A stretch of DNA of 64,000 nt from positions 1,408,001-1,472,000 of the forward strand of contig CAWIKF010000002.1 in the NCBI GenBank assembly GCA_963836755.1, written 5' to 3'. A program made the position numbers and the translations under genes. The stretch comes from an uncultured Verrucomicrobiae bacterium (lineage in GTDB: Bacteria; Verrucomicrobiota; Verrucomicrobiia; Chthoniobacterales; Chthoniobacteraceae). The notes under the pieces were generated by a model. The model ran no database searches, was not told the DNA's origin, and saw only the letters and a list, made by a program, of their open reading frames with translations. Shown here one piece after another: positions 1 to 64,000 of the stretch (position 1 is the first letter of the stretch; each line of letters begins with the position of its first letter).

Positions 1-1
1 C

Positions 2-163
2 AGCGTGCCGTGGATCGCCGGCGCCGTCATGCCCGTGGTCTGGAAACGCAAATGGGGCGCGGGCCGCATCTTTTATTCGTCGCTCGGGCACGTCGTCAAA
101 GACTTCGATGTGCCCGAAGTGCGCACGCTCATGCAGCGCGGGATGCTGTGGGCGAGTCGCTGA
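2..163 (+). CDS. ThuA-like domain protein, 3' end only
   Basis: Frame from base 2 reads [21 protein letters not shown]...[10 protein letters not shown], the typical ThuA C-terminus. Confidence 0.75.
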
Positions 164-186
164 ATCAGTGCTTTTGAAAAGCGACC

Positions 187-651
187 GTGGACGGTTCCGG
201 AAGAGTTAGTGCGGGCTTGCTCATGTTTCGCCAGCGCAGCGGCGCGTTGGAATTTTTGCTGGTTCATCCTGGAGGACCGTTCTTCGCGCGCAAAGACCTC
301 GGCGTTTGGACGATTCCGAAAGGCGAGGCGATGCCGGAGGAAAATCTGCTCGAGCGCGCAAAGATCGAGTTCGCGGAGGAACTTGGCGTGGAGGCGGCGG
401 GTAAATTTTTCTGGCTCGGTTCAATCAAGCAAAAAGGCGGGAAGACCGTGCATTCATGGGCCTTCGCGGGCGATTTCGCGGGCCCGCCGCGCAGCAATAC
501 CTTCGAGATGGAATGGCCGCCACGGTCCGGTCGTCGTCAAATTTTTCCCGAGATCGATCGCGCTGAATTTTTCCCGCTCGATGTTGCGTGCGAAAAAATC
601 AATCCGGCGCAACGGCCGTTCCTCGACCGTGTGGTCGAGCACCTCGCGTAG
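187..651 (+). CDS. NUDIX hydrolase
   Basis: LLVHPGGPFF..KD.G.W.IPKGE and Nudix-box-like AKIEFAEELG. Confidence 0.9.
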   Translation: MDGSGRVSAGLLMFRQRSGALEFLLVHPGGPFFARKDLGVWTIPKGEAMPEENLLERAKIEFAEELGVEAAGKFFWLGSIKQKGGKTVHSWAFAGDFAGPPRSNTFEMEWPPRSGRRQIFPEIDRAEFFPLDVACEKINPAQRPFLDRVVEHLA

Positions 652-701
652 TCGCATCGTCACTTGCACGCCGCGAAATTGTTTGCTTCTATCTGCGCCT
701 T

Positions 702-1862
702 ATGTCTACCGAAGCCGCCGTCGCTACGCCATACTCGCGCAAAAATCCATTCCCGGCGCCGATGGCCGTCAATCGCCGGCTCACGGGCGACGGCTCGGAA
801 AAAGATACGCGGCATTTTGAACTTTCACTTGCCGGTTCTGGCGTGAAATACGAGGTCGGTGATTCGCTCGGCGTCTTCGCGAAAAACGATCCCCAGCTGG
901 TCGATGAAATCATCCACGCCCTCCACGCGAGCGGCGATGAAATCGTCGCCGGATGCGATGGCGGGCAAAAGCCGCTGCGCGAGGCGCTGATCACCGATTA
1001 CCAAATCACGCAGCCGTCGAAGCAATTCATCCAGCACCTCGCGGAGCAGGGCGGCGAGGCCACCCCGCTGCTGCGCGAGCTGATGGATCCGATCCGCAAA
1101 GGCGATCTCGAGGAATATTTGTGGGGCATGGAATACATCGACTTTCTCGTCGATCATCCGTCGATTCATTTCACTCCGGAAACTTTTGTAAAACTTTTGC
1201 GCAAACTCCAACCGCGCCTTTACTCCATCGCCTCCAGTCAGAAAGTGCATGACGAAGCAGTGCATTTGACCATCGCTGTGGTGCGCTACGAATCGCACGG
1301 CCGCGCGCGCAAAGGCGTCGCCTCGACCTACCTCGCGGAGCGCGTCGGAGATCAGGATCGCGTATCAGTTTTCGTGCACACCGCAAAAGGTTTTCGTCCG
1401 CCGGAAGATGGCAACACGCCGATCATCATGATCGGGCCGGGCACTGGCATCGCGCCGTTCCGCGCTTATTTGCAGGAGCGAAAGGCGACGGGCGCGGCTG
1501 GAAAAAATTGGCTTTTCTTCGGCGAGCAGCGCGAGAAAAGCGATTTTCTTTACCGCGACGAATTTCAGCAGTTGCAGGCCGACGGTGTGCTCACCCGGTT
1601 CGACACCGCATTCTCACGCGACCAGCCGCACAAAGTTTACGTGCAGAATCGAATGCTGGAAAATGCCGCGGAAATCTGGAAATGGATTGATGCTGAAGGC
1701 GCGCAGATCTTTGTGTGCGGCGACGCGATGCGCATGGCGAAAGACGTGGACGCCGCGCTGCATAAAATCATCGCGACCGAGGGCGGCAAAAATCCCGAGG
1801 AAGCGGCGCAATATGTCGAGGAATTGAAAAAGGCGAAGCGCTACAAGCGCGACGTTTACTAA
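702..1862 (+). CDS. cysJ: Sulfite reductase flavoprotein-like (FAD/NADPH domains only, no flavodoxin domain)
   Basis: PRLYSIASS, MIGPGTGIAPFR, VCGDA.RMAKDV and C-terminal RYKRDVY; start moved to ATG 702. Confidence 0.8.
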   Translation: MSTEAAVATPYSRKNPFPAPMAVNRRLTGDGSEKDTRHFELSLAGSGVKYEVGDSLGVFAKNDPQLVDEIIHALHASGDEIVAGCDGGQKPLREALITDYQITQPSKQFIQHLAEQGGEATPLLRELMDPIRKGDLEEYLWGMEYIDFLVDHPSIHFTPETFVKLLRKLQPRLYSIASSQKVHDEAVHLTIAVVRYESHGRARKGVASTYLAERVGDQDRVSVFVHTAKGFRPPEDGNTPIIMIGPGTGIAPFRAYLQERKATGAAGKNWLFFGEQREKSDFLYRDEFQQLQADGVLTRFDTAFSRDQPHKVYVQNRMLENAAEIWKWIDAEGAQIFVCGDAMRMAKDVDAALHKIIATEGGKNPEEAAQYVEELKKAKRYKRDVY

Positions 1863-3901
1863 AAAAGCGACGGCTGCTCGCTCGGCGCTGGCGCGATAAA
1901 TGCCGCGAACTTTTTCACGAGGTCGTTCAATTTGGCGACGTAGTATTCGACGTTTTCATCGCGCGCGTCCGCGCTCCACGCGCTCGCGAGCTTCGCGTTT
2001 TCGTAGGCCGAGACATTTTTTTTCGTCCCGGTGATGTAGTAGCTGACTTGATCGCCGGGCTGATAGCGATGCGTGCTGGCGAGCGCCAGCTCATAGGCGG
2101 CGGCGCGATTGCGGGAACTGCCGGTGATTTTTTTTTGATATTGCACCAGCGAATCCTGGAGCGTGTCCGTCTTCATCAGCCAGTCGATCGTCCATGCGCG
2201 GCTGCGAATTTTGTTCTCAAAATCAGCATGTAACTTTGCCACGTCGGCGGCTTTTTCCTGCATCAGCAAACGAATCATTTGCTCGAGAAAAACGCGCTGA
2301 AATTTTTCGAGTCCACGCGATTTCAATGCTCCTCCGCGCAGCGTCATTTCCCCATCGCCCGCCAGCAGCGCATAATTTTTCGCCTTGTAGGAAAACATTG
2401 CTTCGTAGCGCTCATCGAATTCGATTTCGATTCCACTCGGCAAAATTTCTTCGAGCCCGCGCTGCAAAACTTCCAGTGCATTTTCGCCATTCGGCGGAAC
2501 GAAATAAATGCCGTCAGTGTCGATCTCGATGACTTGTGCCCCGAGCTCCTGCAAGCGCGCAACCATCTGTTTAAGCAGGTCGCGACCCGTTTGTGTGACG
2601 CGGGCGGCGGCTTCAAAATCGGCGAAATGCGCCTGCGCGAAACCGAGATAGCCGTAAAAGGAATTGATCAGGATTTTAAACGTTGTTTGCAGCGCGTTGA
2701 AACCGGCGCGCTCGTTGTTGCCGCTCGCGTTGCGCATGGCTGTTTTCGCCTCGAGCCGAAATTTCCGAAGATCGGTGAGCAGGCCGCGAAAAATTTGCAG
2801 CCGATCCTGCGCGGGAAAACAATCAAAGCGGAGCATCACGCTCGGGTAAAGCGAAGCGACGTCGCAGTGCCAGACGTTGCGCGCGACGCCGGTGAAAAAA
2901 ATGTCCGTGTAGCCGCCTTCAAATGCACGCGCTTCGGGCAAATCGGGAATGGAATGTTCGCGTCGGAAGTATTCGCGCAGCAGCAGCGCATCGATCTTCG
3001 TCGCGTTTCCGCGCACGACGACGTCCTGGTAATTGTAGGGAAAAATTTTTGCCTGCACGAAATAGCTGGCGCCCAGCATTGAAGCCAGTTCGCGCGTCTG
3101 CGCCGCTGCGCCTTTGCCTGCGCAATGGCAATGCGCGGCGACATCGGTGAGCTCAAAACTTTCCAGCGCGCGCGCGCTCACGTCGTAAAATTGCGCGAGC
3201 AAAAACGTGTCGACGAAATGCCGGCCGTGCACTTCGAACTTCGGGTAATTGATGGTTTTTTCCGCGATCTGTAGTCGAGACGCGCGGCTCGTGAGCAGGC
3301 TTCCATCGCGTCCCCACGAAAGTTTTACTTTTGCATTTTTCGCGCGCGCGACCAGCGACGGAAGAATTTTTTTGAAAAGGTCGTGACCCTCGATGACATC
3401 CGGGTCGTGCTCGCGGATCAAGGTGCAGAGCCGTGCCGCGGCATTGTGCTCAATGACTTCTTCAAAACCGGAGCCGTCGGCGACGATGAGCGTGCCGCCT
3501 TCAATGGCGAGTTGCATACGCCTGAGTTCGGCAAATTCCATTCCCTTGAAAAGCGTCATTCCGCTCGCGAGCAAAAATTGCTGAATCGGATCGCTCAGCG
3601 CAAAAGTTTTGACGCCACCGCCTTTGAAACCGATGCGCAGTTTTGTAAAGGCGCCCCAGCTTTCGCATTCGATGAGGTATCGCAGCGGCAGATCGCCGCT
3701 GAGCTGTCGCGTGGTGACGCCCGGCGCTTCGACTGGAGAATTGGCCCACACGAATGGGCGCAAAGTTTCGCGACGCGTCGCGGTCGTCGCATCCGAGGAG
3801 CGGATCAGCAGATCGATGCCGCTTTCGCCATCGAATTCCGCGGCGATGATTCGCTCGGTGGGATCATGGCCGAAGAGCGTTTTGTTTTCCTCGAATGCCA
3901 T
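1859..3901 (-). CDS. Family B DNA polymerase
   Basis: DVASLYPS, KILINSFYGYLG and IDTDG motifs; exonuclease region short and degenerate. Confidence 0.9.
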   Translation of the reverse strand: MAFEENKTLFGHDPTERIIAAEFDGESGIDLLIRSSDATTATRRETLRPFVWANSPVEAPGVTTRQLSGDLPLRYLIECESWGAFTKLRIGFKGGGVKTFALSDPIQQFLLASGMTLFKGMEFAELRRMQLAIEGGTLIVADGSGFEEVIEHNAAARLCTLIREHDPDVIEGHDLFKKILPSLVARAKNAKVKLSWGRDGSLLTSRASRLQIAEKTINYPKFEVHGRHFVDTFLLAQFYDVSARALESFELTDVAAHCHCAGKGAAAQTRELASMLGASYFVQAKIFPYNYQDVVVRGNATKIDALLLREYFRREHSIPDLPEARAFEGGYTDIFFTGVARNVWHCDVASLYPSVMLRFDCFPAQDRLQIFRGLLTDLRKFRLEAKTAMRNASGNNERAGFNALQTTFKILINSFYGYLGFAQAHFADFEAAARVTQTGRDLLKQMVARLQELGAQVIEIDTDGIYFVPPNGENALEVLQRGLEEILPSGIEIEFDERYEAMFSYKAKNYALLAGDGEMTLRGGALKSRGLEKFQRVFLEQMIRLLMQEKAADVAKLHADFENKIRSRAWTIDWLMKTDTLQDSLVQYQKKITGSSRNRAAAYELALASTHRYQPGDQVSYYITGTKKNVSAYENAKLASAWSADARDENVEYYVAKLNDLVKKFAAFIAPAPSEQPSLF

Positions 3902-3998
3902 CGCGCAGAATATCGAATGAGGCCGCACGGCTGACTAGGGGAAATGCGCGCAAAGATTTCACGCGCAGCCCAAGACTCAGCGGCGATTTAAACACTGT

Positions 3999-4160
3999 AT
4001 GAAAAAACTAATGAAACTGACAGCAGGGTTGATTCTTCTGGCTGGCGTGAGTGCGTGCAGCAATTCGCCGCAGCAGACGACGTCGCCCAGCGGTTCAAAT
4101 TCCACGACGCATGGCACGGCGAAAAGTGGAATGCCAAGCGGCCCGAACAGCGGGATGTAG
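3999..4160 (+). CDS. Small lipoprotein (53 aa; absent from ORF track)
   Basis: MKKLMKLTAGLILLAGVSAC lipobox, then Ser/Thr/Gly-rich tail. Confidence 0.65.
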   Translation: MKKLMKLTAGLILLAGVSACSNSPQQTTSPSGSNSTTHGTAKSGMPSGPNSGM

Positions 4161-4257
4161 CATATCGAGGCAGGCGCGCCTCAGCCGGAATTGCGTTCTC
4201 CCCCGACGATTCCGGTTTTCCCGCAGACGGATGTCTGCGACCCGTCGAACAATTTGC

Positions 4258-4300
4258 AAAAAAAAGCGGCGTCCCGTGAAAGGACGCCGCTTTGATTTTT
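4258..4300. terminator. Bidirectional intrinsic terminator
   Basis: AAAGCGGCGTCC-cgtgaaa-GGACGCCGCTTT flanked by A and T tracts, downstream of rplQ. Confidence 0.85.
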
Positions 4301-4308
4301 AATCGTAA

Positions 4309-4830
4309 TTACTCGCCAGCGCCTTCCGCTTTTTCGGAAGATTCGGAGGCTTCAGCTTTTGATTTTTTCGCGCGCGGCTTCTTCTCCTTTGCCGCGGCTT
4401 CCGCGGCGGCAGGTGCCTTGCGGGACTTTGCCTTCGAAGGTTTTTCTTCGATCGCTGGCTCGTCGGCAGCGGGCGCGTCTACCCATTCAATGAAGGCCAT
4501 CGGCGCGGCATCGCTCTTGCGAAAACCGAGCTTGACGATGCGCGTGTAACCGCCCTGGCGCGAGGCAGAGCGGGGCGCGACTTCTGCGAAAAGTTTCTTC
4601 ACGGCGCCTTCGTTGTGCATGAGGTAGGAAAGCGCGGTGCGGCGCGCGTGCAGCGTATTTTTTTTGCCGAGCGTAATCATTCGCTCCGCAAGCGGGCGCA
4701 CGGCCTTGGCTTTCGCGAGTGTGGTTTTGATGCGGTTGTGCTCGATCAAGCTCACGATTTGATTCGCGAGCAGCGCGTCGCGATGCGATTGCGAGCGGCC
4801 GAGTTTGACGGTTTTATTTTGATGTCGCAT
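4309..4830 (-). CDS. rplQ: 50S ribosomal protein L17
   Basis: KLGR..SHR.ALL, IKTTLAKAK, GGYTRIVKLG. Confidence 0.98.
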   Translation of the reverse strand: MRHQNKTVKLGRSQSHRDALLANQIVSLIEHNRIKTTLAKAKAVRPLAERMITLGKKNTLHARRTALSYLMHNEGAVKKLFAEVAPRSASRQGGYTRIVKLGFRKSDAAPMAFIEWVDAPAADEPAIEEKPSKAKSRKAPAAAEAAAKEKKPRAKKSKAEASESSEKAEGAGE

Positions 4831-4848
4831 GGACGGCGGGTCTCTCGA

Positions 4849-5868
4849 TCACTCGGCGGCAACGACCGGCTGCGCATCGCTGTTTTCAATGATGCTGCCG
4901 TCAAATTTCATCCCGAGCGATAGGTTGAGCGCGGTGAGTTTGTCTTTGATTTCGTTCAGCGATTTCTTGCCGAAGTTGCGATACTTCAACATTTCCGCCT
5001 CGGACTTTTGCGCGAGCTGGCCGACGGTTGTGATGTTTGCGTTGTTTAAACAGTTTGCTGCACGAACACTGAGCTCGATTTCGTTGACGCTCATCGCAAG
5101 CAATTTTTTGAGCTTCTGGTTTTCCTGGCTTTGTGCCTGCGGCGTTTCGTCAAACTGCACCGCGTTTTCATCGTAGCCGTAGAAGGGCTCGAAGTGCCGC
5201 TTCAAAATCGACGACGCCTGCACGAGTGCGTCCTGCGGCGTGATGCGGCCATCGGTCCAGATCTCGATTTCGAGCTTGTCGTAATCGGTGCGCTGGCCGA
5301 CGCGCGTGTTGCCGACGGCATATTTCACGCGAGTCACTGGTGAAAAAATCGAGTCGATCGGGATGACGCCGATCGGCTGGTCAGCGTGTTTGTTTTCATC
5401 GCCGGTGGCAAAGCCGCGACCGACGCGGACTTCGAGCTCGGCCTCAAATTTCGTCTTTTTGTCGAGCGTGCAGATGAGCTGGTCTTTGTTTAACACTTCG
5501 CAACCGGTCACTTCCTTGATATCGCCGGCGGTGACTTCACCTTCCTTGTTCACGTTGATGGAGAGTGTGCGCGGCTCGTGATCGTGCGTGGTGAATTTGA
5601 TTTTTTTCAAGTTCAACACGATGTCGGTCACGTCTTCGACGACGTGAGGGAGCGTGGCGAACTCGTGCTGCGCGCCATTGATGCGGACCGATGTGATCGA
5701 TGCGCCCTCGAGCGAGCTGAGTAGAACGCGGCGGAGTGAGTTGCCGACGGTGTGACCGTAACCGGCCTCGAAAGGCTCGGCAATGAACCGAGCGTAATTA
5801 TCTGTGGCCGACTTCTCCTCTTTGACGAGATTTTTCGGGATTTCGAAACGACCTAAACGAACTGGCAT
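4849..5868 (-). CDS. rpoA: RNA polymerase alpha subunit
   Basis: EPFEAGYGHTVGNSLRRVLLSS; CTD ELSVRAANCL..NFGKKSLNEIK. Confidence 0.98.
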   Translation of the reverse strand: MPVRLGRFEIPKNLVKEEKSATDNYARFIAEPFEAGYGHTVGNSLRRVLLSSLEGASITSVRINGAQHEFATLPHVVEDVTDIVLNLKKIKFTTHDHEPRTLSINVNKEGEVTAGDIKEVTGCEVLNKDQLICTLDKKTKFEAELEVRVGRGFATGDENKHADQPIGVIPIDSIFSPVTRVKYAVGNTRVGQRTDYDKLEIEIWTDGRITPQDALVQASSILKRHFEPFYGYDENAVQFDETPQAQSQENQKLKKLLAMSVNEIELSVRAANCLNNANITTVGQLAQKSEAEMLKYRNFGKKSLNEIKDKLTALNLSLGMKFDGSIIENSDAQPVVAAE

Positions 5869-6011
5869 GATGTGCTTTCTTTTTTCGCCGGGTTTCCCTT
5901 GACGCGTGCGGCGGCGACAGGAATCGCCAGCCCAAGGACCTACGGCGCTTTCAATTTTCGCGCTTGGGAGGGGAGAGCAAAGCGCGGGATCGCCTCGCTG
6001 TCCAGACTTTT

Positions 6012-7706
6012 TTACATCCTGAACAGCGCGCCCATCTTTTTCCCAATGATGCGGCTCGCGGCGAGAATCGTAAGCGCGAGGAAAACCATCGCCCAGACGC
6101 CGAGCGCGGAGGCGATGTAGCGGCCTTCGCCGAGCAGTTGGAAAAGTTCGTAGATCGCTTTCGTGATTGGGAAATTTGCGGACTTTTGCGCGAGGATCAG
6201 TGAGTCGGAAACTTCGAGCATCGCGAACGAAAATGCGAGCAGGCCGCCCGCGATGAGGTTGGCAGTGATCAGCGGCAGCGTGATTTTTTGCAACGTCCGC
6301 AGCGGCGACGCGCCGAGATTTTGCGCAGCCTCCTCGAGCGTCACGCTCGTCTGCTGCAGCCCCGCCGCCGATGCGCGGACGGTGTAAGGCAGCCGCCGCA
6401 CGGCATAGGCGATGATGAGCAGCGCCGTCGGGTTGTTGCGCGGATCGAGGAATGCAAAGGCTTTTCCTTCCTGGGTCATCGCGAGATAGCCGAACGCCAG
6501 CACCACGCCTGGCACCGCCAGCGGCAGCATCGTCAGCGCGTCGAGCGCCGCGCGGCCAGCGAGCCGAGTGCGCACGAGCACGTAAGCGATGGCGACACCG
6601 AACACGATGTCGAACACCGCCGATGCGCTCGCGTATTTCAAACTGTTGATGATCGAAGGCACTGCGAGGTCGTGGCTGAGGGCATTTTTATAATGCGCGA
6701 GCGTCCAGCTTTCCGGCAGCACGGCACCATACCAGTCGCCCGCGAATGAGGTCAGCACCACGCCGACATGCGGCAGCAGCGCGAGCACGACGACGCCCGC
6801 AAAGGCGCACCAGCAAAGGACCGCGCGCCATCCGTGCAAGTGCGTGACCACTCGCGCTTTTCCGGCTTTCACGATCATCGCCGGCGTTTCGCGGCCGAAG
6901 GCCAGCTTGCTCCCGAGATAAAACAGCGCGGTCGTCACGAGCGTCACGACCACCAGCGCGTAGGGCAGCGGATTGCCGCTGATTTCTTTGATGCCATAAA
7001 AAATCTGCACCGGCGTGACCCGCGTGTAATCGAACATGAGCGGGACGCCGAGCTCCGTGAAAGCCCAGATGAAAACGATCGTGCCGCCCGCGAACAGCCC
7101 GGGCATGATCAACGGGAGTGTGATTTTGTAGAACTTCCAAAAACCGGTGCAGCCAAGGTTTTCGGCCGCTTCCTCCATCGCCGGATCGATGTTGCCGAGC
7201 GCCGCGACAAGGTTCAAATAAAGCACCGGATAAAGGTGAAGCGCATTGAGCGCGACGATTCCCCAGAAGCGCCCGCGGCCAAGCCAGTCGATCGCCACCG
7301 ACGGGTCGAGCAGGCCGAGATGATGCAGCACCGCGTTAAGCGCGCCCATTTGTCCGAGGATGTGCCGCACGCCGATCGCGCCGACAAATGGTGGCAAAAT
7401 CATTGGAACCAGCAGCAACGTCGCGAAAACTTTTTTGCCAAAAAACTCAAACCGATCCGCCAGCCACGCCAGCGGCAGCGCAAGCGCGAGAGCCGCCAGC
7501 GTGCTCGCCACCGCGAGCAGCAGCGCATTTCTCAAGCCCTCGAGATAAACGTGATTGCGAAAAACCTCCGCGAAATAAATCAGCGTCGGCTTTCCATTCG
7601 CATCGATGAGCGCGCCGCGCACTGTCTCGCAAATCGGCCAGACGAGGAAGCATCCGAGAAAAGCGGCAGCCAGCAGCCAGACGAGCAGCGCGAGACGACG
7701 AGGCAT
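6012..7706 (-). CDS. Fe3+/thiamine-type ABC transporter permease
   Basis: Two EEAA.NLG loops and many TM helices. Confidence 0.88.
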   Translation of the reverse strand: MPRRLALLVWLLAAAFLGCFLVWPICETVRGALIDANGKPTLIYFAEVFRNHVYLEGLRNALLLAVASTLAALALALPLAWLADRFEFFGKKVFATLLLVPMILPPFVGAIGVRHILGQMGALNAVLHHLGLLDPSVAIDWLGRGRFWGIVALNALHLYPVLYLNLVAALGNIDPAMEEAAENLGCTGFWKFYKITLPLIMPGLFAGGTIVFIWAFTELGVPLMFDYTRVTPVQIFYGIKEISGNPLPYALVVVTLVTTALFYLGSKLAFGRETPAMIVKAGKARVVTHLHGWRAVLCWCAFAGVVVLALLPHVGVVLTSFAGDWYGAVLPESWTLAHYKNALSHDLAVPSIINSLKYASASAVFDIVFGVAIAYVLVRTRLAGRAALDALTMLPLAVPGVVLAFGYLAMTQEGKAFAFLDPRNNPTALLIIAYAVRRLPYTVRASAAGLQQTSVTLEEAAQNLGASPLRTLQKITLPLITANLIAGGLLAFSFAMLEVSDSLILAQKSANFPITKAIYELFQLLGEGRYIASALGVWAMVFLALTILAASRIIGKKMGALFRM

Positions 7707-7771
7707 GCGGCGTCATATCAATCCGGCCGCCGGATGGCCAGCCCACAGCCCCACTATTTTTCGGAAAAAAG

Positions 7772-7844
7772 TGGAGGTAAGGGGATTCGAACCCCTGGCC
7801 TCTTCATTGCGAACGAAGCGCTCTACCAACTGAGCTATACCCCC
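7772..7844 (-). tRNA. tRNA-Ala (anticodon CGC)
   Basis: GGGGGTATAGCTCAGTTGGTAGAGCG-CTTCG-TTCGCAA-TGAAG...GGTTCGAATCCC cloverleaf; CCA not encoded. Confidence 0.96.
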
Positions 7845-8038
7845 TTTTGATCGGGCTGCCGGATGAGTTTTGGCGTCGCGCCCACAACCATCGAACAGCG
7901 CTTATTATGCGTGGGCAAAACGCGAGGGCAAATAGAAAAACGGTTCTACGGAAAAATCGCGATTGTCCGCGCGATATTCCGATTTTCAAAATTCGTTTCG
8001 GAAGTTAACGTCGCCGCTGCTCGATTCGAATCAAACTT

Positions 8039-9424
8039 ATGTCCTCCCAAAATCCCCCCGAAACTTCCTCCGTCTTCTTTGTTCTTTTTGCCACATGCGT
8101 CACCGCGATTGGCGGATTTTTATTTGGCTACGACACGGCCGTCATCAATGGAGCGAACTCTTTTTTGAAGGCGCACATGCACCTCAATTCCACACAGGAA
8201 GGGCTCGCGGGCGCGAGCGCGATCCTGGGCTGCATCCCGGGCGCAATGTTCGCCGGCTTTCTCAGCGATCAATTCGGCCGCAAGCGAATGCTTTTTCTCT
8301 GCGCATTTCTTTACGCAATTTCCGGGATATTTTCCGCGCTCGCGGTGACCTTTGATCAATTCCTCGTCGCGCGCATCATCAGCGGCCTCGGCATCGGCGC
8401 GTCGTCGATGATCTGCCCGGTCTACATCGCGGAGATCGCGCCGGAAAAATGGCGCGGTCGACTCGGGACGCTGTTTCAGCTCGGCATCGTGACCGGAATT
8501 TTTCTCACGCTTTTCATCAACAAAGTCATCCAGAACTCCGGCGATGACGCATGGAATATCGCCGTCGGTTGGCGCTGGATGCTCGGGATGGAAGTGTTGC
8601 CCGCGGTCATTTTCATCCTCCTGCTTTTCGCGGTGCCGGAAAGTCCGCGCTGGCTCGCGCAAAAAGGTCGCGAGGAGGAGGCGCGCTCGATTTTGGAAAA
8701 AGTGGATGGACCCGCGCACGCCGAGGTCGAGATGAATGCGATCCGCGAAGCGTCGCTCCGCGAGGAAGGCCGATTTTCCGAGCTTTTCACGGGCAACTTT
8801 TTCCGACCGCTCGTCCTCGCCGTGCTGCTCATGGCCTTCTCCCAATTCTGCGGCATCAACGCGATCGTGTATTACTCGACGAAAATTTTCGCGGCGGCTG
8901 GCGGCAGCACGAACTCCGCCTTCAACTCCTCCGTCTGGGTCGGGCTCATCAATCTTCTTTTCACTTTTGTCGCCATCGGTTTCGTCGATAAAGCCGGCCG
9001 GCGTCCGCTGCTGCTGATCGGCACGGCCGTGCAAACGATCGCGCTCGGTCTCGTCGGCTGGATGTTTCACACCGGCACAAGCGGTCTGCCGCTGCTGCTC
9101 GGCGTCGTGCTTTTCATCGCCGCATTTGCAATGGCGATGGGCCCGATTGGCTGGCTGTTTTGCTCGGAAGTTTTTCCGAATAAAGTGCGTGGTCGCGCGA
9201 TGTCCATCGCGGCGTTTGCGATTTGGGTTTCCTGTTACATCGTCGCGCAAACCTTCCCGATGTTGAACGACAGCCCATCGATCGGCCCCGCGATGACCTT
9301 CTGGATTTACGGCGCCGTCAGCTTGCTCTCGTTTCTTTTCGTCCTCTCGGCAATTCCGGAAACGAAAGGCCGGACGCTTGAGGAAATCGAGCAAATGTGG
9401 AACGAAAAAGCGCGGCGCGCGTGA
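8039..9424 (+). CDS. Sugar porter family MFS transporter
   Basis: GGFLFGYDTAVI, PESPRWL, PETKGRTLEEI. Confidence 0.95.
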   Translation: MSSQNPPETSSVFFVLFATCVTAIGGFLFGYDTAVINGANSFLKAHMHLNSTQEGLAGASAILGCIPGAMFAGFLSDQFGRKRMLFLCAFLYAISGIFSALAVTFDQFLVARIISGLGIGASSMICPVYIAEIAPEKWRGRLGTLFQLGIVTGIFLTLFINKVIQNSGDDAWNIAVGWRWMLGMEVLPAVIFILLLFAVPESPRWLAQKGREEEARSILEKVDGPAHAEVEMNAIREASLREEGRFSELFTGNFFRPLVLAVLLMAFSQFCGINAIVYYSTKIFAAAGGSTNSAFNSSVWVGLINLLFTFVAIGFVDKAGRRPLLLIGTAVQTIALGLVGWMFHTGTSGLPLLLGVVLFIAAFAMAMGPIGWLFCSEVFPNKVRGRAMSIAAFAIWVSCYIVAQTFPMLNDSPSIGPAMTFWIYGAVSLLSFLFVLSAIPETKGRTLEEIEQMWNEKARRA

Positions 9425-10384
9425 CGATCCTCGCCTGCGATCTCGGCGGCACGCGCATGAAGATCGGCGTGGTGCGCGACGGCCGCGTGCTCGCGAACAC
9501 GGTCGCCCCTTCCAACGCGAAACAAGGTCTCGCGCCGCAACTGCCGGTGCTGAAAAATGCGTGGCTGCAGTTGCTCGATGAAGTGCATTTGACCGCGGCC
9601 GACTGCGCCGGGATCAGCATGGCATTCCCGAGTTTTGTCGAGCCGGCAACCGGTCGCGTGCTCGCGGAATTTGGAAAGTTCGCCGACGCGATGGAGATGG
9701 ATCTGCGTGGTTGGGCGCAGCGCGAAATGGCTTTGCCTTTGGCGATTGAAAACGACGCGCGGATGGCGCTGGTCGGCGAATGGAAACATGGCGCGGGCGA
9801 GGGCGCGCGCGACCTCGTGATGATCACGCTCGGCACCGGCATCGGCACGGCCGCGGTCATCGATGGGCGGCTGCTGCGCGGTCGGCACTTCAAGGCGGGC
9901 GTGCTGGGCGGACACATGTCTGTTCATTATGCGGGCCGCCCGTGCCATTGCGGAAATATCGGCTGCACGGAAACGGAAGCATCCACGGCATTCCTCGCCG
10001 AACTCGCGACAGCGCGCGCCGATTTCGCCGCGAGTGCGCTCGCGCGCGAACCCGTGCTCGACTTTGCCGCAGTCTTCAAACTCGCGTCGGACGGCGACGC
10101 CTGCGCAGTCGCTTTGCGCGATCATAGTCTGCGCGTCTGGGCGACCCTCGCGGTGAATTTAATCCACGCCTTTGATCCGGAGATCGTGATTCTCGGCGGC
10201 GGCATCATGGCGAGCGCGGACGTCATCGTCCCGGCGATCGGCCGTTACGTGAACGAGCATGCGCAAACGCAAACGGGCCGCGTCGGAAATCGTGAAATCA
10301 AAACTCGGCGACGATGCGGCGCTGGTCGCCGGTGAATGGCTGCTCGCGGAACAATTTCCAAATTTAGAAATGGCTGCGAAATGA
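9421..10384 (+). CDS. ROK family sugar kinase, frameshifted near 10286
   Basis: DLGGT, ENDA, TLGTGIG, C.CGNIGCTE; conserved end LGDDAALVAG lies in another frame and stops at 10384. Confidence 0.85.
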
Positions 10385-12130
10385 ATTACGAAAAGTTTCC
10401 GAGCGTGAGCGTCCCGGACGGCGAAGGCGCATGCGTGCAAGGCTGGGACGCGATTGCCGAACGACTGCGGCTCGCAATCGATGGCAAAGAGGAAGGTAAA
10501 GTAGTTCTCGTGGTCGAGTGCTACACGGGCGTGGACGAAGCCGGAGTGCTGTCGGAATTAGAGTCGCGGCTTACGCCCGCGCTCGTGATCGAAGCGCGAG
10601 AAACTTTGCTGCCGCCCGCGCGCATCGATGAACTCGTCGCGCCATTTCTAGGCGGCGACGATCCGGTTTTTGGATTTCTTTCCGGGCTGGAATTGCCGGC
10701 GTTTTTCGATCGCGCGCGGATTGCGGCGGCTCGCGAAAACATTGATGCCATTCAAAGCGGCCTCGTGCTTGTCGTCGGCTGCGGCGCGCGCTTGATCGCC
10801 GACGGCGACCTCCTCGTTTATGCGGATCTCGCGCGCTGGGAAGCGCAGATGCGTTTTCGCCGAAACGAAATCAGCAATCTCGGCGTCGAGAACCGCACCC
10901 TCGCCGCGAGTCTGCAATACAAGCGCGCGTTTTTTGTCGATTGGCGTGTCTGCGACCGCTGGAAACGCCCACTCATCGCGCAGTGGGATTTTGTTCTCGA
11001 CACGAACGACCCGCGCGCGCCGAAGCTCGCGGAAGGCGAGGCCGTGCGGCGCGGGCTGCGGCACGCCACGACCCGGCCGTTTCGCGTGGTGCCCTTTTTC
11101 GATCCCGCGCCGTGGGGCGGTCAATGGATGAAGGAACATTGCGGCCTCGATCCCAGCGCCGAAAAATTACGGCTGGTGCTTCGACGGCGTGCCGGAGGAA
11201 AACAGCCTGCTCCTCGCGTTCGGCGAAACGCGCGTGGAAATTCCTTCGCTCGACCTGGTTTTCGCGCACCCGCGCGAGCTGCTAGGCGAGGCCGTCCATG
11301 CGCGCTTCGGCGACGAATTTCCGATTCGCTTCGATTTCCTCGACACGATGGGCGGCGGCCATCTCTCGTTCCAGGTGCATCCGCTCACGGAATATATCCA
11401 GCAGCATTTCGGCATGCATTACACGCAGGACGAGAGCTACTACATGCTCGATGCCGGACCTGGCGCGAGCGTTTATCTCGGGTTAAAAACGGGCATCGAT
11501 CCCGCGGAAATGTTGCGCGACCTCGAGACGGCGCAACGCGGCGGCGCGCCGTTTCCCGCCGAGAAACACGCAAATGTTTTCCCCGCGAAAAAGCACGATC
11601 ACTTCCTCATTCCCGCCGGCACGGTGCATTGCAGCGGCGCGGAATCGATGGTGCTCGAGATCAGCGCGACGCCTTACATTTTCACTTTTAAAATGTGGGA
11701 CTGGGGCCGACTCGGCCTCGATGGCAAACCGCGCCCGATCCATCTCCGGCACGGCGCTGCGAACATTCAATGGGACCGCACGACGGAATGGACCGAGCGA
11801 AATCTCGTAAACTGCTTCGTCCCGGTCGCGGAGGGCGATGGCTGGCGCGAAGAGCGCACCGGCTTGCACGAGCGCGAGTTCATCGAGACGCGGCGGCATT
11901 GGTTTACAAAAACTGTCCCGCACCACACGCACGGCGGCGTCAATATGCTGAACCTCGTCGAGGGCGCGGAAGCCGTGGTCGAAAGTCCGGCGGGCGCGTT
12001 TGCGCCGTTCGTCGTCCATTACGCGGAAACTTTCATCGTCCCCGCCGCGGTCGGCGCCTACACGATTCGCCCGCACGGCCCGGCTGTCGGCCACGAATGC
12101 GCGACGATGAAAGCCTTCGTCCGCACATAA
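10381..12130 (+). CDS. Class I mannose-6-phosphate isomerase-like protein, frameshifted at ~11165
   Basis: PFFDPAPWGGQW in one frame; NYGWCFD, LSFQVHP, YTQDESYY, IPAGTVH in the next; one extra A in GAAAAATT. Confidence 0.85.
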
Positions 12131-12139
12131 ACATCCGTC

Positions 12140-14560
12140 GTGGAAAGCAGCTCCGCTTCACGCTTCTTTCCGATCATCGGGATCAAAGTTCTCGCACTTT
12201 GCTTTGCAATCATCGCCAGCTCGATCGCCAGCGCCGCGACGACGCCCGCGGACTACGTGAACGTTTTCACCGGCAAAGGCGGCGCGCGCTGGATGTATGG
12301 GCCGGGCCCATGGATGCCGAACAGCATGGTCAAGCTCGCGCCTGACAACAAAGTCCAAGGCTACCGTTCCGGTTACGATTGCAGCTACAAAGCCATCAAC
12401 TGTTTCAGCCACATCCACGAATGGACGATGGCCGGGCTGGGGATGATGCCGACGGTCGGCCCGCTGCGCACGCACGCGGGGTTGGGCGAAGCGGATTACG
12501 GCTCGCACTTTGACGCGGACACGGAGCATGGCGGCATCGGGTTTTACGACGTATTGCTGAAGGAGAGCGGCATCAAGGTGGAGCTCACGGCCACCACGCG
12601 GGCCAGTTTGCAGCGCTACACTTTTCCCGCGAGCGATCAGGCGCGCGTGCTTTATCCGTTCATGATCCCGAACGAATACGCAATGCATATTCTCAGCGCG
12701 ACGGTGCGCCGGACAGGGCCTGATGAAATCGAGGGCACGGTCCAGACCGATATGCCAGAACCCGGTTACGTGGGAGACCAAAGGTTTGACCTGCACTTCG
12801 TTTCCCAGTTCAGCAAGCCGTTTGCGACCTTGGGCGGTTGGGAAAATGTGGCGGGCAAGGATGTCGAGATTCCACCGAAGGGATTGCGCCCGGCCGCGGA
12901 ATTGAACGGCTGGAAAGGCGGCAAAGTTCTCAACGATGTAAAAACGCTCGATCTCTCCGGCGACTGCGGGGCCTTCGTCACTTTCAAAACGAAAGCTGGC
13001 GAACAGCTCGAAGTCCGCACCGGCATCTCGCTGGTCAGCGTGGAAGACGCGCGGCTGAATCTCGAGCAGGAGCTTGCGAAACCCTTCGGCTGGAACTTTG
13101 ACGCAGTCGTCCAAAACCAGCGGAAAGTTTGGAACAACCTCTTCGACCGCATCGAAATCGAAACGCCAGACGCCCGCGAAAAAGTCCGCTTTTACTCCAG
13201 CCTTCATCGCGCATTTGCAGGGCGCAACACCTGGAGCGACGTCAACGGCAAATGGATCGACCCCTTCGGGCGCCCGCAGCAGCTCACCGATCCCGACGCG
13301 GTCATGCTCGGCTCCGACGCGCTCTGGACGACGTTCTGGAACCTGAACCAGTTGATGAATCTCATCGCGCCAGAGTGGTCGATGCGATGGACAAATTCCG
13401 AGCTGCAGCTTTACGACAAATGCGGTTGGCTCGCGAAAGGCCCCGCCGGGTTGAAATACATCGCCGTCATGGTGGCCGAGCATGAAATCCCGCTGATGGT
13501 CGCCGCGTATCAACACGGTCTTTCGGTGGATGGGGCAAAAATTTTGGAAGCCGCCGTCAAAATGCAGACGACGCTGCCCCAGCGAAACCTTCCTGGCGGC
13601 GGCGCCGCGGGGAATGCGAACCTCGCGCCTTATCTCAAATACGGCTACGTGCCGGATGACGGCCCGCGCGGGCCGGGCGGCGGTTACGGCTGGGACAAGG
13701 GCTACTCTTCCAACACCTACGAGTATGCCTATGACGACTGGTGCGTGGCGCAACTCGCGCTCGCGCTCGGCCGCAAGGAAATCGCGCGCGACTTCCTCAA
13801 GCGCTCGCAAAACTGGCGCAACCAGTTCGACGCCGCCATCGGCTACGCGCGTCCCCGCAAGATGAGCGGCGAATGGGTCACCCCTTTCGACGAATACAAA
13901 ACCGGCGGCTTCGCCGAGAGCGACGCCTGGCAATACACCTGGTTCGTCCCGCAGGATGTGCCGGGGCTCATCGAGGCGATGGGCCGCGAGCGTTTCATCA
14001 GCCGGCTCGATGCAGGTTTTCAAAGCTCGGTGCGCAGCCGGTTCAATGGCGGCGGCCGCTCCGCCGTCAACCACGGCAACGAACCGGCGATGCAAGTCTC
14101 GTGGCTCTTCAATTGGGCCGGCACGCCGTGGCTCACGCAGAAATGGGTGCGCGCCATCCTCCAGCGATACTATGGCTACACGCCCGCCGACTTTTATCTC
14201 GGCGACGAGGATCAGGGCCAGATGAGCTCCTGGTTCGTCATGTCCTCCATGGGACTTTTTGAAATGGACGGCGGCTGCCGGCCCCATCCCGTGTATGAAA
14301 TCAGCGCGCCGCTTTACCCGAAAATCACCCTCCACCTCGCTGCGATCAAAAACGAGCCGCGGAAAGATTTCGTCATCGAGGCGCCGAACGCCTCCCCGGC
14401 CAACTGCTACATCCAATCGGCAACCCTCGATGGAAAACCGCTCAACCAGTGGTGGATCGCGTGGCAGGACGTGGTCAAAGGCGGCAAACTCGTGCTCGAC
14501 CTCGGCCCCGAGCCGAGCGAAAAATGGGCGAAAGACTGCCCGCTCCCGCCGGTGGAGTAG
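12140..14560 (+). CDS. GH92 alpha-mannosidase, secreted
   Basis: Signal peptide; YEYAYDDW, ESDAWQYTWFVPQD, HGNEP, GDEDQGQMSSW. Confidence 0.93.
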   Translation: MESSSASRFFPIIGIKVLALCFAIIASSIASAATTPADYVNVFTGKGGARWMYGPGPWMPNSMVKLAPDNKVQGYRSGYDCSYKAINCFSHIHEWTMAGLGMMPTVGPLRTHAGLGEADYGSHFDADTEHGGIGFYDVLLKESGIKVELTATTRASLQRYTFPASDQARVLYPFMIPNEYAMHILSATVRRTGPDEIEGTVQTDMPEPGYVGDQRFDLHFVSQFSKPFATLGGWENVAGKDVEIPPKGLRPAAELNGWKGGKVLNDVKTLDLSGDCGAFVTFKTKAGEQLEVRTGISLVSVEDARLNLEQELAKPFGWNFDAVVQNQRKVWNNLFDRIEIETPDAREKVRFYSSLHRAFAGRNTWSDVNGKWIDPFGRPQQLTDPDAVMLGSDALWTTFWNLNQLMNLIAPEWSMRWTNSELQLYDKCGWLAKGPAGLKYIAVMVAEHEIPLMVAAYQHGLSVDGAKILEAAVKMQTTLPQRNLPGGGAAGNANLAPYLKYGYVPDDGPRGPGGGYGWDKGYSSNTYEYAYDDWCVAQLALALGRKEIARDFLKRSQNWRNQFDAAIGYARPRKMSGEWVTPFDEYKTGGFAESDAWQYTWFVPQDVPGLIEAMGRERFISRLDAGFQSSVRSRFNGGGRSAVNHGNEPAMQVSWLFNWAGTPWLTQKWVRAILQRYYGYTPADFYLGDEDQGQMSSWFVMSSMGLFEMDGGCRPHPVYEISAPLYPKITLHLAAIKNEPRKDFVIEAPNASPANCYIQSATLDGKPLNQWWIAWQDVVKGGKLVLDLGPEPSEKWAKDCPLPPVE

Positions 14561-14569
14561 CCCGGGAGA

Positions 14570-14758
14570 GAACAAACCGCTCCTCGGAGCGAACGAATGG
14601 CTCCTCGGAACGGAGGAATGGCTGGCGGGAGCGGATGAACCGTTCCTCGGAGCGAACGGACCGCGCTTGGGAGCTGACGAACCGCTCTCCGGGGTGAACG
14701 GACCGCGCTTCGGAGCGGACGGACCGCGCTTCGGGGTAAACCGATGGCGCTTCGGCCT
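14570..14758 (+). repeat. Degenerate 21-bp tandem repeat, 9 units
   Basis: Units such as GAACGGACCGCGCTTCGGAGC at exact 21-bp period, intergenic. Confidence 0.85.
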
Positions 14759-14849
14759 CTGCCGATCACTCCATCCGGTGGCGAGGCGCGAGATAAGGCA
14801 TTGCAAAGCCGCGCGCCGCTTTTAAATTAGCGGCCCGTTTTTACAGGCC

Positions 14850-16463
14850 ATGATCGAAATCAATCCTAACTTTGCCGCCGTCAAACAGGGGCTCATCCCG
14901 CTCACGCCTCAGGAAAAATTGAAGCAGGAAAAAGATGCGCTCGATGTCATCCACGACATTTATCGCTACGCGAAAACCGGCTTCGCCTCGATCGCCGAGG
15001 ATGATTTTGAGCGGATGAAATGGTATGGCGTCTATCGGCAAAAGCCGAAGGACAGCGGCTATTTCATGATGCGGACCAAAGTCCCCGGCGGCCAGCTCAC
15101 GGGCGCGCAGGCAAAGGTTTTGTCGAGCCTCGCGGATCAATACGGACACGGCTTTTGCGACATCACCACGCGGCAGACCATCCAGATGCATTGGCTGCGC
15201 ATCGAGGATTTCCCGGACATTTTCGCGCAGCTGAAAGCGGTCGGCATCACGACCAGCGGCGCGTGCGGCGATGACACGCGCAACGTCGTCGGCTGCCCGG
15301 TCTGCGGCATCGATCCGGAGGAAATCATCGATGCGACCGACGTGCTGCACGAGGTCAGCGCGCACATGACGGACAATCGCGAATTTTCAAACCTGCCGCG
15401 CAAATACAAAATCAGCGTCAGCGGCTGCTGCATCCGTTGCGCGCAGCCGGACATCAATTGCTGCTCGGTCTTCGGACTCAGGCGCGGCGACGAAGCGGGC
15501 TACGGCATCATGGTCGGCGGCGGACTTTCCTCCGCGCCGCACCTCGCGCAGACGCTGCCGTTTTTCATCCGGCCGGAGCAGGTCTGGCCGGTGGTGAAAG
15601 CAGTGAGCGAAATCTTTCGCGATGAAGGTTATCGCGCGAAGCGGACGCGCGCGCGGTTCAAGTTTCTCGTCGCCGATTGGGGCGTGGAAAAAATGGCGGC
15701 GGCTGTGCGGGAGAAGCTCGATTTCCAGCTCGACTCGCACACGGATTTTCCCGTTCCGCGCGACCAGGAGACCGATCACCTCGGCATTCACGCGCAGAAA
15801 CAGCCGGGACTTTTTTGGATCGGCGTCAACTTTGCCGGCGGTCGCGTGCGCGAGGGGCAACTGGCCCTCGTCGGCGAGCTCGCGGCGAAACATTGCGCGC
15901 CCGGCAAAGATGCGATCCGGCTCACCGCGAAGCAAAATCTTCTCATCCTCAATGTGCCGGAAGCGAACATTCCCGCGCTCAAGGCCGACCTCGATGCGCA
16001 CGGACTTGTTTATGAATCGTCAAACTTCCGCAAAGGATGCGTGAGCTGCACCGGCATCGAGTTTTGCAATCTCGCCATCGCCGAGACGAAAAACAGGATG
16101 ATAAACCTCGTCCAACAACTGGAAACGACGAGCGGCTGGTATAAAGACAAAATCCGCATCCACTTTTCCGGCTGCCCGTCGAGCTGCGGCCAGCATCAGA
16201 TTGCCGACATCGGCTTCCGCGGCGCGCGCACGAAAGTCAACGGCGAGCAGGTCGATGCCTTCGACGCCTTCATCGGCGGCCGGCTCGGCGTGAACCGGCG
16301 GTTCAACGAATTGCTGAAGGGAAAGATCATCGCAAAGGATGTCCACCTTTTCATCGACAAGCTGCTGCGCATCTTTGACGCGAAGAAAATCGACGGCGAA
16401 AACTTCGCGGAGTTCTGCGATCGCGTGCCGAAGGAGGAGATCCTCGCCGCGCTCAACGCGTGA
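14850..16463 (+). CDS. Siroheme nitrite/sulfite reductase hemoprotein
   Basis: TTRQTIQ.H, LPRKYKI, CTGIEFCN and SGCPSSCGQH motifs. Confidence 0.92.
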   Translation: MIEINPNFAAVKQGLIPLTPQEKLKQEKDALDVIHDIYRYAKTGFASIAEDDFERMKWYGVYRQKPKDSGYFMMRTKVPGGQLTGAQAKVLSSLADQYGHGFCDITTRQTIQMHWLRIEDFPDIFAQLKAVGITTSGACGDDTRNVVGCPVCGIDPEEIIDATDVLHEVSAHMTDNREFSNLPRKYKISVSGCCIRCAQPDINCCSVFGLRRGDEAGYGIMVGGGLSSAPHLAQTLPFFIRPEQVWPVVKAVSEIFRDEGYRAKRTRARFKFLVADWGVEKMAAAVREKLDFQLDSHTDFPVPRDQETDHLGIHAQKQPGLFWIGVNFAGGRVREGQLALVGELAAKHCAPGKDAIRLTAKQNLLILNVPEANIPALKADLDAHGLVYESSNFRKGCVSCTGIEFCNLAIAETKNRMINLVQQLETTSGWYKDKIRIHFSGCPSSCGQHQIADIGFRGARTKVNGEQVDAFDAFIGGRLGVNRRFNELLKGKIIAKDVHLFIDKLLRIFDAKKIDGENFAEFCDRVPKEEILAALNA

Positions 16464-16582
16464 GCTGAAAACAATCGTCAAATTCGCGGAACCAGCGGGG
16501 AAAGCCGGGGTTGGATTGACTGTCGCCGCGATTCATCCCCACCGGATGCATCGCGAAGACAGCAAACAAACAAACATCGAAT

Positions 16583-17002
16583 ATGAAAAAACTGACATTA
16601 GTTCTCACCACACTCGCGGCAGGCGCGGGCTTCGCCTTTGCGGCGGATGAAACCACACCCTCTTCGTCTCCCACCGCTCCGTCCTCGGAACATGGCGAGC
16701 ACGGCCCGGGACACCCGCACCGGTCTCCTGAAGAAATCTTCAAGAAACTGGACACCAATAACGACGGCAAAGTCAGCCTCGAGGAATTCAAGGCGAGCCC
16801 GATGGCGCAAAAGAATCCCGAAAAGGCCGAGGAGCGGTTTAAGAAAATCGACACCGATCATGACGGCTCTTTGACGCTGGAGGAATTCAAAGCTGGTCGT
16901 CCTCCGGGCGGCCCCGGCGGCGGCCCTGGCCATCATCATCATGACGATGACGGCAATAAAGGCTCGGCCACTTCTACCCCGAGCGGGGATGCGAAACAGT
17001 AG
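16583..17002 (+). CDS. Secreted EF-hand protein
   Basis: Signal peptide; DTNNDGKVSLEE and DTDHDGSLTLEE. Confidence 0.88.
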   Translation: MKKLTLVLTTLAAGAGFAFAADETTPSSSPTAPSSEHGEHGPGHPHRSPEEIFKKLDTNNDGKVSLEEFKASPMAQKNPEKAEERFKKIDTDHDGSLTLEEFKAGRPPGGPGGGPGHHHHDDDGNKGSATSTPSGDAKQ

Positions 17003-17038
17003 ATCGAGTTAACCGCGGTTCATTCCGCGAAAAACTGG

Positions 17039-17073
17039 GAGCCGTCCGGTCAATCCGGGCGGCTCTTTTTTTT
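17039..17073 (+). terminator. Intrinsic terminator
   Basis: GAGCCGTCCGG-tcaat-CCGGGCGGCTC followed by T8. Confidence 0.85.
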
Positions 17074-17078
17074 GCGCG

Positions 17079-18050
17079 CTAATCTTCGTAGCCGCGCGGA
17101 TGCGCCACGTGCCACGCCCATGCGCTCTCGACGATTTTGTCGATGCTCTGGAACTTCGGCTGCCAGCCGAGCTCGCGCGCAATTTTTTCCGAGCTCGCGA
17201 TGAGCCGCGGCGGATCGCCCGGACGGCGCGGCTTTTCTATGACGGGAATTTCCTTGCCCGTCACCCGCTCGCACGCGGCGATCACCTCGCGCACGCTCGT
17301 GCCGCCGCCGGTGCCGAGATTGTAAAACGCGCTTTGCGTCGCGCCGAGCGCCAGCGTGTGCGCCTGCGCCAGATCGACGATGTGGATGTAATCGCGAATG
17401 CACGTCCCGTCCGGCGTTTCATAATCCGTCCCGTAAATCTCCACGTGCGGCTTTTGCCCGAGCGCGACCTTCAGCACATTCGGGATCAAATGCGTCTCGC
17501 ACCGATGATCCTCGCCATATTTTTCCGTCGCGCCCGCCGCATTGAAATACCGCAGCGCCACGAACCGCAGCGCGTGGATCTCGTCATACCAGCGCAGCAC
17601 TTTCTCGAACATCAGCTTCGACTCGCCGTAGGGATTGATCGGCCGCTGCGGCAAAGTTTCATCGATCGGCACCCGCTCCGGCGGACCGAACGTCGCGCAG
17701 GTCGAGCTGAAAACGAACCGCTTCACGCCAAATTCCAGCATCGCGTCCAGCAGGTTCAATCCGCCGTAAACATTATTGCGAAAATACTTCGACGGATTCT
17801 CCATCGACTCGCCCACCAGCGCGTTCGCGGCGAAATGCATCACCGCCTCCGGCTTCGTCTCGCGCATCGCATCGGCGATCGACGCGCGATCCTGCAGCTC
17901 GCCCACGATCAGCGTCGCGCGCGGATCGATTGCGTTGCGATGCCCCTCCGTGAAATTATCGAAAACAGTGACGGCATGGCCGAGGTCGAGGAGCTGCTCC
18001 ACGCAAATACTGCCGATGTAGCCGGCGCCGCCGGTGACGAGGATTTTCAT
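17079..18050 (-). CDS. galE: UDP-glucose 4-epimerase
   Basis: GGAGYIGS, PYGESK, LRYFNAAGA, DGTCIRDYIH. Confidence 0.95.
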   Translation of the reverse strand: MKILVTGGAGYIGSICVEQLLDLGHAVTVFDNFTEGHRNAIDPRATLIVGELQDRASIADAMRETKPEAVMHFAANALVGESMENPSKYFRNNVYGGLNLLDAMLEFGVKRFVFSSTCATFGPPERVPIDETLPQRPINPYGESKLMFEKVLRWYDEIHALRFVALRYFNAAGATEKYGEDHRCETHLIPNVLKVALGQKPHVEIYGTDYETPDGTCIRDYIHIVDLAQAHTLALGATQSAFYNLGTGGGTSVREVIAACERVTGKEIPVIEKPRRPGDPPRLIASSEKIARELGWQPKFQSIDKIVESAWAWHVAHPRGYED

Positions 18051-18104
18051 CGCCGTGCTTTGTCACCGCTTTCGCCCGCGGCGTCAAGGGGTTTGGGCGT
18101 GGCC

Positions 18105-18250
18105 AGTCATCAGTATTCAGTGCGTCAGTAGTCAGTGCGTCAGTAGTCAGTGCGTCAGTAGTTAAAGGCGTCAAGCCGCGCGAGTCTGACTGACCACTGA
18201 TTACTGGCAACTGATTACTGACTACTGGAAACTGGAAACTGGAAACGGAA
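18105..18250. repeat. Short tandem repeats (15-bp then 7-bp units)
   Basis: AGTGCGTCAGTAGTC x3, then ACTGATT/ACTGGAA-type units in opposing CAGT/ACTG orientation. Confidence 0.8.
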
Positions 18251-18348
18251 ATGCCTAAAAGCAAATCGAGCACTTTCTCCTCGCCACCCGTCTCACCGGT
18301 ATTCAAGATCCCCCCATGCGCCGCCTTTCAAAACGGCTACCAGAGAAT

Positions 18349-18389
18349 TTGCAAGAAATAGACTGCGCGCCGTCTAATACTCGTTAGGC
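18349..18389 (+). promoter_or_regulatory. attI-like site with possible cassette promoter
   Basis: GTCTAA-tactc-GTTAGGC heads the array with no attC palindrome; TTGCAA-N18-TCTAAT overlaps it. Confidence 0.6.
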
Positions 18390-18406
18390 GTATTTCGCAC
18401 CGCTCC

Positions 18407-18778
18407 ATGACAACCACGTCGCAACAAGCAGTCGTGACCTGCGCCGACAGCGTCAGCGTTATCTATAGCGAGTTTGGTATCTTGAAGACGGTTGTAGCTG
18501 CTATCACGTTCGTTGGCTTTGTGTTTCTTGGTCTGTGGATGCACGCTCTTTGGCTCGGAGTCGTCGGCATCCTTCTTATCGCGAGCTTCCTCGTTGTGCC
18601 GCACGTTTTCCGTATCCATCGCTTTCTGAGTTCGCTCCCATGTCCGGTCTGCGGTTTACCGGCCGGGAGATATATTTCGAGGATCTCCAGAATCTATATT
18701 CGGTGCAAGCATTGCGGGCACGAAGCTCCAACTGATTGCAAGTTCCTTTACGCCGGAGGACCACCGATTAAGCTATGA
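18407..18778 (+). CDS. Cassette 1: 2-TM protein with Zn ribbon
   Basis: Hydrophobic hairpin, CPVC and CKHC; lies between attI-like site and attC1. Confidence 0.7.
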   Translation: MTTTSQQAVVTCADSVSVIYSEFGILKTVVAAITFVGFVFLGLWMHALWLGVVGILLIASFLVVPHVFRIHRFLSSLPCPVCGLPAGRYISRISRIYIRCKHCGHEAPTDCKFLYAGGPPIKL

Positions 18779-18800
18779 CTCACCCGACGCAACCCAATAC

Positions 18801-18918
18801 GCCTAACCATGCGATGCAGCTAACAGGCTCCGCGCGTCACGGTAGCTGCTCCCCGCAGACCCGCCACGGCAGCTACCGCGCCGCGCTCCGCCTGTAGCTG
18901 ATCTTGTTCTCGTTAGGC
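18801..18918 (+). mobile_element. attC site 1
   Basis: GCCTAAC...GTTAGGC, 118-bp imperfect palindrome. Confidence 0.92.
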
Positions 18919-18923
18919 ACCTA

Positions 18924-19598
18924 ATGCACGTTCCACCACATGCGAATCGGACGCCGGAACAAATCGTCGATGGCAAACGACTCTTCGATTCTGCGTGGCA
19001 TTTTTGGCAGGCGCTTTCTTGGTTCGACCACGCCAAACGCAAGACCAACATTACAGCCCTCCAATATGCCGCCCTCGAACTTCGCCTCGGCATCGAACAC
19101 CTCTGGTTCGACATCATCGTTACTGCTGTCGGCGGCAAATTGGACATCCGTGAGTATTCCCGCTGCAAGGGCGACTCCACCAAGATGTATAAGGTTCTCG
19201 ACCGCCTTTCCCCCGACCAAGCGAAACTCGTTCGCTTCACCAATATCTCTGGATCGCTCGACCCCAATCAACCGCCGCTCATCGAATGGGACATCCCACG
19301 GCTCAAACGACTTCACGGAGAGACTTCCCAGTATCTGCACTTTCTTGGCATCCCCCCCGAAACCACCGACAGCCCCAAATGGTTTGTCGCGGCGCTCACG
19401 CTACTTGAGACAGGCGCGGATTACATTTGGCACCACCTTACGACCGCCCGCACGGGCCAACTCAACATCGACTCGATGCCACCCGAGGTTCGAAATACTT
19501 GGGAGGCTTTTCGAGTCGGTCAGCTCGACGAGGATTCAGTCCGCACTCGACTGCAACTCGCTCAACCCGTTCTCCGCAAGCGAAGGCGCGGCGCCTAA
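18924..19598 (+). CDS. Cassette 2: hypothetical protein
   Basis: 224-aa ORF whose stop codon lies in the attC2 inverse core. Confidence 0.75.
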   Translation: MHVPPHANRTPEQIVDGKRLFDSAWHFWQALSWFDHAKRKTNITALQYAALELRLGIEHLWFDIIVTAVGGKLDIREYSRCKGDSTKMYKVLDRLSPDQAKLVRFTNISGSLDPNQPPLIEWDIPRLKRLHGETSQYLHFLGIPPETTDSPKWFVAALTLLETGADYIWHHLTTARTGQLNIDSMPPEVRNTWEAFRVGQLDEDSVRTRLQLAQPVLRKRRRGA

Positions 19599-19715
19599 CC
19601 ATGCGCTGCAGCGAACCGCTCCGGGCGTCACGGTAGCTGCTTCCAGCCACCGCCTTTCCCCACCATGCAGCTACCGCGCCGCCCTCCGCAGTCGCTGAGC
19701 TTGGGGTCGTTAGGC
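19593..19715 (+). mobile_element. attC site 2
   Basis: GCCTAACCATGCGCTGCAGCGA...TCGCTGAGCTTGGGGTCGTTAGGC. Confidence 0.92.
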
Positions 19716-19735
19716 GGTGCTCGCGCCATCTGCTA

Positions 19736-20269
19736 ATGCAACGAACGTTCTACGCAACTGCTGATGACCTTCTTCCCGTCTTCGAGCGCGTCGAGAAGCG
19801 ACACAGCCTCGCCTACACGCTTCGTGGCCTTTTCGAGTCACCCACGCTCACAACCGTCATGTCTGGCGCTGCCATTCCCACCCTTCACGCGCCTGCTCCG
19901 ATGTCGAGCGCATCGGGCTGCCATCACTATCTTGCCACTCCGTCCACTGCCTCAGTCCATCTTCGCGAGGTGCCACAGGTCCGCGGCGGCATCCGATACA
20001 CGTTCGATCAGGCTACTACGCCGGATAGCGTCGAGGTTACGCCGGGCGGTTTTTATCGTCCCGACGTGTTGCTCTATGGTCGGGTCGCCACCATTTCGAC
20101 CACCGTGTTCTCCAAGCAGGTGTATCGCGCATTCGCGTCCGCCATCGCAGCTCAGTTTGTTCGCATCCGCGCGTTCTATGTCGGCCCGCAGGCGGCAGAG
20201 TTATTCCATCGCGGCTGCCGTCTTACTATCGGCGCAGACTCACCAACAGAATACGATTTGGCCGCATGA
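19736..20269 (+). CDS. Cassette 3: hypothetical protein
   Basis: 177-aa ORF filling attC2-attC3. Confidence 0.75.
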   Translation: MQRTFYATADDLLPVFERVEKRHSLAYTLRGLFESPTLTTVMSGAAIPTLHAPAPMSSASGCHHYLATPSTASVHLREVPQVRGGIRYTFDQATTPDSVEVTPGGFYRPDVLLYGRVATISTTVFSKQVYRAFASAIAAQFVRIRAFYVGPQAAELFHRGCRLTIGADSPTEYDLAA

Positions 20270-20285
20270 GCAATCAGACCGCAAC

Positions 20286-20403
20286 GCCTAACAATGCGCT
20301 GCAGCGAACTGTTCCGGGCCGTCACGCCTGCTGCTCCCGGCAGAGCCCACCGCGCAGCAGTCATGCCGTCCCTCCGCAGTCGCTGAGCTTGGAGGCGTTA
20401 GGC
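20286..20403 (+). mobile_element. attC site 3
   Basis: GCCTAACAATGCGCTGCAGCGA...TCGCTGAGCTTGGAGGCGTTAGGC. Confidence 0.92.
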
Positions 20404-20417
20404 GTCGCTCGCCGCTC

Positions 20418-20915
20418 GTGCTAATGAACATCGAAATCCGACAAGCCGAGGTTCGAGATACCGAGCGAGTTTCGAGCGTTCTTATCGAGGCAGCGGATTG
20501 GCTTCGAGAGCGCGGCATTCCGATGTGGCGCGCTGACGAGTTAGCTCCAGACCGCATTACCTCCGACGTTGTCCGTGGAGACTTCTTTGTTGCGGAGTCT
20601 GGCGACGAGATTGCAGGCACCGTGAAGTTCCAGCTACAGGACGACCTCTTTTGGCCGGACACTTCCGCAGACGAGGCAGCTTTTATCCATCGCCTCGCAG
20701 TGCGGCGTTCATACGCTGGCGGACACATTTCCGGCGCGCTGCTACGGTGGGCGACAGACCGGGCACGCAGTTACCATCGGCGCTATCTCCGTCTCGACTG
20801 CGAGGCATCGCGGCCTCGACTCAGGGCGGTTTACGAGCGATTCGGATTCCGCCATCACAGCGACCGACAGGTCGGGCCATACTTGGTCGCCCGCTACGAA
20901 CACGAACTTCAATGA
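20418..20915 (+). CDS. Cassette 4: GNAT acetyltransferase
   Basis: IHRLAVRRSYAGG, LRLDC...LRAVYERFGF. Confidence 0.9.
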   Translation: MLMNIEIRQAEVRDTERVSSVLIEAADWLRERGIPMWRADELAPDRITSDVVRGDFFVAESGDEIAGTVKFQLQDDLFWPDTSADEAAFIHRLAVRRSYAGGHISGALLRWATDRARSYHRRYLRLDCEASRPRLRAVYERFGFRHHSDRQVGPYLVARYEHELQ

Positions 20916-20928
20916 CTCCAACCGCAAC

Positions 20929-20978
20929 GCCTAACCATGCGCTGCAGCGACGGCTGCGGCTGTCACGCTGGCTGCTCC
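20929..20978 (+). mobile_element. attC site 4, left half (interrupted by prophage)
   Basis: GCCTAACCATGCGCTGCAGCGACGGC...TGGCTGCTCC; complementary arm is at 60424-60491. Confidence 0.9.
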
Positions 20979-20997
20979 TGTAACCACGCGAAATTAT

Positions 20998-21067
20998 TGA
21001 AAAGGGTCGGAATGTGCGGCCTTGGTTCGTTATGAAAAGGGTGCGCGTCACGTCAAGTAAAAGGGTC
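20998..21067 (+). promoter_or_regulatory. Putative transposase-binding repeats, left end
   Basis: Three AAAAGGGT copies; inverted-like ACCCTTT (60304) and ACCCATTTCA (~60329) near the right end. Confidence 0.55.
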
Positions 21068-21072
21068 ATAAC

Positions 21073-21272
21073 ACCGCCGAAAGTAACGATGGCGGCCGGT
21101 CCGCGGAGACTCCGCGAGGCGTTCGCGGGAATAGCAGCGACTTCGAACCGCAAGCGGTTTATCCTCACTTGCGAGCGTTGCCCTTTCGCTTAGCCTTTTA
21201 ACTGCCGCGAGGGAGCCGGCAGTGGCTATTCCTTCAACGCCGGCCGGTGTGACTGATCCCGCACGTCCGGCC
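21073..21272. ncRNA. Candidate structured non-coding element
   Basis: Nested and serial helices over ~200 nt; no credible ORF. Confidence 0.4.
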
Positions 21273-21278
21273 ATTTCT

Positions 21279-21719
21279 TTACGAGTTCAGAAAAGCCCAG
21301 AGCGCCTGCAAAAATGCGCGTCCGGCGTCGTCGGGATGCTGGCTTACGCCTGCGCAAATTCCGCCGTCAGGCAGGTGCGACCCAAATGTCACGAGGAAGT
21401 CGTCGTCAAACGTCGGCTGCGTGCCTTCATGCGCGGCGATGATCGTGCCGCCTGCATCCGTCGTCTCCGGCACTTCGACGGGCGTCGAGCCGCTGACGTG
21501 AGCATTCTGCAACCAGTCGATGATGATCGGGAAATCCACTATCTGCGGCGATGGTGCCCATGCTTGCAGCCCGGCGACCATCTGCGGCCACGCCGTTTGC
21601 AGTTCCGTAGGCAGATCGGCGACAGCGACCGCGCGCGAGCGGTTGATCCCGTCGATGGTTTGATATGCCGCTGCGCTTTGACAGTTGGCGGCTATGAAAA
21701 TTTGTCGTGTCGTCTTCAT
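21279..21719 (-). CDS. Phage hypothetical protein after tail fibre
   Basis: 146-aa ORF overlapping the fibre stop by 4 nt. Confidence 0.65.
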   Translation of the reverse strand: MKTTRQIFIAANCQSAAAYQTIDGINRSRAVAVADLPTELQTAWPQMVAGLQAWAPSPQIVDFPIIIDWLQNAHVSGSTPVEVPETTDAGGTIIAAHEGTQPTFDDDFLVTFGSHLPDGGICAGVSQHPDDAGRAFLQALWAFLNS

Positions 21720-23335
21720 GGAACTTTTTGGAAAAAGATGAACGAACTTTTCCGCAGATAGACCGGGTTCGCCGCGTCAGTGGCCGAGCGCTGGGCAACT
21801 TGAAAATGAATCGTCGTCGATGAGCTGAAGACGAGCATCCCTTGCGAGACATCCAGAGCTGTCTTCTTAGGCGCGTCCGCAAATGGCTGGACGGCATATT
21901 GAGCCAAACTCGCTCCATAACGGAAATAAGTCGTCGCCAGCGAGGGATTGGCCGAAGCGGAGCCATTGTCCTGCGTCGTCGAGTTATAGATTTGGAAAAA
22001 ATAATCCGAGTCCGAGCATTCCGTCGTGAGACTTAGGAGCGTGTTTATTCCACCGGTCGTCGATGCGGTGTCCGCATGCACAATGCCGTAAAAACGATAA
22101 GTGCCTGCCGGCAGTGTGACAGTGTCGGTGCCGTCAACAAATGTCGTCGAGTTCGCCGAGAAATCAGCGCTGATGATCAGTTTGTAAAACACGCCAACCC
22201 GAGCATCGAGCTGCGCAGTCGTGATGAGATCGCTGCTCGCGGGCGTGACGCCGACTTGGTTGGGAGCCGTATTATGAGTGCCGCTCGCTACAATGTTTCC
22301 ACTCGCCGCGACGGGACCGTTGAGGTTGATCGTGCCGGTGCCGTTCGGCGACAAATTGATGTTGCCGTTGTTCCCGGTAGAGAGCGTGAAATTCCCGCTC
22401 GAATCGAACGCGCCCTGGATCGTCTTCGATCGGACCGTGGTGCCATCGCTGTCGATCTCGATCCAGTGGTTGTTGACGGCGACCATCTGCGAGTTCGCGA
22501 CGATCGTGCCGGCAGCCGCGTCCACCTTGCGGATCAAGCATTGAAAATTCGTGCCGAGATTTGCGGCCGTGTCGAGCGTGACGACGATGGAACTTGTCCC
22601 CGTGGTGACGTCGAAAACCGTTCCGCAATCAGCGGCCGCGACGGAGAAATTCGCCGACTTCGCGACATGCTTTGAAAACGGAGTTTTGAGATTCGTTCGA
22701 ACGGTCGCGACGTTGGAAAAATCGCTTCCGTTGTTGCTGGTGATGACGAGATTTGTCGGACTCGTGAACGCGGAAATCTGGCCGGCCGCGCCAATCGTGA
22801 CCGAGCCGTTGCCCACCGAAAAGGTGCCACTGAACGCCGTGTTGCTCACGTTGGAAAGACCGACTTTCGTTTTGCTCAAAGTCAGCCACGCGGGATCTGA
22901 ATAGCTGCCGGTGGAGACGACGAGGTTCGTCGGATTGGTAAACGCGGAAACCTGCCCGGCCCCGCCGATCGTGATGGAGCCGTTGCCTGCCGAATAGGTG
23001 CCGCTGAATGCGGTGTTGCTGACGTGTTCGAGACTGACCTGGCTCGCGCTCAAATTCCAGAGCCCGCTGCCGTCGCCAGCGACGCCGCTGAAAGTCACCC
23101 AGTCGCCACTTGGAGCGTTGCCGAGCGTGAGCTGCGTGTTACCGAGATCGAGAGAACCGGAGTTATTCGCGACCGCGTTAAGCTGGTCATTGGAAAGGAG
23201 CAAGCCGTTCGCACTTCCGAAAGTCGCGGCGTCCACCGGGCCTTTGATGAGGCCAGTGCCATCGACAGTGAGCGTCTTCGTCTGCGCCATCGCACAGACC
23301 GGAAGCAAAAGAAGAAAAAGTAATCGTTTAAACAT
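21716..23335 (-). CDS. Tail fibre / receptor-binding-like protein with signal peptide
   Basis: Gly/Ser/Thr-rich, duplicated ~40-aa block, end of tail module; starts MFKRLLFLLLLPVCAMAQ. Confidence 0.7.
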   Translation of the reverse strand: MFKRLLFLLLLPVCAMAQTKTLTVDGTGLIKGPVDAATFGSANGLLLSNDQLNAVANNSGSLDLGNTQLTLGNAPSGDWVTFSGVAGDGSGLWNLSASQVSLEHVSNTAFSGTYSAGNGSITIGGAGQVSAFTNPTNLVVSTGSYSDPAWLTLSKTKVGLSNVSNTAFSGTFSVGNGSVTIGAAGQISAFTSPTNLVITSNNGSDFSNVATVRTNLKTPFSKHVAKSANFSVAAADCGTVFDVTTGTSSIVVTLDTAANLGTNFQCLIRKVDAAAGTIVANSQMVAVNNHWIEIDSDGTTVRSKTIQGAFDSSGNFTLSTGNNGNINLSPNGTGTINLNGPVAASGNIVASGTHNTAPNQVGVTPASSDLITTAQLDARVGVFYKLIISADFSANSTTFVDGTDTVTLPAGTYRFYGIVHADTASTTGGINTLLSLTTECSDSDYFFQIYNSTTQDNGSASANPSLATTYFRYGASLAQYAVQPFADAPKKTALDVSQGMLVFSSSTTIHFQVAQRSATDAANPVYLRKSSFIFFQKVP

Positions 23336-23342
23336 AAGAAAA

Positions 23343-24005
23343 TCAGGCTTCGCCGGCTGCGATCGAGAACGTCTCCGCTCCGGCCGCGCCGGAGACTGTG
23401 ATGGTGTGGAAAAGGCTTTGATCCGCGTTCCAGAGCTGCCAACTCCCATCGTCCTTTATCCGGTATTTTCCCGCGACCGTTTTGAGCGCGAGCGCGCCGG
23501 GCAATGGATAAGGCGGATCACCATCCGCATCCGCGCCTTCTGTGCCTTGATAGACGCGTGCTTTGCCGAGCACCGGAAATTCATAGCTGAGCCGCTTTGT
23601 ATTGCCGGCGTTCTGAACTTGGATTTCCGCAAGCACCTGCACGGGATCGGTCGCGGCGGCGGTGAGGAAAGCGGAGACGTTGAGATCGAGATCGGCCTCG
23701 TAGTAGTATTCCCCGTCACTCTGCGTTTCGGTAAACGGCGTGGCTGAAAAAAAACTAGCACCCGTGAGAGCATCAGCCTCCTTGCCATTGAGCACGATCT
23801 GATCGCCGGCATCGATCTGAGCGCCGACCAGCGGGCCGCCTGGCTCCGTTGGCTCATCGCAAAGGTGGACGCGCAGCGTGAAGTGGTCGCCCGGAATCCA
23901 AGTGATTGTGTCGCGCGGCGTCTGGTCGGCCTTGCTGACAACGAGCGGGTTATCCGAGCCTTTGCTCTTGCGCACGAAAATCTCAAAAAGAAGGGCAAAA
24001 GCCAT
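23343..24005 (-). CDS. Putative tail-tip protein
   Basis: Beta-rich acidic ORF upstream of fibre; late-promoter motif fixes ATG 24005. Confidence 0.55.
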   Translation of the reverse strand: MAFALLFEIFVRKSKGSDNPLVVSKADQTPRDTITWIPGDHFTLRVHLCDEPTEPGGPLVGAQIDAGDQIVLNGKEADALTGASFFSATPFTETQSDGEYYYEADLDLNVSAFLTAAATDPVQVLAEIQVQNAGNTKRLSYEFPVLGKARVYQGTEGADADGDPPYPLPGALALKTVAGKYRIKDDGSWQLWNADQSLFHTITVSGAAGAETFSIAAGEA

Positions 24006-24069
24006 TACAAAGCGCAGAGCATGCACGCCGGCGTTCATCGCCGCACGCGACGGTGCGAATGGGGCGAAC

Positions 24070-24360
24070 TTAGCGCGTGAGCCGGTTCAACGCGTCGCGC
24101 CGATTTGCGCAGTCGCTGCCGGCGATAAGCGTCCCCGTTTTGTCCAGGCACGGGAGGTGGAGCAGTTTCGCGAGCGGCTTGGCCAGGATTTCAATCGCAT
24201 CGCCGAGGCCCATCTTTTCACAGTCGCGCGAATATTTTCCCCAGCCTGAGACCTTGCAGCTCGCGCATGGATCGCGAAAGAAATCGGGCTCATGCGCGCA
24301 GCCAACTCGCGCGCACATATCTGCGCGGATGTGCGCAACGGTCGCGGGCATCGTTCTCAC
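24070..24360 (-). CDS. Small Cys-rich phage protein
   Basis: GLGD...C..RR..LN pattern seen in phage tail regions. Confidence 0.6.
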   Translation of the reverse strand: MRTMPATVAHIRADMCARVGCAHEPDFFRDPCASCKVSGWGKYSRDCEKMGLGDAIEILAKPLAKLLHLPCLDKTGTLIAGSDCANRRDALNRLTR

Positions 24361-25100
24361 AGCGGGCTCCCGTTCGGTTTGAGATCAGGATCGGGCCGCG
24401 TGCTGCCGTGATCGTTGTCCACTGGATCGTCCGGCTCATAGCCTTTGACGCAGCTCCATTTCTTGATGTCGTAAAACAGATTCCCGTTTGCATCGGGCTC
24501 AGTCAGCTCGGGCAGATCGTGAGAGATCAGGTTTGCGACATCGCCGGCGCCCTTTGTCGGATCTGGCCAGCATGGGTTTCCTGTGCCGTTCCATTCGTAG
24601 GTGTCGATGTCGGTGAGCTCGTCGGGTCCGCCATCGTCGCGGACAAACCGGCTGCGGATCCAGATTTTCAAAAAGCAATCCGATGCCGGCGCGTGCTGAA
24701 GTTTTCCTTTTGTCCGTTTAATTGAGTAACTGTAGTCACCATCAGGAAGTTCTCGGGAAGCAAAGCAACCGCCTGTGAATGTTCCAGGATAGTCAGGAAG
24801 ATCATCGACTGTCTTTGAAATCAGCGTCGCCGTGAGATAAGGCTCCGAATAAATGGTGCTGGGCGGATCTCCGGTGGGACCTCCGGTTGTATAAACAACG
24901 GTCGTGCCAGTTCCGTCATCATGGTAGGTTGTCGTCCTAATGTTTCCGGCGCCGTCATAGTAAGTCTCGACCGTCCATTCAGCAAAAACTCCGTCTTGAT
25001 ACGCAGAGATGCCAATCTTTGTTCGCGATGCACTGATGCTGTCGCAGACGATGTTCCAGTCGCACTGAATGGCGGAGCAGTTTCCGCACGGCGCGATCAT
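24357..25100 (-). CDS. Putative minor tail protein
   Basis: Acidic 247-aa ORF coupled to neighbours by 4-nt overlaps. Confidence 0.6.
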   Translation of the reverse strand: MIAPCGNCSAIQCDWNIVCDSISASRTKIGISAYQDGVFAEWTVETYYDGAGNIRTTTYHDDGTGTTVVYTTGGPTGDPPSTIYSEPYLTATLISKTVDDLPDYPGTFTGGCFASRELPDGDYSYSIKRTKGKLQHAPASDCFLKIWIRSRFVRDDGGPDELTDIDTYEWNGTGNPCWPDPTKGAGDVANLISHDLPELTEPDANGNLFYDIKKWSCVKGYEPDDPVDNDHGSTRPDPDLKPNGSPL

Positions 25101-25741
25101 GCTGCCTCGTAGCTGCCGAAGGTGTATGTCCAGGCCGCATCATCATCCTTGTCCACATCGCGATTGCGGCAGGCGATCACAAGTTGGGAGCCGATGCCTT
25201 TCGTGCCGCTGCCGATCGCGACGGAGGTATCGCCGCTCGCGTCAAAATCACCTAGCGGGATGCAAAGCTTCGTGCCGCTATTTGCGGGGATTGTAGCACC
25301 TTCGTTGATCTCGATGTCGGTGACTTGCGGTGCGTCACCAGAGTTGTCGATCGTGAGCTCGATCCAGGCGAAATTGTCGTCATTGGCGACTTCGTCCTCA
25401 TAGGGAGGATCGCCGCCGGCCGTCATGCCGCTCGGCAATCCCGTAAGTCCGCTGGCTAGAGTCAGCGCGCCTCCCACGGCGATCAGCCCGTTTGAAACGC
25501 CGATCTTTTTAGTGACGCTGCCGCCGGTTTTTGTCGAGGCGTCGGAAAGCGCAAAGCTGTTGAGCACGGCTGCCGCGCCACGCCCTGGTTGGACCCGGAG
25601 TTGATGAGTGGTTCCACCAGCGCCGACAGACGGCATGATGTCCGGACTTGGGCGGGGGTAGAATGAACGAAGCAGCGCATTGACCTGCCCCGCCCAGCGC
25701 GGCACATCCTCCCAGCGCGTTGGGATGGTGGGCAGTTGCAT
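25097..25741 (-). CDS. Putative minor tail protein
   Basis: Starts MQLPTIP directly after the upstream stop. Confidence 0.6.
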   Translation of the reverse strand: MQLPTIPTRWEDVPRWAGQVNALLRSFYPRPSPDIMPSVGAGGTTHQLRVQPGRGAAAVLNSFALSDASTKTGGSVTKKIGVSNGLIAVGGALTLASGLTGLPSGMTAGGDPPYEDEVANDDNFAWIELTIDNSGDAPQVTDIEINEGATIPANSGTKLCIPLGDFDASGDTSVAIGSGTKGIGSQLVIACRNRDVDKDDDAAWTYTFGSYEAA

Positions 25742-25743
25742 CT

Positions 25744-26478
25744 TTAGCTGTCCGCGTAGAGATCGGTGTCCCAAAGCGTCGCGCCGGTCCACTCTTGCAC
25801 CCGTGTCCACGTCCGGTCGCGCGTGGCGCGATCTGCCGTCTTCAAATAAATATAGCCATTCACCTTGCAGCCGGAGGGTGGATCGTTGCGCAGCCCGCAT
25901 TCCGAAACATCGGGCTTGCTCGCGTGTTTTGTAGTAACCCTGCACAGCGGCGAGTAGATGACAAAGCTGTCCGTGCCGTGCTTGAGCTTGTCCACGAAAT
26001 CCGTCGCGTTTCCGCTCACCCCGCTATTGCTCGTGAGCTTTGCGTAAGCCGCCGTGCGCAAGCTCGCAGACGCAGCGTTTTTCCATTCTTCGATCGCATC
26101 GAGATCGGCGTCATTGAGCGCTTTTGCTCCTCCATCGAGGTAGCGCGGATGTGTCTCGAGCTTCTTTTGAACTTCGATCCACTCCACTTCGAAAACCGCA
26201 TTGGTATCAAACGTGTAGTCCTGGATCGGCGCTGGCGTCATCGTCACCGTCATGGTGCCGGTGCCACCGGGACCTTTCTCGACGCGCACCGTATCGACAA
26301 AATAAGTCGATGCCACGCCCGAGATGTTTGAAAGGCGCGCCGGCAGGTTTCCCATGATCGCCGTGTAAGGCCCCTTGTAAATTAGCGTGTAGCGAGGCCC
26401 TTCCTTGCTCGTTTCAAAGAGCCGCGAGTTGGCCTGCTCTTTGACATCCGTGGTTCCTTTCCAGCGTGCAGTGGGCAT
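25744..26478 (-). CDS. Putative distal tail protein
   Basis: First gene after the tape measure gene. Confidence 0.6.
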   Translation of the reverse strand: MPTARWKGTTDVKEQANSRLFETSKEGPRYTLIYKGPYTAIMGNLPARLSNISGVASTYFVDTVRVEKGPGGTGTMTVTMTPAPIQDYTFDTNAVFEVEWIEVQKKLETHPRYLDGGAKALNDADLDAIEEWKNAASASLRTAAYAKLTSNSGVSGNATDFVDKLKHGTDSFVIYSPLCRVTTKHASKPDVSECGLRNDPPSGCKVNGYIYLKTADRATRDRTWTRVQEWTGATLWDTDLYADS

Positions 26479-26481
26479 GGC

Positions 26482-28278
26482 TTAGACGGCGCTCCACTCG
26501 GGAAGACCGGCGGGAGTGATGCGCGCGCCGATCACTTGCACGAAGGTGGCAAACTGTTTGACGAGCTGGCCGGTATTTTCAGCAGTCTTGCGCGCATGAT
26601 CATTTGCAGGGCCGCCAGCGCCTATGAAACCGCCGATCTTTGAAAGGCGATCGCCTTCCTCGAAACGGCCTTTGCGCGCAGGTGAGCCGGAATAATCCTT
26701 CACATTGGCGAGGCCGCCGCCTTTGACTGCGGGCGGCTCTTTGACGCCGGGCGGGAGCGATTTTTGCAGTTCCGTCCAAAGCTTGCTGAGCCTTTCCTGC
26801 AACTCCTTTGGCGCGGTCATGAACACTTGTTTAAATCCATCGTCCCACGCTTTTTTGAGCGCGGCGGGATCGATGTATTTTGCCGCGAGCACTTCTTTCA
26901 AATGCTCGCCAGCCTTGCGGAAAGATTCGCCGGCAGTGTCCTTGTAACTGGAAATAATGTCATCGAGCGGGCCGCCCTTTTGCAGCATGTAGTTGTAGCG
27001 GTCGCCCACGTCCGGTTTGCCAAACGCGACGCCGGCCGCGGCATCGGATTTCTTGTGCACCTCCGCGTATTGATCCTGCAAATCGAAGTAGGTCTTATCC
27101 ATCGTGGGCCGCTTCCCGATGGCTTTTTGAAGCTGCTCCATCTGCGCCTGGTAGCCGTCAAATTCCGTTTTTGCGCGGCTCTTCATCGGGTCGATTTTCC
27201 CCTGGCTCAACGTCGCCACCGATTGCTCAACCTCCGCCTCGAGCGCCGCGATCGGGCGCTTGAAAGCGGTCATCAACACGGCCTCCACTCCGGAGAATGC
27301 GGCCTTGATCATTTCGCCCACGCTCGACCAGAAATCGCCGTCGCTGAGGATCGCCATTCCTTCGGCCACCGCCTCCTGCATGACGTTGATTTCGCCCGCC
27401 CATGCGCGCGTTAAAAAATCCATCCCTTCCGCAAAGCCAACCTGCAAGCTCAAGCTGAGCAGCTCCGAAAGTTTTCCATTGTTAAACGCCGCGTAGAGCG
27501 TCTTCACGGCCCCGCCCAGCGCCTCTCCGAAGCCAGTCAGGTTGATTGATTTGAGCTTGTCGAGCAGCGGCAAAAGCACCGGCGCCACCTGCTCTGCAAA
27601 GCCGGCAAAGAAGCCTTTGACCTTTGCGCCCAGCGCCTCGAAACCGTTGGCAACCTTTGTAAAAATCTCCGCGTTGCGCTGCATGATGGTGCCCATGCCG
27701 CCGGCGAGTTGCGTAGCTTCCTTAATTGCATCGGGCTTGCCGAAGAGGTTCAGCATGTCCGCACCGCCGCGCCCAAAGATTGCCTTGATCGCCGCCATCT
27801 TGGTTGATTGATCGCCCAGGCCGTTGATCGCCTGGCCGATCGCCTCAAACTGCTCCGCCGCGCTTTTGCTTTTCAGGCTCTCCATGTCGAGCCCGAGCTG
27901 GTCGAAAATTTTCTTAGTCGGCTGCCCTTCCTCATTCACGCCGCCGAGCGCCGCCTGCATCATCGCGAGGTTCGCAGTCAAGTTGCCCGCATCCATTCCC
28001 GCCTCGCTATAGGCTTTTCGTAAGATGACCAGGTCGCGAATGCTCTGGCCCGTGGTTCGGCTTTGCGCGCCGAGCTCCTTGCCGGCGTCGAAGATTCCCT
28101 TGAGCCCCTCCGTAAAACCTTCGGCGCTTTTGAAGGCGGCGAAACTCACGCCGATCACGCCCAGGATGCCGGTCAGTTTTTCCGCCACGCCGCGAAAGCT
28201 TTCCATGCCACGCTTCGCCCCCTCGAGCGGGTTCATAAAACCGGCGCTGTTGAGCGTCATCGTGGCGGCGAGATTCAT
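26482..28278 (-). CDS. Tail tape measure protein
   Basis: Ala/Gly-rich helical 598 aa with FDQLGL and AIFGRGGADML patterns. Confidence 0.85.
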   Translation of the reverse strand: MNLAATMTLNSAGFMNPLEGAKRGMESFRGVAEKLTGILGVIGVSFAAFKSAEGFTEGLKGIFDAGKELGAQSRTTGQSIRDLVILRKAYSEAGMDAGNLTANLAMMQAALGGVNEEGQPTKKIFDQLGLDMESLKSKSAAEQFEAIGQAINGLGDQSTKMAAIKAIFGRGGADMLNLFGKPDAIKEATQLAGGMGTIMQRNAEIFTKVANGFEALGAKVKGFFAGFAEQVAPVLLPLLDKLKSINLTGFGEALGGAVKTLYAAFNNGKLSELLSLSLQVGFAEGMDFLTRAWAGEINVMQEAVAEGMAILSDGDFWSSVGEMIKAAFSGVEAVLMTAFKRPIAALEAEVEQSVATLSQGKIDPMKSRAKTEFDGYQAQMEQLQKAIGKRPTMDKTYFDLQDQYAEVHKKSDAAAGVAFGKPDVGDRYNYMLQKGGPLDDIISSYKDTAGESFRKAGEHLKEVLAAKYIDPAALKKAWDDGFKQVFMTAPKELQERLSKLWTELQKSLPPGVKEPPAVKGGGLANVKDYSGSPARKGRFEEGDRLSKIGGFIGAGGPANDHARKTAENTGQLVKQFATFVQVIGARITPAGLPEWSAV

Positions 28279-28447
28279 GTGGCGGCCTCCAGTCTGGCCG
28301 GATTCCCAGCGTGCGCACGCGACGCCGCGAATGATGCGCGCGCGGGCCCACCTCGCGCAAAATGGCGATGCTGGCCAGCCTCGCTTTTTCCGGCGATAGC
28401 CGCCGGGCAGTTATCGCCAGAAAAAGCGATGCGTGCGATCGAGAAGT

Positions 28448-28954
28448 TTACCGGCGCAGCGGAGTGGCCGGGATCGCGGCCGTGAGATCGAAGCGCATCA
28501 CGTAGCCGACCGTGGGCAGCTCAAAGGCGAGCTCCGGGCTTGGAAACGGTTTGCAACCTTTGTAAAACAACCGTCCGTAGGTGAAGTCCTCCGGAAACGC
28601 CAGGCTCCGCACCCGCGCGCGCAGATCGGCGAGAAGTTTCAAAAACGCCGGGTCATCCTTCGTCCCTTTGACCAGGCTTTCACCGGGGTTGATCCGCATT
28701 CCCTTTGCCTTGATGAGCCAGACCTCGAAATGGTTGTCCACAATGCCGGCTTCCTCATGCCCGGCCTGGTCGTCATCACCCGACCAGCAAAGCGTGACAC
28801 GGAAACTCTTCGGCGCATCAGCCAGGCTTTCGAGGACGTCGCCCGGATCGCCGGCGATCGAGATAACGCCTTTGCGCGGCGTGCACCAGGAAGTGAGATC
28901 GGACTGCAAATGCACGAGCAGCCCGGCGGGATCGGGTGTGAAGTCAGTTTGCAT
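28448..28954 (-). CDS. Putative tail terminator (Mu gp37-like)
   Basis: Size, position and alpha/beta pattern only. Confidence 0.5.
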   Translation of the reverse strand: MQTDFTPDPAGLLVHLQSDLTSWCTPRKGVISIAGDPGDVLESLADAPKSFRVTLCWSGDDDQAGHEEAGIVDNHFEVWLIKAKGMRINPGESLVKGTKDDPAFLKLLADLRARVRSLAFPEDFTYGRLFYKGCKPFPSPELAFELPTVGYVMRFDLTAAIPATPLRR

Positions 28955-29702
28955 CAGCGGCGTTTTTGCGGGGCGTTGAGTTTCTCGAGCGCAGCCAATA
29001 GCTCCTGCTCAGCGTAAGTAGGTCCCGATGGCTCGAGGTCGTAGCGCGCGGCGATCGCCGAGTAGAGGACGAAGCCTTGCGCGAGCGGGACTTGATCGAG
29101 CACATGATCGGGGCTCCAGGCGGGGTATTCGTGAGCGAGCGTGTCAACGAGGCTTACGAGCCAGCCGTGCCCGGACTGTTTGCCGGGGCCGTGGGAAAAG
29201 GGGAGTTTGGATCACGACTCACTTTCTGGCCGTGCGGAACCGCGGTGCCAAAGGCGGCAACGAGGTGCGCGTTTAAAATCTCGCCGATCTGCGGCAGTAA
29301 CGCCGCATCGATCGTGGCGGCGAGTTCAAACACTGCGTCGTCAAACCGCGGGCGAAAGATTTTTCCGGTGAGCGGGTCGATCTCCGCGATCGCGGTGAGC
29401 GCGCGCACGTGCGCGATCGGCTGGCTCATGACGAAGAGCGCGGCAAAAATATCCTCGACGTTAAACTCTTCGCTTTTCTCGGTCTTGAGCAGCGAGGAGC
29501 CGATTTTTTGCAACTGCATGATCACCGCGCCGGTGCACGGTTGCAGCGGCAGTTTGCCGACCCTCACCTCATCGGGGCAAAAAGCGTTGAGCACCAATGC
29601 CGGCGTGCTCGAGGTCGATTTCTCGCGGTGCGCGGCCGCTGCCTCGACCTGGGCTTTGCTAAAGCCAAGAGTTTTTTTGCTGCGCTTCTTTACAGCTGGC
29701 AT
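28954..29702 (-). CDS. Tail assembly chaperone G/GT with -1 frameshift
   Basis: G = 29154-29702; in-frame C CCT TTT at 29202-29196 opens an 83-codon -1 frame ending at a TGATG overlap. Confidence 0.8.
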
Positions 29703-29708
29703 CGCGCG

Positions 29709-30254
29709 TTACGGCGTGGGGATGCCGCTCCACTGCGTGCCTTTGATCGTGTATTTGGCGACACCCTTGTTTTCCCAATTTTTCTCCATGTCAGTCACGA
29801 TCACGGCTGTATTGCCGGCGATGGAAACCACGTCTCCGCGTGCAAAAACAGGGAAGGCGGTCTGCACCAGCACAGTCGCTTCGCACTCGTGCTTGTCATT
29901 GAAAAGCACGACCGCGACGGTGAAGCCGACATCGTCCGGAATCTCGACCATCTCGCCGGTGAGCTGGTCGCGCACGCTTTGCAAAATACCGGTGACGGTG
30001 CTTCCGACTTTCCCGCGCACACCCCACAGCACGGAGCTATCACCCTTGATCGTGGCCACGGTGGTATGCAGCCGGTGCCCGCGCAGGAGCATGGGCACCG
30101 TCGCGCAGAACGCGAAAAAGAGAGCGAACGCAAAAAGCGGAGCGCCGGCGGATGCGAGCGTAAACGCGAGCGCCATCACCACGAGCATCAGGAGCTGCGT
30201 CCAGAACACGCGGTGAAACAAAAAGTGGATGACCAGGATGCGGAGGAAAGGCAT
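29709..30254 (-). CDS. Putative tail tube protein with hydrophobic N-terminal extension
   Basis: Between gp36 and chaperone; beta-rich ~115-aa core. Confidence 0.55.
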   Translation of the reverse strand: MPFLRILVIHFLFHRVFWTQLLMLVVMALAFTLASAGAPLFAFALFFAFCATVPMLLRGHRLHTTVATIKGDSSVLWGVRGKVGSTVTGILQSVRDQLTGEMVEIPDDVGFTVAVVLFNDKHECEATVLVQTAFPVFARGDVVSIAGNTAVIVTDMEKNWENKGVAKYTIKGTQWSGIPTP

Positions 30255-30255
30255 G

Positions 30256-30696
30256 TTAAACAGATGTTTTGCCGGTGGCGCTGCTCGTCTTTGCGGGTGC
30301 TGCGATCACGGTCCCGCTCGGTTTTGCGCGTTGGATTTGCGGGGTGAGCGGCTGCTCGCCCTTCGCGATCAAAGTCAGCTTGCCAGTCTCCGGATCGCGG
30401 AGCTGGTTGGCCTGTTTGGTAAACGGGTTTTCATCCGCGCTTTTGCCGCGGCGCTGGTGGATCATCTCGCACGCGAAAATCTTCGCGGCCTCGGTGACCA
30501 CCTTCGGGATCGGCATCGCAAACGGCGTCTCAAACCGGCCGCCCAGGATGGAATCGACCGCGTCGCTCGCGCCCTGGCATACGAGGTTGATCGCCGTGGG
30601 ATCAGCCGCGCCGTCGCCGTCGTCGTCCAAGCCTTCGATGAGGAATTTGCACGGGATCAACCCGGACAAATCCGCCATCGTGATATAAGGAGGCAT
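30256..30696 (-). CDS. Mu gp36-like head-tail adaptor (DUF1320)
   Basis: YITMADL...ASDAVDSILGGRFETP...LIAKG. Confidence 0.85.
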   Translation of the reverse strand: MPPYITMADLSGLIPCKFLIEGLDDDGDGAADPTAINLVCQGASDAVDSILGGRFETPFAMPIPKVVTEAAKIFACEMIHQRRGKSADENPFTKQANQLRDPETGKLTLIAKGEQPLTPQIQRAKPSGTVIAAPAKTSSATGKTSV

Positions 30697-30740
30697 CGTT
30701 TTAAAAAATCAGTTGTTCGCTTTTTACGGACAACTTGGGT

Positions 30741-31688
30741 TTAGAGCGCCGCAGTCGCGCCGGTGGAACCGAAGGCAAACTCCGGCATGCCGTAGCCGGC
30801 GTTGTAGATGCCGTAAGCCTGGTAGATGAACTTGTGGTTCAGCACCACATAGCTGTCGCCCGGCTGGTTCACCGCGACCAGGCGAGGCATGAATATGTTT
30901 TGCAACAGGAAAGGCCGCATCACGTAGCCGACCTCGAGGAGGAACCACATGTTCGGGTTTGCCGCGAGCTGCGGCCAGACCTTCAAGGTCGCATCGCCCT
31001 TGCGGGTGTTTGACACCGCAGCGGAGGCGATGTTCTCGGTGCCGGCGACGTTCTGCGCGGTTTGCGCGACGTAATCGGCCTGCAAGATTTGCTTGCCCAA
31101 GGTCTCGTTTTGCGGCGCGACCACCAGGATCAACTTGCGGCCCAGGTTCATCGGGCGGCCCTTCGCATTGAGGCGGCTCTTGATGTTCGTGCGTGCGGCA
31201 TCAAAACTCGCGGCACTCAACTTATAGGTCGCCTTGTTCGTAAACGGCGTGCCGTTTTGCAGCGGAAGATGGTTCGCATCGAAGAAGTTTTTGCCGGTGT
31301 AGCATGGGCTGGTGAAGCCGTTGATCATCAGATCAGCCATCAGCTCATCGGGATGCTGCGCGGCGACGTCGCCCATGGTGGCGAAGAGCGGCGCGTAGAG
31401 ACCGAGGCGGTCGGTCACGATGTCGAGCTCTTTGACTGCGATCGTGTTTTCCCACTCCTTGTTTTTGACGGTGAATCCGTTCGCCGAGAGGTTCTCGAGC
31501 TGGATTTCATCGACCAGTTCCTTCATGCCGCTGATCGCGCCCAGGAAGTCGTAAATCTCCTCCTTGTTCGTGCTCGGCACGGTGAGCGTGATGTCCTGGT
31601 ATTGTGGCGAGCCAGCCTGGTAGGCTTTCTCGTAAATAACGCGGAAACCACGGGTGAGGTTTGCGAGATTGGCTTGATTGATTTGCAT
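30741..31688 (-). CDS. Mu gpT-like major capsid protein
   Basis: VPSTNKEEIYDFLG, NK.WE.TI.V, CYTGKNFFDANH. Confidence 0.93.
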   Translation of the reverse strand: MQINQANLANLTRGFRVIYEKAYQAGSPQYQDITLTVPSTNKEEIYDFLGAISGMKELVDEIQLENLSANGFTVKNKEWENTIAVKELDIVTDRLGLYAPLFATMGDVAAQHPDELMADLMINGFTSPCYTGKNFFDANHLPLQNGTPFTNKATYKLSAASFDAARTNIKSRLNAKGRPMNLGRKLILVVAPQNETLGKQILQADYVAQTAQNVAGTENIASAAVSNTRKGDATLKVWPQLAANPNMWFLLEVGYVMRPFLLQNIFMPRLVAVNQPGDSYVVLNHKFIYQAYGIYNAGYGMPEFAFGSTGATAAL

Positions 31689-31734
31689 GATTTTTTAGGA
31701 GCTGCGGATTTGGAAAAAAGGTTGAAACGGTTGT

Positions 31735-32571
31735 TTACGTGAGCTTCGCGAGCATCGCGACCACGTCCGCCTGGAGCGCGTTGTATTTCGCCTTCAGGTC
31801 ATTCGCGAGCGCCTCGGAGGTTGCGAGATCGACCGCGGCGGCAGTGGTGCATTGCGCGCTGGTGGGCGTGTATTTGACCGAGCCGGCGACTGAGCGCGTG
31901 TCGATCCAGACGTTGCCTGTGACCGGGTCGATGTCGGTGATGCGGCCGGCCTTCACCTTGTTATTGGCGCCCACTTTGCAGACTGTCGAATCGTCCTCGA
32001 CGTAAGCCATGTTGCCGATGTCTGCCGCGGCGAGAGGATCGGTCGCGGAGTTGGTATAAAGAAAAATGCCGCGTGAGACCTGCACGTTGATCGTGCCGGC
32101 GATGCCAAGCGAATTGTCAGCATCCACCTCGCAACGACCGACGATGCGCAGACCCGCGGTGTCGCTTGCCGGCACGGCGTTGCCCGCCGCATTCCGCGCG
32201 ATCATGCCGCCGGGATAAAGATGCGTTGCCGCCTCCACCGGGATTGTGACTGTGTCGCCCGATCGCTGCTTCGCATCAAAGGGAGCAGTCAGCAGCGCGC
32301 CGATCGCGAGGCCGCCGGAAAGAAAGAGGTTCCAGAGATCAATCGATCGCGCATCGCCAGTTTTTGCGAGGGCGGCCGAGCGCAACACCGGGCGGTAGGC
32401 GAGATCGACACCGGCCGGAGCGAGCTGTGAAAGCTCGACGGCCGGCGTCGGGACCCCAACCAACGAAGTTTGTTTTTCAAGCTCGGCTTGTTTTGCATGC
32501 TGCGCACAACCCGTGAGGGCCGGCAGGAGGCACAAGGAGAGGCTTGCAATGAGGAAGCGGAAGTTTTTCAT
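31735..32571 (-). CDS. Capsid cement/decoration-like protein with lipoprotein signal
   Basis: Core PVEAATHLYPGG..GNAVPA..ADIGNMAYVEDDSTV between gpI and gpT; N-terminus ends LTGC. Confidence 0.7.
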   Translation of the reverse strand: MKNFRFLIASLSLCLLPALTGCAQHAKQAELEKQTSLVGVPTPAVELSQLAPAGVDLAYRPVLRSAALAKTGDARSIDLWNLFLSGGLAIGALLTAPFDAKQRSGDTVTIPVEAATHLYPGGMIARNAAGNAVPASDTAGLRIVGRCEVDADNSLGIAGTINVQVSRGIFLYTNSATDPLAAADIGNMAYVEDDSTVCKVGANNKVKAGRITDIDPVTGNVWIDTRSVAGSVKYTPTSAQCTTAAAVDLATSEALANDLKAKYNALQADVVAMLAKLT

Positions 32572-32634
32572 AAGTTTGATTGCTGCGGTTTTTTCGAAAA
32601 GTTCGGGAGCTGGGTTTTAAGATCGGAAAAAGCG

Positions 32635-33648
32635 CTATTTGGTTTTGTCGAAATCCGCCTTTTGGATGCCGAGCAATTGGCAGACTTGCGCCGCGCCGGT
32701 GTCGCCCGGATTGGCCACGGAGAATGCCTGGACGTTTTCCGGCGTGCGCTGTTCCACCGGCACGGTGCCGGCGGGCAGCTCCGAGACGAGCTTGCGGAAG
32801 GCTTCCACGGGGAGGCTCTTCGCGGAAAGCGGGATCACTTTTCCTTCACGCAGCGCATCGGCCTCGATGCTCTCGCGCTCGACTTTTTCAAAGGAAGCGG
32901 TGAGCGCGGTAAGCCTCTCGGCGAGAGGCTTGATGGCCATTGCGATCGCCTTGCCCATTTCGCCGTCGCCAGTTGCGGTCGCGTCGCTTTTCTTCGCAAG
33001 CGTTTCGGCGGCGGTTTGGATGTCGGAATCCTCGGAATTGGGATCAATGCCGAGGAGGGTGCAGAGGAGTTTTTTGTAGTCCATGGTTTTTGCTTGAGAG
33101 ACGACCGCCGTGTGTTTGGCGGAAAGTGGTTTTAAAAAATCAGCGCTTAGAAAAGTGAGGCCCCGCACCTCGCCTTGCGGGCAGAGCGCCACCGAGTGCA
33201 GGAAAGTAACTTCGCCGTTTTCATCCAGGAGCGGCGTGGGCGAGAGGTCGCTATATTCGCGCGCATGCTCGGTGCCGCTGGGCGTGTAGCTGAGCGCATC
33301 GACAAAAAGCCCTTCGCCTTCGATCACGATCGGCGCGCCGTAGCCTGCGACCTTGCGCGGGTTGGGCTGAAAGTTGGGATGGCCGGGAAGCGAGTTGTGA
33401 TCGTAGTCGAGCGCGATGCGGTCGAAGCCAAACTTCGCCTGGTTGGCCGCGAGGCTCTTGAGGGTGTTCGGCCCCACTTTCACGATCCCCTTGGTCGCCG
33501 TTTCATTGTCGCCCCAGTTGAGCAGCTTGAGCCGCGTCGGGAGCTGGTTGCCTTTGAGCGCCTCGTTTTGGATCGCCTGCAAAGCGACCAGCCCTTGCGG
33601 GACAGACGCCGCGTGCAGGGCGAGCAAAGTGAACGCGTTCAAAATCAT
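32635..33648 (-). CDS. Mu gpI-like prohead protease/scaffold
   Basis: IALDYDH, EY..LSP, LHSVALC; in-frame internal ATG 33084 resembles the Mu Z scaffold start. Confidence 0.88.
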   Translation of the reverse strand: MILNAFTLLALHAASVPQGLVALQAIQNEALKGNQLPTRLKLLNWGDNETATKGIVKVGPNTLKSLAANQAKFGFDRIALDYDHNSLPGHPNFQPNPRKVAGYGAPIVIEGEGLFVDALSYTPSGTEHAREYSDLSPTPLLDENGEVTFLHSVALCPQGEVRGLTFLSADFLKPLSAKHTAVVSQAKTMDYKKLLCTLLGIDPNSEDSDIQTAAETLAKKSDATATGDGEMGKAIAMAIKPLAERLTALTASFEKVERESIEADALREGKVIPLSAKSLPVEAFRKLVSELPAGTVPVEQRTPENVQAFSVANPGDTGAAQVCQLLGIQKADFDKTK

Positions 33649-33751
33649 TGAGCGGCGAGTAAAGCGCGGCTCCGCGTGAAGGTCTAAAGACGCTGCGAAC
33701 GCTGCAAAGAGCTTGCTTGACAGCATCGCCGAATATGGCGATCCTCGGGGA

Positions 33752-34495
33752 ATGTCTTACGATGGAGGCAAAGCCGGCGCGGGCGTTTACCAGGCGCTCA
33801 TCAACCTGATGCCGGCGCACGATCTTTATGTGGAGCCCTTTCTCGGCGCCGGAGCGCTGTTGCGCAAAAAACTTCCCGCGAAAAAAAACATCGGCGTCGA
33901 GCGCGATCCTGATGTTTTACAAATGTGGCGAGGCGATGAAATCCCGAACCTCACTTTGATCGGAGGCGATGCGTTTGAATGGTTGCGCGCGGCCTCGCCA
34001 AAAACGGCGAGAGGATCCCGCATCGCAAAGAATGGCGATGCGGGCCCCAGCGTTTTTTCAGAGGCACGCACGCTCATTTATTGCGACCCGCCTTATGTCA
34101 CGAGCACGCGGAGCTGCTCGCATCGCCCTTTGTATCGATGCCAGTTGAGCGATCGCGATCACGCCGAGCTGCTCGGCATTTTAAAAACGATGCGCTGCGC
34201 CGTGATGATTTCAGGCTATCGCTGCGCGCTTTACAACCGCCTGCTTGCGGACTGGCGCATGGAAAGTTTCTGGACCACCAACCGCGCCGGCCGCCGCGTG
34301 CAGGAATTTGTCTGGATGAATTTTCCGCCGCCGCGCGAGCTGCACGATTATCGTTTTCTCGGGACAAACTTCCGCGAGCGCGAGCGGATCAAGCGGCAGC
34401 AAAAACGCTGGCGCAATCGGCTCGCGAAAATGCCGGCGCTGGAAAGGCTCGCGTTGATGAACGCCATCGCGGAGATTCACTGCCATGAAAGTTGA
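33752..34495 (+). CDS. DNA adenine methyltransferase (D12-like)
   Basis: Y.GGK, YVEPFLGAGA, YCDPPY, MISGY. Confidence 0.9.
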   Translation: MSYDGGKAGAGVYQALINLMPAHDLYVEPFLGAGALLRKKLPAKKNIGVERDPDVLQMWRGDEIPNLTLIGGDAFEWLRAASPKTARGSRIAKNGDAGPSVFSEARTLIYCDPPYVTSTRSCSHRPLYRCQLSDRDHAELLGILKTMRCAVMISGYRCALYNRLLADWRMESFWTTNRAGRRVQEFVWMNFPPPRELHDYRFLGTNFRERERIKRQQKRWRNRLAKMPALERLALMNAIAEIHCHES

Positions 34496-34697
34496 AATTC
34501 AACATAAAAACTTGGGATTTCTAGAAATCGACGCAAGCGGTATCGACGTGAACGAGGGCGTGGTTGTTTTGCGAGACGTTAACAAGGTCATCATCGCCAT
34601 TTTTCCCATCAGTGAATTGCACGCTGTGCAGGTTCCGGATTTGATCGTATCGAAAAAAACACGAGACGAAGAGGAGGAAGAGGAAAACGCTGTTTAA
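34485..34697 (+). CDS. Small hypothetical protein
   Basis: AT-rich 70-aa ORF overlapping the methylase end. Confidence 0.55.
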   Translation: MKVEIQHKNLGFLEIDASGIDVNEGVVVLRDVNKVIIAIFPISELHAVQVPDLIVSKKTRDEEEEEENAV

Positions 34698-34706
34698 ATC
34701 GAATTT

Positions 34707-34895
34707 ATGAAAATCAAAATTTTTTGCGACACCAGCGTTCCCGATCTTGAGAAAGAGGTGAATCAATGGCTTTTGAAAAACAACGTGGAGATTCACAAGA
34801 TATTGCAAAGCGAATCATCCGGTGGTGCTTTTTCGATGACGATCACAATCGTCTATCGGGAGCGCAACTCGAAAGCGCTCGCAACGCTGGTCTAG
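34707..34895 (+). CDS. Small hypothetical protein
   Basis: 62 aa, IKIF...LEKEVNQWL pattern. Confidence 0.6.
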   Translation: MKIKIFCDTSVPDLEKEVNQWLLKNNVEIHKILQSESSGGAFSMTITIVYRERNSKALATLV

Positions 34896-35332
34896 CGGCT
34901 CGTAATCGCGCGTAGCTTGGCCATCGCCACGGCGCGGATTTTTTGTTTCGCGATCGGCGTCATCTGCGACTGGCCGATGAACGGAAAAAACGGCCGCGCA
35001 GGAATGCCGGAGCCGCGACCGCTGGTTTTGCGGCTGCCGAGTTGCTGGATCGCCGCATAGACGCGATCGCTGCCGACTGTGACGCTTTCGTTTGAGAGCG
35101 CGGAGATGCTGATAGATTGCCAGAGCGCGCCGCTCTTGCGCAGGAGCCGGTGTGGCGCCGGTTTCTTGCGCGGAGGCCACGGCCGCGCTCGCAGGCTTTC
35201 ATCAGAAAATGCACGCTTGGTGATCGACACCAATTCCAAGCCCATCGCCTCCAGGATTGGCTTCTTGTCTTTCACTCCGCGCGCCGCGTTCGCGAGACCG
35301 GGCGTGATCCGATCGTGAAATTGAAAACTCAT
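34892..35332 (-). CDS. Mu gpG-like virion morphogenesis protein
   Basis: L.KSG.L..SI, VGSDRVYAAIQQLG, IPARPF. Confidence 0.9.
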   Translation of the reverse strand: MSFQFHDRITPGLANAARGVKDKKPILEAMGLELVSITKRAFSDESLRARPWPPRKKPAPHRLLRKSGALWQSISISALSNESVTVGSDRVYAAIQQLGSRKTSGRGSGIPARPFFPFIGQSQMTPIAKQKIRAVAMAKLRAITSR

Positions 35333-35640
35333 TGCCAGGGCGATTGACCCGCCAGCGCCTGCACAGGCTCGCCTTCGACTCGCGCACACTCGACCGGATC
35401 GCCGGCGCGAATGAGGCCGCTGTATTCGAATTTCAGCGCGTCCAGGAACGGACGCCCGGCGTCCGCGTAAATCGGCTCGCCACGTGGCGGCTGCGCGATC
35501 CCGAAGGTAAGCTCCTCGCTAACGACAGCATCATCGCATGTCACGCCCGTTTCCTCCGACCAATAGACGGTCGCGATCCGCTCCGGTTTGTCGCCGGCAT
35601 AGCTTGTGATCTCGACTTTGAATTTAGTGGACATCGCCAT
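35329..35640 (-). CDS. Small acidic protein, candidate immunity protein
   Basis: Overlaps the stop of the MuF-kinase gene, inserted between F and G. Confidence 0.55.
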   Translation of the reverse strand: MAMSTKFKVEITSYAGDKPERIATVYWSEETGVTCDDAVVSEELTFGIAQPPRGEPIYADAGRPFLDALKFEYSGLIRAGDPVECARVEGEPVQALAGQSPWQ

Positions 35641-37213
35641 ACGTGCCGCGTTGCAGGAGCCCGCGCACTCGTTTAAACATCTGATCCATCGCCTCGGGCT
35701 CTATCAACCCATTCAATTTACCACGGATCTCATTTTCGGCACGAGCAAATACTTCCAGCCTGGTGCGGTTCCCGGCGCTGATCTTTCGTCCCTCCAGCGG
35801 CCCGCCAAAGCGTTTGTTGGTCCGGGTAGTGGAAAGGCAGAGCCCATTGTCAATGCACGCAAGCTTTCGCTCACCGCCCACCTTCCGGTGCATGATGTTT
35901 CCGGGATGCCGGTCGAGGTGGCAAAGCACATCATCAAGGAGCTGCCATTTATGCTTGGTCTCCAATGGCAGCTCACCCAGCACCACGTGCAGCTTTTGCT
36001 CCAAGGTTTTAAAGCCTTTCTGGAAAAGTTGTGCGCTGCCGATCTTGTCCTGGTGCGTGATGATTTCAGTGGGAGGCACTAGATCGGTGCCAAGGTATTC
36101 GTCGATGATCGATGCGGCTTTTTCACGCAGGTATTGCGTGCCCGGTGCGACACCTTCGCGCAGATAAGTCGGATACTCTCCTTCCAGCGATTTGAAGACG
36201 ACGTTTACGCCATTCTCTAATTTTTGCGTGTCGTTTACGCCGCCGCCGAGATTCGTGGTTTTGGTAAAAACCGCTTCCGCAATTTTTCTCCGCGCGATCT
36301 GCGCTTCATGCGTGGCGACCGCGGGAATTGGAAATGAGACAGGGCTCCCGCCGAGCCAATCCCAAATCGACACGCCGAGCTCCGGCAGCACGAGCCGCTT
36401 TGCCCATTGCTCAAACTCGTGGAAAGTCTCCATCCCGCCTTGTCCCTTCGCGAGATATTGCGCACGCAAGAGATCTAGTGACATCCGCATATCGCCGGGG
36501 TGCCAGGCGAACGCGCCTTCCTTCCCGCGCTCGGCATCGGAGCTCACGTTGTAGGCCACGCCGTTGCGCACCAGCCGGCGCGTGCTGGTGAGCTCGCGCT
36601 GCGCGTGCTCGTTTAAAATCAGCTTGTGATCGCTCGAGCGTTTTTCATCCGCTTTTTGGATGTCTTCGTAGTCATCCTGCGAGATCGGGATGGCCTGGCA
36701 GCGGCAGCCCCATTCCCAAGGCGGGAAATGGCTTTTCCAAAACTCGTGATCGCACGGGAGCACAATCCCATCGAGCGCGGCATGCGTGGGCCGCACCCGC
36801 GCGTCTTCCATGCTCTTGTATTGCCAGAAAGGGAAAACGTCCCGCTGGCGGTCCATCACATCATAGGCGCTTGCCTGATAGGCTTGGAATCCGTGCGTGC
36901 GCAACAGCAGCTCAGCGCGCGTTTCCGCCGCGTGCGTGTTATCGGGGTTTTCCTCATCCGTGCGCAAAAAAGGATGGAGTTTTTGCACCAGGTCTTTTTT
37001 AGCCTCTTCCCACGGCACTCCGGCCGGCAGCGCCGCGATCCCATCGCGGATGGATTGGAGGACGCCCATGTCTTCCACGCCCTTGATCGCAAACGCCCGC
37101 GCCTTGAGCTCCGGAAGCAGCCGGTCAAAAACCTGACGTGAGACGAGCGGCTTGTTTTTGAGGAAATCGATCGCCGCCTGGTGCGGCGTGGGACCGAAGA
37201 GAAATTCCGGCAT
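35624..37213 (-). CDS. MuF head protein with C-terminal kinase-like domain
   Basis: D.RVRPTHAALDG..FW..HFPP..WGCRC; then LGGGVN, VVFK, REKAA, DRHPGN, IDNG. Confidence 0.88.
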   Translation of the reverse strand: MPEFLFGPTPHQAAIDFLKNKPLVSRQVFDRLLPELKARAFAIKGVEDMGVLQSIRDGIAALPAGVPWEEAKKDLVQKLHPFLRTDEENPDNTHAAETRAELLLRTHGFQAYQASAYDVMDRQRDVFPFWQYKSMEDARVRPTHAALDGIVLPCDHEFWKSHFPPWEWGCRCQAIPISQDDYEDIQKADEKRSSDHKLILNEHAQRELTSTRRLVRNGVAYNVSSDAERGKEGAFAWHPGDMRMSLDLLRAQYLAKGQGGMETFHEFEQWAKRLVLPELGVSIWDWLGGSPVSFPIPAVATHEAQIARRKIAEAVFTKTTNLGGGVNDTQKLENGVNVVFKSLEGEYPTYLREGVAPGTQYLREKAASIIDEYLGTDLVPPTEIITHQDKIGSAQLFQKGFKTLEQKLHVVLGELPLETKHKWQLLDDVLCHLDRHPGNIMHRKVGGERKLACIDNGLCLSTTRTNKRFGGPLEGRKISAGNRTRLEVFARAENEIRGKLNGLIEPEAMDQMFKRVRGLLQRGTYGDVH

Positions 37214-37228
37214 TTGCCCCCGCGCCGG

Positions 37229-37624
37229 TTAAATCGCCTCCATGTAGCGCCGCAGGTTTTTCCCGCTCCAGAACTCGGGATCGGCCCGCACGGCGGCGAC
37301 GTGCTGAAAGTAACTTTGCAGGCAAAACGCATACTGCCCAGGCGTGCGCTGCTCGCTTTTCACGAAACCCGCCCGCATCAGCCGGCGCAGCGAATCGTAG
37401 CTGATGCCGAGCCCCAGCTCCTCAGTGATGTTGGCCTTGAGGCGCACCATTTTATCGTGCAGGCGGATCACCGGGCGGTAGCTCCCATCGGCCTGCGGCG
37501 CCCATTCGAATACGCCGAGCTTTGCGGGGAGCGGGATGTGTTCCGGCCACGGGACGGTGGGAGCGTCGGGCGTGACCGTCACTTTAATGCCGGGTGGATA
37601 AACAGGGACGGCGATTTGGGGCAT
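37229..37624 (-). CDS. Putative winged-HTH protein, candidate late activator
   Basis: LGLGISYDSLRRLMRAGFVKS; last gene of the early cluster. Confidence 0.45.
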   Translation of the reverse strand: MPQIAVPVYPPGIKVTVTPDAPTVPWPEHIPLPAKLGVFEWAPQADGSYRPVIRLHDKMVRLKANITEELGLGISYDSLRRLMRAGFVKSEQRTPGQYAFCLQSYFQHVAAVRADPEFWSGKNLRRYMEAI

Positions 37625-37703
37625 GCTTGAAAAAAGCCGGCGCGACAATGGCAGATTCGCCACAAACTTCAAATCCCGCGCCCGCACGGTTGGCAGCGTT
37701 TGA

Positions 37704-38546
37704 CTACGGGAGCGGCCGGTAGCTTGTGGACCGGCTAAACTCCACGTAGCTCGGCAGCATTTTCGCGAGCGGCCTCGCCGCGTTTTGGATTTGCGAAAGC
37801 ACCTCGGGATTGTCTTTGCCGAAATGTTCCGCCGCAAAATGGAGGCTCAGGAAAGCGACGCAGAGGCTACCATGCGCGCGGCGCAGTTCGGAGAGCTCGC
37901 GCCGGCGGGCATCGCCTTTTGGATCGAGGAGGTTCATTTGCCGAGATGGCGGCGCAGGTTCAAGGCTTCGGCGCGCGCCGATGTCGAATTTTTGAAGCTC
38001 ATGTTTTTTCGTTGCTTCCATGCCATCGCCTTTTTCCGACTGCGTTCCGCGCGACACCAATCAACTGCACTCTCGATCGATTGTGGAACCACGCGTCGGG
38101 TGGCATAAAAGCCGTCGTCGCTCACGTCGAAATAGCGTTCCAGCATCCGCCGGGTATTGGCAGGAAGTGCGTCGTAGTTCTTCATTTGCCGAGACGGAGC
38201 TCCGCCACCATGAAGCGCCTGGCAAAAGCCTCCCAGCACAACGCGCGGCCGGTGTGGAGCGCGAGCTTGAAGCCGGTGATCTGCTCGTAAGCGGCGTGGT
38301 GTTCGCGCGGGGTGCTCACAAGATTTTCCACCCCCACTTTTTTAGAGTTTCCATCGATTCGCGCGCCTCGCAAAACCAGACGGAGAAACATTCGTCGGCT
38401 CTCCAGTAAACCTCTTCGACCTCGCGATAATTTCCATCCACGTCGATTTTGATTCCCGGCACGGGCGCAAAAGGAAGGCTTCCGTCAATGGCTAAGGGAA
38501 TCTCCGCCTCAGTTTGAACGATGAACTTTACCGTGAACTCCTTCAC
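37704..38546 (-). other. Run of small early/middle hypothetical ORFs
   Basis: Overlapping short minus-strand ORFs; starts uncertain. Confidence 0.45.
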
Positions 38547-38869
38547 AATTTGAGCTCCGGTTGATAGCTACCGTGGATCGCGGCCTCGCGGCGCTCGTCA
38601 AACAACGCGCGAGCCTCGTCTTCGCTCAGCGCCTGGTAAACGCCTTCGTGCCCGCGGTTTTCCTCATCGACCAGCCGCACAAACCCGAGCTGCACCAGCT
38701 CCGTTGTGCGCGGGCGAACCTGCAAGAGATCGATGTGGGCGCGCGTGGCCAACTCTCGCGTTGTGCCAGGACCATGGATTTTCCATGCGTGCCAAACCAA
38801 ACGCCGCATCGCCGGCATCCGCTCCTGCAAATCCTCCCACGTCGCGTTGCGATAGTCGATCGGGGTCAT
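38543..38869 (-). CDS. Winged-HTH protein
   Basis: GPGTTRELA...VRPRTTELVQLGFV. Confidence 0.7.
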   Translation of the reverse strand: MTPIDYRNATWEDLQERMPAMRRLVWHAWKIHGPGTTRELATRAHIDLLQVRPRTTELVQLGFVRLVDEENRGHEGVYQALSEDEARALFDERREAAIHGSYQPELKL

Positions 38870-39181
38870 GAAAACGGGCAGTGAAGGTCGGGATCGCCGT
38901 AAGCGCCGGTGTATTGCGCGCGTGTGAGTGGCCGCACCGCGACCACGCGGATGAAGCGGCGGACATTTTTTGCACGGCGACGGGCGGTGGTTTCGCCGCC
39001 CTTGTAGTGGAGCGCTTTTTGGAGCGTGCCGATCATCGTCCCGTCGCTCACCTCGATCATCACGTCACACCCAAAAACCGGCGCGCTGAGTTTCACCTCG
39101 CGCAGTGGCCATCCGCATTTTTCGCAGCGTGGGCTCCCCTCGAAATCGAGCCGGTGACACACTTTGCATTCCATCGCCGTT

Positions 39182-39628
39182 TCACACATGGCTTTTCTCC
39201 CATTCCCAAATCCGCTGCCCGCCTTTCGCCGGCGCCGGCGTCGCAAGCGGCGTGATGTTTTTAAAATGCCAGGCGAAACGGCCGGGCGAGAAATCACCAA
39301 AACAAAACTGCGTCGCAAAATCGGGAGCCTGGAAATTGCCGGGCAGCTCGAGCTGGCGCGCATCACCGATCAACTCCTCCACCGGATAGATCGCCACCAG
39401 CTCCACCGTGCAAAGCACGCACCCGCGCGGCAGATCGGGATCGCACCTGTGCAGGCCCCAGCGAAACGCCGGCGTCGCGGCCAGCTCGCGAGCGGCGCGC
39501 GGATATGCCTTTGCCGCGTGGATCGCGAGCGGCCCGCGGTAATCGATCTGCCAGGAGCGCGTTTCCAGCCACTTTATTTTCGCGGTGACGAGCGAGGCCC
39601 AAGGCTGCCAGAGCGTGAGCGCTTTCAT
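39182..39628 (-). CDS. ASCH domain protein
   Basis: MKALTLWQPWASL..K..ETRSW...YRGPLAIHA. Confidence 0.9.
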   Translation of the reverse strand: MKALTLWQPWASLVTAKIKWLETRSWQIDYRGPLAIHAAKAYPRAARELAATPAFRWGLHRCDPDLPRGCVLCTVELVAIYPVEELIGDARQLELPGNFQAPDFATQFCFGDFSPGRFAWHFKNITPLATPAPAKGGQRIWEWEKSHV

Positions 39629-39974
39629 GTGGCCGACGTCTCCAAATGCGAAAACATTTTCGTATTTGCCTCGGGAAAAACTTCTTGCCCAATGAGAAAC
39701 CGGCGGTAGCGCTCCGGAGCCACCTTGAAAAGTGGCCTCGAAAAAAGACTCAAAACAGGCGCCGCGTTGACATCGCGGCGACGGGATATGCGCAAACGCA
39801 AATCCTCATCCAAGCGCCGGGACGTTCGGCAAAAGCCACGGAAGCCTTTCGTCAAAGACTGGAAGCAGGCCCGCGAGATAATCACCTTCGCGCTGGCTTT
39901 TGCGAAAGTGATCGCCTTTCTTCTCGGTTTGCGGCCGTGACGGGTCGCTACGCGGAATTGGCACGTCTGTGTTC

Positions 39975-40721
39975 TCATCCGCACAAAGCCAGCGGCGCGA
40001 CGGCTCCGCTATTGTTTAACGGTGTATTGATGCGCGTATCCTGTCCGCGCTCAAATCCGCTCATGAGCGCAGTTTTATTCTGCCGGCCACAGTCGAGCTT
40101 TTTCGGCTTTCCCATGTTCGGAATCAGGAGGTTGAGATAAGTCTTTCGCCGCGCTGACTCCGCGAGCACCAAGGCGGTTTTTGAATCGTCCAGCACCACC
40201 TCTTTTTCGACCTCGCGAAGCTGTTGGGTGAGACCGTAGATGAAGCCCTGAATGAATTGCTTGCGCTTGCCGCTGCTCATCTTTCGACGCGCCTTGCGCT
40301 CCGCTTTTTCAAAATCGCGAAGCTCCATTTTCCCCGCGCGCACAATGAACTCGAAAGAATAGTGCGCGATCATCACATCGGTTGCCCGTCCGACGAAGAC
40401 AAAGCGCGGGTAGGAAATGCAGGCTTCCACTCGAAAGAAGTGCGTCACCACATTGAGAGCGCGCGCTTGGAGGAAACTAATGCGTTTGCCCAAATGGAAC
40501 CACTCGTGAGCGAGCTTCTCGCTTTCCTCGTCGAGGTTCAGCGCGTCGAGGTCGACCCGATATTTTTGCGCAAGCCGAAATGCGCGCTCGAGTGCGAGCT
40601 CGGCTTCGTGGCGATTGGAGCTCTTTCCCAGGCGAAGCAGCTTTTTGATTTTCTCCGCGATGTCCGCCGGCGCTTGTTCGGAGGCCGGTTTCGCATCAAA
40701 ATTAAATTCTGCCTGGCTCAT
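39975..40721 (-). CDS. DUF2786-like protein
   Basis: EKIKKLLRLGKSSNRHEAELA. Confidence 0.8.
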   Translation of the reverse strand: MSQAEFNFDAKPASEQAPADIAEKIKKLLRLGKSSNRHEAELALERAFRLAQKYRVDLDALNLDEESEKLAHEWFHLGKRISFLQARALNVVTHFFRVEACISYPRFVFVGRATDVMIAHYSFEFIVRAGKMELRDFEKAERKARRKMSSGKRKQFIQGFIYGLTQQLREVEKEVVLDDSKTALVLAESARRKTYLNLLIPNMGKPKKLDCGRQNKTALMSGFERGQDTRINTPLNNSGAVAPLALCG

Positions 40722-41329
40722 TTTCGCGCCTCCAACGCTTGCTGATACGCCTCGTTGAGAGCGGCCATCGCTTCATTGCTGCCTCCGCGATCGGGATGTC
40801 GTTGCATCGACAAATTCCGATAGGCGGATTTGATGGCCTCCACGCTTGCGCTCGGCTCCACGCCGAGAATTGCATACCACGCGTCGCCGGTTTTCTCCGG
40901 CAGCGCCGCGAATCCGGTGAAAGCGCGATCCAAAAGCTGCGAGCTTCCCCAGCGCTCAATCCCGCGCAGCGCCTCGATCGTTTTTTGGATCGCGCGCATG
41001 TTTTTCCACACGGCGTCGTATTTGTCGCAGGCAAAGCAGACCTGCTTTTTTTTGCGCTGGAAATAAACCGCAACGCCCGGATCGGAAGGAGCGCGCACGT
41101 CGGCTCGCGGGAAACCGTCCCGGCGCAACGGCATGTTGGTCGAGATGACCACGTAATCCTTGATCGTGAAACTGCGCGCCTCACGCCCGAGCGCGATCCG
41201 ATCGATCTCGCCGATCAATTCGCGTCGCACCTTGTCCTGCGTGCCGTCAAATTGTCCCCGCTCGCGCAAATGCGCCGGCGTGCGAGCCCAGCCTTGAGGC
41301 CATAGCAGAGGGTAAGCGTAAGGGTCCAT
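40718..41329 (-). CDS. J-domain protein
   Basis: WYAILGV..IKSAYRNL...HPDRGG..LNEAY. Confidence 0.88.
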   Translation of the reverse strand: MDPYAYPLLWPQGWARTPAHLRERGQFDGTQDKVRRELIGEIDRIALGREARSFTIKDYVVISTNMPLRRDGFPRADVRAPSDPGVAVYFQRKKKQVCFACDKYDAVWKNMRAIQKTIEALRGIERWGSSQLLDRAFTGFAALPEKTGDAWYAILGVEPSASVEAIKSAYRNLSMQRHPDRGGSNEAMAALNEAYQQALEARK

Positions 41330-41904
41330 TAAAACGGTTCCTCTGCGGTTGTTTTCGGTTGTTTTACCGCGCGCTTTTTCATCTCGAAAACCAGCTTCCA
41401 GATTTGATTGGACGTCGCGTCGCCGAGCGCGCACTTGTGTTTGCTGCGGCAGATCGCGGCGGCGTAGGCGAGGGTTTTCTCCGCTGCCTTGCACGCCTCA
41501 TCCAGCTTGTAGAGCGCGAGCCGCTTTGCCTCCGTCCCCTGCGCGAGCTGCGCCTCGAATGCCGCGCCGCTCATCCCTGCGAGATCGAGCAGCCACGCCT
41601 CGATGGTTTTGTAATCGCCCTGCACACAGAGGGTGAGGCCGTGCTTGCCAGTCGCTTTTTCCACCTCCGCGTGGCGGAAGGCGTCGGCCTCCGCCGTGGT
41701 CGCCGGATCGCGGCCGTGCACTACCGCAAAGGCTTGACGGCTCAGCATGCAGAGCCGCGCCTTTTGCTCGTTGCTCAAAACTCCGCCCGGTCCCTTTGGA
41801 TAAGGATTGCGGCGTGTTTTCCAGTTGTTGGAAAACTTTGTTTCCACGGCAGCGGCGTTTGCAATGCCCAGCGGGCGGAGGATGCGGATCGCGGCCGTTT
41901 TCAT
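41329..41904 (-). CDS. GemA/gp16-like protein
   Basis: Helical pattern around EKATGKHGL and position in early region. Confidence 0.45.
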   Translation of the reverse strand: MKTAAIRILRPLGIANAAAVETKFSNNWKTRRNPYPKGPGGVLSNEQKARLCMLSRQAFAVVHGRDPATTAEADAFRHAEVEKATGKHGLTLCVQGDYKTIEAWLLDLAGMSGAAFEAQLAQGTEAKRLALYKLDEACKAAEKTLAYAAAICRSKHKCALGDATSNQIWKLVFEMKKRAVKQPKTTAEEPF

Positions 41905-42031
41905 GCGCGAAACAAAATCCGGTTGATGCGATGCCGGGCCTGCTCCCGGCGCAGAGCAGTCCACGCGCCGCGCGCTTTCCAGCCCGCCAGGAAAATACCG
42001 GCGGCGACTAGGGCGAAAAATCCGGTTTCGT

Positions 42032-42466
42032 TCATGGCCGCTTTTCCTCCTCACCATCGGTTGCGGAAATGCCCGTATCGCCTCCGCGATGCCCCGCGAA
42101 ATCGCGAGCGGCTTTTTCGCGGGCAGACCGAGCGGATTCCCGGTTACGCACCGCCATGGCCGCGCCGACTCCAGCCTCTTCCAGGATGCGGAAAATCTCC
42201 GCGTCCTCCATTTGCCCGAGCACGATCGCGTGGGCGATCCGGCCGATGCGCGCGCCAAGCTCCGCGAGATTTTGCAGGAGCTCAGCGGCCGGGTCGTTTT
42301 CCTCCGCGTTGCGCGCGAGGTTGACCAGGGTGCAGTGGCATTGGTCGAGCGCGTCCTCAATTTCCTCGGGCGGATTTTCCTCCGCGTTTTGCCGCTGCAC
42401 GGTGATGAGCGTGAGCGCGTGGAAAATGGAAGGCTGGTCGGCAAACTTGATGCCCGGCTTTTTCAT
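42032..42466 (-). CDS. Hypothetical protein
   Basis: 144-aa ORF coupled to gam. Confidence 0.55.
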   Translation of the reverse strand: MKKPGIKFADQPSIFHALTLITVQRQNAEENPPEEIEDALDQCHCTLVNLARNAEENDPAAELLQNLAELGARIGRIAHAIVLGQMEDAEIFRILEEAGVGAAMAVRNRESARSAREKAARDFAGHRGGDTGISATDGEEEKRP

Positions 42467-43026
42467 TTTCCCCCTTTCGTCTCTTCCTCATTGCTTGCCT
42501 TCACCGCTTTGCCGAGATCGACCTTTGCCGTCTTGATGGTGCAGTTTTCCGTGCTGGTGCGCGTGATGCGCAGCCGTTTCAAGTCGGCATCGTCGAGCTT
42601 CTCGAGCGCCTCGAGGTCGAGCTCCTTGCGCGTGCGCAGGAAGGCTTCGCTCGGAGCCTCAGCCTGGGCGGCGAGCTCTTCGGCAATGCGCTGCTCAATG
42701 AGCACGATCGTGAGCTCCTCGTTTGCGACGTTGAGAGACGTCGTCTTGCGCAGGCTCACGCTGCCAAACGGCGTTTTGACGGTTTTCGATTCCCGAAACC
42801 AATCGGGGTTGGCGCGGGCGATCACCTCGATCGCCAGCTCGGTCTCGCTGATTTTTTGCTGAAAGGCCGCGTAGTCGCTCTTGCGTTCATCGACCAGGTC
42901 GATGAAGGCGGATTGCGCTTCGTTCTCGAGCGCGGCGAGTCGCGCCTTGGCTTCCGCGTAAACGCTCATGACGTTGACCAGGTTGGCGAAGTCGAGCGCG
43001 CGGGCTTTGGTGTTCATTTCGGGCAT
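42463..43026 (-). CDS. gam: Mu Gam-like DNA end-protection protein
   Basis: Coiled coil then SKTVKTPFGSVSLRK and FLRTRKELDLEAL. Confidence 0.8.
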   Translation of the reverse strand: MPEMNTKARALDFANLVNVMSVYAEAKARLAALENEAQSAFIDLVDERKSDYAAFQQKISETELAIEVIARANPDWFRESKTVKTPFGSVSLRKTTSLNVANEELTIVLIEQRIAEELAAQAEAPSEAFLRTRKELDLEALEKLDDADLKRLRITRTSTENCTIKTAKVDLGKAVKASNEEETKGGK

Positions 43027-43906
43027 GATGGGATTTCTGTTTTGGTTGCTGCTTTTTTTGTGGTGGTGATGAAATTGCGAAAGAGCGGTTTGCGATCGTC
43101 GGTCGCTTCCGGGCGGGCGAGGTGCTCGACGGCAGCCCACCATTTTTCGACGAAGTGATCGTGGCGGTAGAGCGCGCGGCGCAGCTCCGGATCGCCGATC
43201 ATCCCGAAACAGGAGACGCAAAAGGCGAGGCCGCGCTTTTTCGCAGCGGTGCAAATGCAATGGCCGCCGTTGATCACTTTCACCGCCGCGCGGATTTCCT
43301 GACGGCTCAAGCGCGGTTTGACGGTTTGCTCAGTGTCCATCGGTGGCCTCCTTTTGCATGGCTTCCCCCGGCGGCTCCGCGAGCTCTTCGCGCCGCGTCA
43401 AAATGAGCTTGGCGAGCCGGAAACCGGCGTTGGCGCAAGGGCTGTTTTCCGTCCATTTTTTGATGGACGGTTCAAAGACGATGTCGGCTTGGAATCCGCC
43501 GGCATGCGTCGGATCGTCCGTGAGCGTGATCACGCAGCGCTGGCGTTTTGCTTTAGTGCCCATCGCCGGCCTCCACTTCTTTTTGCGCCGCGAGGGCAGC
43601 GCCACGCGCGGTGAAATAGCCGATCACCCCTGTGCGCACGCTTTCGTCCTGCCCGGCAAGAAAATCGGCCAGCAGCCGCAACATATTGCTCGTGCAGAGC
43701 GTCTCCGCGTTATCCTGCGTGAGTTGGTCGTCCCCCAAAAGCAGCGGGCGCATCCGCTGCATCTCCGCAAAGTTCGCCTCGAAGCTATCGAGCGCGCGGG
43801 CGACTTTCTGGATGAGCGCGAAGCGTTGCGCGATGAGTAGCTGTGACCACTCGCGCGGGAATTGCTTCGCGTTGACCTCCGGCGAACCGTCTGTTACCTC
43901 TGCCAT
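43014..43906 (-). other. Three small early hypothetical ORFs
   Basis: ORFs ending at 43014, 43330 and 43553 in tandem. Confidence 0.5.
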
Positions 43907-44274
43907 GGGAGCGCTCCTTTCGGGTTCATGCGGGCCGGTGCCACGGCGTTCGCGGCGCCGGCTCGCAACCGGATTTCATAATCCGCGCGAAACTTCACCG
44001 CGCGCCGCCACGCCTCTTCGCGGCCCAGCGTATCGACGCAGAATTTGCGGTTCGTGCCGCCGGCGTGGACGGCGAAGAATTTCCGTTTACAGCCGTGCGG
44101 TTTGCCGTTGGCGGTGACGACCAGGCTGATGCCGATGCAGCCGGTGCGATTGCGTTTTTCCCGCGCACACAGCGTGCCCGCCGGTTTGCCGGGGTGACGC
44201 TTGCGCACGGCGACGCGCTTGGTTTCTACATAGCGGCGATACCAGGCCGGGCAGTTCGGATCGGTGATGCTCAT
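43894..44274 (-). CDS. AP2-like DNA-binding protein
   Basis: NRTGCIGIS...KF.V..LGREEAWRRAV..R. Confidence 0.65.
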   Translation of the reverse strand: MSITDPNCPAWYRRYVETKRVAVRKRHPGKPAGTLCAREKRNRTGCIGISLVVTANGKPHGCKRKFFAVHAGGTNRKFCVDTLGREEAWRRAVKFRADYEIRLRAGAANAVAPARMNPKGALPWQR

Positions 44275-44729
44275 CGCGCTTCCTCCGTTTGACGAAACCG
44301 CGGGCGCAGCGAGACGCTGAGACAACCGCATGCACCAACGATTTTCTTGCCGCCACAGCGCTTGCAAAAGCGATCGAAAATCTGCTCGAGTAGCGTGATC
44401 CGCTCGAAGGTGGCGCTGTCGTCGATGAAATCGAGCACATCGCTTTCCTGCATCAGATCGACCACATCCTCCTCGCTCTCCTTTCCCACTTTTTCCTCGC
44501 GAGGGTCCTTTGCCTCGACTGGAAGGAACCGCTCTAAAATATCCAATTTTTCGTCTCCGGTGAGCGTTGCAAAAGCTTCCACCAGCAGCTCGAAACTTTC
44601 CGTGCCGACGCCGAGATACCAAGCGACGAACGGATCATCTTTGATGCGGCGTAGTATGTGACGGATCGCCTTCCGCGCCTGTTCCAGCGGTTCCAGTCCT
44701 TCCGCGTCCATGGAATGAGTCCGGTTCAT
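44271..44729 (-). CDS. Hypothetical protein
   Basis: Coupled to the ATPase stop; CKRC..CGC motif. Confidence 0.5.
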   Translation of the reverse strand: MNRTHSMDAEGLEPLEQARKAIRHILRRIKDDPFVAWYLGVGTESFELLVEAFATLTGDEKLDILERFLPVEAKDPREEKVGKESEEDVVDLMQESDVLDFIDDSATFERITLLEQIFDRFCKRCGGKKIVGACGCLSVSLRPRFRQTEEAR

Positions 44730-45712
44730 CGGCTTGCCACCTCCTCCGTGACTGCGCTGGTGAAGAGCTCGATCCCCACCGGCTCGCCATCGGCCATCGT
44801 GTTCACGCGCTTGCAGACATCGCGCACAAACGCCAGCCGGCCGAAGTTTGCCGCCTTGTCGAGCACGAGGCGCAGCGCCTGTTTGCAGTCGCCATTGGCC
44901 CAATTCACACGCCGCTCCAGCAGCTTGCGCGCGTCGCTCTCCCGCACGTCGCGCCCGAGCCGGATCACTTCCGCGAGCCGGTTGCCGGTGAGCTGCCGGC
45001 ATTCCTCAAACGCTGCCGACTCGAGTTTTTTCCATAGCGTGTCGATCGCGATGTTGATGATCTCCCCATCGGTCTGGTTGATGATCGTCACCTCGACGTT
45101 GAGGTTTACGCGACCCAGGTGGTGCGCTTCCTCCACCACCAGGCAGCGGCGGCTTTCGCGCAGTTTGTCGATCACCTTGTTGAGCCGCTCGACGAGCACC
45201 ATCGGCAAATTCTGCTCGCCAAAAGCGATCAGGATCGCGCCTAGGAAAGCCATCGGGCTTCCATTCCAAGCCGCGCTCGCCTCAATTTTCAAAAGCCGCG
45301 AGCCGTATTTCTCGAGCAGGATTTTGCGAGCACAGGTTTTCCCCGATCCGCTGGGGCCGATCAGGAAAATTGCGCGGCCGTTGCCGCTCTCGCGCATCGT
45401 CTCGATGAAAACGCGGCGGAGCTGCACCACCGGCCAGAGGTCATCGTAAAGCTGCTCCTCGTGATCGTCGTCATCGCCGATCGATTCGATGAGCGCAAAG
45501 ACGCTCCGGTATTTCGAGAGCTGGTTCTCGAGGTCGAGATCAGCCAGCTCACCTTTCAAGATTTTCCCAAACGTGCGGTCGCTGCCGATGTCCGGAAACT
45601 TTTTGCGCAGTTGCGAAAAGCTGAGCCCCTTCGCTTCCTGGTAATCCTTCACGGCCAGTGCTTTTTCGCGCAGCTCGTTTGCCTCCATCGTGGTGAGAAG
45701 TTCCGGAGCCAT
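44726..45712 (-). CDS. MuB-like AAA+ transposition ATPase
   Basis: N-terminal HTH, GPSGSGKT, LVVEEAHHL; downstream of transposase. Confidence 0.88.
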   Translation of the reverse strand: MAPELLTTMEANELREKALAVKDYQEAKGLSFSQLRKKFPDIGSDRTFGKILKGELADLDLENQLSKYRSVFALIESIGDDDDHEEQLYDDLWPVVQLRRVFIETMRESGNGRAIFLIGPSGSGKTCARKILLEKYGSRLLKIEASAAWNGSPMAFLGAILIAFGEQNLPMVLVERLNKVIDKLRESRRCLVVEEAHHLGRVNLNVEVTIINQTDGEIINIAIDTLWKKLESAAFEECRQLTGNRLAEVIRLGRDVRESDARKLLERRVNWANGDCKQALRLVLDKAANFGRLAFVRDVCKRVNTMADGEPVGIELFTSAVTEEVASR

Positions 45713-45913
45713 TTACGCCACCTCCTTTTTCGAGAGCTCTTGTTTGATGCAGATGTTGACGCCTGGATTATCCAAGCGCAGAACGATTTCGCCCTCTTCG
45801 GGTTTTACGTCTCCGGTGGACCATTCGAGGATGTCTTTCATCCTCAACTTCGGGTTGTTCGTGGCGATTTTGGCTTTCGCCAGGATTTCTCTTTCGAGTG
45901 TTTTTAGACTCAT
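45713..45913 (-). CDS. Small hypothetical protein
   Basis: 66-aa ORF between A and B. Confidence 0.5.
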   Translation of the reverse strand: MSLKTLEREILAKAKIATNNPKLRMKDILEWSTGDVKPEEGEIVLRLDNPGVNICIKQELSKKEVA

Positions 45914-45960
45914 TTTTTCGGGTTCTTTCTGTTTTTAGGTTCACTGCAAACGCCGGTGGT

Positions 45961-47733
45961 TCAGGCCGGCAAAATGTCTCCGCGCTCTCGCGCAGCGGCC
46001 TCGAGCCGCTCGATGCGGTTGATCTCCGCGGCTTCGTCCACGATGGACTCCGCCCCGCCGGCGGCGCGGCGTCCCCCCGAACGCGCGCCGCCGGATACGA
46101 CCGCGGACGGTTTTGAAATTTCGACCCGGCCGCCCTCGCCATTGTCAGCGCTGCGGACCCGCGAAAGCGTGTTGCGCAAACCGAGCGTGCGGACCTCGCT
46201 GATCACCGCGTCGGAAAAATCGCGACGGCGCTGGTAGCCGCTTTCGTCCTGCATTCCCGCCGCGAGCGCGAACTGCGGGCAGCCGTCTATGCACTCGGCA
46301 TGGCCAATGACAGTCCCGCTGTTTCTCCCTGTTAAACAAACGAGCGTTGCGCCGTTTTCCGGAATGTAGCTATCGAAATAGACGGCGATTTTTTCGCCTT
46401 CAAACCGCCACAGGTTTTCGTGGTGAAACCAGTGCGCGCCCTTGCTTTTGTCGTCGCGGGTAAAGCGGACCATCACGTGCGCCTTTGCGGCGGTGACTTC
46501 GCGCTTGTCGCGCGCAAAGAGCCAGCCCTGGTCGTCCTCCAGTTTTTTCAGCGGCTCAGCTCCGGTCCCTTGTTGCCAAAGCGCCGCCGGCACGCCGTGG
46601 TAAATGACTCCTTCCACCGGCTCCCAGTTCACGTAGTGGAGCCGCTTCTCGATTTCGTCGCACAATTTTTCAAAGCTCAAAAAGTGATCGCGCGGATCGC
46701 GCTGGCCGGCGCGGCACTGCATCCAAAGCTTCGTCGCCTTTTCAAACTCGCCCTGCCGCCGCCCGATCTGGCCGGGAATCGTGGCCATGACCTTTTGCAA
46801 AAAGTTAAACCGGTTCTCGATGATCTTCGTGGTCGGGCTCTGGCTCTCGATCACGCGCAACCCGAGTGCCGCCATGCCGCCCAGGCGCGCATCCTCATCC
46901 GTATGGCCAGCCTCGATCCGCGCCTCCTGGTCGCCGCGCAGTTTCTTCGCTGCCCAGGTGCCGCGCTCCCACCGCTCGCCGATCCGCGGCATCCCGATCT
47001 CGCGGTAGGTGGTCGCCACCCACTGCCAGATGTCATCGGCGCGGTAGCTGTCCTTTGGCCGAATCAGGAAATTGAAGCTCGGGAAAAACAGGCTCCCGAC
47101 GTCGATTTGCAAAAGATTCTGCCCGCGGAACGGGCGCACGCCAAACTTCTCGCTGCACGGATCGCCGCGCCACGGCCATTCCACCCAGCCGATGAAGTTG
47201 TTGCTCATGTCGTCGCGCTCGAAAAGGTCGCCCGGCTCGATTTTTTTCTCCGTCCCGCCGGCGTCGAGGTAGGTGAGCGTGCGCGGGTTGATGAAGCAGT
47301 TGATCCGCGTGCGGCGCGGCGACTTGTAAAAATTGACGACCTGGCTATCCACATGCGCCTGGCCGCGGAGTGTGGGTGTGAGTGTGTGCTTGGAGCTGCG
47401 CCGCGCGCGAATGACCTCCGCCACCTCCGGCCGGCACTGCGGACTGTCGGCCAGCATGCGCAGCGCCTGCGTCTTGCTCTCGAGCTTGACCGCAAGGTGT
47501 TTCACAAGCGTTTGCTCGCTTTCATTCAGCACTGCGAGCGGCTTGCGACCCGATTGAGTCCGGTCTGGCTCGAGCGCGGCGAGGCCGCCGGCGAGGTAGG
47601 CGCGCCGCCACCGCGAGATGTTCGCGGAGGAGACGCCGAGCACGAAGGCGATCTTGTTTTGACTGATGCCCTTGCTTTCGGCGAGGGCGACCTGCCGCAG
47701 GATTTGCTCACGCTCGAGCGCCGTCTGCGTCAT
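45961..47733 (-). CDS. MuA-like transposase
   Basis: N-terminal HTH then GLAALEP..SGR; core FERDD / WERG / KIIENRFN. Confidence 0.85.
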   Translation of the reverse strand: MTQTALEREQILRQVALAESKGISQNKIAFVLGVSSANISRWRRAYLAGGLAALEPDRTQSGRKPLAVLNESEQTLVKHLAVKLESKTQALRMLADSPQCRPEVAEVIRARRSSKHTLTPTLRGQAHVDSQVVNFYKSPRRTRINCFINPRTLTYLDAGGTEKKIEPGDLFERDDMSNNFIGWVEWPWRGDPCSEKFGVRPFRGQNLLQIDVGSLFFPSFNFLIRPKDSYRADDIWQWVATTYREIGMPRIGERWERGTWAAKKLRGDQEARIEAGHTDEDARLGGMAALGLRVIESQSPTTKIIENRFNFLQKVMATIPGQIGRRQGEFEKATKLWMQCRAGQRDPRDHFLSFEKLCDEIEKRLHYVNWEPVEGVIYHGVPAALWQQGTGAEPLKKLEDDQGWLFARDKREVTAAKAHVMVRFTRDDKSKGAHWFHHENLWRFEGEKIAVYFDSYIPENGATLVCLTGRNSGTVIGHAECIDGCPQFALAAGMQDESGYQRRRDFSDAVISEVRTLGLRNTLSRVRSADNGEGGRVEISKPSAVVSGGARSGGRRAAGGAESIVDEAAEINRIERLEAAARERGDILPA

Positions 47734-48066
47734 TTAGTTTTTCCCTCCCGCGATCGCCACGACCAGCGCCGCCAGCGCCAGCCACGCGGCCATGGCCCAA
47801 GGGCTTAAAAAACAATAAAACCCGGCGAGGCAAAGGAGCGTGAAAAGCCAATGGCTCTTGGTCTCATTAGCTGCGCAGACAAGGCCGACAAACAAGGTCA
47901 AGGCGCGCACCAGCAGGAGGAGCCAATCCATCGCCTCTTTCCAGTCAGTCACAGCGCCGGATGCGTTTCCGGGAAAGACGGTGCAGTAACTTTTAGCGGC
48001 AGCTACCAGCGTGAGCAGCAAAACCACCGTCACGGTCGATGAGAGGAAAAGTTTGCCGGCTTTCAT
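47734..48066 (-). CDS. Small membrane protein
   Basis: Several hydrophobic segments in 110 aa. Confidence 0.55.
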   Translation of the reverse strand: MKAGKLFLSSTVTVVLLLTLVAAAKSYCTVFPGNASGAVTDWKEAMDWLLLLVRALTLFVGLVCAANETKSHWLFTLLCLAGFYCFLSPWAMAAWLALAALVVAIAGGKN

Positions 48067-48923
48067 ACCTGCTCTCCCTGCAAATCCTCGGGCACCATTT
48101 CCGCGATCTCATTCCAAAGGGCCACGATGCGCTGGCGATGCTCAAAATCGACCTTCTTCCAGTTTTTAAACGCGCTTTTAACGCTGACCAAGCTTGTGTA
48201 ACACAACCGCGCGTAGTCGGTTTGTGCCTTGTGCTTGCCTTTGGTGCAGTCGCGGCCGGCCTGCCCGGCATAGATGCGCGTGATCGCCACCTGCTCCTCA
48301 ATGATCGCCTTGCGCACGAGCACCCAATCTTCCGCGCTGCACTTTTTGTGCAGCTCCGCGAGCAGCGTGAAATACTGGTAAGGGACCTTGTAACGCTCTG
48401 CGATTTCGCGGTAGCTGGCGTCCGCTGCCTCGCTGTTTTTGCCGATGGTGGCCACTGAATGAACACCATCGCCATTCTTGGCGTGATTGCGGTTTTTGCC
48501 ATTCGCCTTCGCGAGATTCGACTTCCGCTTTTTCGCTTGTTTTACAAGTGCGGGGTGTTTCTCAAAGAGCAGCAACACGACGCCGCTTTTTGTGAGCTGC
48601 CGCCCCGTCGTGACCTCATCGATCACAAACTCCATGAGCGAATTTTCCGCGATGCCATTCACCAGAACCGGCACGCGTGAAAGCCCGAGCTCAATCGCGC
48701 TTTTGCGCCGGCCGCGGCCCGAGTAGATGGCGATCCGCCCGGTCTGCGGCACGATCACGCCGCGTAGCTCGACCTTGATCCCCTGCGCGGCGATCGAGGC
48801 TTTTAAATTTTCGTATTGGTCGGGAGCCTGCTCAGGAAATCCGTGGAGGATTGGATGAATTTCAAGTTCGCCCGGCGCGAGGTGTTTTAGTTGTGGGTCC
48901 ATGTTTTTGCGTTGGTTGGTCAA
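48063..48923 (-). CDS. ParB-like protein
   Basis: LEIHP...LKASIAAQGI..SGRGRRKSAIELGL..VPV, then RQLT and an HTH. Confidence 0.72.
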   Translation of the reverse strand: MTNQRKNMDPQLKHLAPGELEIHPILHGFPEQAPDQYENLKASIAAQGIKVELRGVIVPQTGRIAIYSGRGRRKSAIELGLSRVPVLVNGIAENSLMEFVIDEVTTGRQLTKSGVVLLLFEKHPALVKQAKKRKSNLAKANGKNRNHAKNGDGVHSVATIGKNSEAADASYREIAERYKVPYQYFTLLAELHKKCSAEDWVLVRKAIIEEQVAITRIYAGQAGRDCTKGKHKAQTDYARLCYTSLVSVKSAFKNWKKVDFEHRQRIVALWNEIAEMVPEDLQGEQV

Positions 48924-48947
48924 AAAAAGTTTTCATGCCGCGGCCTT

Positions 48948-49166
48948 TCACGTGTTTAACGGGAGTTTCATTTGCGCTGAGGCGAAGAGCTCAAGCTGTG
49001 AATCCGCGTCCACGAGGTTCCGGACGATCTGGCGGAGCTGGCTGAGGCCGTCGAAGTCGCCGCTCATCATCGTCATGCCGCGCAGGTAGCGAACGCCTTC
49101 CGCCAGCGGCATCGTGCGCGCGTGGCGGATCGATTCCGCGAGAAAGAATTTCTCGTCGCCCGTCAT
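48948..49166 (-). CDS. Small hypothetical protein
   Basis: Coupled to the Cro-like gene. Confidence 0.5.
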   Translation of the reverse strand: MTGDEKFFLAESIRHARTMPLAEGVRYLRGMTMMSGDFDGLSQLRQIVRNLVDADSQLELFASAQMKLPLNT

Positions 49167-49369
49167 GATTTTGCCCCCGCTTTCAAGGCGCGATAACGGG
49201 CCAGAAGCGACTCGCTTTTGCGCTCCCGCTTGAGCACACGCCAAAGGTGAGTGCGATTGACTCCCAGCTTTTGTGCGTCGCGCCCGATTCCAGCGAAGCG
49301 CTTTTTCTTGCTTTTCTTTTTGTTGCTGGCAACAATCACAGGAGTTGTGTAAACCGCTAATGTTAACAA
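49163..49369 (-). CDS. Ner/Cro-like HTH protein (start uncertain)
   Basis: DAQKLGVNRTHLWRVLKRERKS; divergent from repressor. Confidence 0.75.
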   Translation of the reverse strand: MLTLAVYTTPVIVASNKKKSKKKRFAGIGRDAQKLGVNRTHLWRVLKRERKSESLLARYRALKAGAKS

Positions 49370-49411
49370 GGCAACAAAAAAGTGAACACTTCTGCCGACT
49401 TTGTTAACAAG
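49361..49411. promoter_or_regulatory. Putative operators
   Basis: TGTTAACAAG at 49361 and 49402, palindromic core, at the divergence point. Confidence 0.5.
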
Positions 49412-50032
49412 CTCAAGGCGTGGCGTGAGCGGCGGATGCTTTCGCAGGAGGACGCAGCAAAGCTGCTTGGTGTCTCGAGGTCGTATCTAAGCCAGTTGGA
49501 GAACGGTCGGGAGCCAGGGATCGAGCTGCTCGTTAATTTCAAGCATCTTGAGTTGAGTGAACAAAGAGTTAACTTTCAACAGCAGTCGCAAGGGTTTTCA
49601 GTTAACGCAGAATCGCCGCCGGCTTATCCCGCGGTTCCGATCCGCGGCGTGCCGCTGATTTCATGGGCCTCCGCCGGCGAGGCTGTTTCCTATGAGGAAT
49701 TGCCGCTCGACTGGCAGGCTACGGTGCCGACCACGGCGCGCGATGAGAAAGCTTTTGCCATCACCATCCAGGGCGATTCCATGGAGCCAAAATTCTCCGC
49801 TGGCGACCGCCTGATTTTGCTGCCGAGCGTGCCACCGCGTAACGGTTGCCTGGTCGTCGCGCGCTTCCGTTCAGACGGCGTGGTTTTCAAGCTGTTTAAC
49901 ATCGTCAACAGCACGGAGCGCGCTTTTCGGCTCACGAGTTACAACCCCGTTTATCCGCCGCTCGATTGCAGGGAAGAAGATTTCGACTGGATTTATCCTG
50001 TCTTCGAAGTGCTTAAAAACGTCTGGAGATGA
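49382..50032 (+). CDS. CI-like repressor (XRE HTH + S24 peptidase)
   Basis: SQEDAAKLLGVSRSYLSQLENG; ASAG cleavage site; GDSMEP; VFK. Confidence 0.93.
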   Translation: MNTSADFVNKLKAWRERRMLSQEDAAKLLGVSRSYLSQLENGREPGIELLVNFKHLELSEQRVNFQQQSQGFSVNAESPPAYPAVPIRGVPLISWASAGEAVSYEELPLDWQATVPTTARDEKAFAITIQGDSMEPKFSAGDRLILLPSVPPRNGCLVVARFRSDGVVFKLFNIVNSTERAFRLTSYNPVYPPLDCREEDFDWIYPVFEVLKNVWR

Positions 50033-50036
50033 ATGG

Positions 50037-50585
50037 ATGAGCGTCGCGTTTGTCACCGTGGTCGCGACGATTTTTTTAATCCCGTTCTGGCTGAGGTCCC
50101 GACGCGGAATCTTTCGCAACCCGAAGCAGGCGGTTCCTTTCATCATTAAAAACTTCCACACCTTGACCCAAAAAGAATTTCAACCGCTCGAGCACTCACT
50201 CTCGCGCCGCTTTCCGCGCAGCCCGGAGCTTGATTTGATTTACGCGCTGCGCGTGTCGTTGCCGGTGCGGCAGGTTACAAGCATAAAAACGCTTGGTTCG
50301 CGGTGGAGCTGCGCAAACTTCGGCGCCGGAGGCTCTGGTTTGCAGCTCGCCTCCGATTCTCGAAACCATCGCGCCGCTCAAACTTTTCTGACCCGCTTCT
50401 ATTTGGAAAAGTTTCGCGAGCTGGCTACGCATGAAATGGAAACCGCGCGCGAAAAGGAACTGCACAGCCGCCGGAGCGGAGCGACGGCGCGGGTTCGCAA
50501 GAAGATCACGGATTCGCAATACGACTTCATTCCCGAGTTGCCAGGCTTACGCGAAGAGATCGACCGCTTCTTGAAATCCCCATGA
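50037..50585 (+). CDS. Membrane-anchored hypothetical protein
   Basis: N-terminal TM; follows repressor. Confidence 0.55.
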   Translation: MSVAFVTVVATIFLIPFWLRSRRGIFRNPKQAVPFIIKNFHTLTQKEFQPLEHSLSRRFPRSPELDLIYALRVSLPVRQVTSIKTLGSRWSCANFGAGGSGLQLASDSRNHRAAQTFLTRFYLEKFRELATHEMETAREKELHSRRSGATARVRKKITDSQYDFIPELPGLREEIDRFLKSP

Positions 50586-51025
50586 AGAAACTTCTCATTG
50601 TCGTTTGTGTGACATTGTGTCTTTCGGTTCAACAAAGAGCCTGGGCGCGCCTCGGTGAAACTCGCGCGGAGTTAATGACGCGTTATGGAAAAGTGGAGAG
50701 CGAATCCAACGGTCCGTTCGGCGAGTTGAGCCTTACTTTTTACAAAGGCGGTTTTTGCATCACGGCTGATTTAATCGGTCAAAAAACGGTGAACCTGGTG
50801 ATTCAAAAATTGGACAAAAGCGCGATCAGCGAAGCCGAAATGGCGGCGCTCTTGTCAGACAATGCAAATGGCCAGCAATGGAAAAAAGGAGCTGTCCCCG
50901 ATTATTGGATGCGGACGGATGGAGCGGTCGCGGTTGGTGGCGGCAAGACAATCTCTTTTTCCACTCCTGAGTGGCTTTCAAAATCAAAACCGTCTTCCGG
51001 GAAAAACAACCTCTCCGGCTTCTGA
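50582..51025 (+). CDS. Secreted hypothetical protein
   Basis: Signal peptide ending AWA. Confidence 0.7.
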   Translation: MKKLLIVVCVTLCLSVQQRAWARLGETRAELMTRYGKVESESNGPFGELSLTFYKGGFCITADLIGQKTVNLVIQKLDKSAISEAEMAALLSDNANGQQWKKGAVPDYWMRTDGAVAVGGGKTISFSTPEWLSKSKPSSGKNNLSGF

Positions 51026-51053
51026 TGATTCCGCGCTAACCCTATAGATTACT

Positions 51054-51323
51054 ATGCCGCTTTCCAGCTTTCACAACCGAGACATGGACGAAAGTCCCTT
51101 CACAATCGGCGAATTTGTTGCCTACCTTTCTGAGTTTCCGCAACACCATGAGCTTCGTTTTATGGGCATGGACGGAGAGCTATTCTTTTCGCGCTTCAAG
51201 CAGCGGGGAGAAACGCTGGAAACCATTGAGTTTTACGAGCCAGCCCATGATGAAAACCAACAGGCCGGTGTAGAGCGCATTAGAAGACTAGAACGCGAGA
51301 TCAGGCGCTTAAAAGGTGAATGA
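51054..51323 (+). CDS. Small hypothetical protein
   Basis: 89-aa ORF in lysogeny cluster. Confidence 0.55.
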   Translation: MPLSSFHNRDMDESPFTIGEFVAYLSEFPQHHELRFMGMDGELFFSRFKQRGETLETIEFYEPAHDENQQAGVERIRRLEREIRRLKGE

Positions 51324-51387
51324 AAGGGCATTCGATTCCCGCTTCTGACGATTCTCCGACACTTCTCCCCTTAACTTTTTCATAGAC

Positions 51388-52383
51388 ATGACAAACACCA
51401 AGCGCCGGAAGCTTGTTTACAAACAAGCGATTTTTAACAAGCCGTTAAAGAAAACTCTCGAACAGCTGATCCGCGCGGCGATGAAAATTCGCAAAACCGC
51501 ATTGAGCCGGCGCTACCAGCCGACCGATGAAGAAAACCGGTTTAACCTGGTCAATTATCATCTCGCTCACGCCGCTCCAGAGGTTGCCGGAATGATCTAT
51601 GGCATTGAATTGATTGCCTACGAAGCCGGCAACGACCCCGGCGCAATCGCCCTCGATCCAAAAGCGGATCAACTGCCCATTGAGCAGCTTGTTAAACGTG
51701 GAGACACCCGCGAAGCCGTGGATGGTCTTCTCTATGCAGGTTTCCGTGGAGACCATGTCGTTTTGGTGCAGTCCCAGTCCCTCAAGAGCCTCCATTTGGA
51801 AATGTATCTCAACTGGCTTTTGCGCGAAACCGGCCAGATTGATCGCGAAAACGCCGTGGGATTGCTGGATCATAATCCACAGGCGAATCAAAAACATCCG
51901 CCCGCTGCGCGAGGGATTGTGGTGCGAGGTCCCCTTACAACAGTTGAACAAACCGTCATCGTCACATCTAACAAAGAAGCGGATGATGAAGTGCGCTCGA
52001 TTGTCATACGTCCCAAAACGCGTTCATGGGCTGCGGTGCGGGAGTATTTCAAAGACCTGATGGATTTTCCTGCCGAACTGAAAGGGGAAGACGCCTTTGT
52101 GGCCGCTTCGCTGCAAGTGGAAATCAAACTGGAATGGTTGCGCGCTAAAGCCGAAATGCACTCCGAACTTCTCGACAAAATGAGAGTGGCGTTGCGCCAC
52201 GTGGAAGATGAGTGCGATTACAAAATCAAAACGGATGAAGGCGAAATCACAAAGGACCAGATGAAACTTTTTGACGTTCAGAATATTATTTGGGGTAGAG
52301 TCCAGCCGGCATTTGATGACCTCTTTCCCCGCATGCTCACGTATGTCGCGAAGCTTGCCAAAGGTGGTAAGATTGAAATGTGA
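51388..52383 (+). CDS. Soluble hypothetical protein, possibly RexA-like
   Basis: 331 aa, lower GC, coupled to a 4-TM gene. Confidence 0.6.
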   Translation: MTNTKRRKLVYKQAIFNKPLKKTLEQLIRAAMKIRKTALSRRYQPTDEENRFNLVNYHLAHAAPEVAGMIYGIELIAYEAGNDPGAIALDPKADQLPIEQLVKRGDTREAVDGLLYAGFRGDHVVLVQSQSLKSLHLEMYLNWLLRETGQIDRENAVGLLDHNPQANQKHPPAARGIVVRGPLTTVEQTVIVTSNKEADDEVRSIVIRPKTRSWAAVREYFKDLMDFPAELKGEDAFVAASLQVEIKLEWLRAKAEMHSELLDKMRVALRHVEDECDYKIKTDEGEITKDQMKLFDVQNIIWGRVQPAFDDLFPRMLTYVAKLAKGGKIEM

Positions 52384-52871
52384 AGTTCCGGCGCCTACTT
52401 CCTTCCCTTGGAGTAGCTGCATTCGGAGGAATCTGTGGCTGGTATTTGCTTCCTCTGGTCGCTGAAAAAACGACGACTGACGCCCTGAAATTATCGGCTG
52501 TGATTTTCACTCTATCCGCCGCTTTTTTTTGGCAGTTGGTGAGAGAGTTTAAACAACTGCGCGCCACGGCTATGACCATGGACCCGCTTCGGCATCGGAA
52601 ACTTCTTGCCCGGATTACAGAGGTTCGCCGGAGAAGCTGGACCAAGTTTTTTCTGGGTGCCTCGGCTACGATCGCTATTGCCGTAACTGCATTTCTGCCC
52701 CATTCGCGTATTTTGCTCGCGATAGGCGGCGCCGCATTTTTTTTGGTGCTGTGGAGCTTTTTCTCCCTGCTCTTGAATTACTTTACGATCGAAAAACAAA
52801 CGGAGCGGTTTGACGAAGAAGAAAGAGAGCGGGATCGCCGCGATAAGTTCCTGCACGGAATCTCCGGCTAG
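52380..52871 (+). CDS. 4-TM membrane protein, possibly RexB-like
   Basis: Two hydrophobic hairpins in 163 aa; GTGA overlap. Confidence 0.6.
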   Translation: MKFRRLLPSLGVAAFGGICGWYLLPLVAEKTTTDALKLSAVIFTLSAAFFWQLVREFKQLRATAMTMDPLRHRKLLARITEVRRRSWTKFFLGASATIAIAVTAFLPHSRILLAIGGAAFFLVLWSFFSLLLNYFTIEKQTERFDEEERERDRRDKFLHGISG

Positions 52872-53062
52872 AAAAAGCGCCGTAGGATCACCGCAGTCAG
52901 CTCCGCGTTTGCAGCGAGGGCTTTTTGCAGGCGCTCCCGCGTGGTCAGCTTTGCCGGCGCATTGAACGGGTTGTGGTCGCTATCGACCATCTCCCAAAGC
53001 GCGCGGTTGAATGCCTCCACCTGCTCGAGCGCAGCGGCGGGACTAATGACATCTTTTTCCAA
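52868..53062 (-). CDS. Small hypothetical protein
   Basis: 64-aa helical ORF. Confidence 0.4.
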   Translation of the reverse strand: MEKDVISPAAALEQVEAFNRALWEMVDSDHNPFNAPAKLTTRERLQKALAANAELTAVILRRFF

Positions 53063-53171
53063 AGCACGGTTGTTTTACACTTGTAGAGAGGGCAAAGCAA
53101 GGTGCTCTTTCCGCAGCATTCGCGCGGTGAAATGACGGCACGGCAGGGCGCGGGCAAGCTGGCTTTTTTGC

Positions 53172-53504
53172 ATGGCATTCAATCCGGAATTTTCAATCGG
53201 CTCCATCGCCGCCATTGGCACATCCCTCCTCGGTTACGGGATGGTTCTCTTGCGGGTCGGCACCTTTAACGGAGTTTCAATCCAGCGCTTTGAAACAAAC
53301 GCCCTCGCGATCAACGAGGTGAAGGCCGACGTGGATGCGCTGCGCAGTGAGCGCGACGCGGCCACGAACAATTTGCGCGAGGAAATCCGCTCTCTCAACA
53401 CCTCCATCTCCGCCGCGCTCCAGGACAACGCGCGCGCGATCGGCCGACTCGAGGGCGCAAACGACCTCGCGAAGCAAATCGCCCAATCCCTGCGCCACTC
53501 ATGA
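53172..53504 (+). CDS. TM + coiled-coil protein (Mu gp25-like)
   Basis: Architecture and position before gp26-like gene. Confidence 0.6.
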   Translation: MAFNPEFSIGSIAAIGTSLLGYGMVLLRVGTFNGVSIQRFETNALAINEVKADVDALRSERDAATNNLREEIRSLNTSISAALQDNARAIGRLEGANDLAKQIAQSLRHS

Positions 53505-53764
53505 TAAGCGAACAGCAACGCCGTGAAGAATGCCGGCGCGAGGTGCGCGCTTTTTTGGTGCGGCGCCAGAAACTCGCCTTTTGCGCGGAATCCGTTCACC
53601 GCCGCTTGAAAATCGAAAACGATTTCTCGCTCGAGGAGATCGAACAGGCGCTCACGCTGCTCGCCGGGCTGGGGCAGTGCACCGCAACGCCGGAGGAGCT
53701 CGGCGCGACTTTGTTTTACCAGGCGACCAGCGCCGGTGTGCTGGCGGAGGAACGCGCGCAGTGA
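53501..53764 (+). CDS. Mu gp26-like winged-helix protein
   Basis: IEQALTLLAGLG...ATSAG. Confidence 0.6.
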   Translation: MISEQQRREECRREVRAFLVRRQKLAFCAESVHRRLKIENDFSLEEIEQALTLLAGLGQCTATPEELGATLFYQATSAGVLAEERAQ

Positions 53765-53991
53765 AAACGATTGTGTTACAACTCATCGGCGACCAGGCGG
53801 GGAACCTTTCAAGCATGCGCGCGGCGATGTTGCTCGGGCTCGTGATCGTGCTCGGCGCGTGGCTCGTCGTGAGCATCCACCAGCACGCGCTGCAAAACCT
53901 TCCCGACAACATTCTTTACCTCTTGATCGCGCTGATTAGCGGCAAGGCGGTGCAAAAATTCGGCGAAACGCCGCCTGTAAAACAACCGTAA
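53761..53991 (+). CDS. Putative holin
   Basis: SSMR start of 2-TM segment, GKAVQKFGE end. Confidence 0.65.
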   Translation: MKTIVLQLIGDQAGNLSSMRAAMLLGLVIVLGAWLVVSIHQHALQNLPDNILYLLIALISGKAVQKFGETPPVKQP

Positions 53992-53996
53992 CTATT

Positions 53997-54233
53997 ATGT
54001 CCAAAACCATTTCTGCCAGAGTCTCCGCACTGCTCATCGCGCTCGCTTTTTTTCTCGCGTGCCTTTTCGCGTTCCTGTTTTCCGGCTGCGCGGCGAGCTC
54101 GGCGGTCGATACCGATTTTCGCCGCAAGGTGCAAAGCGACACCACCAGCGTGAACGCCACCTATGACCCGCAGACCGGCGGCGCCGGCGGCCAGCTCACG
54201 AACACGATCATCTTTCGCGATCCATCCAAATGA
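53997..54233 (+). CDS. Small lipoprotein, possible spanin
   Basis: Hydrophobic stretch then FSGC; in lysis cluster. Confidence 0.55.
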   Translation: MSKTISARVSALLIALAFFLACLFAFLFSGCAASSAVDTDFRRKVQSDTTSVNATYDPQTGGAGGQLTNTIIFRDPSK

Positions 54234-54979
54234 ACTATTCCGCTCCGGTTTCCGTTTCCCACGATCACTTTGCCGCGGACTCGCTCCGGCTCGAGGCGGT
54301 GACAGTCTGCGTCGGCTTTGACGATCTGCTTGATGCCACGCTTGCGCTCAACACCGCGCACGTCGATCACTTCATCGTCGTAACTTCCCATGCGGACGTT
54401 GCGACACAGGCCGTCGCTCGCAAGCACAGCGCGACGTGCGTGCAGACCGATTTGTTCCAGAAAAACGGCCGGCATTTCAACAAAGGCGCGGCGATCAATG
54501 CCGGCTTCGACTATTTCCAATATCACGGCTGGCGTCTCCATCTCGATTCCGACATCGCGCTTCCGGATAACTTTCGCCGGGTGCTCTTTAATCACACGCA
54601 TCTTGAGCAAAGCTGCATCTACGGAGCTGACCGGCTCGACGTGATCGGCCTCGACGCTTTGGACGCGGCGCGCCGGCAGCCCCAGCACGCGCACGCGTGC
54701 CTGGTCGATCCGCAGCCGCGTTCGCTTTGCGCACGGTATGTCGATCCGCTGCGCGGCTATTGCCCAATCGGGTTTTTCCAGCTTTGGCATGCGCGCGCGC
54801 ACAAGCAATATCCGTGGAGCCTGGGCAGCGCCGCGCATGACGATGTGATGTTCAGCGCGGCATGGCCGCACGCCTGTCGCCGCTTGCTGCCGAGCGTGAT
54901 CGTCCAGCATCTTTGCGCCGCGCCTCCTCAATGGGGTGAGAATTGGGAAGGTCAGCGCCGCCAACCGCGCGTCGATTAA
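54230..54979 (+). CDS. GT-A fold glycosyltransferase
   Basis: FNKGAAINAG, LHLDSDI (DxD), GFFQLW, DD.F. Confidence 0.75.
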   Translation: MNYSAPVSVSHDHFAADSLRLEAVTVCVGFDDLLDATLALNTAHVDHFIVVTSHADVATQAVARKHSATCVQTDLFQKNGRHFNKGAAINAGFDYFQYHGWRLHLDSDIALPDNFRRVLFNHTHLEQSCIYGADRLDVIGLDALDAARRQPQHAHACLVDPQPRSLCARYVDPLRGYCPIGFFQLWHARAHKQYPWSLGSAAHDDVMFSAAWPHACRRLLPSVIVQHLCAAPPQWGENWEGQRRQPRVD

Positions 54980-54980
54980 A

Positions 54981-55580
54981 ATGAGTTTCGACATCGCGAG
55001 CCTGAGTCCGGAATACGTGCGGTTGTTTAACACCTGCCAGCCGCGCGACACGGCTGCGGTGGAAAAAATCGCCGCGCGCTTTCCTAGCGTCGCTTCCTAC
55101 TACGATGCCGCTTCCGTGCTGACCGGCGTGCCGGTGTATGTGATTTTTTTGCTTCATCACATGGAGTGCGATTTGTCGTTTTCACTTCACCTGCACAACG
55201 GCGACAGCCTGCGGCGCAAAACGGTGAATGATCCCGCGGGACGGCCTCCGGTGTGGGAGCCATCGGAGCCGCCGACGCATGAGGATTGGTCGCGTAGCGC
55301 AGTCGATGCCTTGCGTTACGACCGGCTCGATCAAATCAATCCCTGGGATGTCGCCGGCATCGCCTACGGCCTTGAGAAATTTAACGGATGGGGTTACCGC
55401 AGCCACGGAATCAACGATCCTTATCTTTGGAGCGGCTCCAACCATTACGAGCGCGGAAAATATGTTAGCGACGGCCATTTCGACCCTGACGCGGTGAGCT
55501 CGCAGGTCGGCGCGATGGTGGTTTTGGCGGCGCTCTGCAAATCCGACCTGGTCGCGCTGCCGGCAATTGCAATCCCATGA
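54981..55580 (+). CDS. Lysozyme-like endolysin
   Basis: HHMEC...HLHNGD, EKFNGWGY, PYLWSG..Y..GKYV.DG. Confidence 0.85.
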   Translation: MSFDIASLSPEYVRLFNTCQPRDTAAVEKIAARFPSVASYYDAASVLTGVPVYVIFLLHHMECDLSFSLHLHNGDSLRRKTVNDPAGRPPVWEPSEPPTHEDWSRSAVDALRYDRLDQINPWDVAGIAYGLEKFNGWGYRSHGINDPYLWSGSNHYERGKYVSDGHFDPDAVSSQVGAMVVLAALCKSDLVALPAIAIP

Positions 55581-55909
55581 ACCTCTCCGGCCTCGAGTCG
55601 CTTTCCATGATCGAGCTGCGGGACCTGGGCCTGCGTGTGCGCAACCTGCTTTCGCACCGCATCATGTCAGACCCCGACCACTCGATTGCAGCGTTGAATG
55701 GCTTGAAAGCGGAGGATCATCCCGCCGTGGAACCGGACCCGGTCATTTGCAGCGTGCTTGGCCGCGACTCGGGCTGTCCCTACTGCCGCGAGGCGAGTGT
55801 GAGCTCGACGCTTAGTTTTTTCATCGCCTCGCCGGCGCAGGGTGAAGATGGATCGCTTGCGGAGACGCGCAGCTATGGTTGCTCCCGCAATCATTGGTGG
55901 AACGCGTAG
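55577..55909 (+). CDS. Small hypothetical protein
   Basis: 110 aa with CPYC and C..H. Confidence 0.5.
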   Translation: MNLSGLESLSMIELRDLGLRVRNLLSHRIMSDPDHSIAALNGLKAEDHPAVEPDPVICSVLGRDSGCPYCREASVSSTLSFFIASPAQGEDGSLAETRSYGCSRNHWWNA

Positions 55910-55976
55910 CAAGGTTCGCAGGCTTTGCGCCGTCGCGTGACCGGTGCACAGACGCGTGCAAGGCTCCGCGCCGCAA

Positions 55977-56627
55977 ATGCCCATCACGCGCAAAGGTAAA
56001 ATCGCCCGGCTTCCGTTCGCCATTCGCGAGCAGGTCAACCAGCGCCTGCTCGACAACGAAAACGGGCCGCGGATCATCGCGTGGATCAATGGGCAATGCG
56101 AACTCAAGGGGAGCGCGGCGATCAATGATGGCAACCTGAGCGAGTGGCGCGCGGGAGGCTTCGCGGACTGGCTTGAAAAGCGCGACAAAGTCGAACGCAC
56201 AAAAGCGCTCGCCGAATACTCACTGCGCATCGCGGAGGCGGGCGGCGGATCGATGAACCTGCCCGCGGCCATCGCCGGCGGCCAGATCATGGAAGTGCTC
56301 GAGGAGTTTGATCCGAGCGTCTTGAAAGTGATGCTCGCGCAGAACCCGGCGGCGTGGATGGAAATCCTGGACAAACTTTCAAAGCTCCAGCGCAGCAACG
56401 CGGATGAAAAAGTAGCGGCGCAAAACGATGTAAAACTTTCGCAAAACGAGCGGAAGCTCGCGCTCGATGAAGCGCGCTTTCAGCGCACCACGTGCGAGCT
56501 CTTCGTCAAATGGGCCGCGCGCGAGGAGGCGCTGCGCATCGCGCTCGACAAGTCTCTCAAGCCCGACGTGCAGATCGAGGGGTTGCGCGCGCTGATGTTT
56601 GGAAAGGTGGAAAATGCCTCCACGTAA
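55977..56627 (+). CDS. Terminase small subunit (Mu gp27/DUF3486-like)
   Basis: RKGKIARLP.AIREQVNQRL. Confidence 0.78.
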   Translation: MPITRKGKIARLPFAIREQVNQRLLDNENGPRIIAWINGQCELKGSAAINDGNLSEWRAGGFADWLEKRDKVERTKALAEYSLRIAEAGGGSMNLPAAIAGGQIMEVLEEFDPSVLKVMLAQNPAAWMEILDKLSKLQRSNADEKVAAQNDVKLSQNERKLALDEARFQRTTCELFVKWAAREEALRIALDKSLKPDVQIEGLRALMFGKVENAST

Positions 56628-57639
56628 AACATCGCCTCGCCAAAAACGGCGAGAGGATCCCGCCGAGGTGGCGGCTGGGCCAAAAGGCGGTCGGCGGACG
56701 GGCGAGCCATCGCTGCAAAAGGCGATTGCAGCTGGCGCTGATATGACGCCGCTGATCGTCCATCGCATCTACCAGCGCGAGGTTTTCCGGCAACAGCTCC
56801 GCCGTCTGTTTTTGCTTTGGGCGCGGCAGACGGGAAAAAGTTTCACGCTCGCGAGCGAGGCACTCGACCTGATGATGGCGACGCCCGGCGCGCTCGTGAC
56901 TTTCATCTCCGCGAGCATCGTGCTCGGCACGGAAATCCTGCTCAAGGAAGTGCAGATTTGGATGAAGTTTCTCGCGCTTTACCGCGAGGCTGCGGCGCAC
57001 GCTGGACTGAAACTCACCAGCACCGCGGATGGCCTGGACATAGACGACGTGGCCGATCTTTTCGAGCACAGCAAGCTCGAGACAAAATTGTGGCACAGCA
57101 ATTCCACCTGCTCGCGCTCGCGCGTAATCGCCCCGAACCCCGACACAGCGGTCGGTTGGACGGCGCACATCATTGGCGACGAAGTCGGCCGCTGGCCGAA
57201 TGCGCAGGACGTTTTTGAAGCGGTGATCCCGTTCATGAAAAGCAACCGCGGCTTGAAACTGCGGCTCGCAACCACGCCGCCGCCCGATGACAAGCACGTC
57301 ACCTTTGAGTGGTTCCTGCCGCCGCAGGAGGACTTTCCGGTCAACGCCAAAGGCAACTGGTTCAAGGCGCCGTGCGGGATTATGACGCACCGGCTAGACG
57401 CTTGGGATGCGTTCGCGGCAGACGTGCCGGTGTTTCATCCCGACACCGGCGCGGAGATCACGCCGGAGGAAGATCGCGCGCTCGCCGCCGACAAATCGGC
57501 GTGGGATCGCAACAACGCGTTGAAATTTCTTGCCGGCGGCACCGCTGCGGTGAGCCTCGCCTCGCTGCAACGCGCGATGGCGGCCGGTCGTGGCTTTTGC
57601 CTGGGCATCAACATCACGGAGCCAGTGGTTTTCGCATGA
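56614..57639 (+). CDS. Terminase large subunit, ATPase half
   Basis: YQRE, WARQTGKS, IIGDE, LATTP. Confidence 0.88.
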   Translation: MPPRKTSPRQKRREDPAEVAAGPKGGRRTGEPSLQKAIAAGADMTPLIVHRIYQREVFRQQLRRLFLLWARQTGKSFTLASEALDLMMATPGALVTFISASIVLGTEILLKEVQIWMKFLALYREAAAHAGLKLTSTADGLDIDDVADLFEHSKLETKLWHSNSTCSRSRVIAPNPDTAVGWTAHIIGDEVGRWPNAQDVFEAVIPFMKSNRGLKLRLATTPPPDDKHVTFEWFLPPQEDFPVNAKGNWFKAPCGIMTHRLDAWDAFAADVPVFHPDTGAEITPEEDRALAADKSAWDRNNALKFLAGGTAAVSLASLQRAMAAGRGFCLGINITEPVVFA

Positions 57640-58070
57640 ACCGGTTTTTTGACATCGCCGGCGATCTCTCCCGGCAGCTCGCACCGTGGGAGCTGAAGCG
57701 GCTGGGCATCAATCCGAAATTCGCGCACTTCCAGCTCTGCGAAGTGATCCGTTTCCGCAGTGACATCGCCGGCGGCGTGGTCCGCGTGCCGCTCGGTTTT
57801 ATTTCCGACCTCGCGTCGATTCCGCAGTTCGCCTGGTCAATCTTTATGGCCGCAGATGATCCGCGCATCGAGCTGGGCGCATGGGTCCACGATCGCCTTT
57901 ATTCGCGGGCGGGAAAAATCGTCCTGGAGGACGGGACGCGCATCACGCTCACGCGCGAGGAAGCCGACCGCATTCTCACGGAGGAAGCGATGCCCGAGCT
58001 GGAAGCGACGACCTTTCAACGAGCCTCAGTTTACCGCGCCCTACGCTGGTTTGGAGACCGCTGGAAATGA
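57636..58070 (+). CDS. DUF1353-like protein
   Basis: VPLGFISDLASIP, VHDRLY, REEADRI, YRALRWFG. Confidence 0.85.
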   Translation: MNRFFDIAGDLSRQLAPWELKRLGINPKFAHFQLCEVIRFRSDIAGGVVRVPLGFISDLASIPQFAWSIFMAADDPRIELGAWVHDRLYSRAGKIVLEDGTRITLTREEADRILTEEAMPELEATTFQRASVYRALRWFGDRWK

Positions 58071-58747
58071 CCCTCTCGCACGTTTTACCCGCAAACTGGC
58101 GCGACGTCTTCACGCGCGATCATCGCCGGATCGGCATCGGCGTTGATCCCGCGACGACCACGAAAAAAAAGAGCAACCCGAGCGCGATCGCCGTGATCCA
58201 GCAAGTGGGCCTCAGCTATTTTGTGCGCATCCTTTTGCGTTTCAAAACGAGCGACGATCGTGTGACCACCGGCTTAATCCACGAGCTCGCACTCGAGCTT
58301 CCGCATGGGCTGAAGGTGCGCCGGGTTTGCATCCTCGCGACCAATGAGCGTTTCTACGCCGGCCAGCTCCGGCGTTCGCTCGCGGGGAAGGTGCCCGTGG
58401 AGGCCGTGATCGAAAGCGAGGCGACTCAATACCTGGGCGAGCAGATGACCGTGAAAGCGTATCTCGGCAACCAGCTCGTCAACACGATTGATGACGGCTA
58501 CCTGCCGCTGCCTGATGAGAAATGGGTGCAGTCTGATTTTCGGCAGGTGGATCGCGACAAGGGGACTTTCAACGCGGAGCCCGATGAGAACGGCAACCAC
58601 GCGGACGGGTTTTGCGCGACTGGCGCGGGCCTGCACGCGCTGATCGGCCGCGGAGGTCCGGCGCAGGCGCGCGCGGTGACGACCGGCAGCTTCGGCGGCA
58701 GGAAATCGAGCGGCGGCTGGAAGAACCCGTATTTTTCAAAATTCTAG
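58067..58747 (+). CDS. Terminase large subunit, nuclease half
   Basis: IGIGVD and GNHADGFCA.G.GLHA. Confidence 0.82.
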   Translation: MTLSHVLPANWRDVFTRDHRRIGIGVDPATTTKKKSNPSAIAVIQQVGLSYFVRILLRFKTSDDRVTTGLIHELALELPHGLKVRRVCILATNERFYAGQLRRSLAGKVPVEAVIESEATQYLGEQMTVKAYLGNQLVNTIDDGYLPLPDEKWVQSDFRQVDRDKGTFNAEPDENGNHADGFCATGAGLHALIGRGGPAQARAVTTGSFGGRKSSGGWKNPYFSKF

Positions 58748-58753
58748 AAAATC

Positions 58754-60301
58754 ATGCCTGACAAACCGCTCACCATCGCCCAGCGTCTGCGCGCTTTTTT
58801 CCTCGCAGAGGTCCCGACGCAAAAACGGACCGTTTACAATTTTCGCTCGGCGCCGCCGACGATCGCCACGTTGCTCGACGTCGATCGCATCCACGGAATT
58901 TTTGCGGATGCGGAGGCCGGCAACGTGCAGGACCTCTTTGCGCTTTACCGGGATATTCTGATGGCGGATTCGCACCTCCAGGGCGAGATGGCCAAACGCA
59001 AGCTCGCTGTGATCGGCGATCCTCTCAGCATCCAGCCGGCGGACAAAAACAATCCGCAGGATGTGGCAGATGCAAAGTGGCTCGACATGCAGCTCACGCC
59101 GCGCCCCGCCTGGTTCTTGCGCGCGTGCGCTCACCTGCTCGATTCCACGCTCTGGCCGGTGGCAGTCTGCGAAAAGGTCTTTGCACCGGCCGCGGGTGGT
59201 TACGTCTTACAACGGCTCGTGCCCGTGCCCGACCAGCTCATCGATTTCCGGCTCGGCAAGCTGATGCTGCGCGCTACCGATCCCGAGACCGGTTACCCGA
59301 GCGGCGACATTTTCGAAGCGGACCCGAACCGCTATGTGATCCACCGCGGGCATCTGCTATCCACTCCCGACAACTGGGGCGGCCCGATGCGCTCGCTTGT
59401 TTTCTGGTGGTTTTTTGCCGCGATGGATCGCGACTCCTGGGCGCGGTTTTTGGAACGCTACGGCTCGCCATTTTTGCTCGGCAAATATGAGCAGGCCGAT
59501 GATGACAGCCGCACGGTGCTCGAGCGCGCTTTTTCCAACGCGACCAAGCTTTTCGGCATCGTCATTTCAAAGGATACCGATGTGGAGCTCGTGCAGGCGG
59601 CCGCCGCGCCGACTGGCGAGGCTTTCGAAAAATTCCACGACATCGCATGCCGCGAAAAATCAAAGCTCATCGTCGGGCAGACGAGCGCGGAAACGACACG
59701 TTCCACCGGCCTCGGCTCGGGCGTTTCCAAGCAGCAGGAAAACGTGCGAAACGACATCCGCCAATTCGATGCGATGATGCTTTCGGCGACGATCATGGAG
59801 GGCGTTTTCACGCAGCTCTTGTTGATCAACGGCCGCAAAGGAAAGGTCCGTGCCGTATGGGGTGCGGAGGATGCGCAAGTCAGTTCCCAGCTCGCAAAGA
59901 TGCTTTCCGATCTCGCGCAGGCCCAGCTCGGCGTGGCGGATGCGTCGTTGCCGCTACTCTCCGAACGGCTCGGCTTCCAGTTGCAACGGATCGCACCGCC
60001 GGCATCGCCTCAACCTTTCAGCGTGCCGCATCATTTGCTTGCCTTGGGCGCGGCCTCTCCGACGCGGGTCGAAAATGCTCTGTCTCAGATCGCCGGCCAA
60101 GGCGCCGCGGAAACGGCGCGGCAGTTCCGCCGATCCTACGCGCCGATCCGGCGGTTGATCTCGACCAGCGCGACGCCGGAGGAAGTAATTGCGGGCGTGC
60201 GGGATTTTACCTTGGGCTGGCCTGCCGAGGAGGCTGCCGGAATTTTGCTTGAGGCGTTGACTTCATTCGCGGCTAATGGAGCAATCATCACAGATCGGTA
60301 A
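58754..60301 (+). CDS. Portal protein (Mu gp29/DUF935)
   Basis: DSHL....KRKLAV, WARFLERYGSPF..GKY, SKLIVGQT. Confidence 0.92.
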   Translation: MPDKPLTIAQRLRAFFLAEVPTQKRTVYNFRSAPPTIATLLDVDRIHGIFADAEAGNVQDLFALYRDILMADSHLQGEMAKRKLAVIGDPLSIQPADKNNPQDVADAKWLDMQLTPRPAWFLRACAHLLDSTLWPVAVCEKVFAPAAGGYVLQRLVPVPDQLIDFRLGKLMLRATDPETGYPSGDIFEADPNRYVIHRGHLLSTPDNWGGPMRSLVFWWFFAAMDRDSWARFLERYGSPFLLGKYEQADDDSRTVLERAFSNATKLFGIVISKDTDVELVQAAAAPTGEAFEKFHDIACREKSKLIVGQTSAETTRSTGLGSGVSKQQENVRNDIRQFDAMMLSATIMEGVFTQLLLINGRKGKVRAVWGAEDAQVSSQLAKMLSDLAQAQLGVADASLPLLSERLGFQLQRIAPPASPQPFSVPHHLLALGAASPTRVENALSQIAGQGAAETARQFRRSYAPIRRLISTSATPEEVIAGVRDFTLGWPAEEAAGILLEALTSFAANGAIITDR

Positions 60302-60423
60302 CAACCCTTTCTCCCGAAGCCGCTCATACCCATTTCAAACATTTCGCTAACAGGCTTCCACGGCTGCTTCCTCCGACCATTTCCGAGCAGGTCAGGCTAT
60401 ATCCGCCATTTCTCTCGGTCTAA

Positions 60424-60491
60424 CTCCGCCGCCTTCGCCCGCGCAGCCATCGCGCCAGCCTCCGCCGTCGCTGAGCTTGGGGTCGTTAGGC
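60424..60491 (+). mobile_element. attC site 4, right half
   Basis: GCAGCCA..CAGCC..GCCGTCGCTGAGCTTGGGGTCGTTAGGC pairs with 20929-20978. Confidence 0.9.
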
Positions 60492-60507
60492 GACTTTCGC
60501 GCACACC

Positions 60508-60813
60508 ATGAAAGCAACGTCCGCTGCCAATTCGATTATGCGCTACATCGCCGTTCGCTGGCGGCACTCATCGCCTGAGTATCCTGTGGATTTGTATTCC
60601 GAGTTGGACGACGCAGGCTGGGAGCAGCGTAAGATTGAGGTATTTCCAGACGGTCACTGTGATTATGCCGATAGCCAAGAGAGCACTGGCTCCACTTCTC
60701 TAGGTCTTGCACCTATCCCACCAATCTCTGAGATCGCCGCAGACCCGCAATTCAACCCGCGAGAGATTACTGCACAAGAGTTTGAAGCACTATGGGTCAA
60801 GCGCAAGAGCTAA
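60508..60813 (+). CDS. Cassette 5: DUF6881-like protein
   Basis: YI.V.W.H...YSELD....E.RKIEVF.DG. Confidence 0.75.
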   Translation: MKATSAANSIMRYIAVRWRHSSPEYPVDLYSELDDAGWEQRKIEVFPDGHCDYADSQESTGSTSLGLAPIPPISEIAADPQFNPREITAQEFEALWVKRKS

Positions 60814-60823
60814 CAACCCCGTC

Positions 60824-60941
60824 GCCTAACCATGCGATGCAGCTAACAGGCTCCGCGCGTCACGGTAGCTGCTCCCCGCAGACCCGCCACGGCAGCTACC
60901 GCGCCGCGCTCCGCCTGTAGCTGATCTTGTTCTCGTTAGGC
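60824..60941 (+). mobile_element. attC site 5 (identical to attC1)
   Basis: 118/118 match to 18801-18918 by manual comparison. Confidence 0.92.
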
Positions 60942-60953
60942 GTCATACCATCC

Positions 60954-61163
60954 GTGTCCACAGAACCACCCATCAAACTATTCTCTTGGAAGCGCGCCAT
61001 TCTGCCGTCGGTTCTTGGCGTCGGGGTCGTCGCATTCCGCACGTATCAATCATATTCTGCGAAGGGATTTCTCGACAGCACGGACATCATTGTTGCATCA
61101 CTCACCATAGCTATGCTCTTTGGCATTCTTGCTGTCGTCGGCTGGTGGGCGAACAGACCTTAA
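60954..61163 (+). CDS. Cassette 6a: small 2-TM protein
   Basis: Hydrophobic ORF after attC5. Confidence 0.55.
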   Translation: MSTEPPIKLFSWKRAILPSVLGVGVVAFRTYQSYSAKGFLDSTDIIVASLTIAMLFGILAVVGWWANRP

Positions 61164-61170
61164 CTACGCT

Positions 61171-61362
61171 ATGAACCTCGAAGGACTTATTCCATTACTT
61201 GGCGGCATTTATTGCACCTTGCTTGGATTCGGTGTTGTCGCCCCCGGCAAGAATCCAGAACGGAACGAACTATGGCTCAAGAAGTTTGGCACGTTTATGA
61301 AGATCGGAGGTCCGTTCTTGATCCTTTTTGGACTTGTCCAGCTTCTCGGACTACTCAAATGA
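61171..61362 (+). CDS. Cassette 6b: small 2-TM protein
   Basis: Hydrophobic ORF ending just before attC6. Confidence 0.55.
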   Translation: MNLEGLIPLLGGIYCTLLGFGVVAPGKNPERNELWLKKFGTFMKIGGPFLILFGLVQLLGLLK

Positions 61363-61363
61363 C

Positions 61364-61429
61364 GCCTAACCATGCGATGCAGCTAACAGGCTCAGCGCGT
61401 CATGGTAGCTGACCTTGTTCGCGTGAGAC
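61364..61429 (+). mobile_element. attC site 6, shortened
   Basis: attC1-like left arm fused at GTAGCTG to the right arm; core reads GTGAGAC. Confidence 0.7.
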
Positions 61430-61448
61430 CTCATTCGCTTCATCTGAA

Positions 61449-61949
61449 ATGAAAAGGAACTTCTCTGCTGTAGGCCCACCTGAATTCATCGCAGAAAAAA
61501 AGGCGGAAGCAGAACGGAACTGGGCGAGGGATGACGCAGAATGGGAGAAGGCGGACCTGAAGCAGATGGATGACAAGACCCTGGCAGATTGGCATGGAGA
61601 CCACGCTGTCGGCAGTCGAGGCGACAGGCTGGCAACCCACGAGTGGGAGCGACGGCTGTCGGATAGGCAGATTGCCGCCGCCCACAAAACAGCAAGGCGC
61701 GCTGCGATTTGGAGCGGGACTATAGGCATCATAGGAACGTTAGCGGGACTTGGATTCGCTTGGCTCATATCTGGGGAACAACCTCCATCTTTGCATAAGT
61801 TGCGTTTCGTGTTCGCGCAGAACGAGAGCAAAGCTAAGGCCAAGCAGAACGAGCAGAATGCAGGAGCCACACCACCACCAAATAACGTTGATAAAGTGGG
61901 AGTCATCGACTCCTCTCCAGAGCCAGCGCACCCAAGTTCACATCCCTAG
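61449..61949 (+). CDS. Cassette 7: single-TM hypothetical protein
   Basis: 166-aa ORF between degenerate attC sites. Confidence 0.6.
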   Translation: MKRNFSAVGPPEFIAEKKAEAERNWARDDAEWEKADLKQMDDKTLADWHGDHAVGSRGDRLATHEWERRLSDRQIAAAHKTARRAAIWSGTIGIIGTLAGLGFAWLISGEQPPSLHKLRFVFAQNESKAKAKQNEQNAGATPPPNNVDKVGVIDSSPEPAHPSSHP

Positions 61950-61963
61950 TGAAGTAACCAGGA

Positions 61964-62020
61964 GCCTAACCCCGCCCCAGCGAACAGCCTCCGCGCGTCA
62001 CCGGTAAGACACTCCCACTG
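61964..62020 (+). mobile_element. Degenerate terminal attC remnant
   Basis: GCCTAAC...CAGCGAACAGCCTCCGCGCGTCAC with no matching right arm. Confidence 0.5.
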
Positions 62021-62099
62021 ACCCCAGCGCAAAAAAAAGCGGAGACGCGCACACTCGCACGCGCCTCCGCAGGTTAGTAAAAACTGCGTTAAACCCGCG

Positions 62100-63140
62100 T
62101 CACACGCGCGACGATGGCAATGGCCCGTGGCCATTCGCATGACCGTTGCTCGCGATTGCCCGCGGCACCAGCGCCGTTGGCTCAAGAGCGGGCGACTCCG
62201 CCTTTGGCTCCAGCGCGGCAGCGGGCGGGATCGTCACCACGATCGGCTCACTCGCCAGCCCCTGGCGACCCGCATTCACCGCCTGCACCACGATCTGGAC
62301 ACTCACGCCGGGCGCAAAACCCGTCAGCGACGCCATCGGCGACTGCGAGCTCGCCGAGAGCACATAATCACTCTGCACGCCCACGATCAACGTGCGGAAC
62401 CGGTAACGCGACGCCAGCGGCACCGCATCACACGACACCACGATCGCCGCGCCATTCAAGTTCGCCTGCACATTCACAGGCTGCGCCGGCGTCGTGTCCG
62501 AGCCCGGGATATTGAGGCCAAATTGCAGCCAGCGCGGATCATTCGGCCCGAGCAGCGCCGTCAGGATGCTGATCAAAAGCCGCATCTGCGTCGTCAACGG
62601 CTTCAGCGCCGCATCGCGCGCCGTCATCGCCGTTTTCAGCAGATCCGTCTTCTGCGCCACCACCCCCTGCGTCGAGACCGCCGCATTCCGCAGCGTGGTC
62701 CCATGAGCCGCCGTCACATCCAGCGGCGCGACCTCGTAACTCGGATTCTGCGTGAAAAACCCGATCAACCGGAGCGCGAGCCCCAGCCGGTCAGTGATCG
62801 TGTCCGGCACAGCCGTCGTCGGCGACGTGTAACCAGCCTGCGCCCACATCGTATTCCAGCGCGTGCCGAAAAACTTCGTCAACGCCGCGCGCACATTCAA
62901 GAGCCACGTCGAGAGCGCATCATCCGCCACGTGAAAAGCGTCATAAGCCACCGCCTGCGCACTGCGCGCGCCATTCGCCGTCGTATCCGCGGTAGTGAAA
63001 GCCGTCAGATTGTTTTGCATCGAAGCCGCCGTCACCTGCGTGATGGCGAGCGCCGTGCCCAGTTGATTGAGACCGATGATCATTTTGCCCGCCAGAGTGG
63101 TGGTCTCGCCACTGGAGGAAGGAATAGGATTAGTGTTCAT
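62100..63140 (-). CDS. Helical protein with C-terminal FN3-like domain
   Basis: Ala/Thr-rich helices, then PAQP.NV...VQAVN.G..G.ASEP. Confidence 0.7.
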   Translation of the reverse strand: MNTNPIPSSSGETTTLAGKMIIGLNQLGTALAITQVTAASMQNNLTAFTTADTTANGARSAQAVAYDAFHVADDALSTWLLNVRAALTKFFGTRWNTMWAQAGYTSPTTAVPDTITDRLGLALRLIGFFTQNPSYEVAPLDVTAAHGTTLRNAAVSTQGVVAQKTDLLKTAMTARDAALKPLTTQMRLLISILTALLGPNDPRWLQFGLNIPGSDTTPAQPVNVQANLNGAAIVVSCDAVPLASRYRFRTLIVGVQSDYVLSASSQSPMASLTGFAPGVSVQIVVQAVNAGRQGLASEPIVVTIPPAAALEPKAESPALEPTALVPRAIASNGHANGHGPLPSSRV

Positions 63141-63263
63141 ATATATAATAGGAATTATTCTAATTAAACTTGCTGCGTTCTCCGCGTCGCACACAACGTG
63201 CGGCGGAGCTTGGGTGAAGTAGCAGCGCCCGTGCCAACCCTTGCAAAGTCGCAAAAATAATTG

Positions 63264-63468
63264 CTGGGCGAGCATCGATCTTAAAAAATCCGCCCTCCGC
63301 CAATCTGGGCGAGCACCGATTTGAAAAAATCCGCCCTCCGCCACGCTGGGCGAGCATCGATTTGAAAAAATCCATCCTCCGCCAACTTGGGCGAGCATCG
63401 ATTTGAAAAAATCCGCCCTCCGCCACGCTGGGCGAGCATCGATTTGAAAAAATCCGACCTCCCCGAGC
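63264..63468 (+). repeat. 41-bp tandem repeat x5
   Basis: CTGGGCGAGCATCGATTTGAAAAAATCCGCCCTCCGCCACG at 63264, 63305, 63346, 63387, 63428. Confidence 0.93.
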
Positions 63469-63642
63469 CTCGGCGCCACCCCATTATAGAATCGCGAAAA
63501 AGTCCCATACCTCCGCCGGAATTTAGTTTGACCGCCGAGGCCGCATTCCATAACACCGCGGCATGACGGCGAGGAAGCCAGCAGCAGCCAAAGAGCGGAC
63601 AGAAATAGGCGAAACTTTTTTCGCCTTTAATTACGAACCTTC

Positions 63643-63660
63643 GCCTAAATCTCGTTAGGC
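63643..63660 (+). mobile_element. Second attI-like site
   Basis: GCCTAA-atctc-GTTAGGC; following GACTTTCGCG matches the cassette start at 60492. Confidence 0.55.
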
Positions 63661-63677
63661 GACTTTCGCGTTCCACC

Positions 63678-64000
63678 GTGACGACCAAGCGAATAGCAAT
63701 CAGCATCCTTCTCATTGTTGCGGCAGGCGTCGGATTCTACTTTACCCGCTCGATGATTCGAGAGAATCGGCAGTGGGAGTTGTCACGCGCCGCTGGAGAC
63801 GGCGATTTGATTGCAGTTACTCGTTGCGTTGAGGCAGGCGCGATCATCGATGCGACGCCGTTTCGCGCTAACCGTGCCGTTGCTGGCTTGCCCGCTCTGA
63901 CCGTCGCAGCGCTCTACGGCCATGAGGATGTCGTGCGGTTCCTTCTCGACCACGGTGCTAACCCGAACTTGCGCGGCATGAGCAACCCGTTGATTGCAGC
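63678..64000 (+). CDS. Ankyrin-repeat protein, runs off window
   Basis: N-terminal TM; AAGDGDL, AALYGHEDVVRFLLDHGANPN. Confidence 0.8.
   Translation, partial: MTTKRIAISILLIVAAGVGFYFTRSMIRENRQWELSRAAGDGDLIAVTRCVEAGAIIDATPFRANRAVAGLPALTVAALYGHEDVVRFLLDHGANPNLRGMSNPLIA

Follow-up and report, generated by a model that had tools for sequence, protein, structure and literature searches.

A Mu-like prophage in an integrase-less cassette array splits one attC site

Introduction

Transposable phages are described as leaving their hosts by replicative transposition and packaging (PMC5977238). The target duplication produced on insertion is given as 5 bp for Mu and 6 bp for B3 and the Leptospira phages, and the same source describes non-canonical ends in Leptospira transposable phages and, in some Leptospira groups, a separated terS-terL-portal block (PMC8705779). 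MuA acts faster on bent or mismatched targets (PMC5357137), and 5% of Ab30 insertions are reported in hotspots beside BIME palindromes (PMC5977238). Integrons in phages are presented as captured host pieces or CALINs, with three complete integrons among the 10,705 genomes of that survey (PMC9892861), whilst the Shewanella integron phage is P2-like and not Mu-like (PMC8541194). In the window examined here (i.e. the whole 64,000-nucleotide stretch of DNA that was analysed), a complete Mu-like prophage lies in an integrase-less cassette array and splits one of its attC sites (attC4).

Results

Structure of the split attC site

An earlier note on this DNA had placed the halves of an attC at 20929-20978 and 60428-60491, claimed that joining them yields a full site and described cassettes on both sides of the prophage; these claims held throughout (Table 1). 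The rebuilt attC4 is 114 nt long and, on folding in silico, its bottom strand formed a single hairpin of -46.1 kcal/mol as compared to -33 to -40 for the intact neighbours, whose R and L boxes it resembles. R''/R' and L''/L' pairs, an extrahelical base and a bottom-strand hairpin of a size within 57-141 nt were all present. When the left half was combined with 29 genomic right halves, the true partner folded best (rank 1/29) with runners-up at -44.4 and -37.9. An intact sister attC (C2:1283059) contains the attC4 junction sequence with CTCC once, and this tetranucleotide forms a 4-bp target duplication around the prophage (20975-20978 and 60424-60427). The left terminus of the prophage is TG; the right terminus is in register and reads AA, not CA, which is inside the range found among relatives (i.e. 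CA, AG, GT, CG and others). As termini vary in this manner, there was no necessity to regard the terminal AA as a phage-killing mutation. A CA within the end repeats, at 60352, was considered as the right end and discarded, being out of register and without a duplication. The prophage is single-copy and lies inside a 2.25-Mb contig. A contig of sequencing run X1, which may be the source sample, covers 20685-20999 without differences, although only 21 nt of this lie in the phage. The host array (C2:1426801-1479942) has at least two attC sites and no intI nearby, i.e. it is a CALIN, and about 67 attC-like sites occur in the host genome with many scattered arrays. GC skew was flat and gave no replichore orientation for the array.

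Table 1. Features of the cassette array and the inserted prophage (positions in the window)
Feature	Position	Strand	Basis
attC1, intact	18801..18918	+	structure-based attC finder; fold
attC2, intact	19593..19715	+	attC finder; fold
attC3, intact; left border of attC3-attC5 unit	20286..20403	+	attC finder; fold
GNAT acetyltransferase cassette gene, owner of split attC4	20418..20915	+	PF00583 E=1.5e-13
attC4 left half (R'', L'', 5' arm), ending with left CTCC copy	20929..20978	+	
Complete Mu-like prophage, 39,445 bp, GC 0.589	20979..60423		
Tail-side end: TG and three AAAAGGGT repeats, putative MuA binding sites	20979..21075	+	
Two putative tail-fibre-region genes	21279..23449	-	gene position
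Tape measure protein	26482..28278	-	PHROG 9483 E=5e-13
gp36 adaptor, major capsid gpT, Z-like structural protein, protease I	30256..33726	-	PF07030, PF10124, PF10123; PHROG 1731
Neck protein G and MuF-like head morphogenesis protein	34892..37213	-	PF05069, PF04233
15-bp gap, MuF start to conserved 131-aa ORF (37229-37624)	37214..37228		
Gam-like end protection protein	42463..43260	-	PF07352 E=1e-11
MuB target-capture ATPase	44726..45712	-	PHROG 296; PDB profile match 8xvb
MuA-like transposase	45961..47733	-	PHROG 310 E=9e-11
CI-like repressor, HTH and S24 peptidase	49382..50032	+	PF01381, PF00717
Putative terS-like gene, terminase ATPase half, DUF1353 gene, putative second terminase half	55944..58747	+	PHROG 2; PF07087
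Mu-type portal, final gene before end	58754..60301	+	PF06074 E=6e-61
Portal-side end repeats	60302..60423	-	terminus in register with other end; PWM score 15.9
Right CTCC copy and attC4 right half (3' arm, L', R')	60424..60491	+	
Cassette 5 gene, DUF6881	60508..60813	+	PF21812
attC5, intact; right border of attC3-attC5 unit	60824..60941	+	attC finder; fold

Genes and ends of the prophage

Adjacent genes for a DDE transposase A and an AAA+ protein B, the families Portal_Mu, Phage_Mu_F, Mu-like_Pro, Mu-like_gpT and Gp36, and a length within 35-40 kb identify the element as Mu-like. Frames were open for MuA, MuB, Gam, repressor, portal, MuF, protease, capsid, neck and tape measure. The top Foldseek match of MuB was the MuB filament of Mu. 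A phmmer search of PDB with single MuA or MuB queries gave no match, nor did tblastn of MuB against 50,697 INPHARED phage records, and a single-sequence structure model of MuA was unusable (pLDDT 38.6). Alignment showed the acidic D/E/E motifs of MuA, common to the family, to be intact in this prophage. The second catalytic position is E in 27/27 MuA rows; in the MuA of Mu it is D.

The AAAAGGGT motif recurs at the ends of relatives, and many of these also have the portal as their final gene. A frameshift was rejected as the source of the split terminase since the halves are two separate frames in relatives too; likewise, the gene order was not ascribed to rearrangement or misassembly as it is the same in G085, G048 and G003. 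The tail-fibre-region genes have homologues in a second prophage (C2:1846418-1848423). The region C2:1.81-1.85 Mb was considered as a second Mu copy and discarded, having only tail genes in common and no MuA or MuB.

A 4-bp duplication was observed in 12 of 17 end pairs of the family, the others being one of 5 bp (different contigs, pairing unsure), a 30-bp overlap (G003) and three without duplication. Neither the 5- or 6-bp duplication nor the TG...CA termini by which Mu-like phages are recognised occur in this prophage (4 bp and TG...AA), and searches keyed to TG-CA ends and 5- or 6-bp scars would, due to the short duplication and relaxed ends, miss the whole family.

Insertion sites of relatives

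Mapping the insertion sites of relatives, as the earlier note had advised, identified three further prophages, distantly related and independent, that likewise interrupt an attC at the central loop. These represent 3/96 other portal clusters against an expectation of 0.008-0.22 (P = 7.5e-8 to 1.5e-3, depending on the null). Most relatives were inserted elsewhere, i.e. in genes, intergenic DNA, REP repeats or behind tRNAs. One of the three, G265 (same genus; portal 47%, MuA 55-59%; early/tail block inverted as compared to this prophage), splits a 123-nt attC of another subfamily at nt 62-65, where ACAC is duplicated. The flank of L185/L126 is the right half of an attC that heads an array, and that of L125 the left half of an attC in the opposite orientation; end scores for L185 and L125 were weak (9.3 and 3.6), and each is known from one junction only. 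Portal distances among this phage, G265 and L185 were 1.5-1.8, as compared to a median of 1.77. Measured from the start of the attC, the four junctions are at about 39-65 nt, with 0/4 in R or L boxes, a variation of >10 nt in distance to the R boxes, and three insertions one way and one the other.

Of the 44 other clusters whose end was called by PWM, only one lies in attC, and an attC half was found in 0/14 extra left-end flanks of relatives. The host of G457 has 13 attC matches, yet the left end of this phage is outside attC. Between the L052 end and an attC there is 1.0 kb, and this end seems to be in a cassette and not in the site. One identical phage had two different flanks, both copies of the same REP-like repeat. 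Rebuilt targets folded better than shuffles in only three of seven cases (z -6.4, -2.0 and -1.4), two of which did not differ clearly from flank windows; these folds did not show hairpin targeting to be general in the family. A scan of viral contigs produced 0 matches for an end-plus-attC pattern, and a scan for a left-end pattern produced one, seemingly unrelated.

The four attC-inserted prophages fall together in a MuB clade of five (100/97), whose remaining member is inserted in a REP palindrome. Outside this clade, 0/12 rows with a known flank were in attC, a contrast confounded by target availability because 34/48 host genomes had no attC pattern match. Two prophages with a MuA near that of this phage (G085, 53%; L117, 61%) have a MuB outside the clade and are inserted in genes. 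Out-of-sample genomes provided no new clade member, and the MuB trees leave out three long-branch rows (G938, G523 and G930). Case numbers are small, and this prophage is itself an ascertained case. Kin share hosts, and the attC richness of hosts confounds the MuB clade signal.

Phage-borne integrons

At least eight loci of relatives contain a phage-borne integron (i.e. intI, attI and inverted cassettes) upstream of MuF, a position at which this prophage has no integron and only the 15-bp gap listed in Table 1. The phage IntI retain catalytic residues and the IntI-specific insertion in alignments, although G265 IntI scored 261 bits on TIGR02249, just under the cut-off of 265. In 8/8 loci, attI adjoins the intI start with a conserved ACTGTT followed by divergence. 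R'' matched the preceding core site perfectly at 9/10 cassette borders and with one mismatch at the other (four arrays checked). Seven of eight phage IntI occupy their own long-branch clade (100), and the integron locus is fixed within the early operon with cassette genes antisense to attC. Judged by these sequences, the integron of the relatives is working-looking, with putative recombination activity.

Discussion

Insertion in attC is probably not due to chance and reflects a hotspot of one lineage rather than strict targeting, because most other relatives insert elsewhere. We lean, with moderate confidence, towards ordinary MuA/MuB transposition in a Verrucomicrobiota Mu-like lineage that is biased to the centres of long imperfect palindromes, chiefly attC. 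The target at strand transfer would be duplex DNA since the two parts of attC persist together with a clean duplication. A flexible and partly melted palindrome centre in supercoiled DNA, at a stage preceding cruciform formation, would be the likeliest attractor; MuA favours bent or mismatched duplex of this kind, and the MuB variant of this clade may bring the transpososome to the palindrome centre. Insertion would immobilise the GNAT cassette and harms no gene, so that the lysogen survives. The proposal of the earlier note that the phage may target attC hairpins is strengthened by three more attC-splitting prophages from one MuB clade and qualified by the location of most relatives and by clean 4-bp duplications, which imply a duplex and not a folded single strand.

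Insertion without any targeting would combine random events, best survival in dispensable non-coding DNA and a MuB lineage that happens to live on attC-rich hosts. Most flanks are indeed intergenic, REP or tRNA-proximal, the attC-like sites of the host, about 67, are spread over many arrays, hosts outside the MuB clade are mostly without attC and the L052 end is apparently in a cassette. We regard this explanation as unlikely: attC constitutes just 0.23% of the genome, attC-rich as it is, P(>=3 of 4) comes to 5e-5 at a tenfold safe-haven weight and still to 0.017 with every insertion placed in arrays (the attC share of which is roughly estimated as about 17%), and all four junctions are in the same part of the site, outside the R/L boxes.

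Targeting could instead be guided by a palindrome-bound protein (gyrase, IntI, or a nucleoid or hairpin-binding protein) that recruits MuB or makes it stall, in the way that TnsD/TniQ act on TnsC. The attC association tracks MuB and not MuA or portal, and Ab30 hotspots are described as keeping a constant distance of 55-61 bp to the REP motif, with gyrase binding mentioned at BIMEs (PMC5977238). The variable R-box distances, the lack of a recognised adaptor gene in the prophage and the use of both attC and REP, which have shape and not sequence in common, make such guidance quite improbable.

A further claim of the earlier note was that GNAT, prophage and cassette 5 form a ~40.5-kb unit providing an exit route through an integron integrase. 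The geometry is possible (attC3 and attC5 intact, 40,538 bp), and the suggested search for intI elsewhere in the genome detected an intact host gene 663 kb away (C2:765056-766015), the only IntI above the cut-off and with catalytic residues kept; G265, in an attC itself, also has its own intI. The exit route itself was not supported, as neither an empty attC4 nor an attC3 x attC5 junction was among the matches listed for contigs of three runs, X2 and X3 being nearly devoid of the stretch. Any insertion within a cassette would give the same outcome. A TGTTC-N4-GAACA box was absent near the host intI with up to one mismatch allowed. Both sites must fold at once, and excision is described as declining about 20-fold already at +3 kb, the longest length tested, for one site pair (PMC5371416). 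Selection for attC residence because IntI can excise the prophage as a 40.5-kb cassette is very improbable; the phage has no need of this route, and excision, if it occurs, would mainly cure the host. An assembly artefact, i.e. two attC repeats joined across a phage contig, can practically be dismissed, for whilst attC sites are repeats and the family includes the 30-bp overlap of G003 and three end pairs without duplication, the attC4 halves rank 1/29 as partners, the duplication has the 4-bp length of the family, the element is single-copy within its contig and the X1 contig spans the left junction.

A phage lineage that lands repeatedly in attC bears on how cassettes travel between the chromosomal integrons of different species and on the rise or breakage of scattered integrase-less arrays. 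As the attC bias tracks MuB across mosaic genomes, the family offers a natural test of MuB in target choice, and a MuB swap should shift the hotspot. The attC-landing lineage and the working-looking integron of its relatives are a concrete, testable vehicle for cassettes. It is conceivable, if doubtful, that MuB homes to attC and that the phage, with its own integron, is a cassette shuttle, which would land in arrays, package neighbouring cassettes in a variable end or capture them at attI (inverted and read by the phage early promoter) and seed new hosts. Such a shuttle would be a phage vector dedicated to moving cassettes from one sedentary integron to another, and also the first DDE transposition system directed to attC.

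Comparison with known systems

This phage resembles Mu and B3-like phages in its MuA-like transposase, MuB, Gam, Mu-type portal, MuF, protease I and gpT, its 39-kb length and its end repeats, and differs in the relaxed terminal dinucleotides, 4-bp duplication, split terminase and terS-terL-portal block at one end. Mostly dispersed insertion with palindromic-repeat hotspots is shared with the Pseudomonas saltoviruses Ab30/2P1, whose described insertions are 55-61 bp beside the repeat (PMC5977238), whereas this phage has inserted within the centre of the palindrome, here an integron attC. The IS1111-attC elements and group IIC-attC introns are likewise a monophyletic subset of a mobile-element family in attC, described as inserting near the 5' end of the motif in a single orientation by non-DDE chemistry (PMC3001079). 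In contrast, the present element is a 39-kb DDE phage in the central loop, with a target duplication and no strict specificity; the spread of junctions over 39-65 nt, both orientations and the REP-inserted clade member differ from the fixed position and orientation and near-exclusive use of attC of a specialist. Finally, intI, attI and attC arrays within phage genomes are described elsewhere (PMC9892861), but the relatives' integrons are distinguished from captured ones by their separate IntI clade, fixed early-operon locus and cassettes antisense to attC.

Insertion of a Mu-like prophage into attC4

The window corresponds to positions 1408001-1472000 of contig C2 in genome G000. The attC site following the GNAT gene (attC4) was interrupted at 20978, with the remaining half starting at 60428 and leading into more cassettes; three intact sites precede the gene (see table). 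The insert (20979-60423) was flanked on each side by CTCC and its ends were in register, with TG at one terminus and AA at the other. Rejoined, attC4 measured 114 nt with a bottom-strand fold of -46.1 kcal/mol. The two halves were the top pairing among 29 possible in the source genome (G000), and the junction sequence with a single CTCC was present in an intact sister attC. The best-of-29 pairing, the refold and the CTCC duplication confirm the earlier note's claim that a prophage splits an attC.

Another attC of the same array appears split (61963-63660), its left half (~61963) and right remnant (~63641-63660) enclosing a 41-bp tandem repeat (63263-63462) and, at 62100-63140, a minus-strand gene of ~346 aa; immediately upstream of the split attC of G265, a relative of the same genus, is a gene of similar appearance, also accompanied by repeats. 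Contigs C1 and C2 of G000 contain ~67 attC-like sites, which occur singly or in numerous dispersed arrays, and one intI only.

Coordinates of intact attC sites in the window and of integrons carried by related prophages
Feature	Location	Evidence
Intact attC upstream of GNAT gene	18801-18918	structure-based finding and sequence
Intact attC upstream of GNAT gene	19593-19715	structure-based finding and sequence
Intact attC upstream of GNAT gene	20286-20403	structure-based finding and sequence
Phage-borne integron, early operon	G265:C28:18808-21100	
Phage-borne integron, early operon	G003:C18:17090-18930	
Phage-borne integron, early operon	G048:C38:16779-18600	
Phage-borne integron, early operon	G930:C1:8572-10800	
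Phage-borne integron, early operon	G938:C1:27000-29382	

Gene content and ends of the prophage family

PHROG and Pfam searches identified minus-strand genes for tape measure, gp36, gpT, protease I, neck, MuF, Gam, MuB, MuA and a ParB-like protein, and plus-strand genes for a repressor (with an S24 peptidase domain), the terminase ATPase half, DUF1353 and portal. No family was matched by several of the genes in the tail and lysis regions. MuB was predicted to fold like Mu MuB (pLDDT 91.6; best Foldseek match 8xvb). The unusual gene order (portal last) and split terminase recurred in the relatives G085, G048 and G003, and therefore the element looks whole from its sequence. No further MuA or MuB copy was found in G000.

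A 30-bp direct repeat that contains a hairpin is present in two exact copies, one upstream of protease I (33992-34021) and one at the terS/terL border (56634-56663), these genes having opposite orientations. The DUF1353 gene (57309-58070) lies between the terminase halves, where G265 has a gap of similar size and G085 and G048 nearly none. The repressor-to-tail block of G265 (C28) is inverted relative to this prophage, G085, G048 and G003. MuF (35624-37213) carries a PI3/PI4-kinase-like domain (PF00454) fused at its C terminus, and the G265 MuF frame spans 1059 aa, which suggests variable C-terminal cargo. A non-Mu prophage-like region adjoining dnaK/groEL (G000:C2:1806000-1849000) has two tail genes in common with the Mu-like prophage (73% and 91% protein identity).

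As the portal adjoins one prophage end, portal searches reach insertion sites. The analysis covered 182 portal loci, of which 150 extended 100 bp or more past the portal; ends were called by position weight matrices and duplications checked afterwards. An exact 4-bp duplication was observed in 12 of 17 elements with both ends, the others showing 5 bp (one, pairing unsure), a 30-bp overlap (one) or no duplication (three). Five near-identical left ends in one genome (G496; L248, L255, L258, L259 and L260) start with CG instead of TG, with flanks all different. In L171 and G514:C22:235355-235453, attC occurs elsewhere within related prophages (portal-to-end or portal-to-protease).

Frequency of attC insertion

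Three additional attC-splitting cases were found. G265 has both halves of an attC of a different subfamily, with ACAC duplicated at nt 62-65 of its 123 nt; locus L185/L126 has a 76-nt right half heading an array of intact sites; and locus L125 has a left half, in opposite orientation, behind a degenerate prophage end. These represent 3 of 96 other non-redundant portal clusters, a conservative count because many clusters stop short of host DNA. Only one of the 44 clusters with a well-scoring end was in attC, and none of 14 further left-end flanks contained an attC half. An attC right-half pattern, which recovered 29 of the ~67 G000 sites, gave 59 matches in 47 other host genomes and zero matches in 34 of 48. 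The probability of at least 3 of 96 ranged from 7.5e-8 (uniform null) to 1.5e-3 (intergenic only, threefold more unseen attC), values that are guides and not tests because kin are non-independent and arrays assemble poorly.

Other relatives had inserted in uvrA and other genes, intergenic DNA and REP-like repeats. Three (L044, L135 and L174) lie ~35 bp or less from the 3' end of a tRNA gene, often at a hairpin (the L119 site is tRNA-like by eye only). The two flanks of one phage, identical across 389 nt to the last base, were variants of one REP-like repeat. The data did not establish a general hairpin bias across the family (only 3 of 7 rebuilt targets folded better than shuffles). The suggestion that the phage may target attC thus survives in part: three further prophages of one MuB clade split attC, whereas most relatives occupy genes, intergenic DNA, tRNA-proximal or REP sites. 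Some form of targeting is quite likely, and attC hot-spotting by one MuB lineage is, on balance, probable.

Association with MuB and proposed mechanism

Portal distances among this prophage, G265 and L185 were about those of the median pair, and the MuA proteins of L185 and this prophage shared only 29% identity. In a 28-row MuB tree, with three long-branch rows left out, this prophage, G265, L185, L125 and G048 formed a clade (support 100/97); G048, whose insertion duplicated CTTT, has REP-type hairpins on either side. The best 3 of 30 loci in a viral-contig MuB scan were the L126 record, the L125 record and one probably representing the G265 element. None of 12 rows with known flanks outside the clade was in attC (Fisher p = 0.007 without this prophage), a weak contrast because outside hosts are mostly without attC. 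The attC signal appears to go with MuB rather than with portal or MuA.

A clean duplication with both halves in order needs concerted attack on opposite duplex strands, as in Mu chemistry; a folded single strand would not give this scar. As the duplication is clean and both attC halves are kept in order, the target was probably duplex. Measured from the start of the site, all four attC junctions lie at ~39-65 nt, within the variable middle region. A palindrome under supercoiling may breathe at its centre and there offer MuA a bent or mismatched duplex, and the MuB variant of this lineage may favour such centres; the main mechanistic rival is targeting guided by a protein. MuA prefers bent or mismatched duplex targets (available text of PMC5357137).

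Proposed IntI excision and phage-borne integrons

The earlier note also proposed that an integron integrase could excise the attC3-attC5 unit (measured at 40,538 bp) as an exit route. The search for intI elsewhere in the genome succeeded, an intact IntI (474 bits) being located at C2:765056-766015 with its own array alongside. For one site pair, excision fell from 1.17e-3 at 60 bp to 5.25e-5 at +3,000 bp, the longest tested in the available text of PMC5371416. No excision junction was seen among the public-contig matches listed, and the phage can leave by a route of its own that needs no IntI. The exit route is unsupported, and IntI excision would be at most a rare curing event.

Related prophages themselves carry intI: G265, G003 and G048, but not G085, among the four relatives first read whole, IMG/VR records G930 and G938, and G482 and G483 (three short contigs in all). 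Phage-borne intI was present in 2 of 32 viral records searched. In six of eight loci intI directly preceded a MuF or neck gene (this neighbour is not seen in G938 and G482:C26). The attI was marked by ACTGTT, which in all eight occurred a short way upstream of the intI start, with sequences diverging beyond. In four arrays checked, attC R'' agreed with the preceding core at 9 of 10 borders and at no border with its own R', the scar left when circular cassettes insert. Cassette genes, antisense to attC, pointed the same way as the early operon, and seven of eight phage IntI formed a separate clade. At the integron locus this prophage shows just a 15-bp gap and no intI, which is carried by two of the five MuB-clade members; none was found in the 27-kb partial record of L185, and the L125 record stops at MuB.

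Comparison with known systems

Literature searches yielded no paper describing a Mu-like prophage inserted in attC or an integron borne by a Mu-like phage; in freely accessible main texts, no transposable phage with a 4-bp duplication was found either. Integrons are known in phages (available text of PMC9892861); the Shewanella case is P2-like (available text of PMC8541194), whereas the carriers here are Mu-like. Target duplications are 5 bp in Mu and 6 bp in B3 and Leptospira prophages (available text of PMC8705779), and this prophage departs from the textbook Mu family in duplication length and termini. In Ab30, in the absence of selection, 5% of insertions fall next to BIME palindromes (available text of PMC5977238), a palindrome hotspot that is a precedent for an attC hotspot; this prophage may be likened to Mu plus a BIME-type hotspot.
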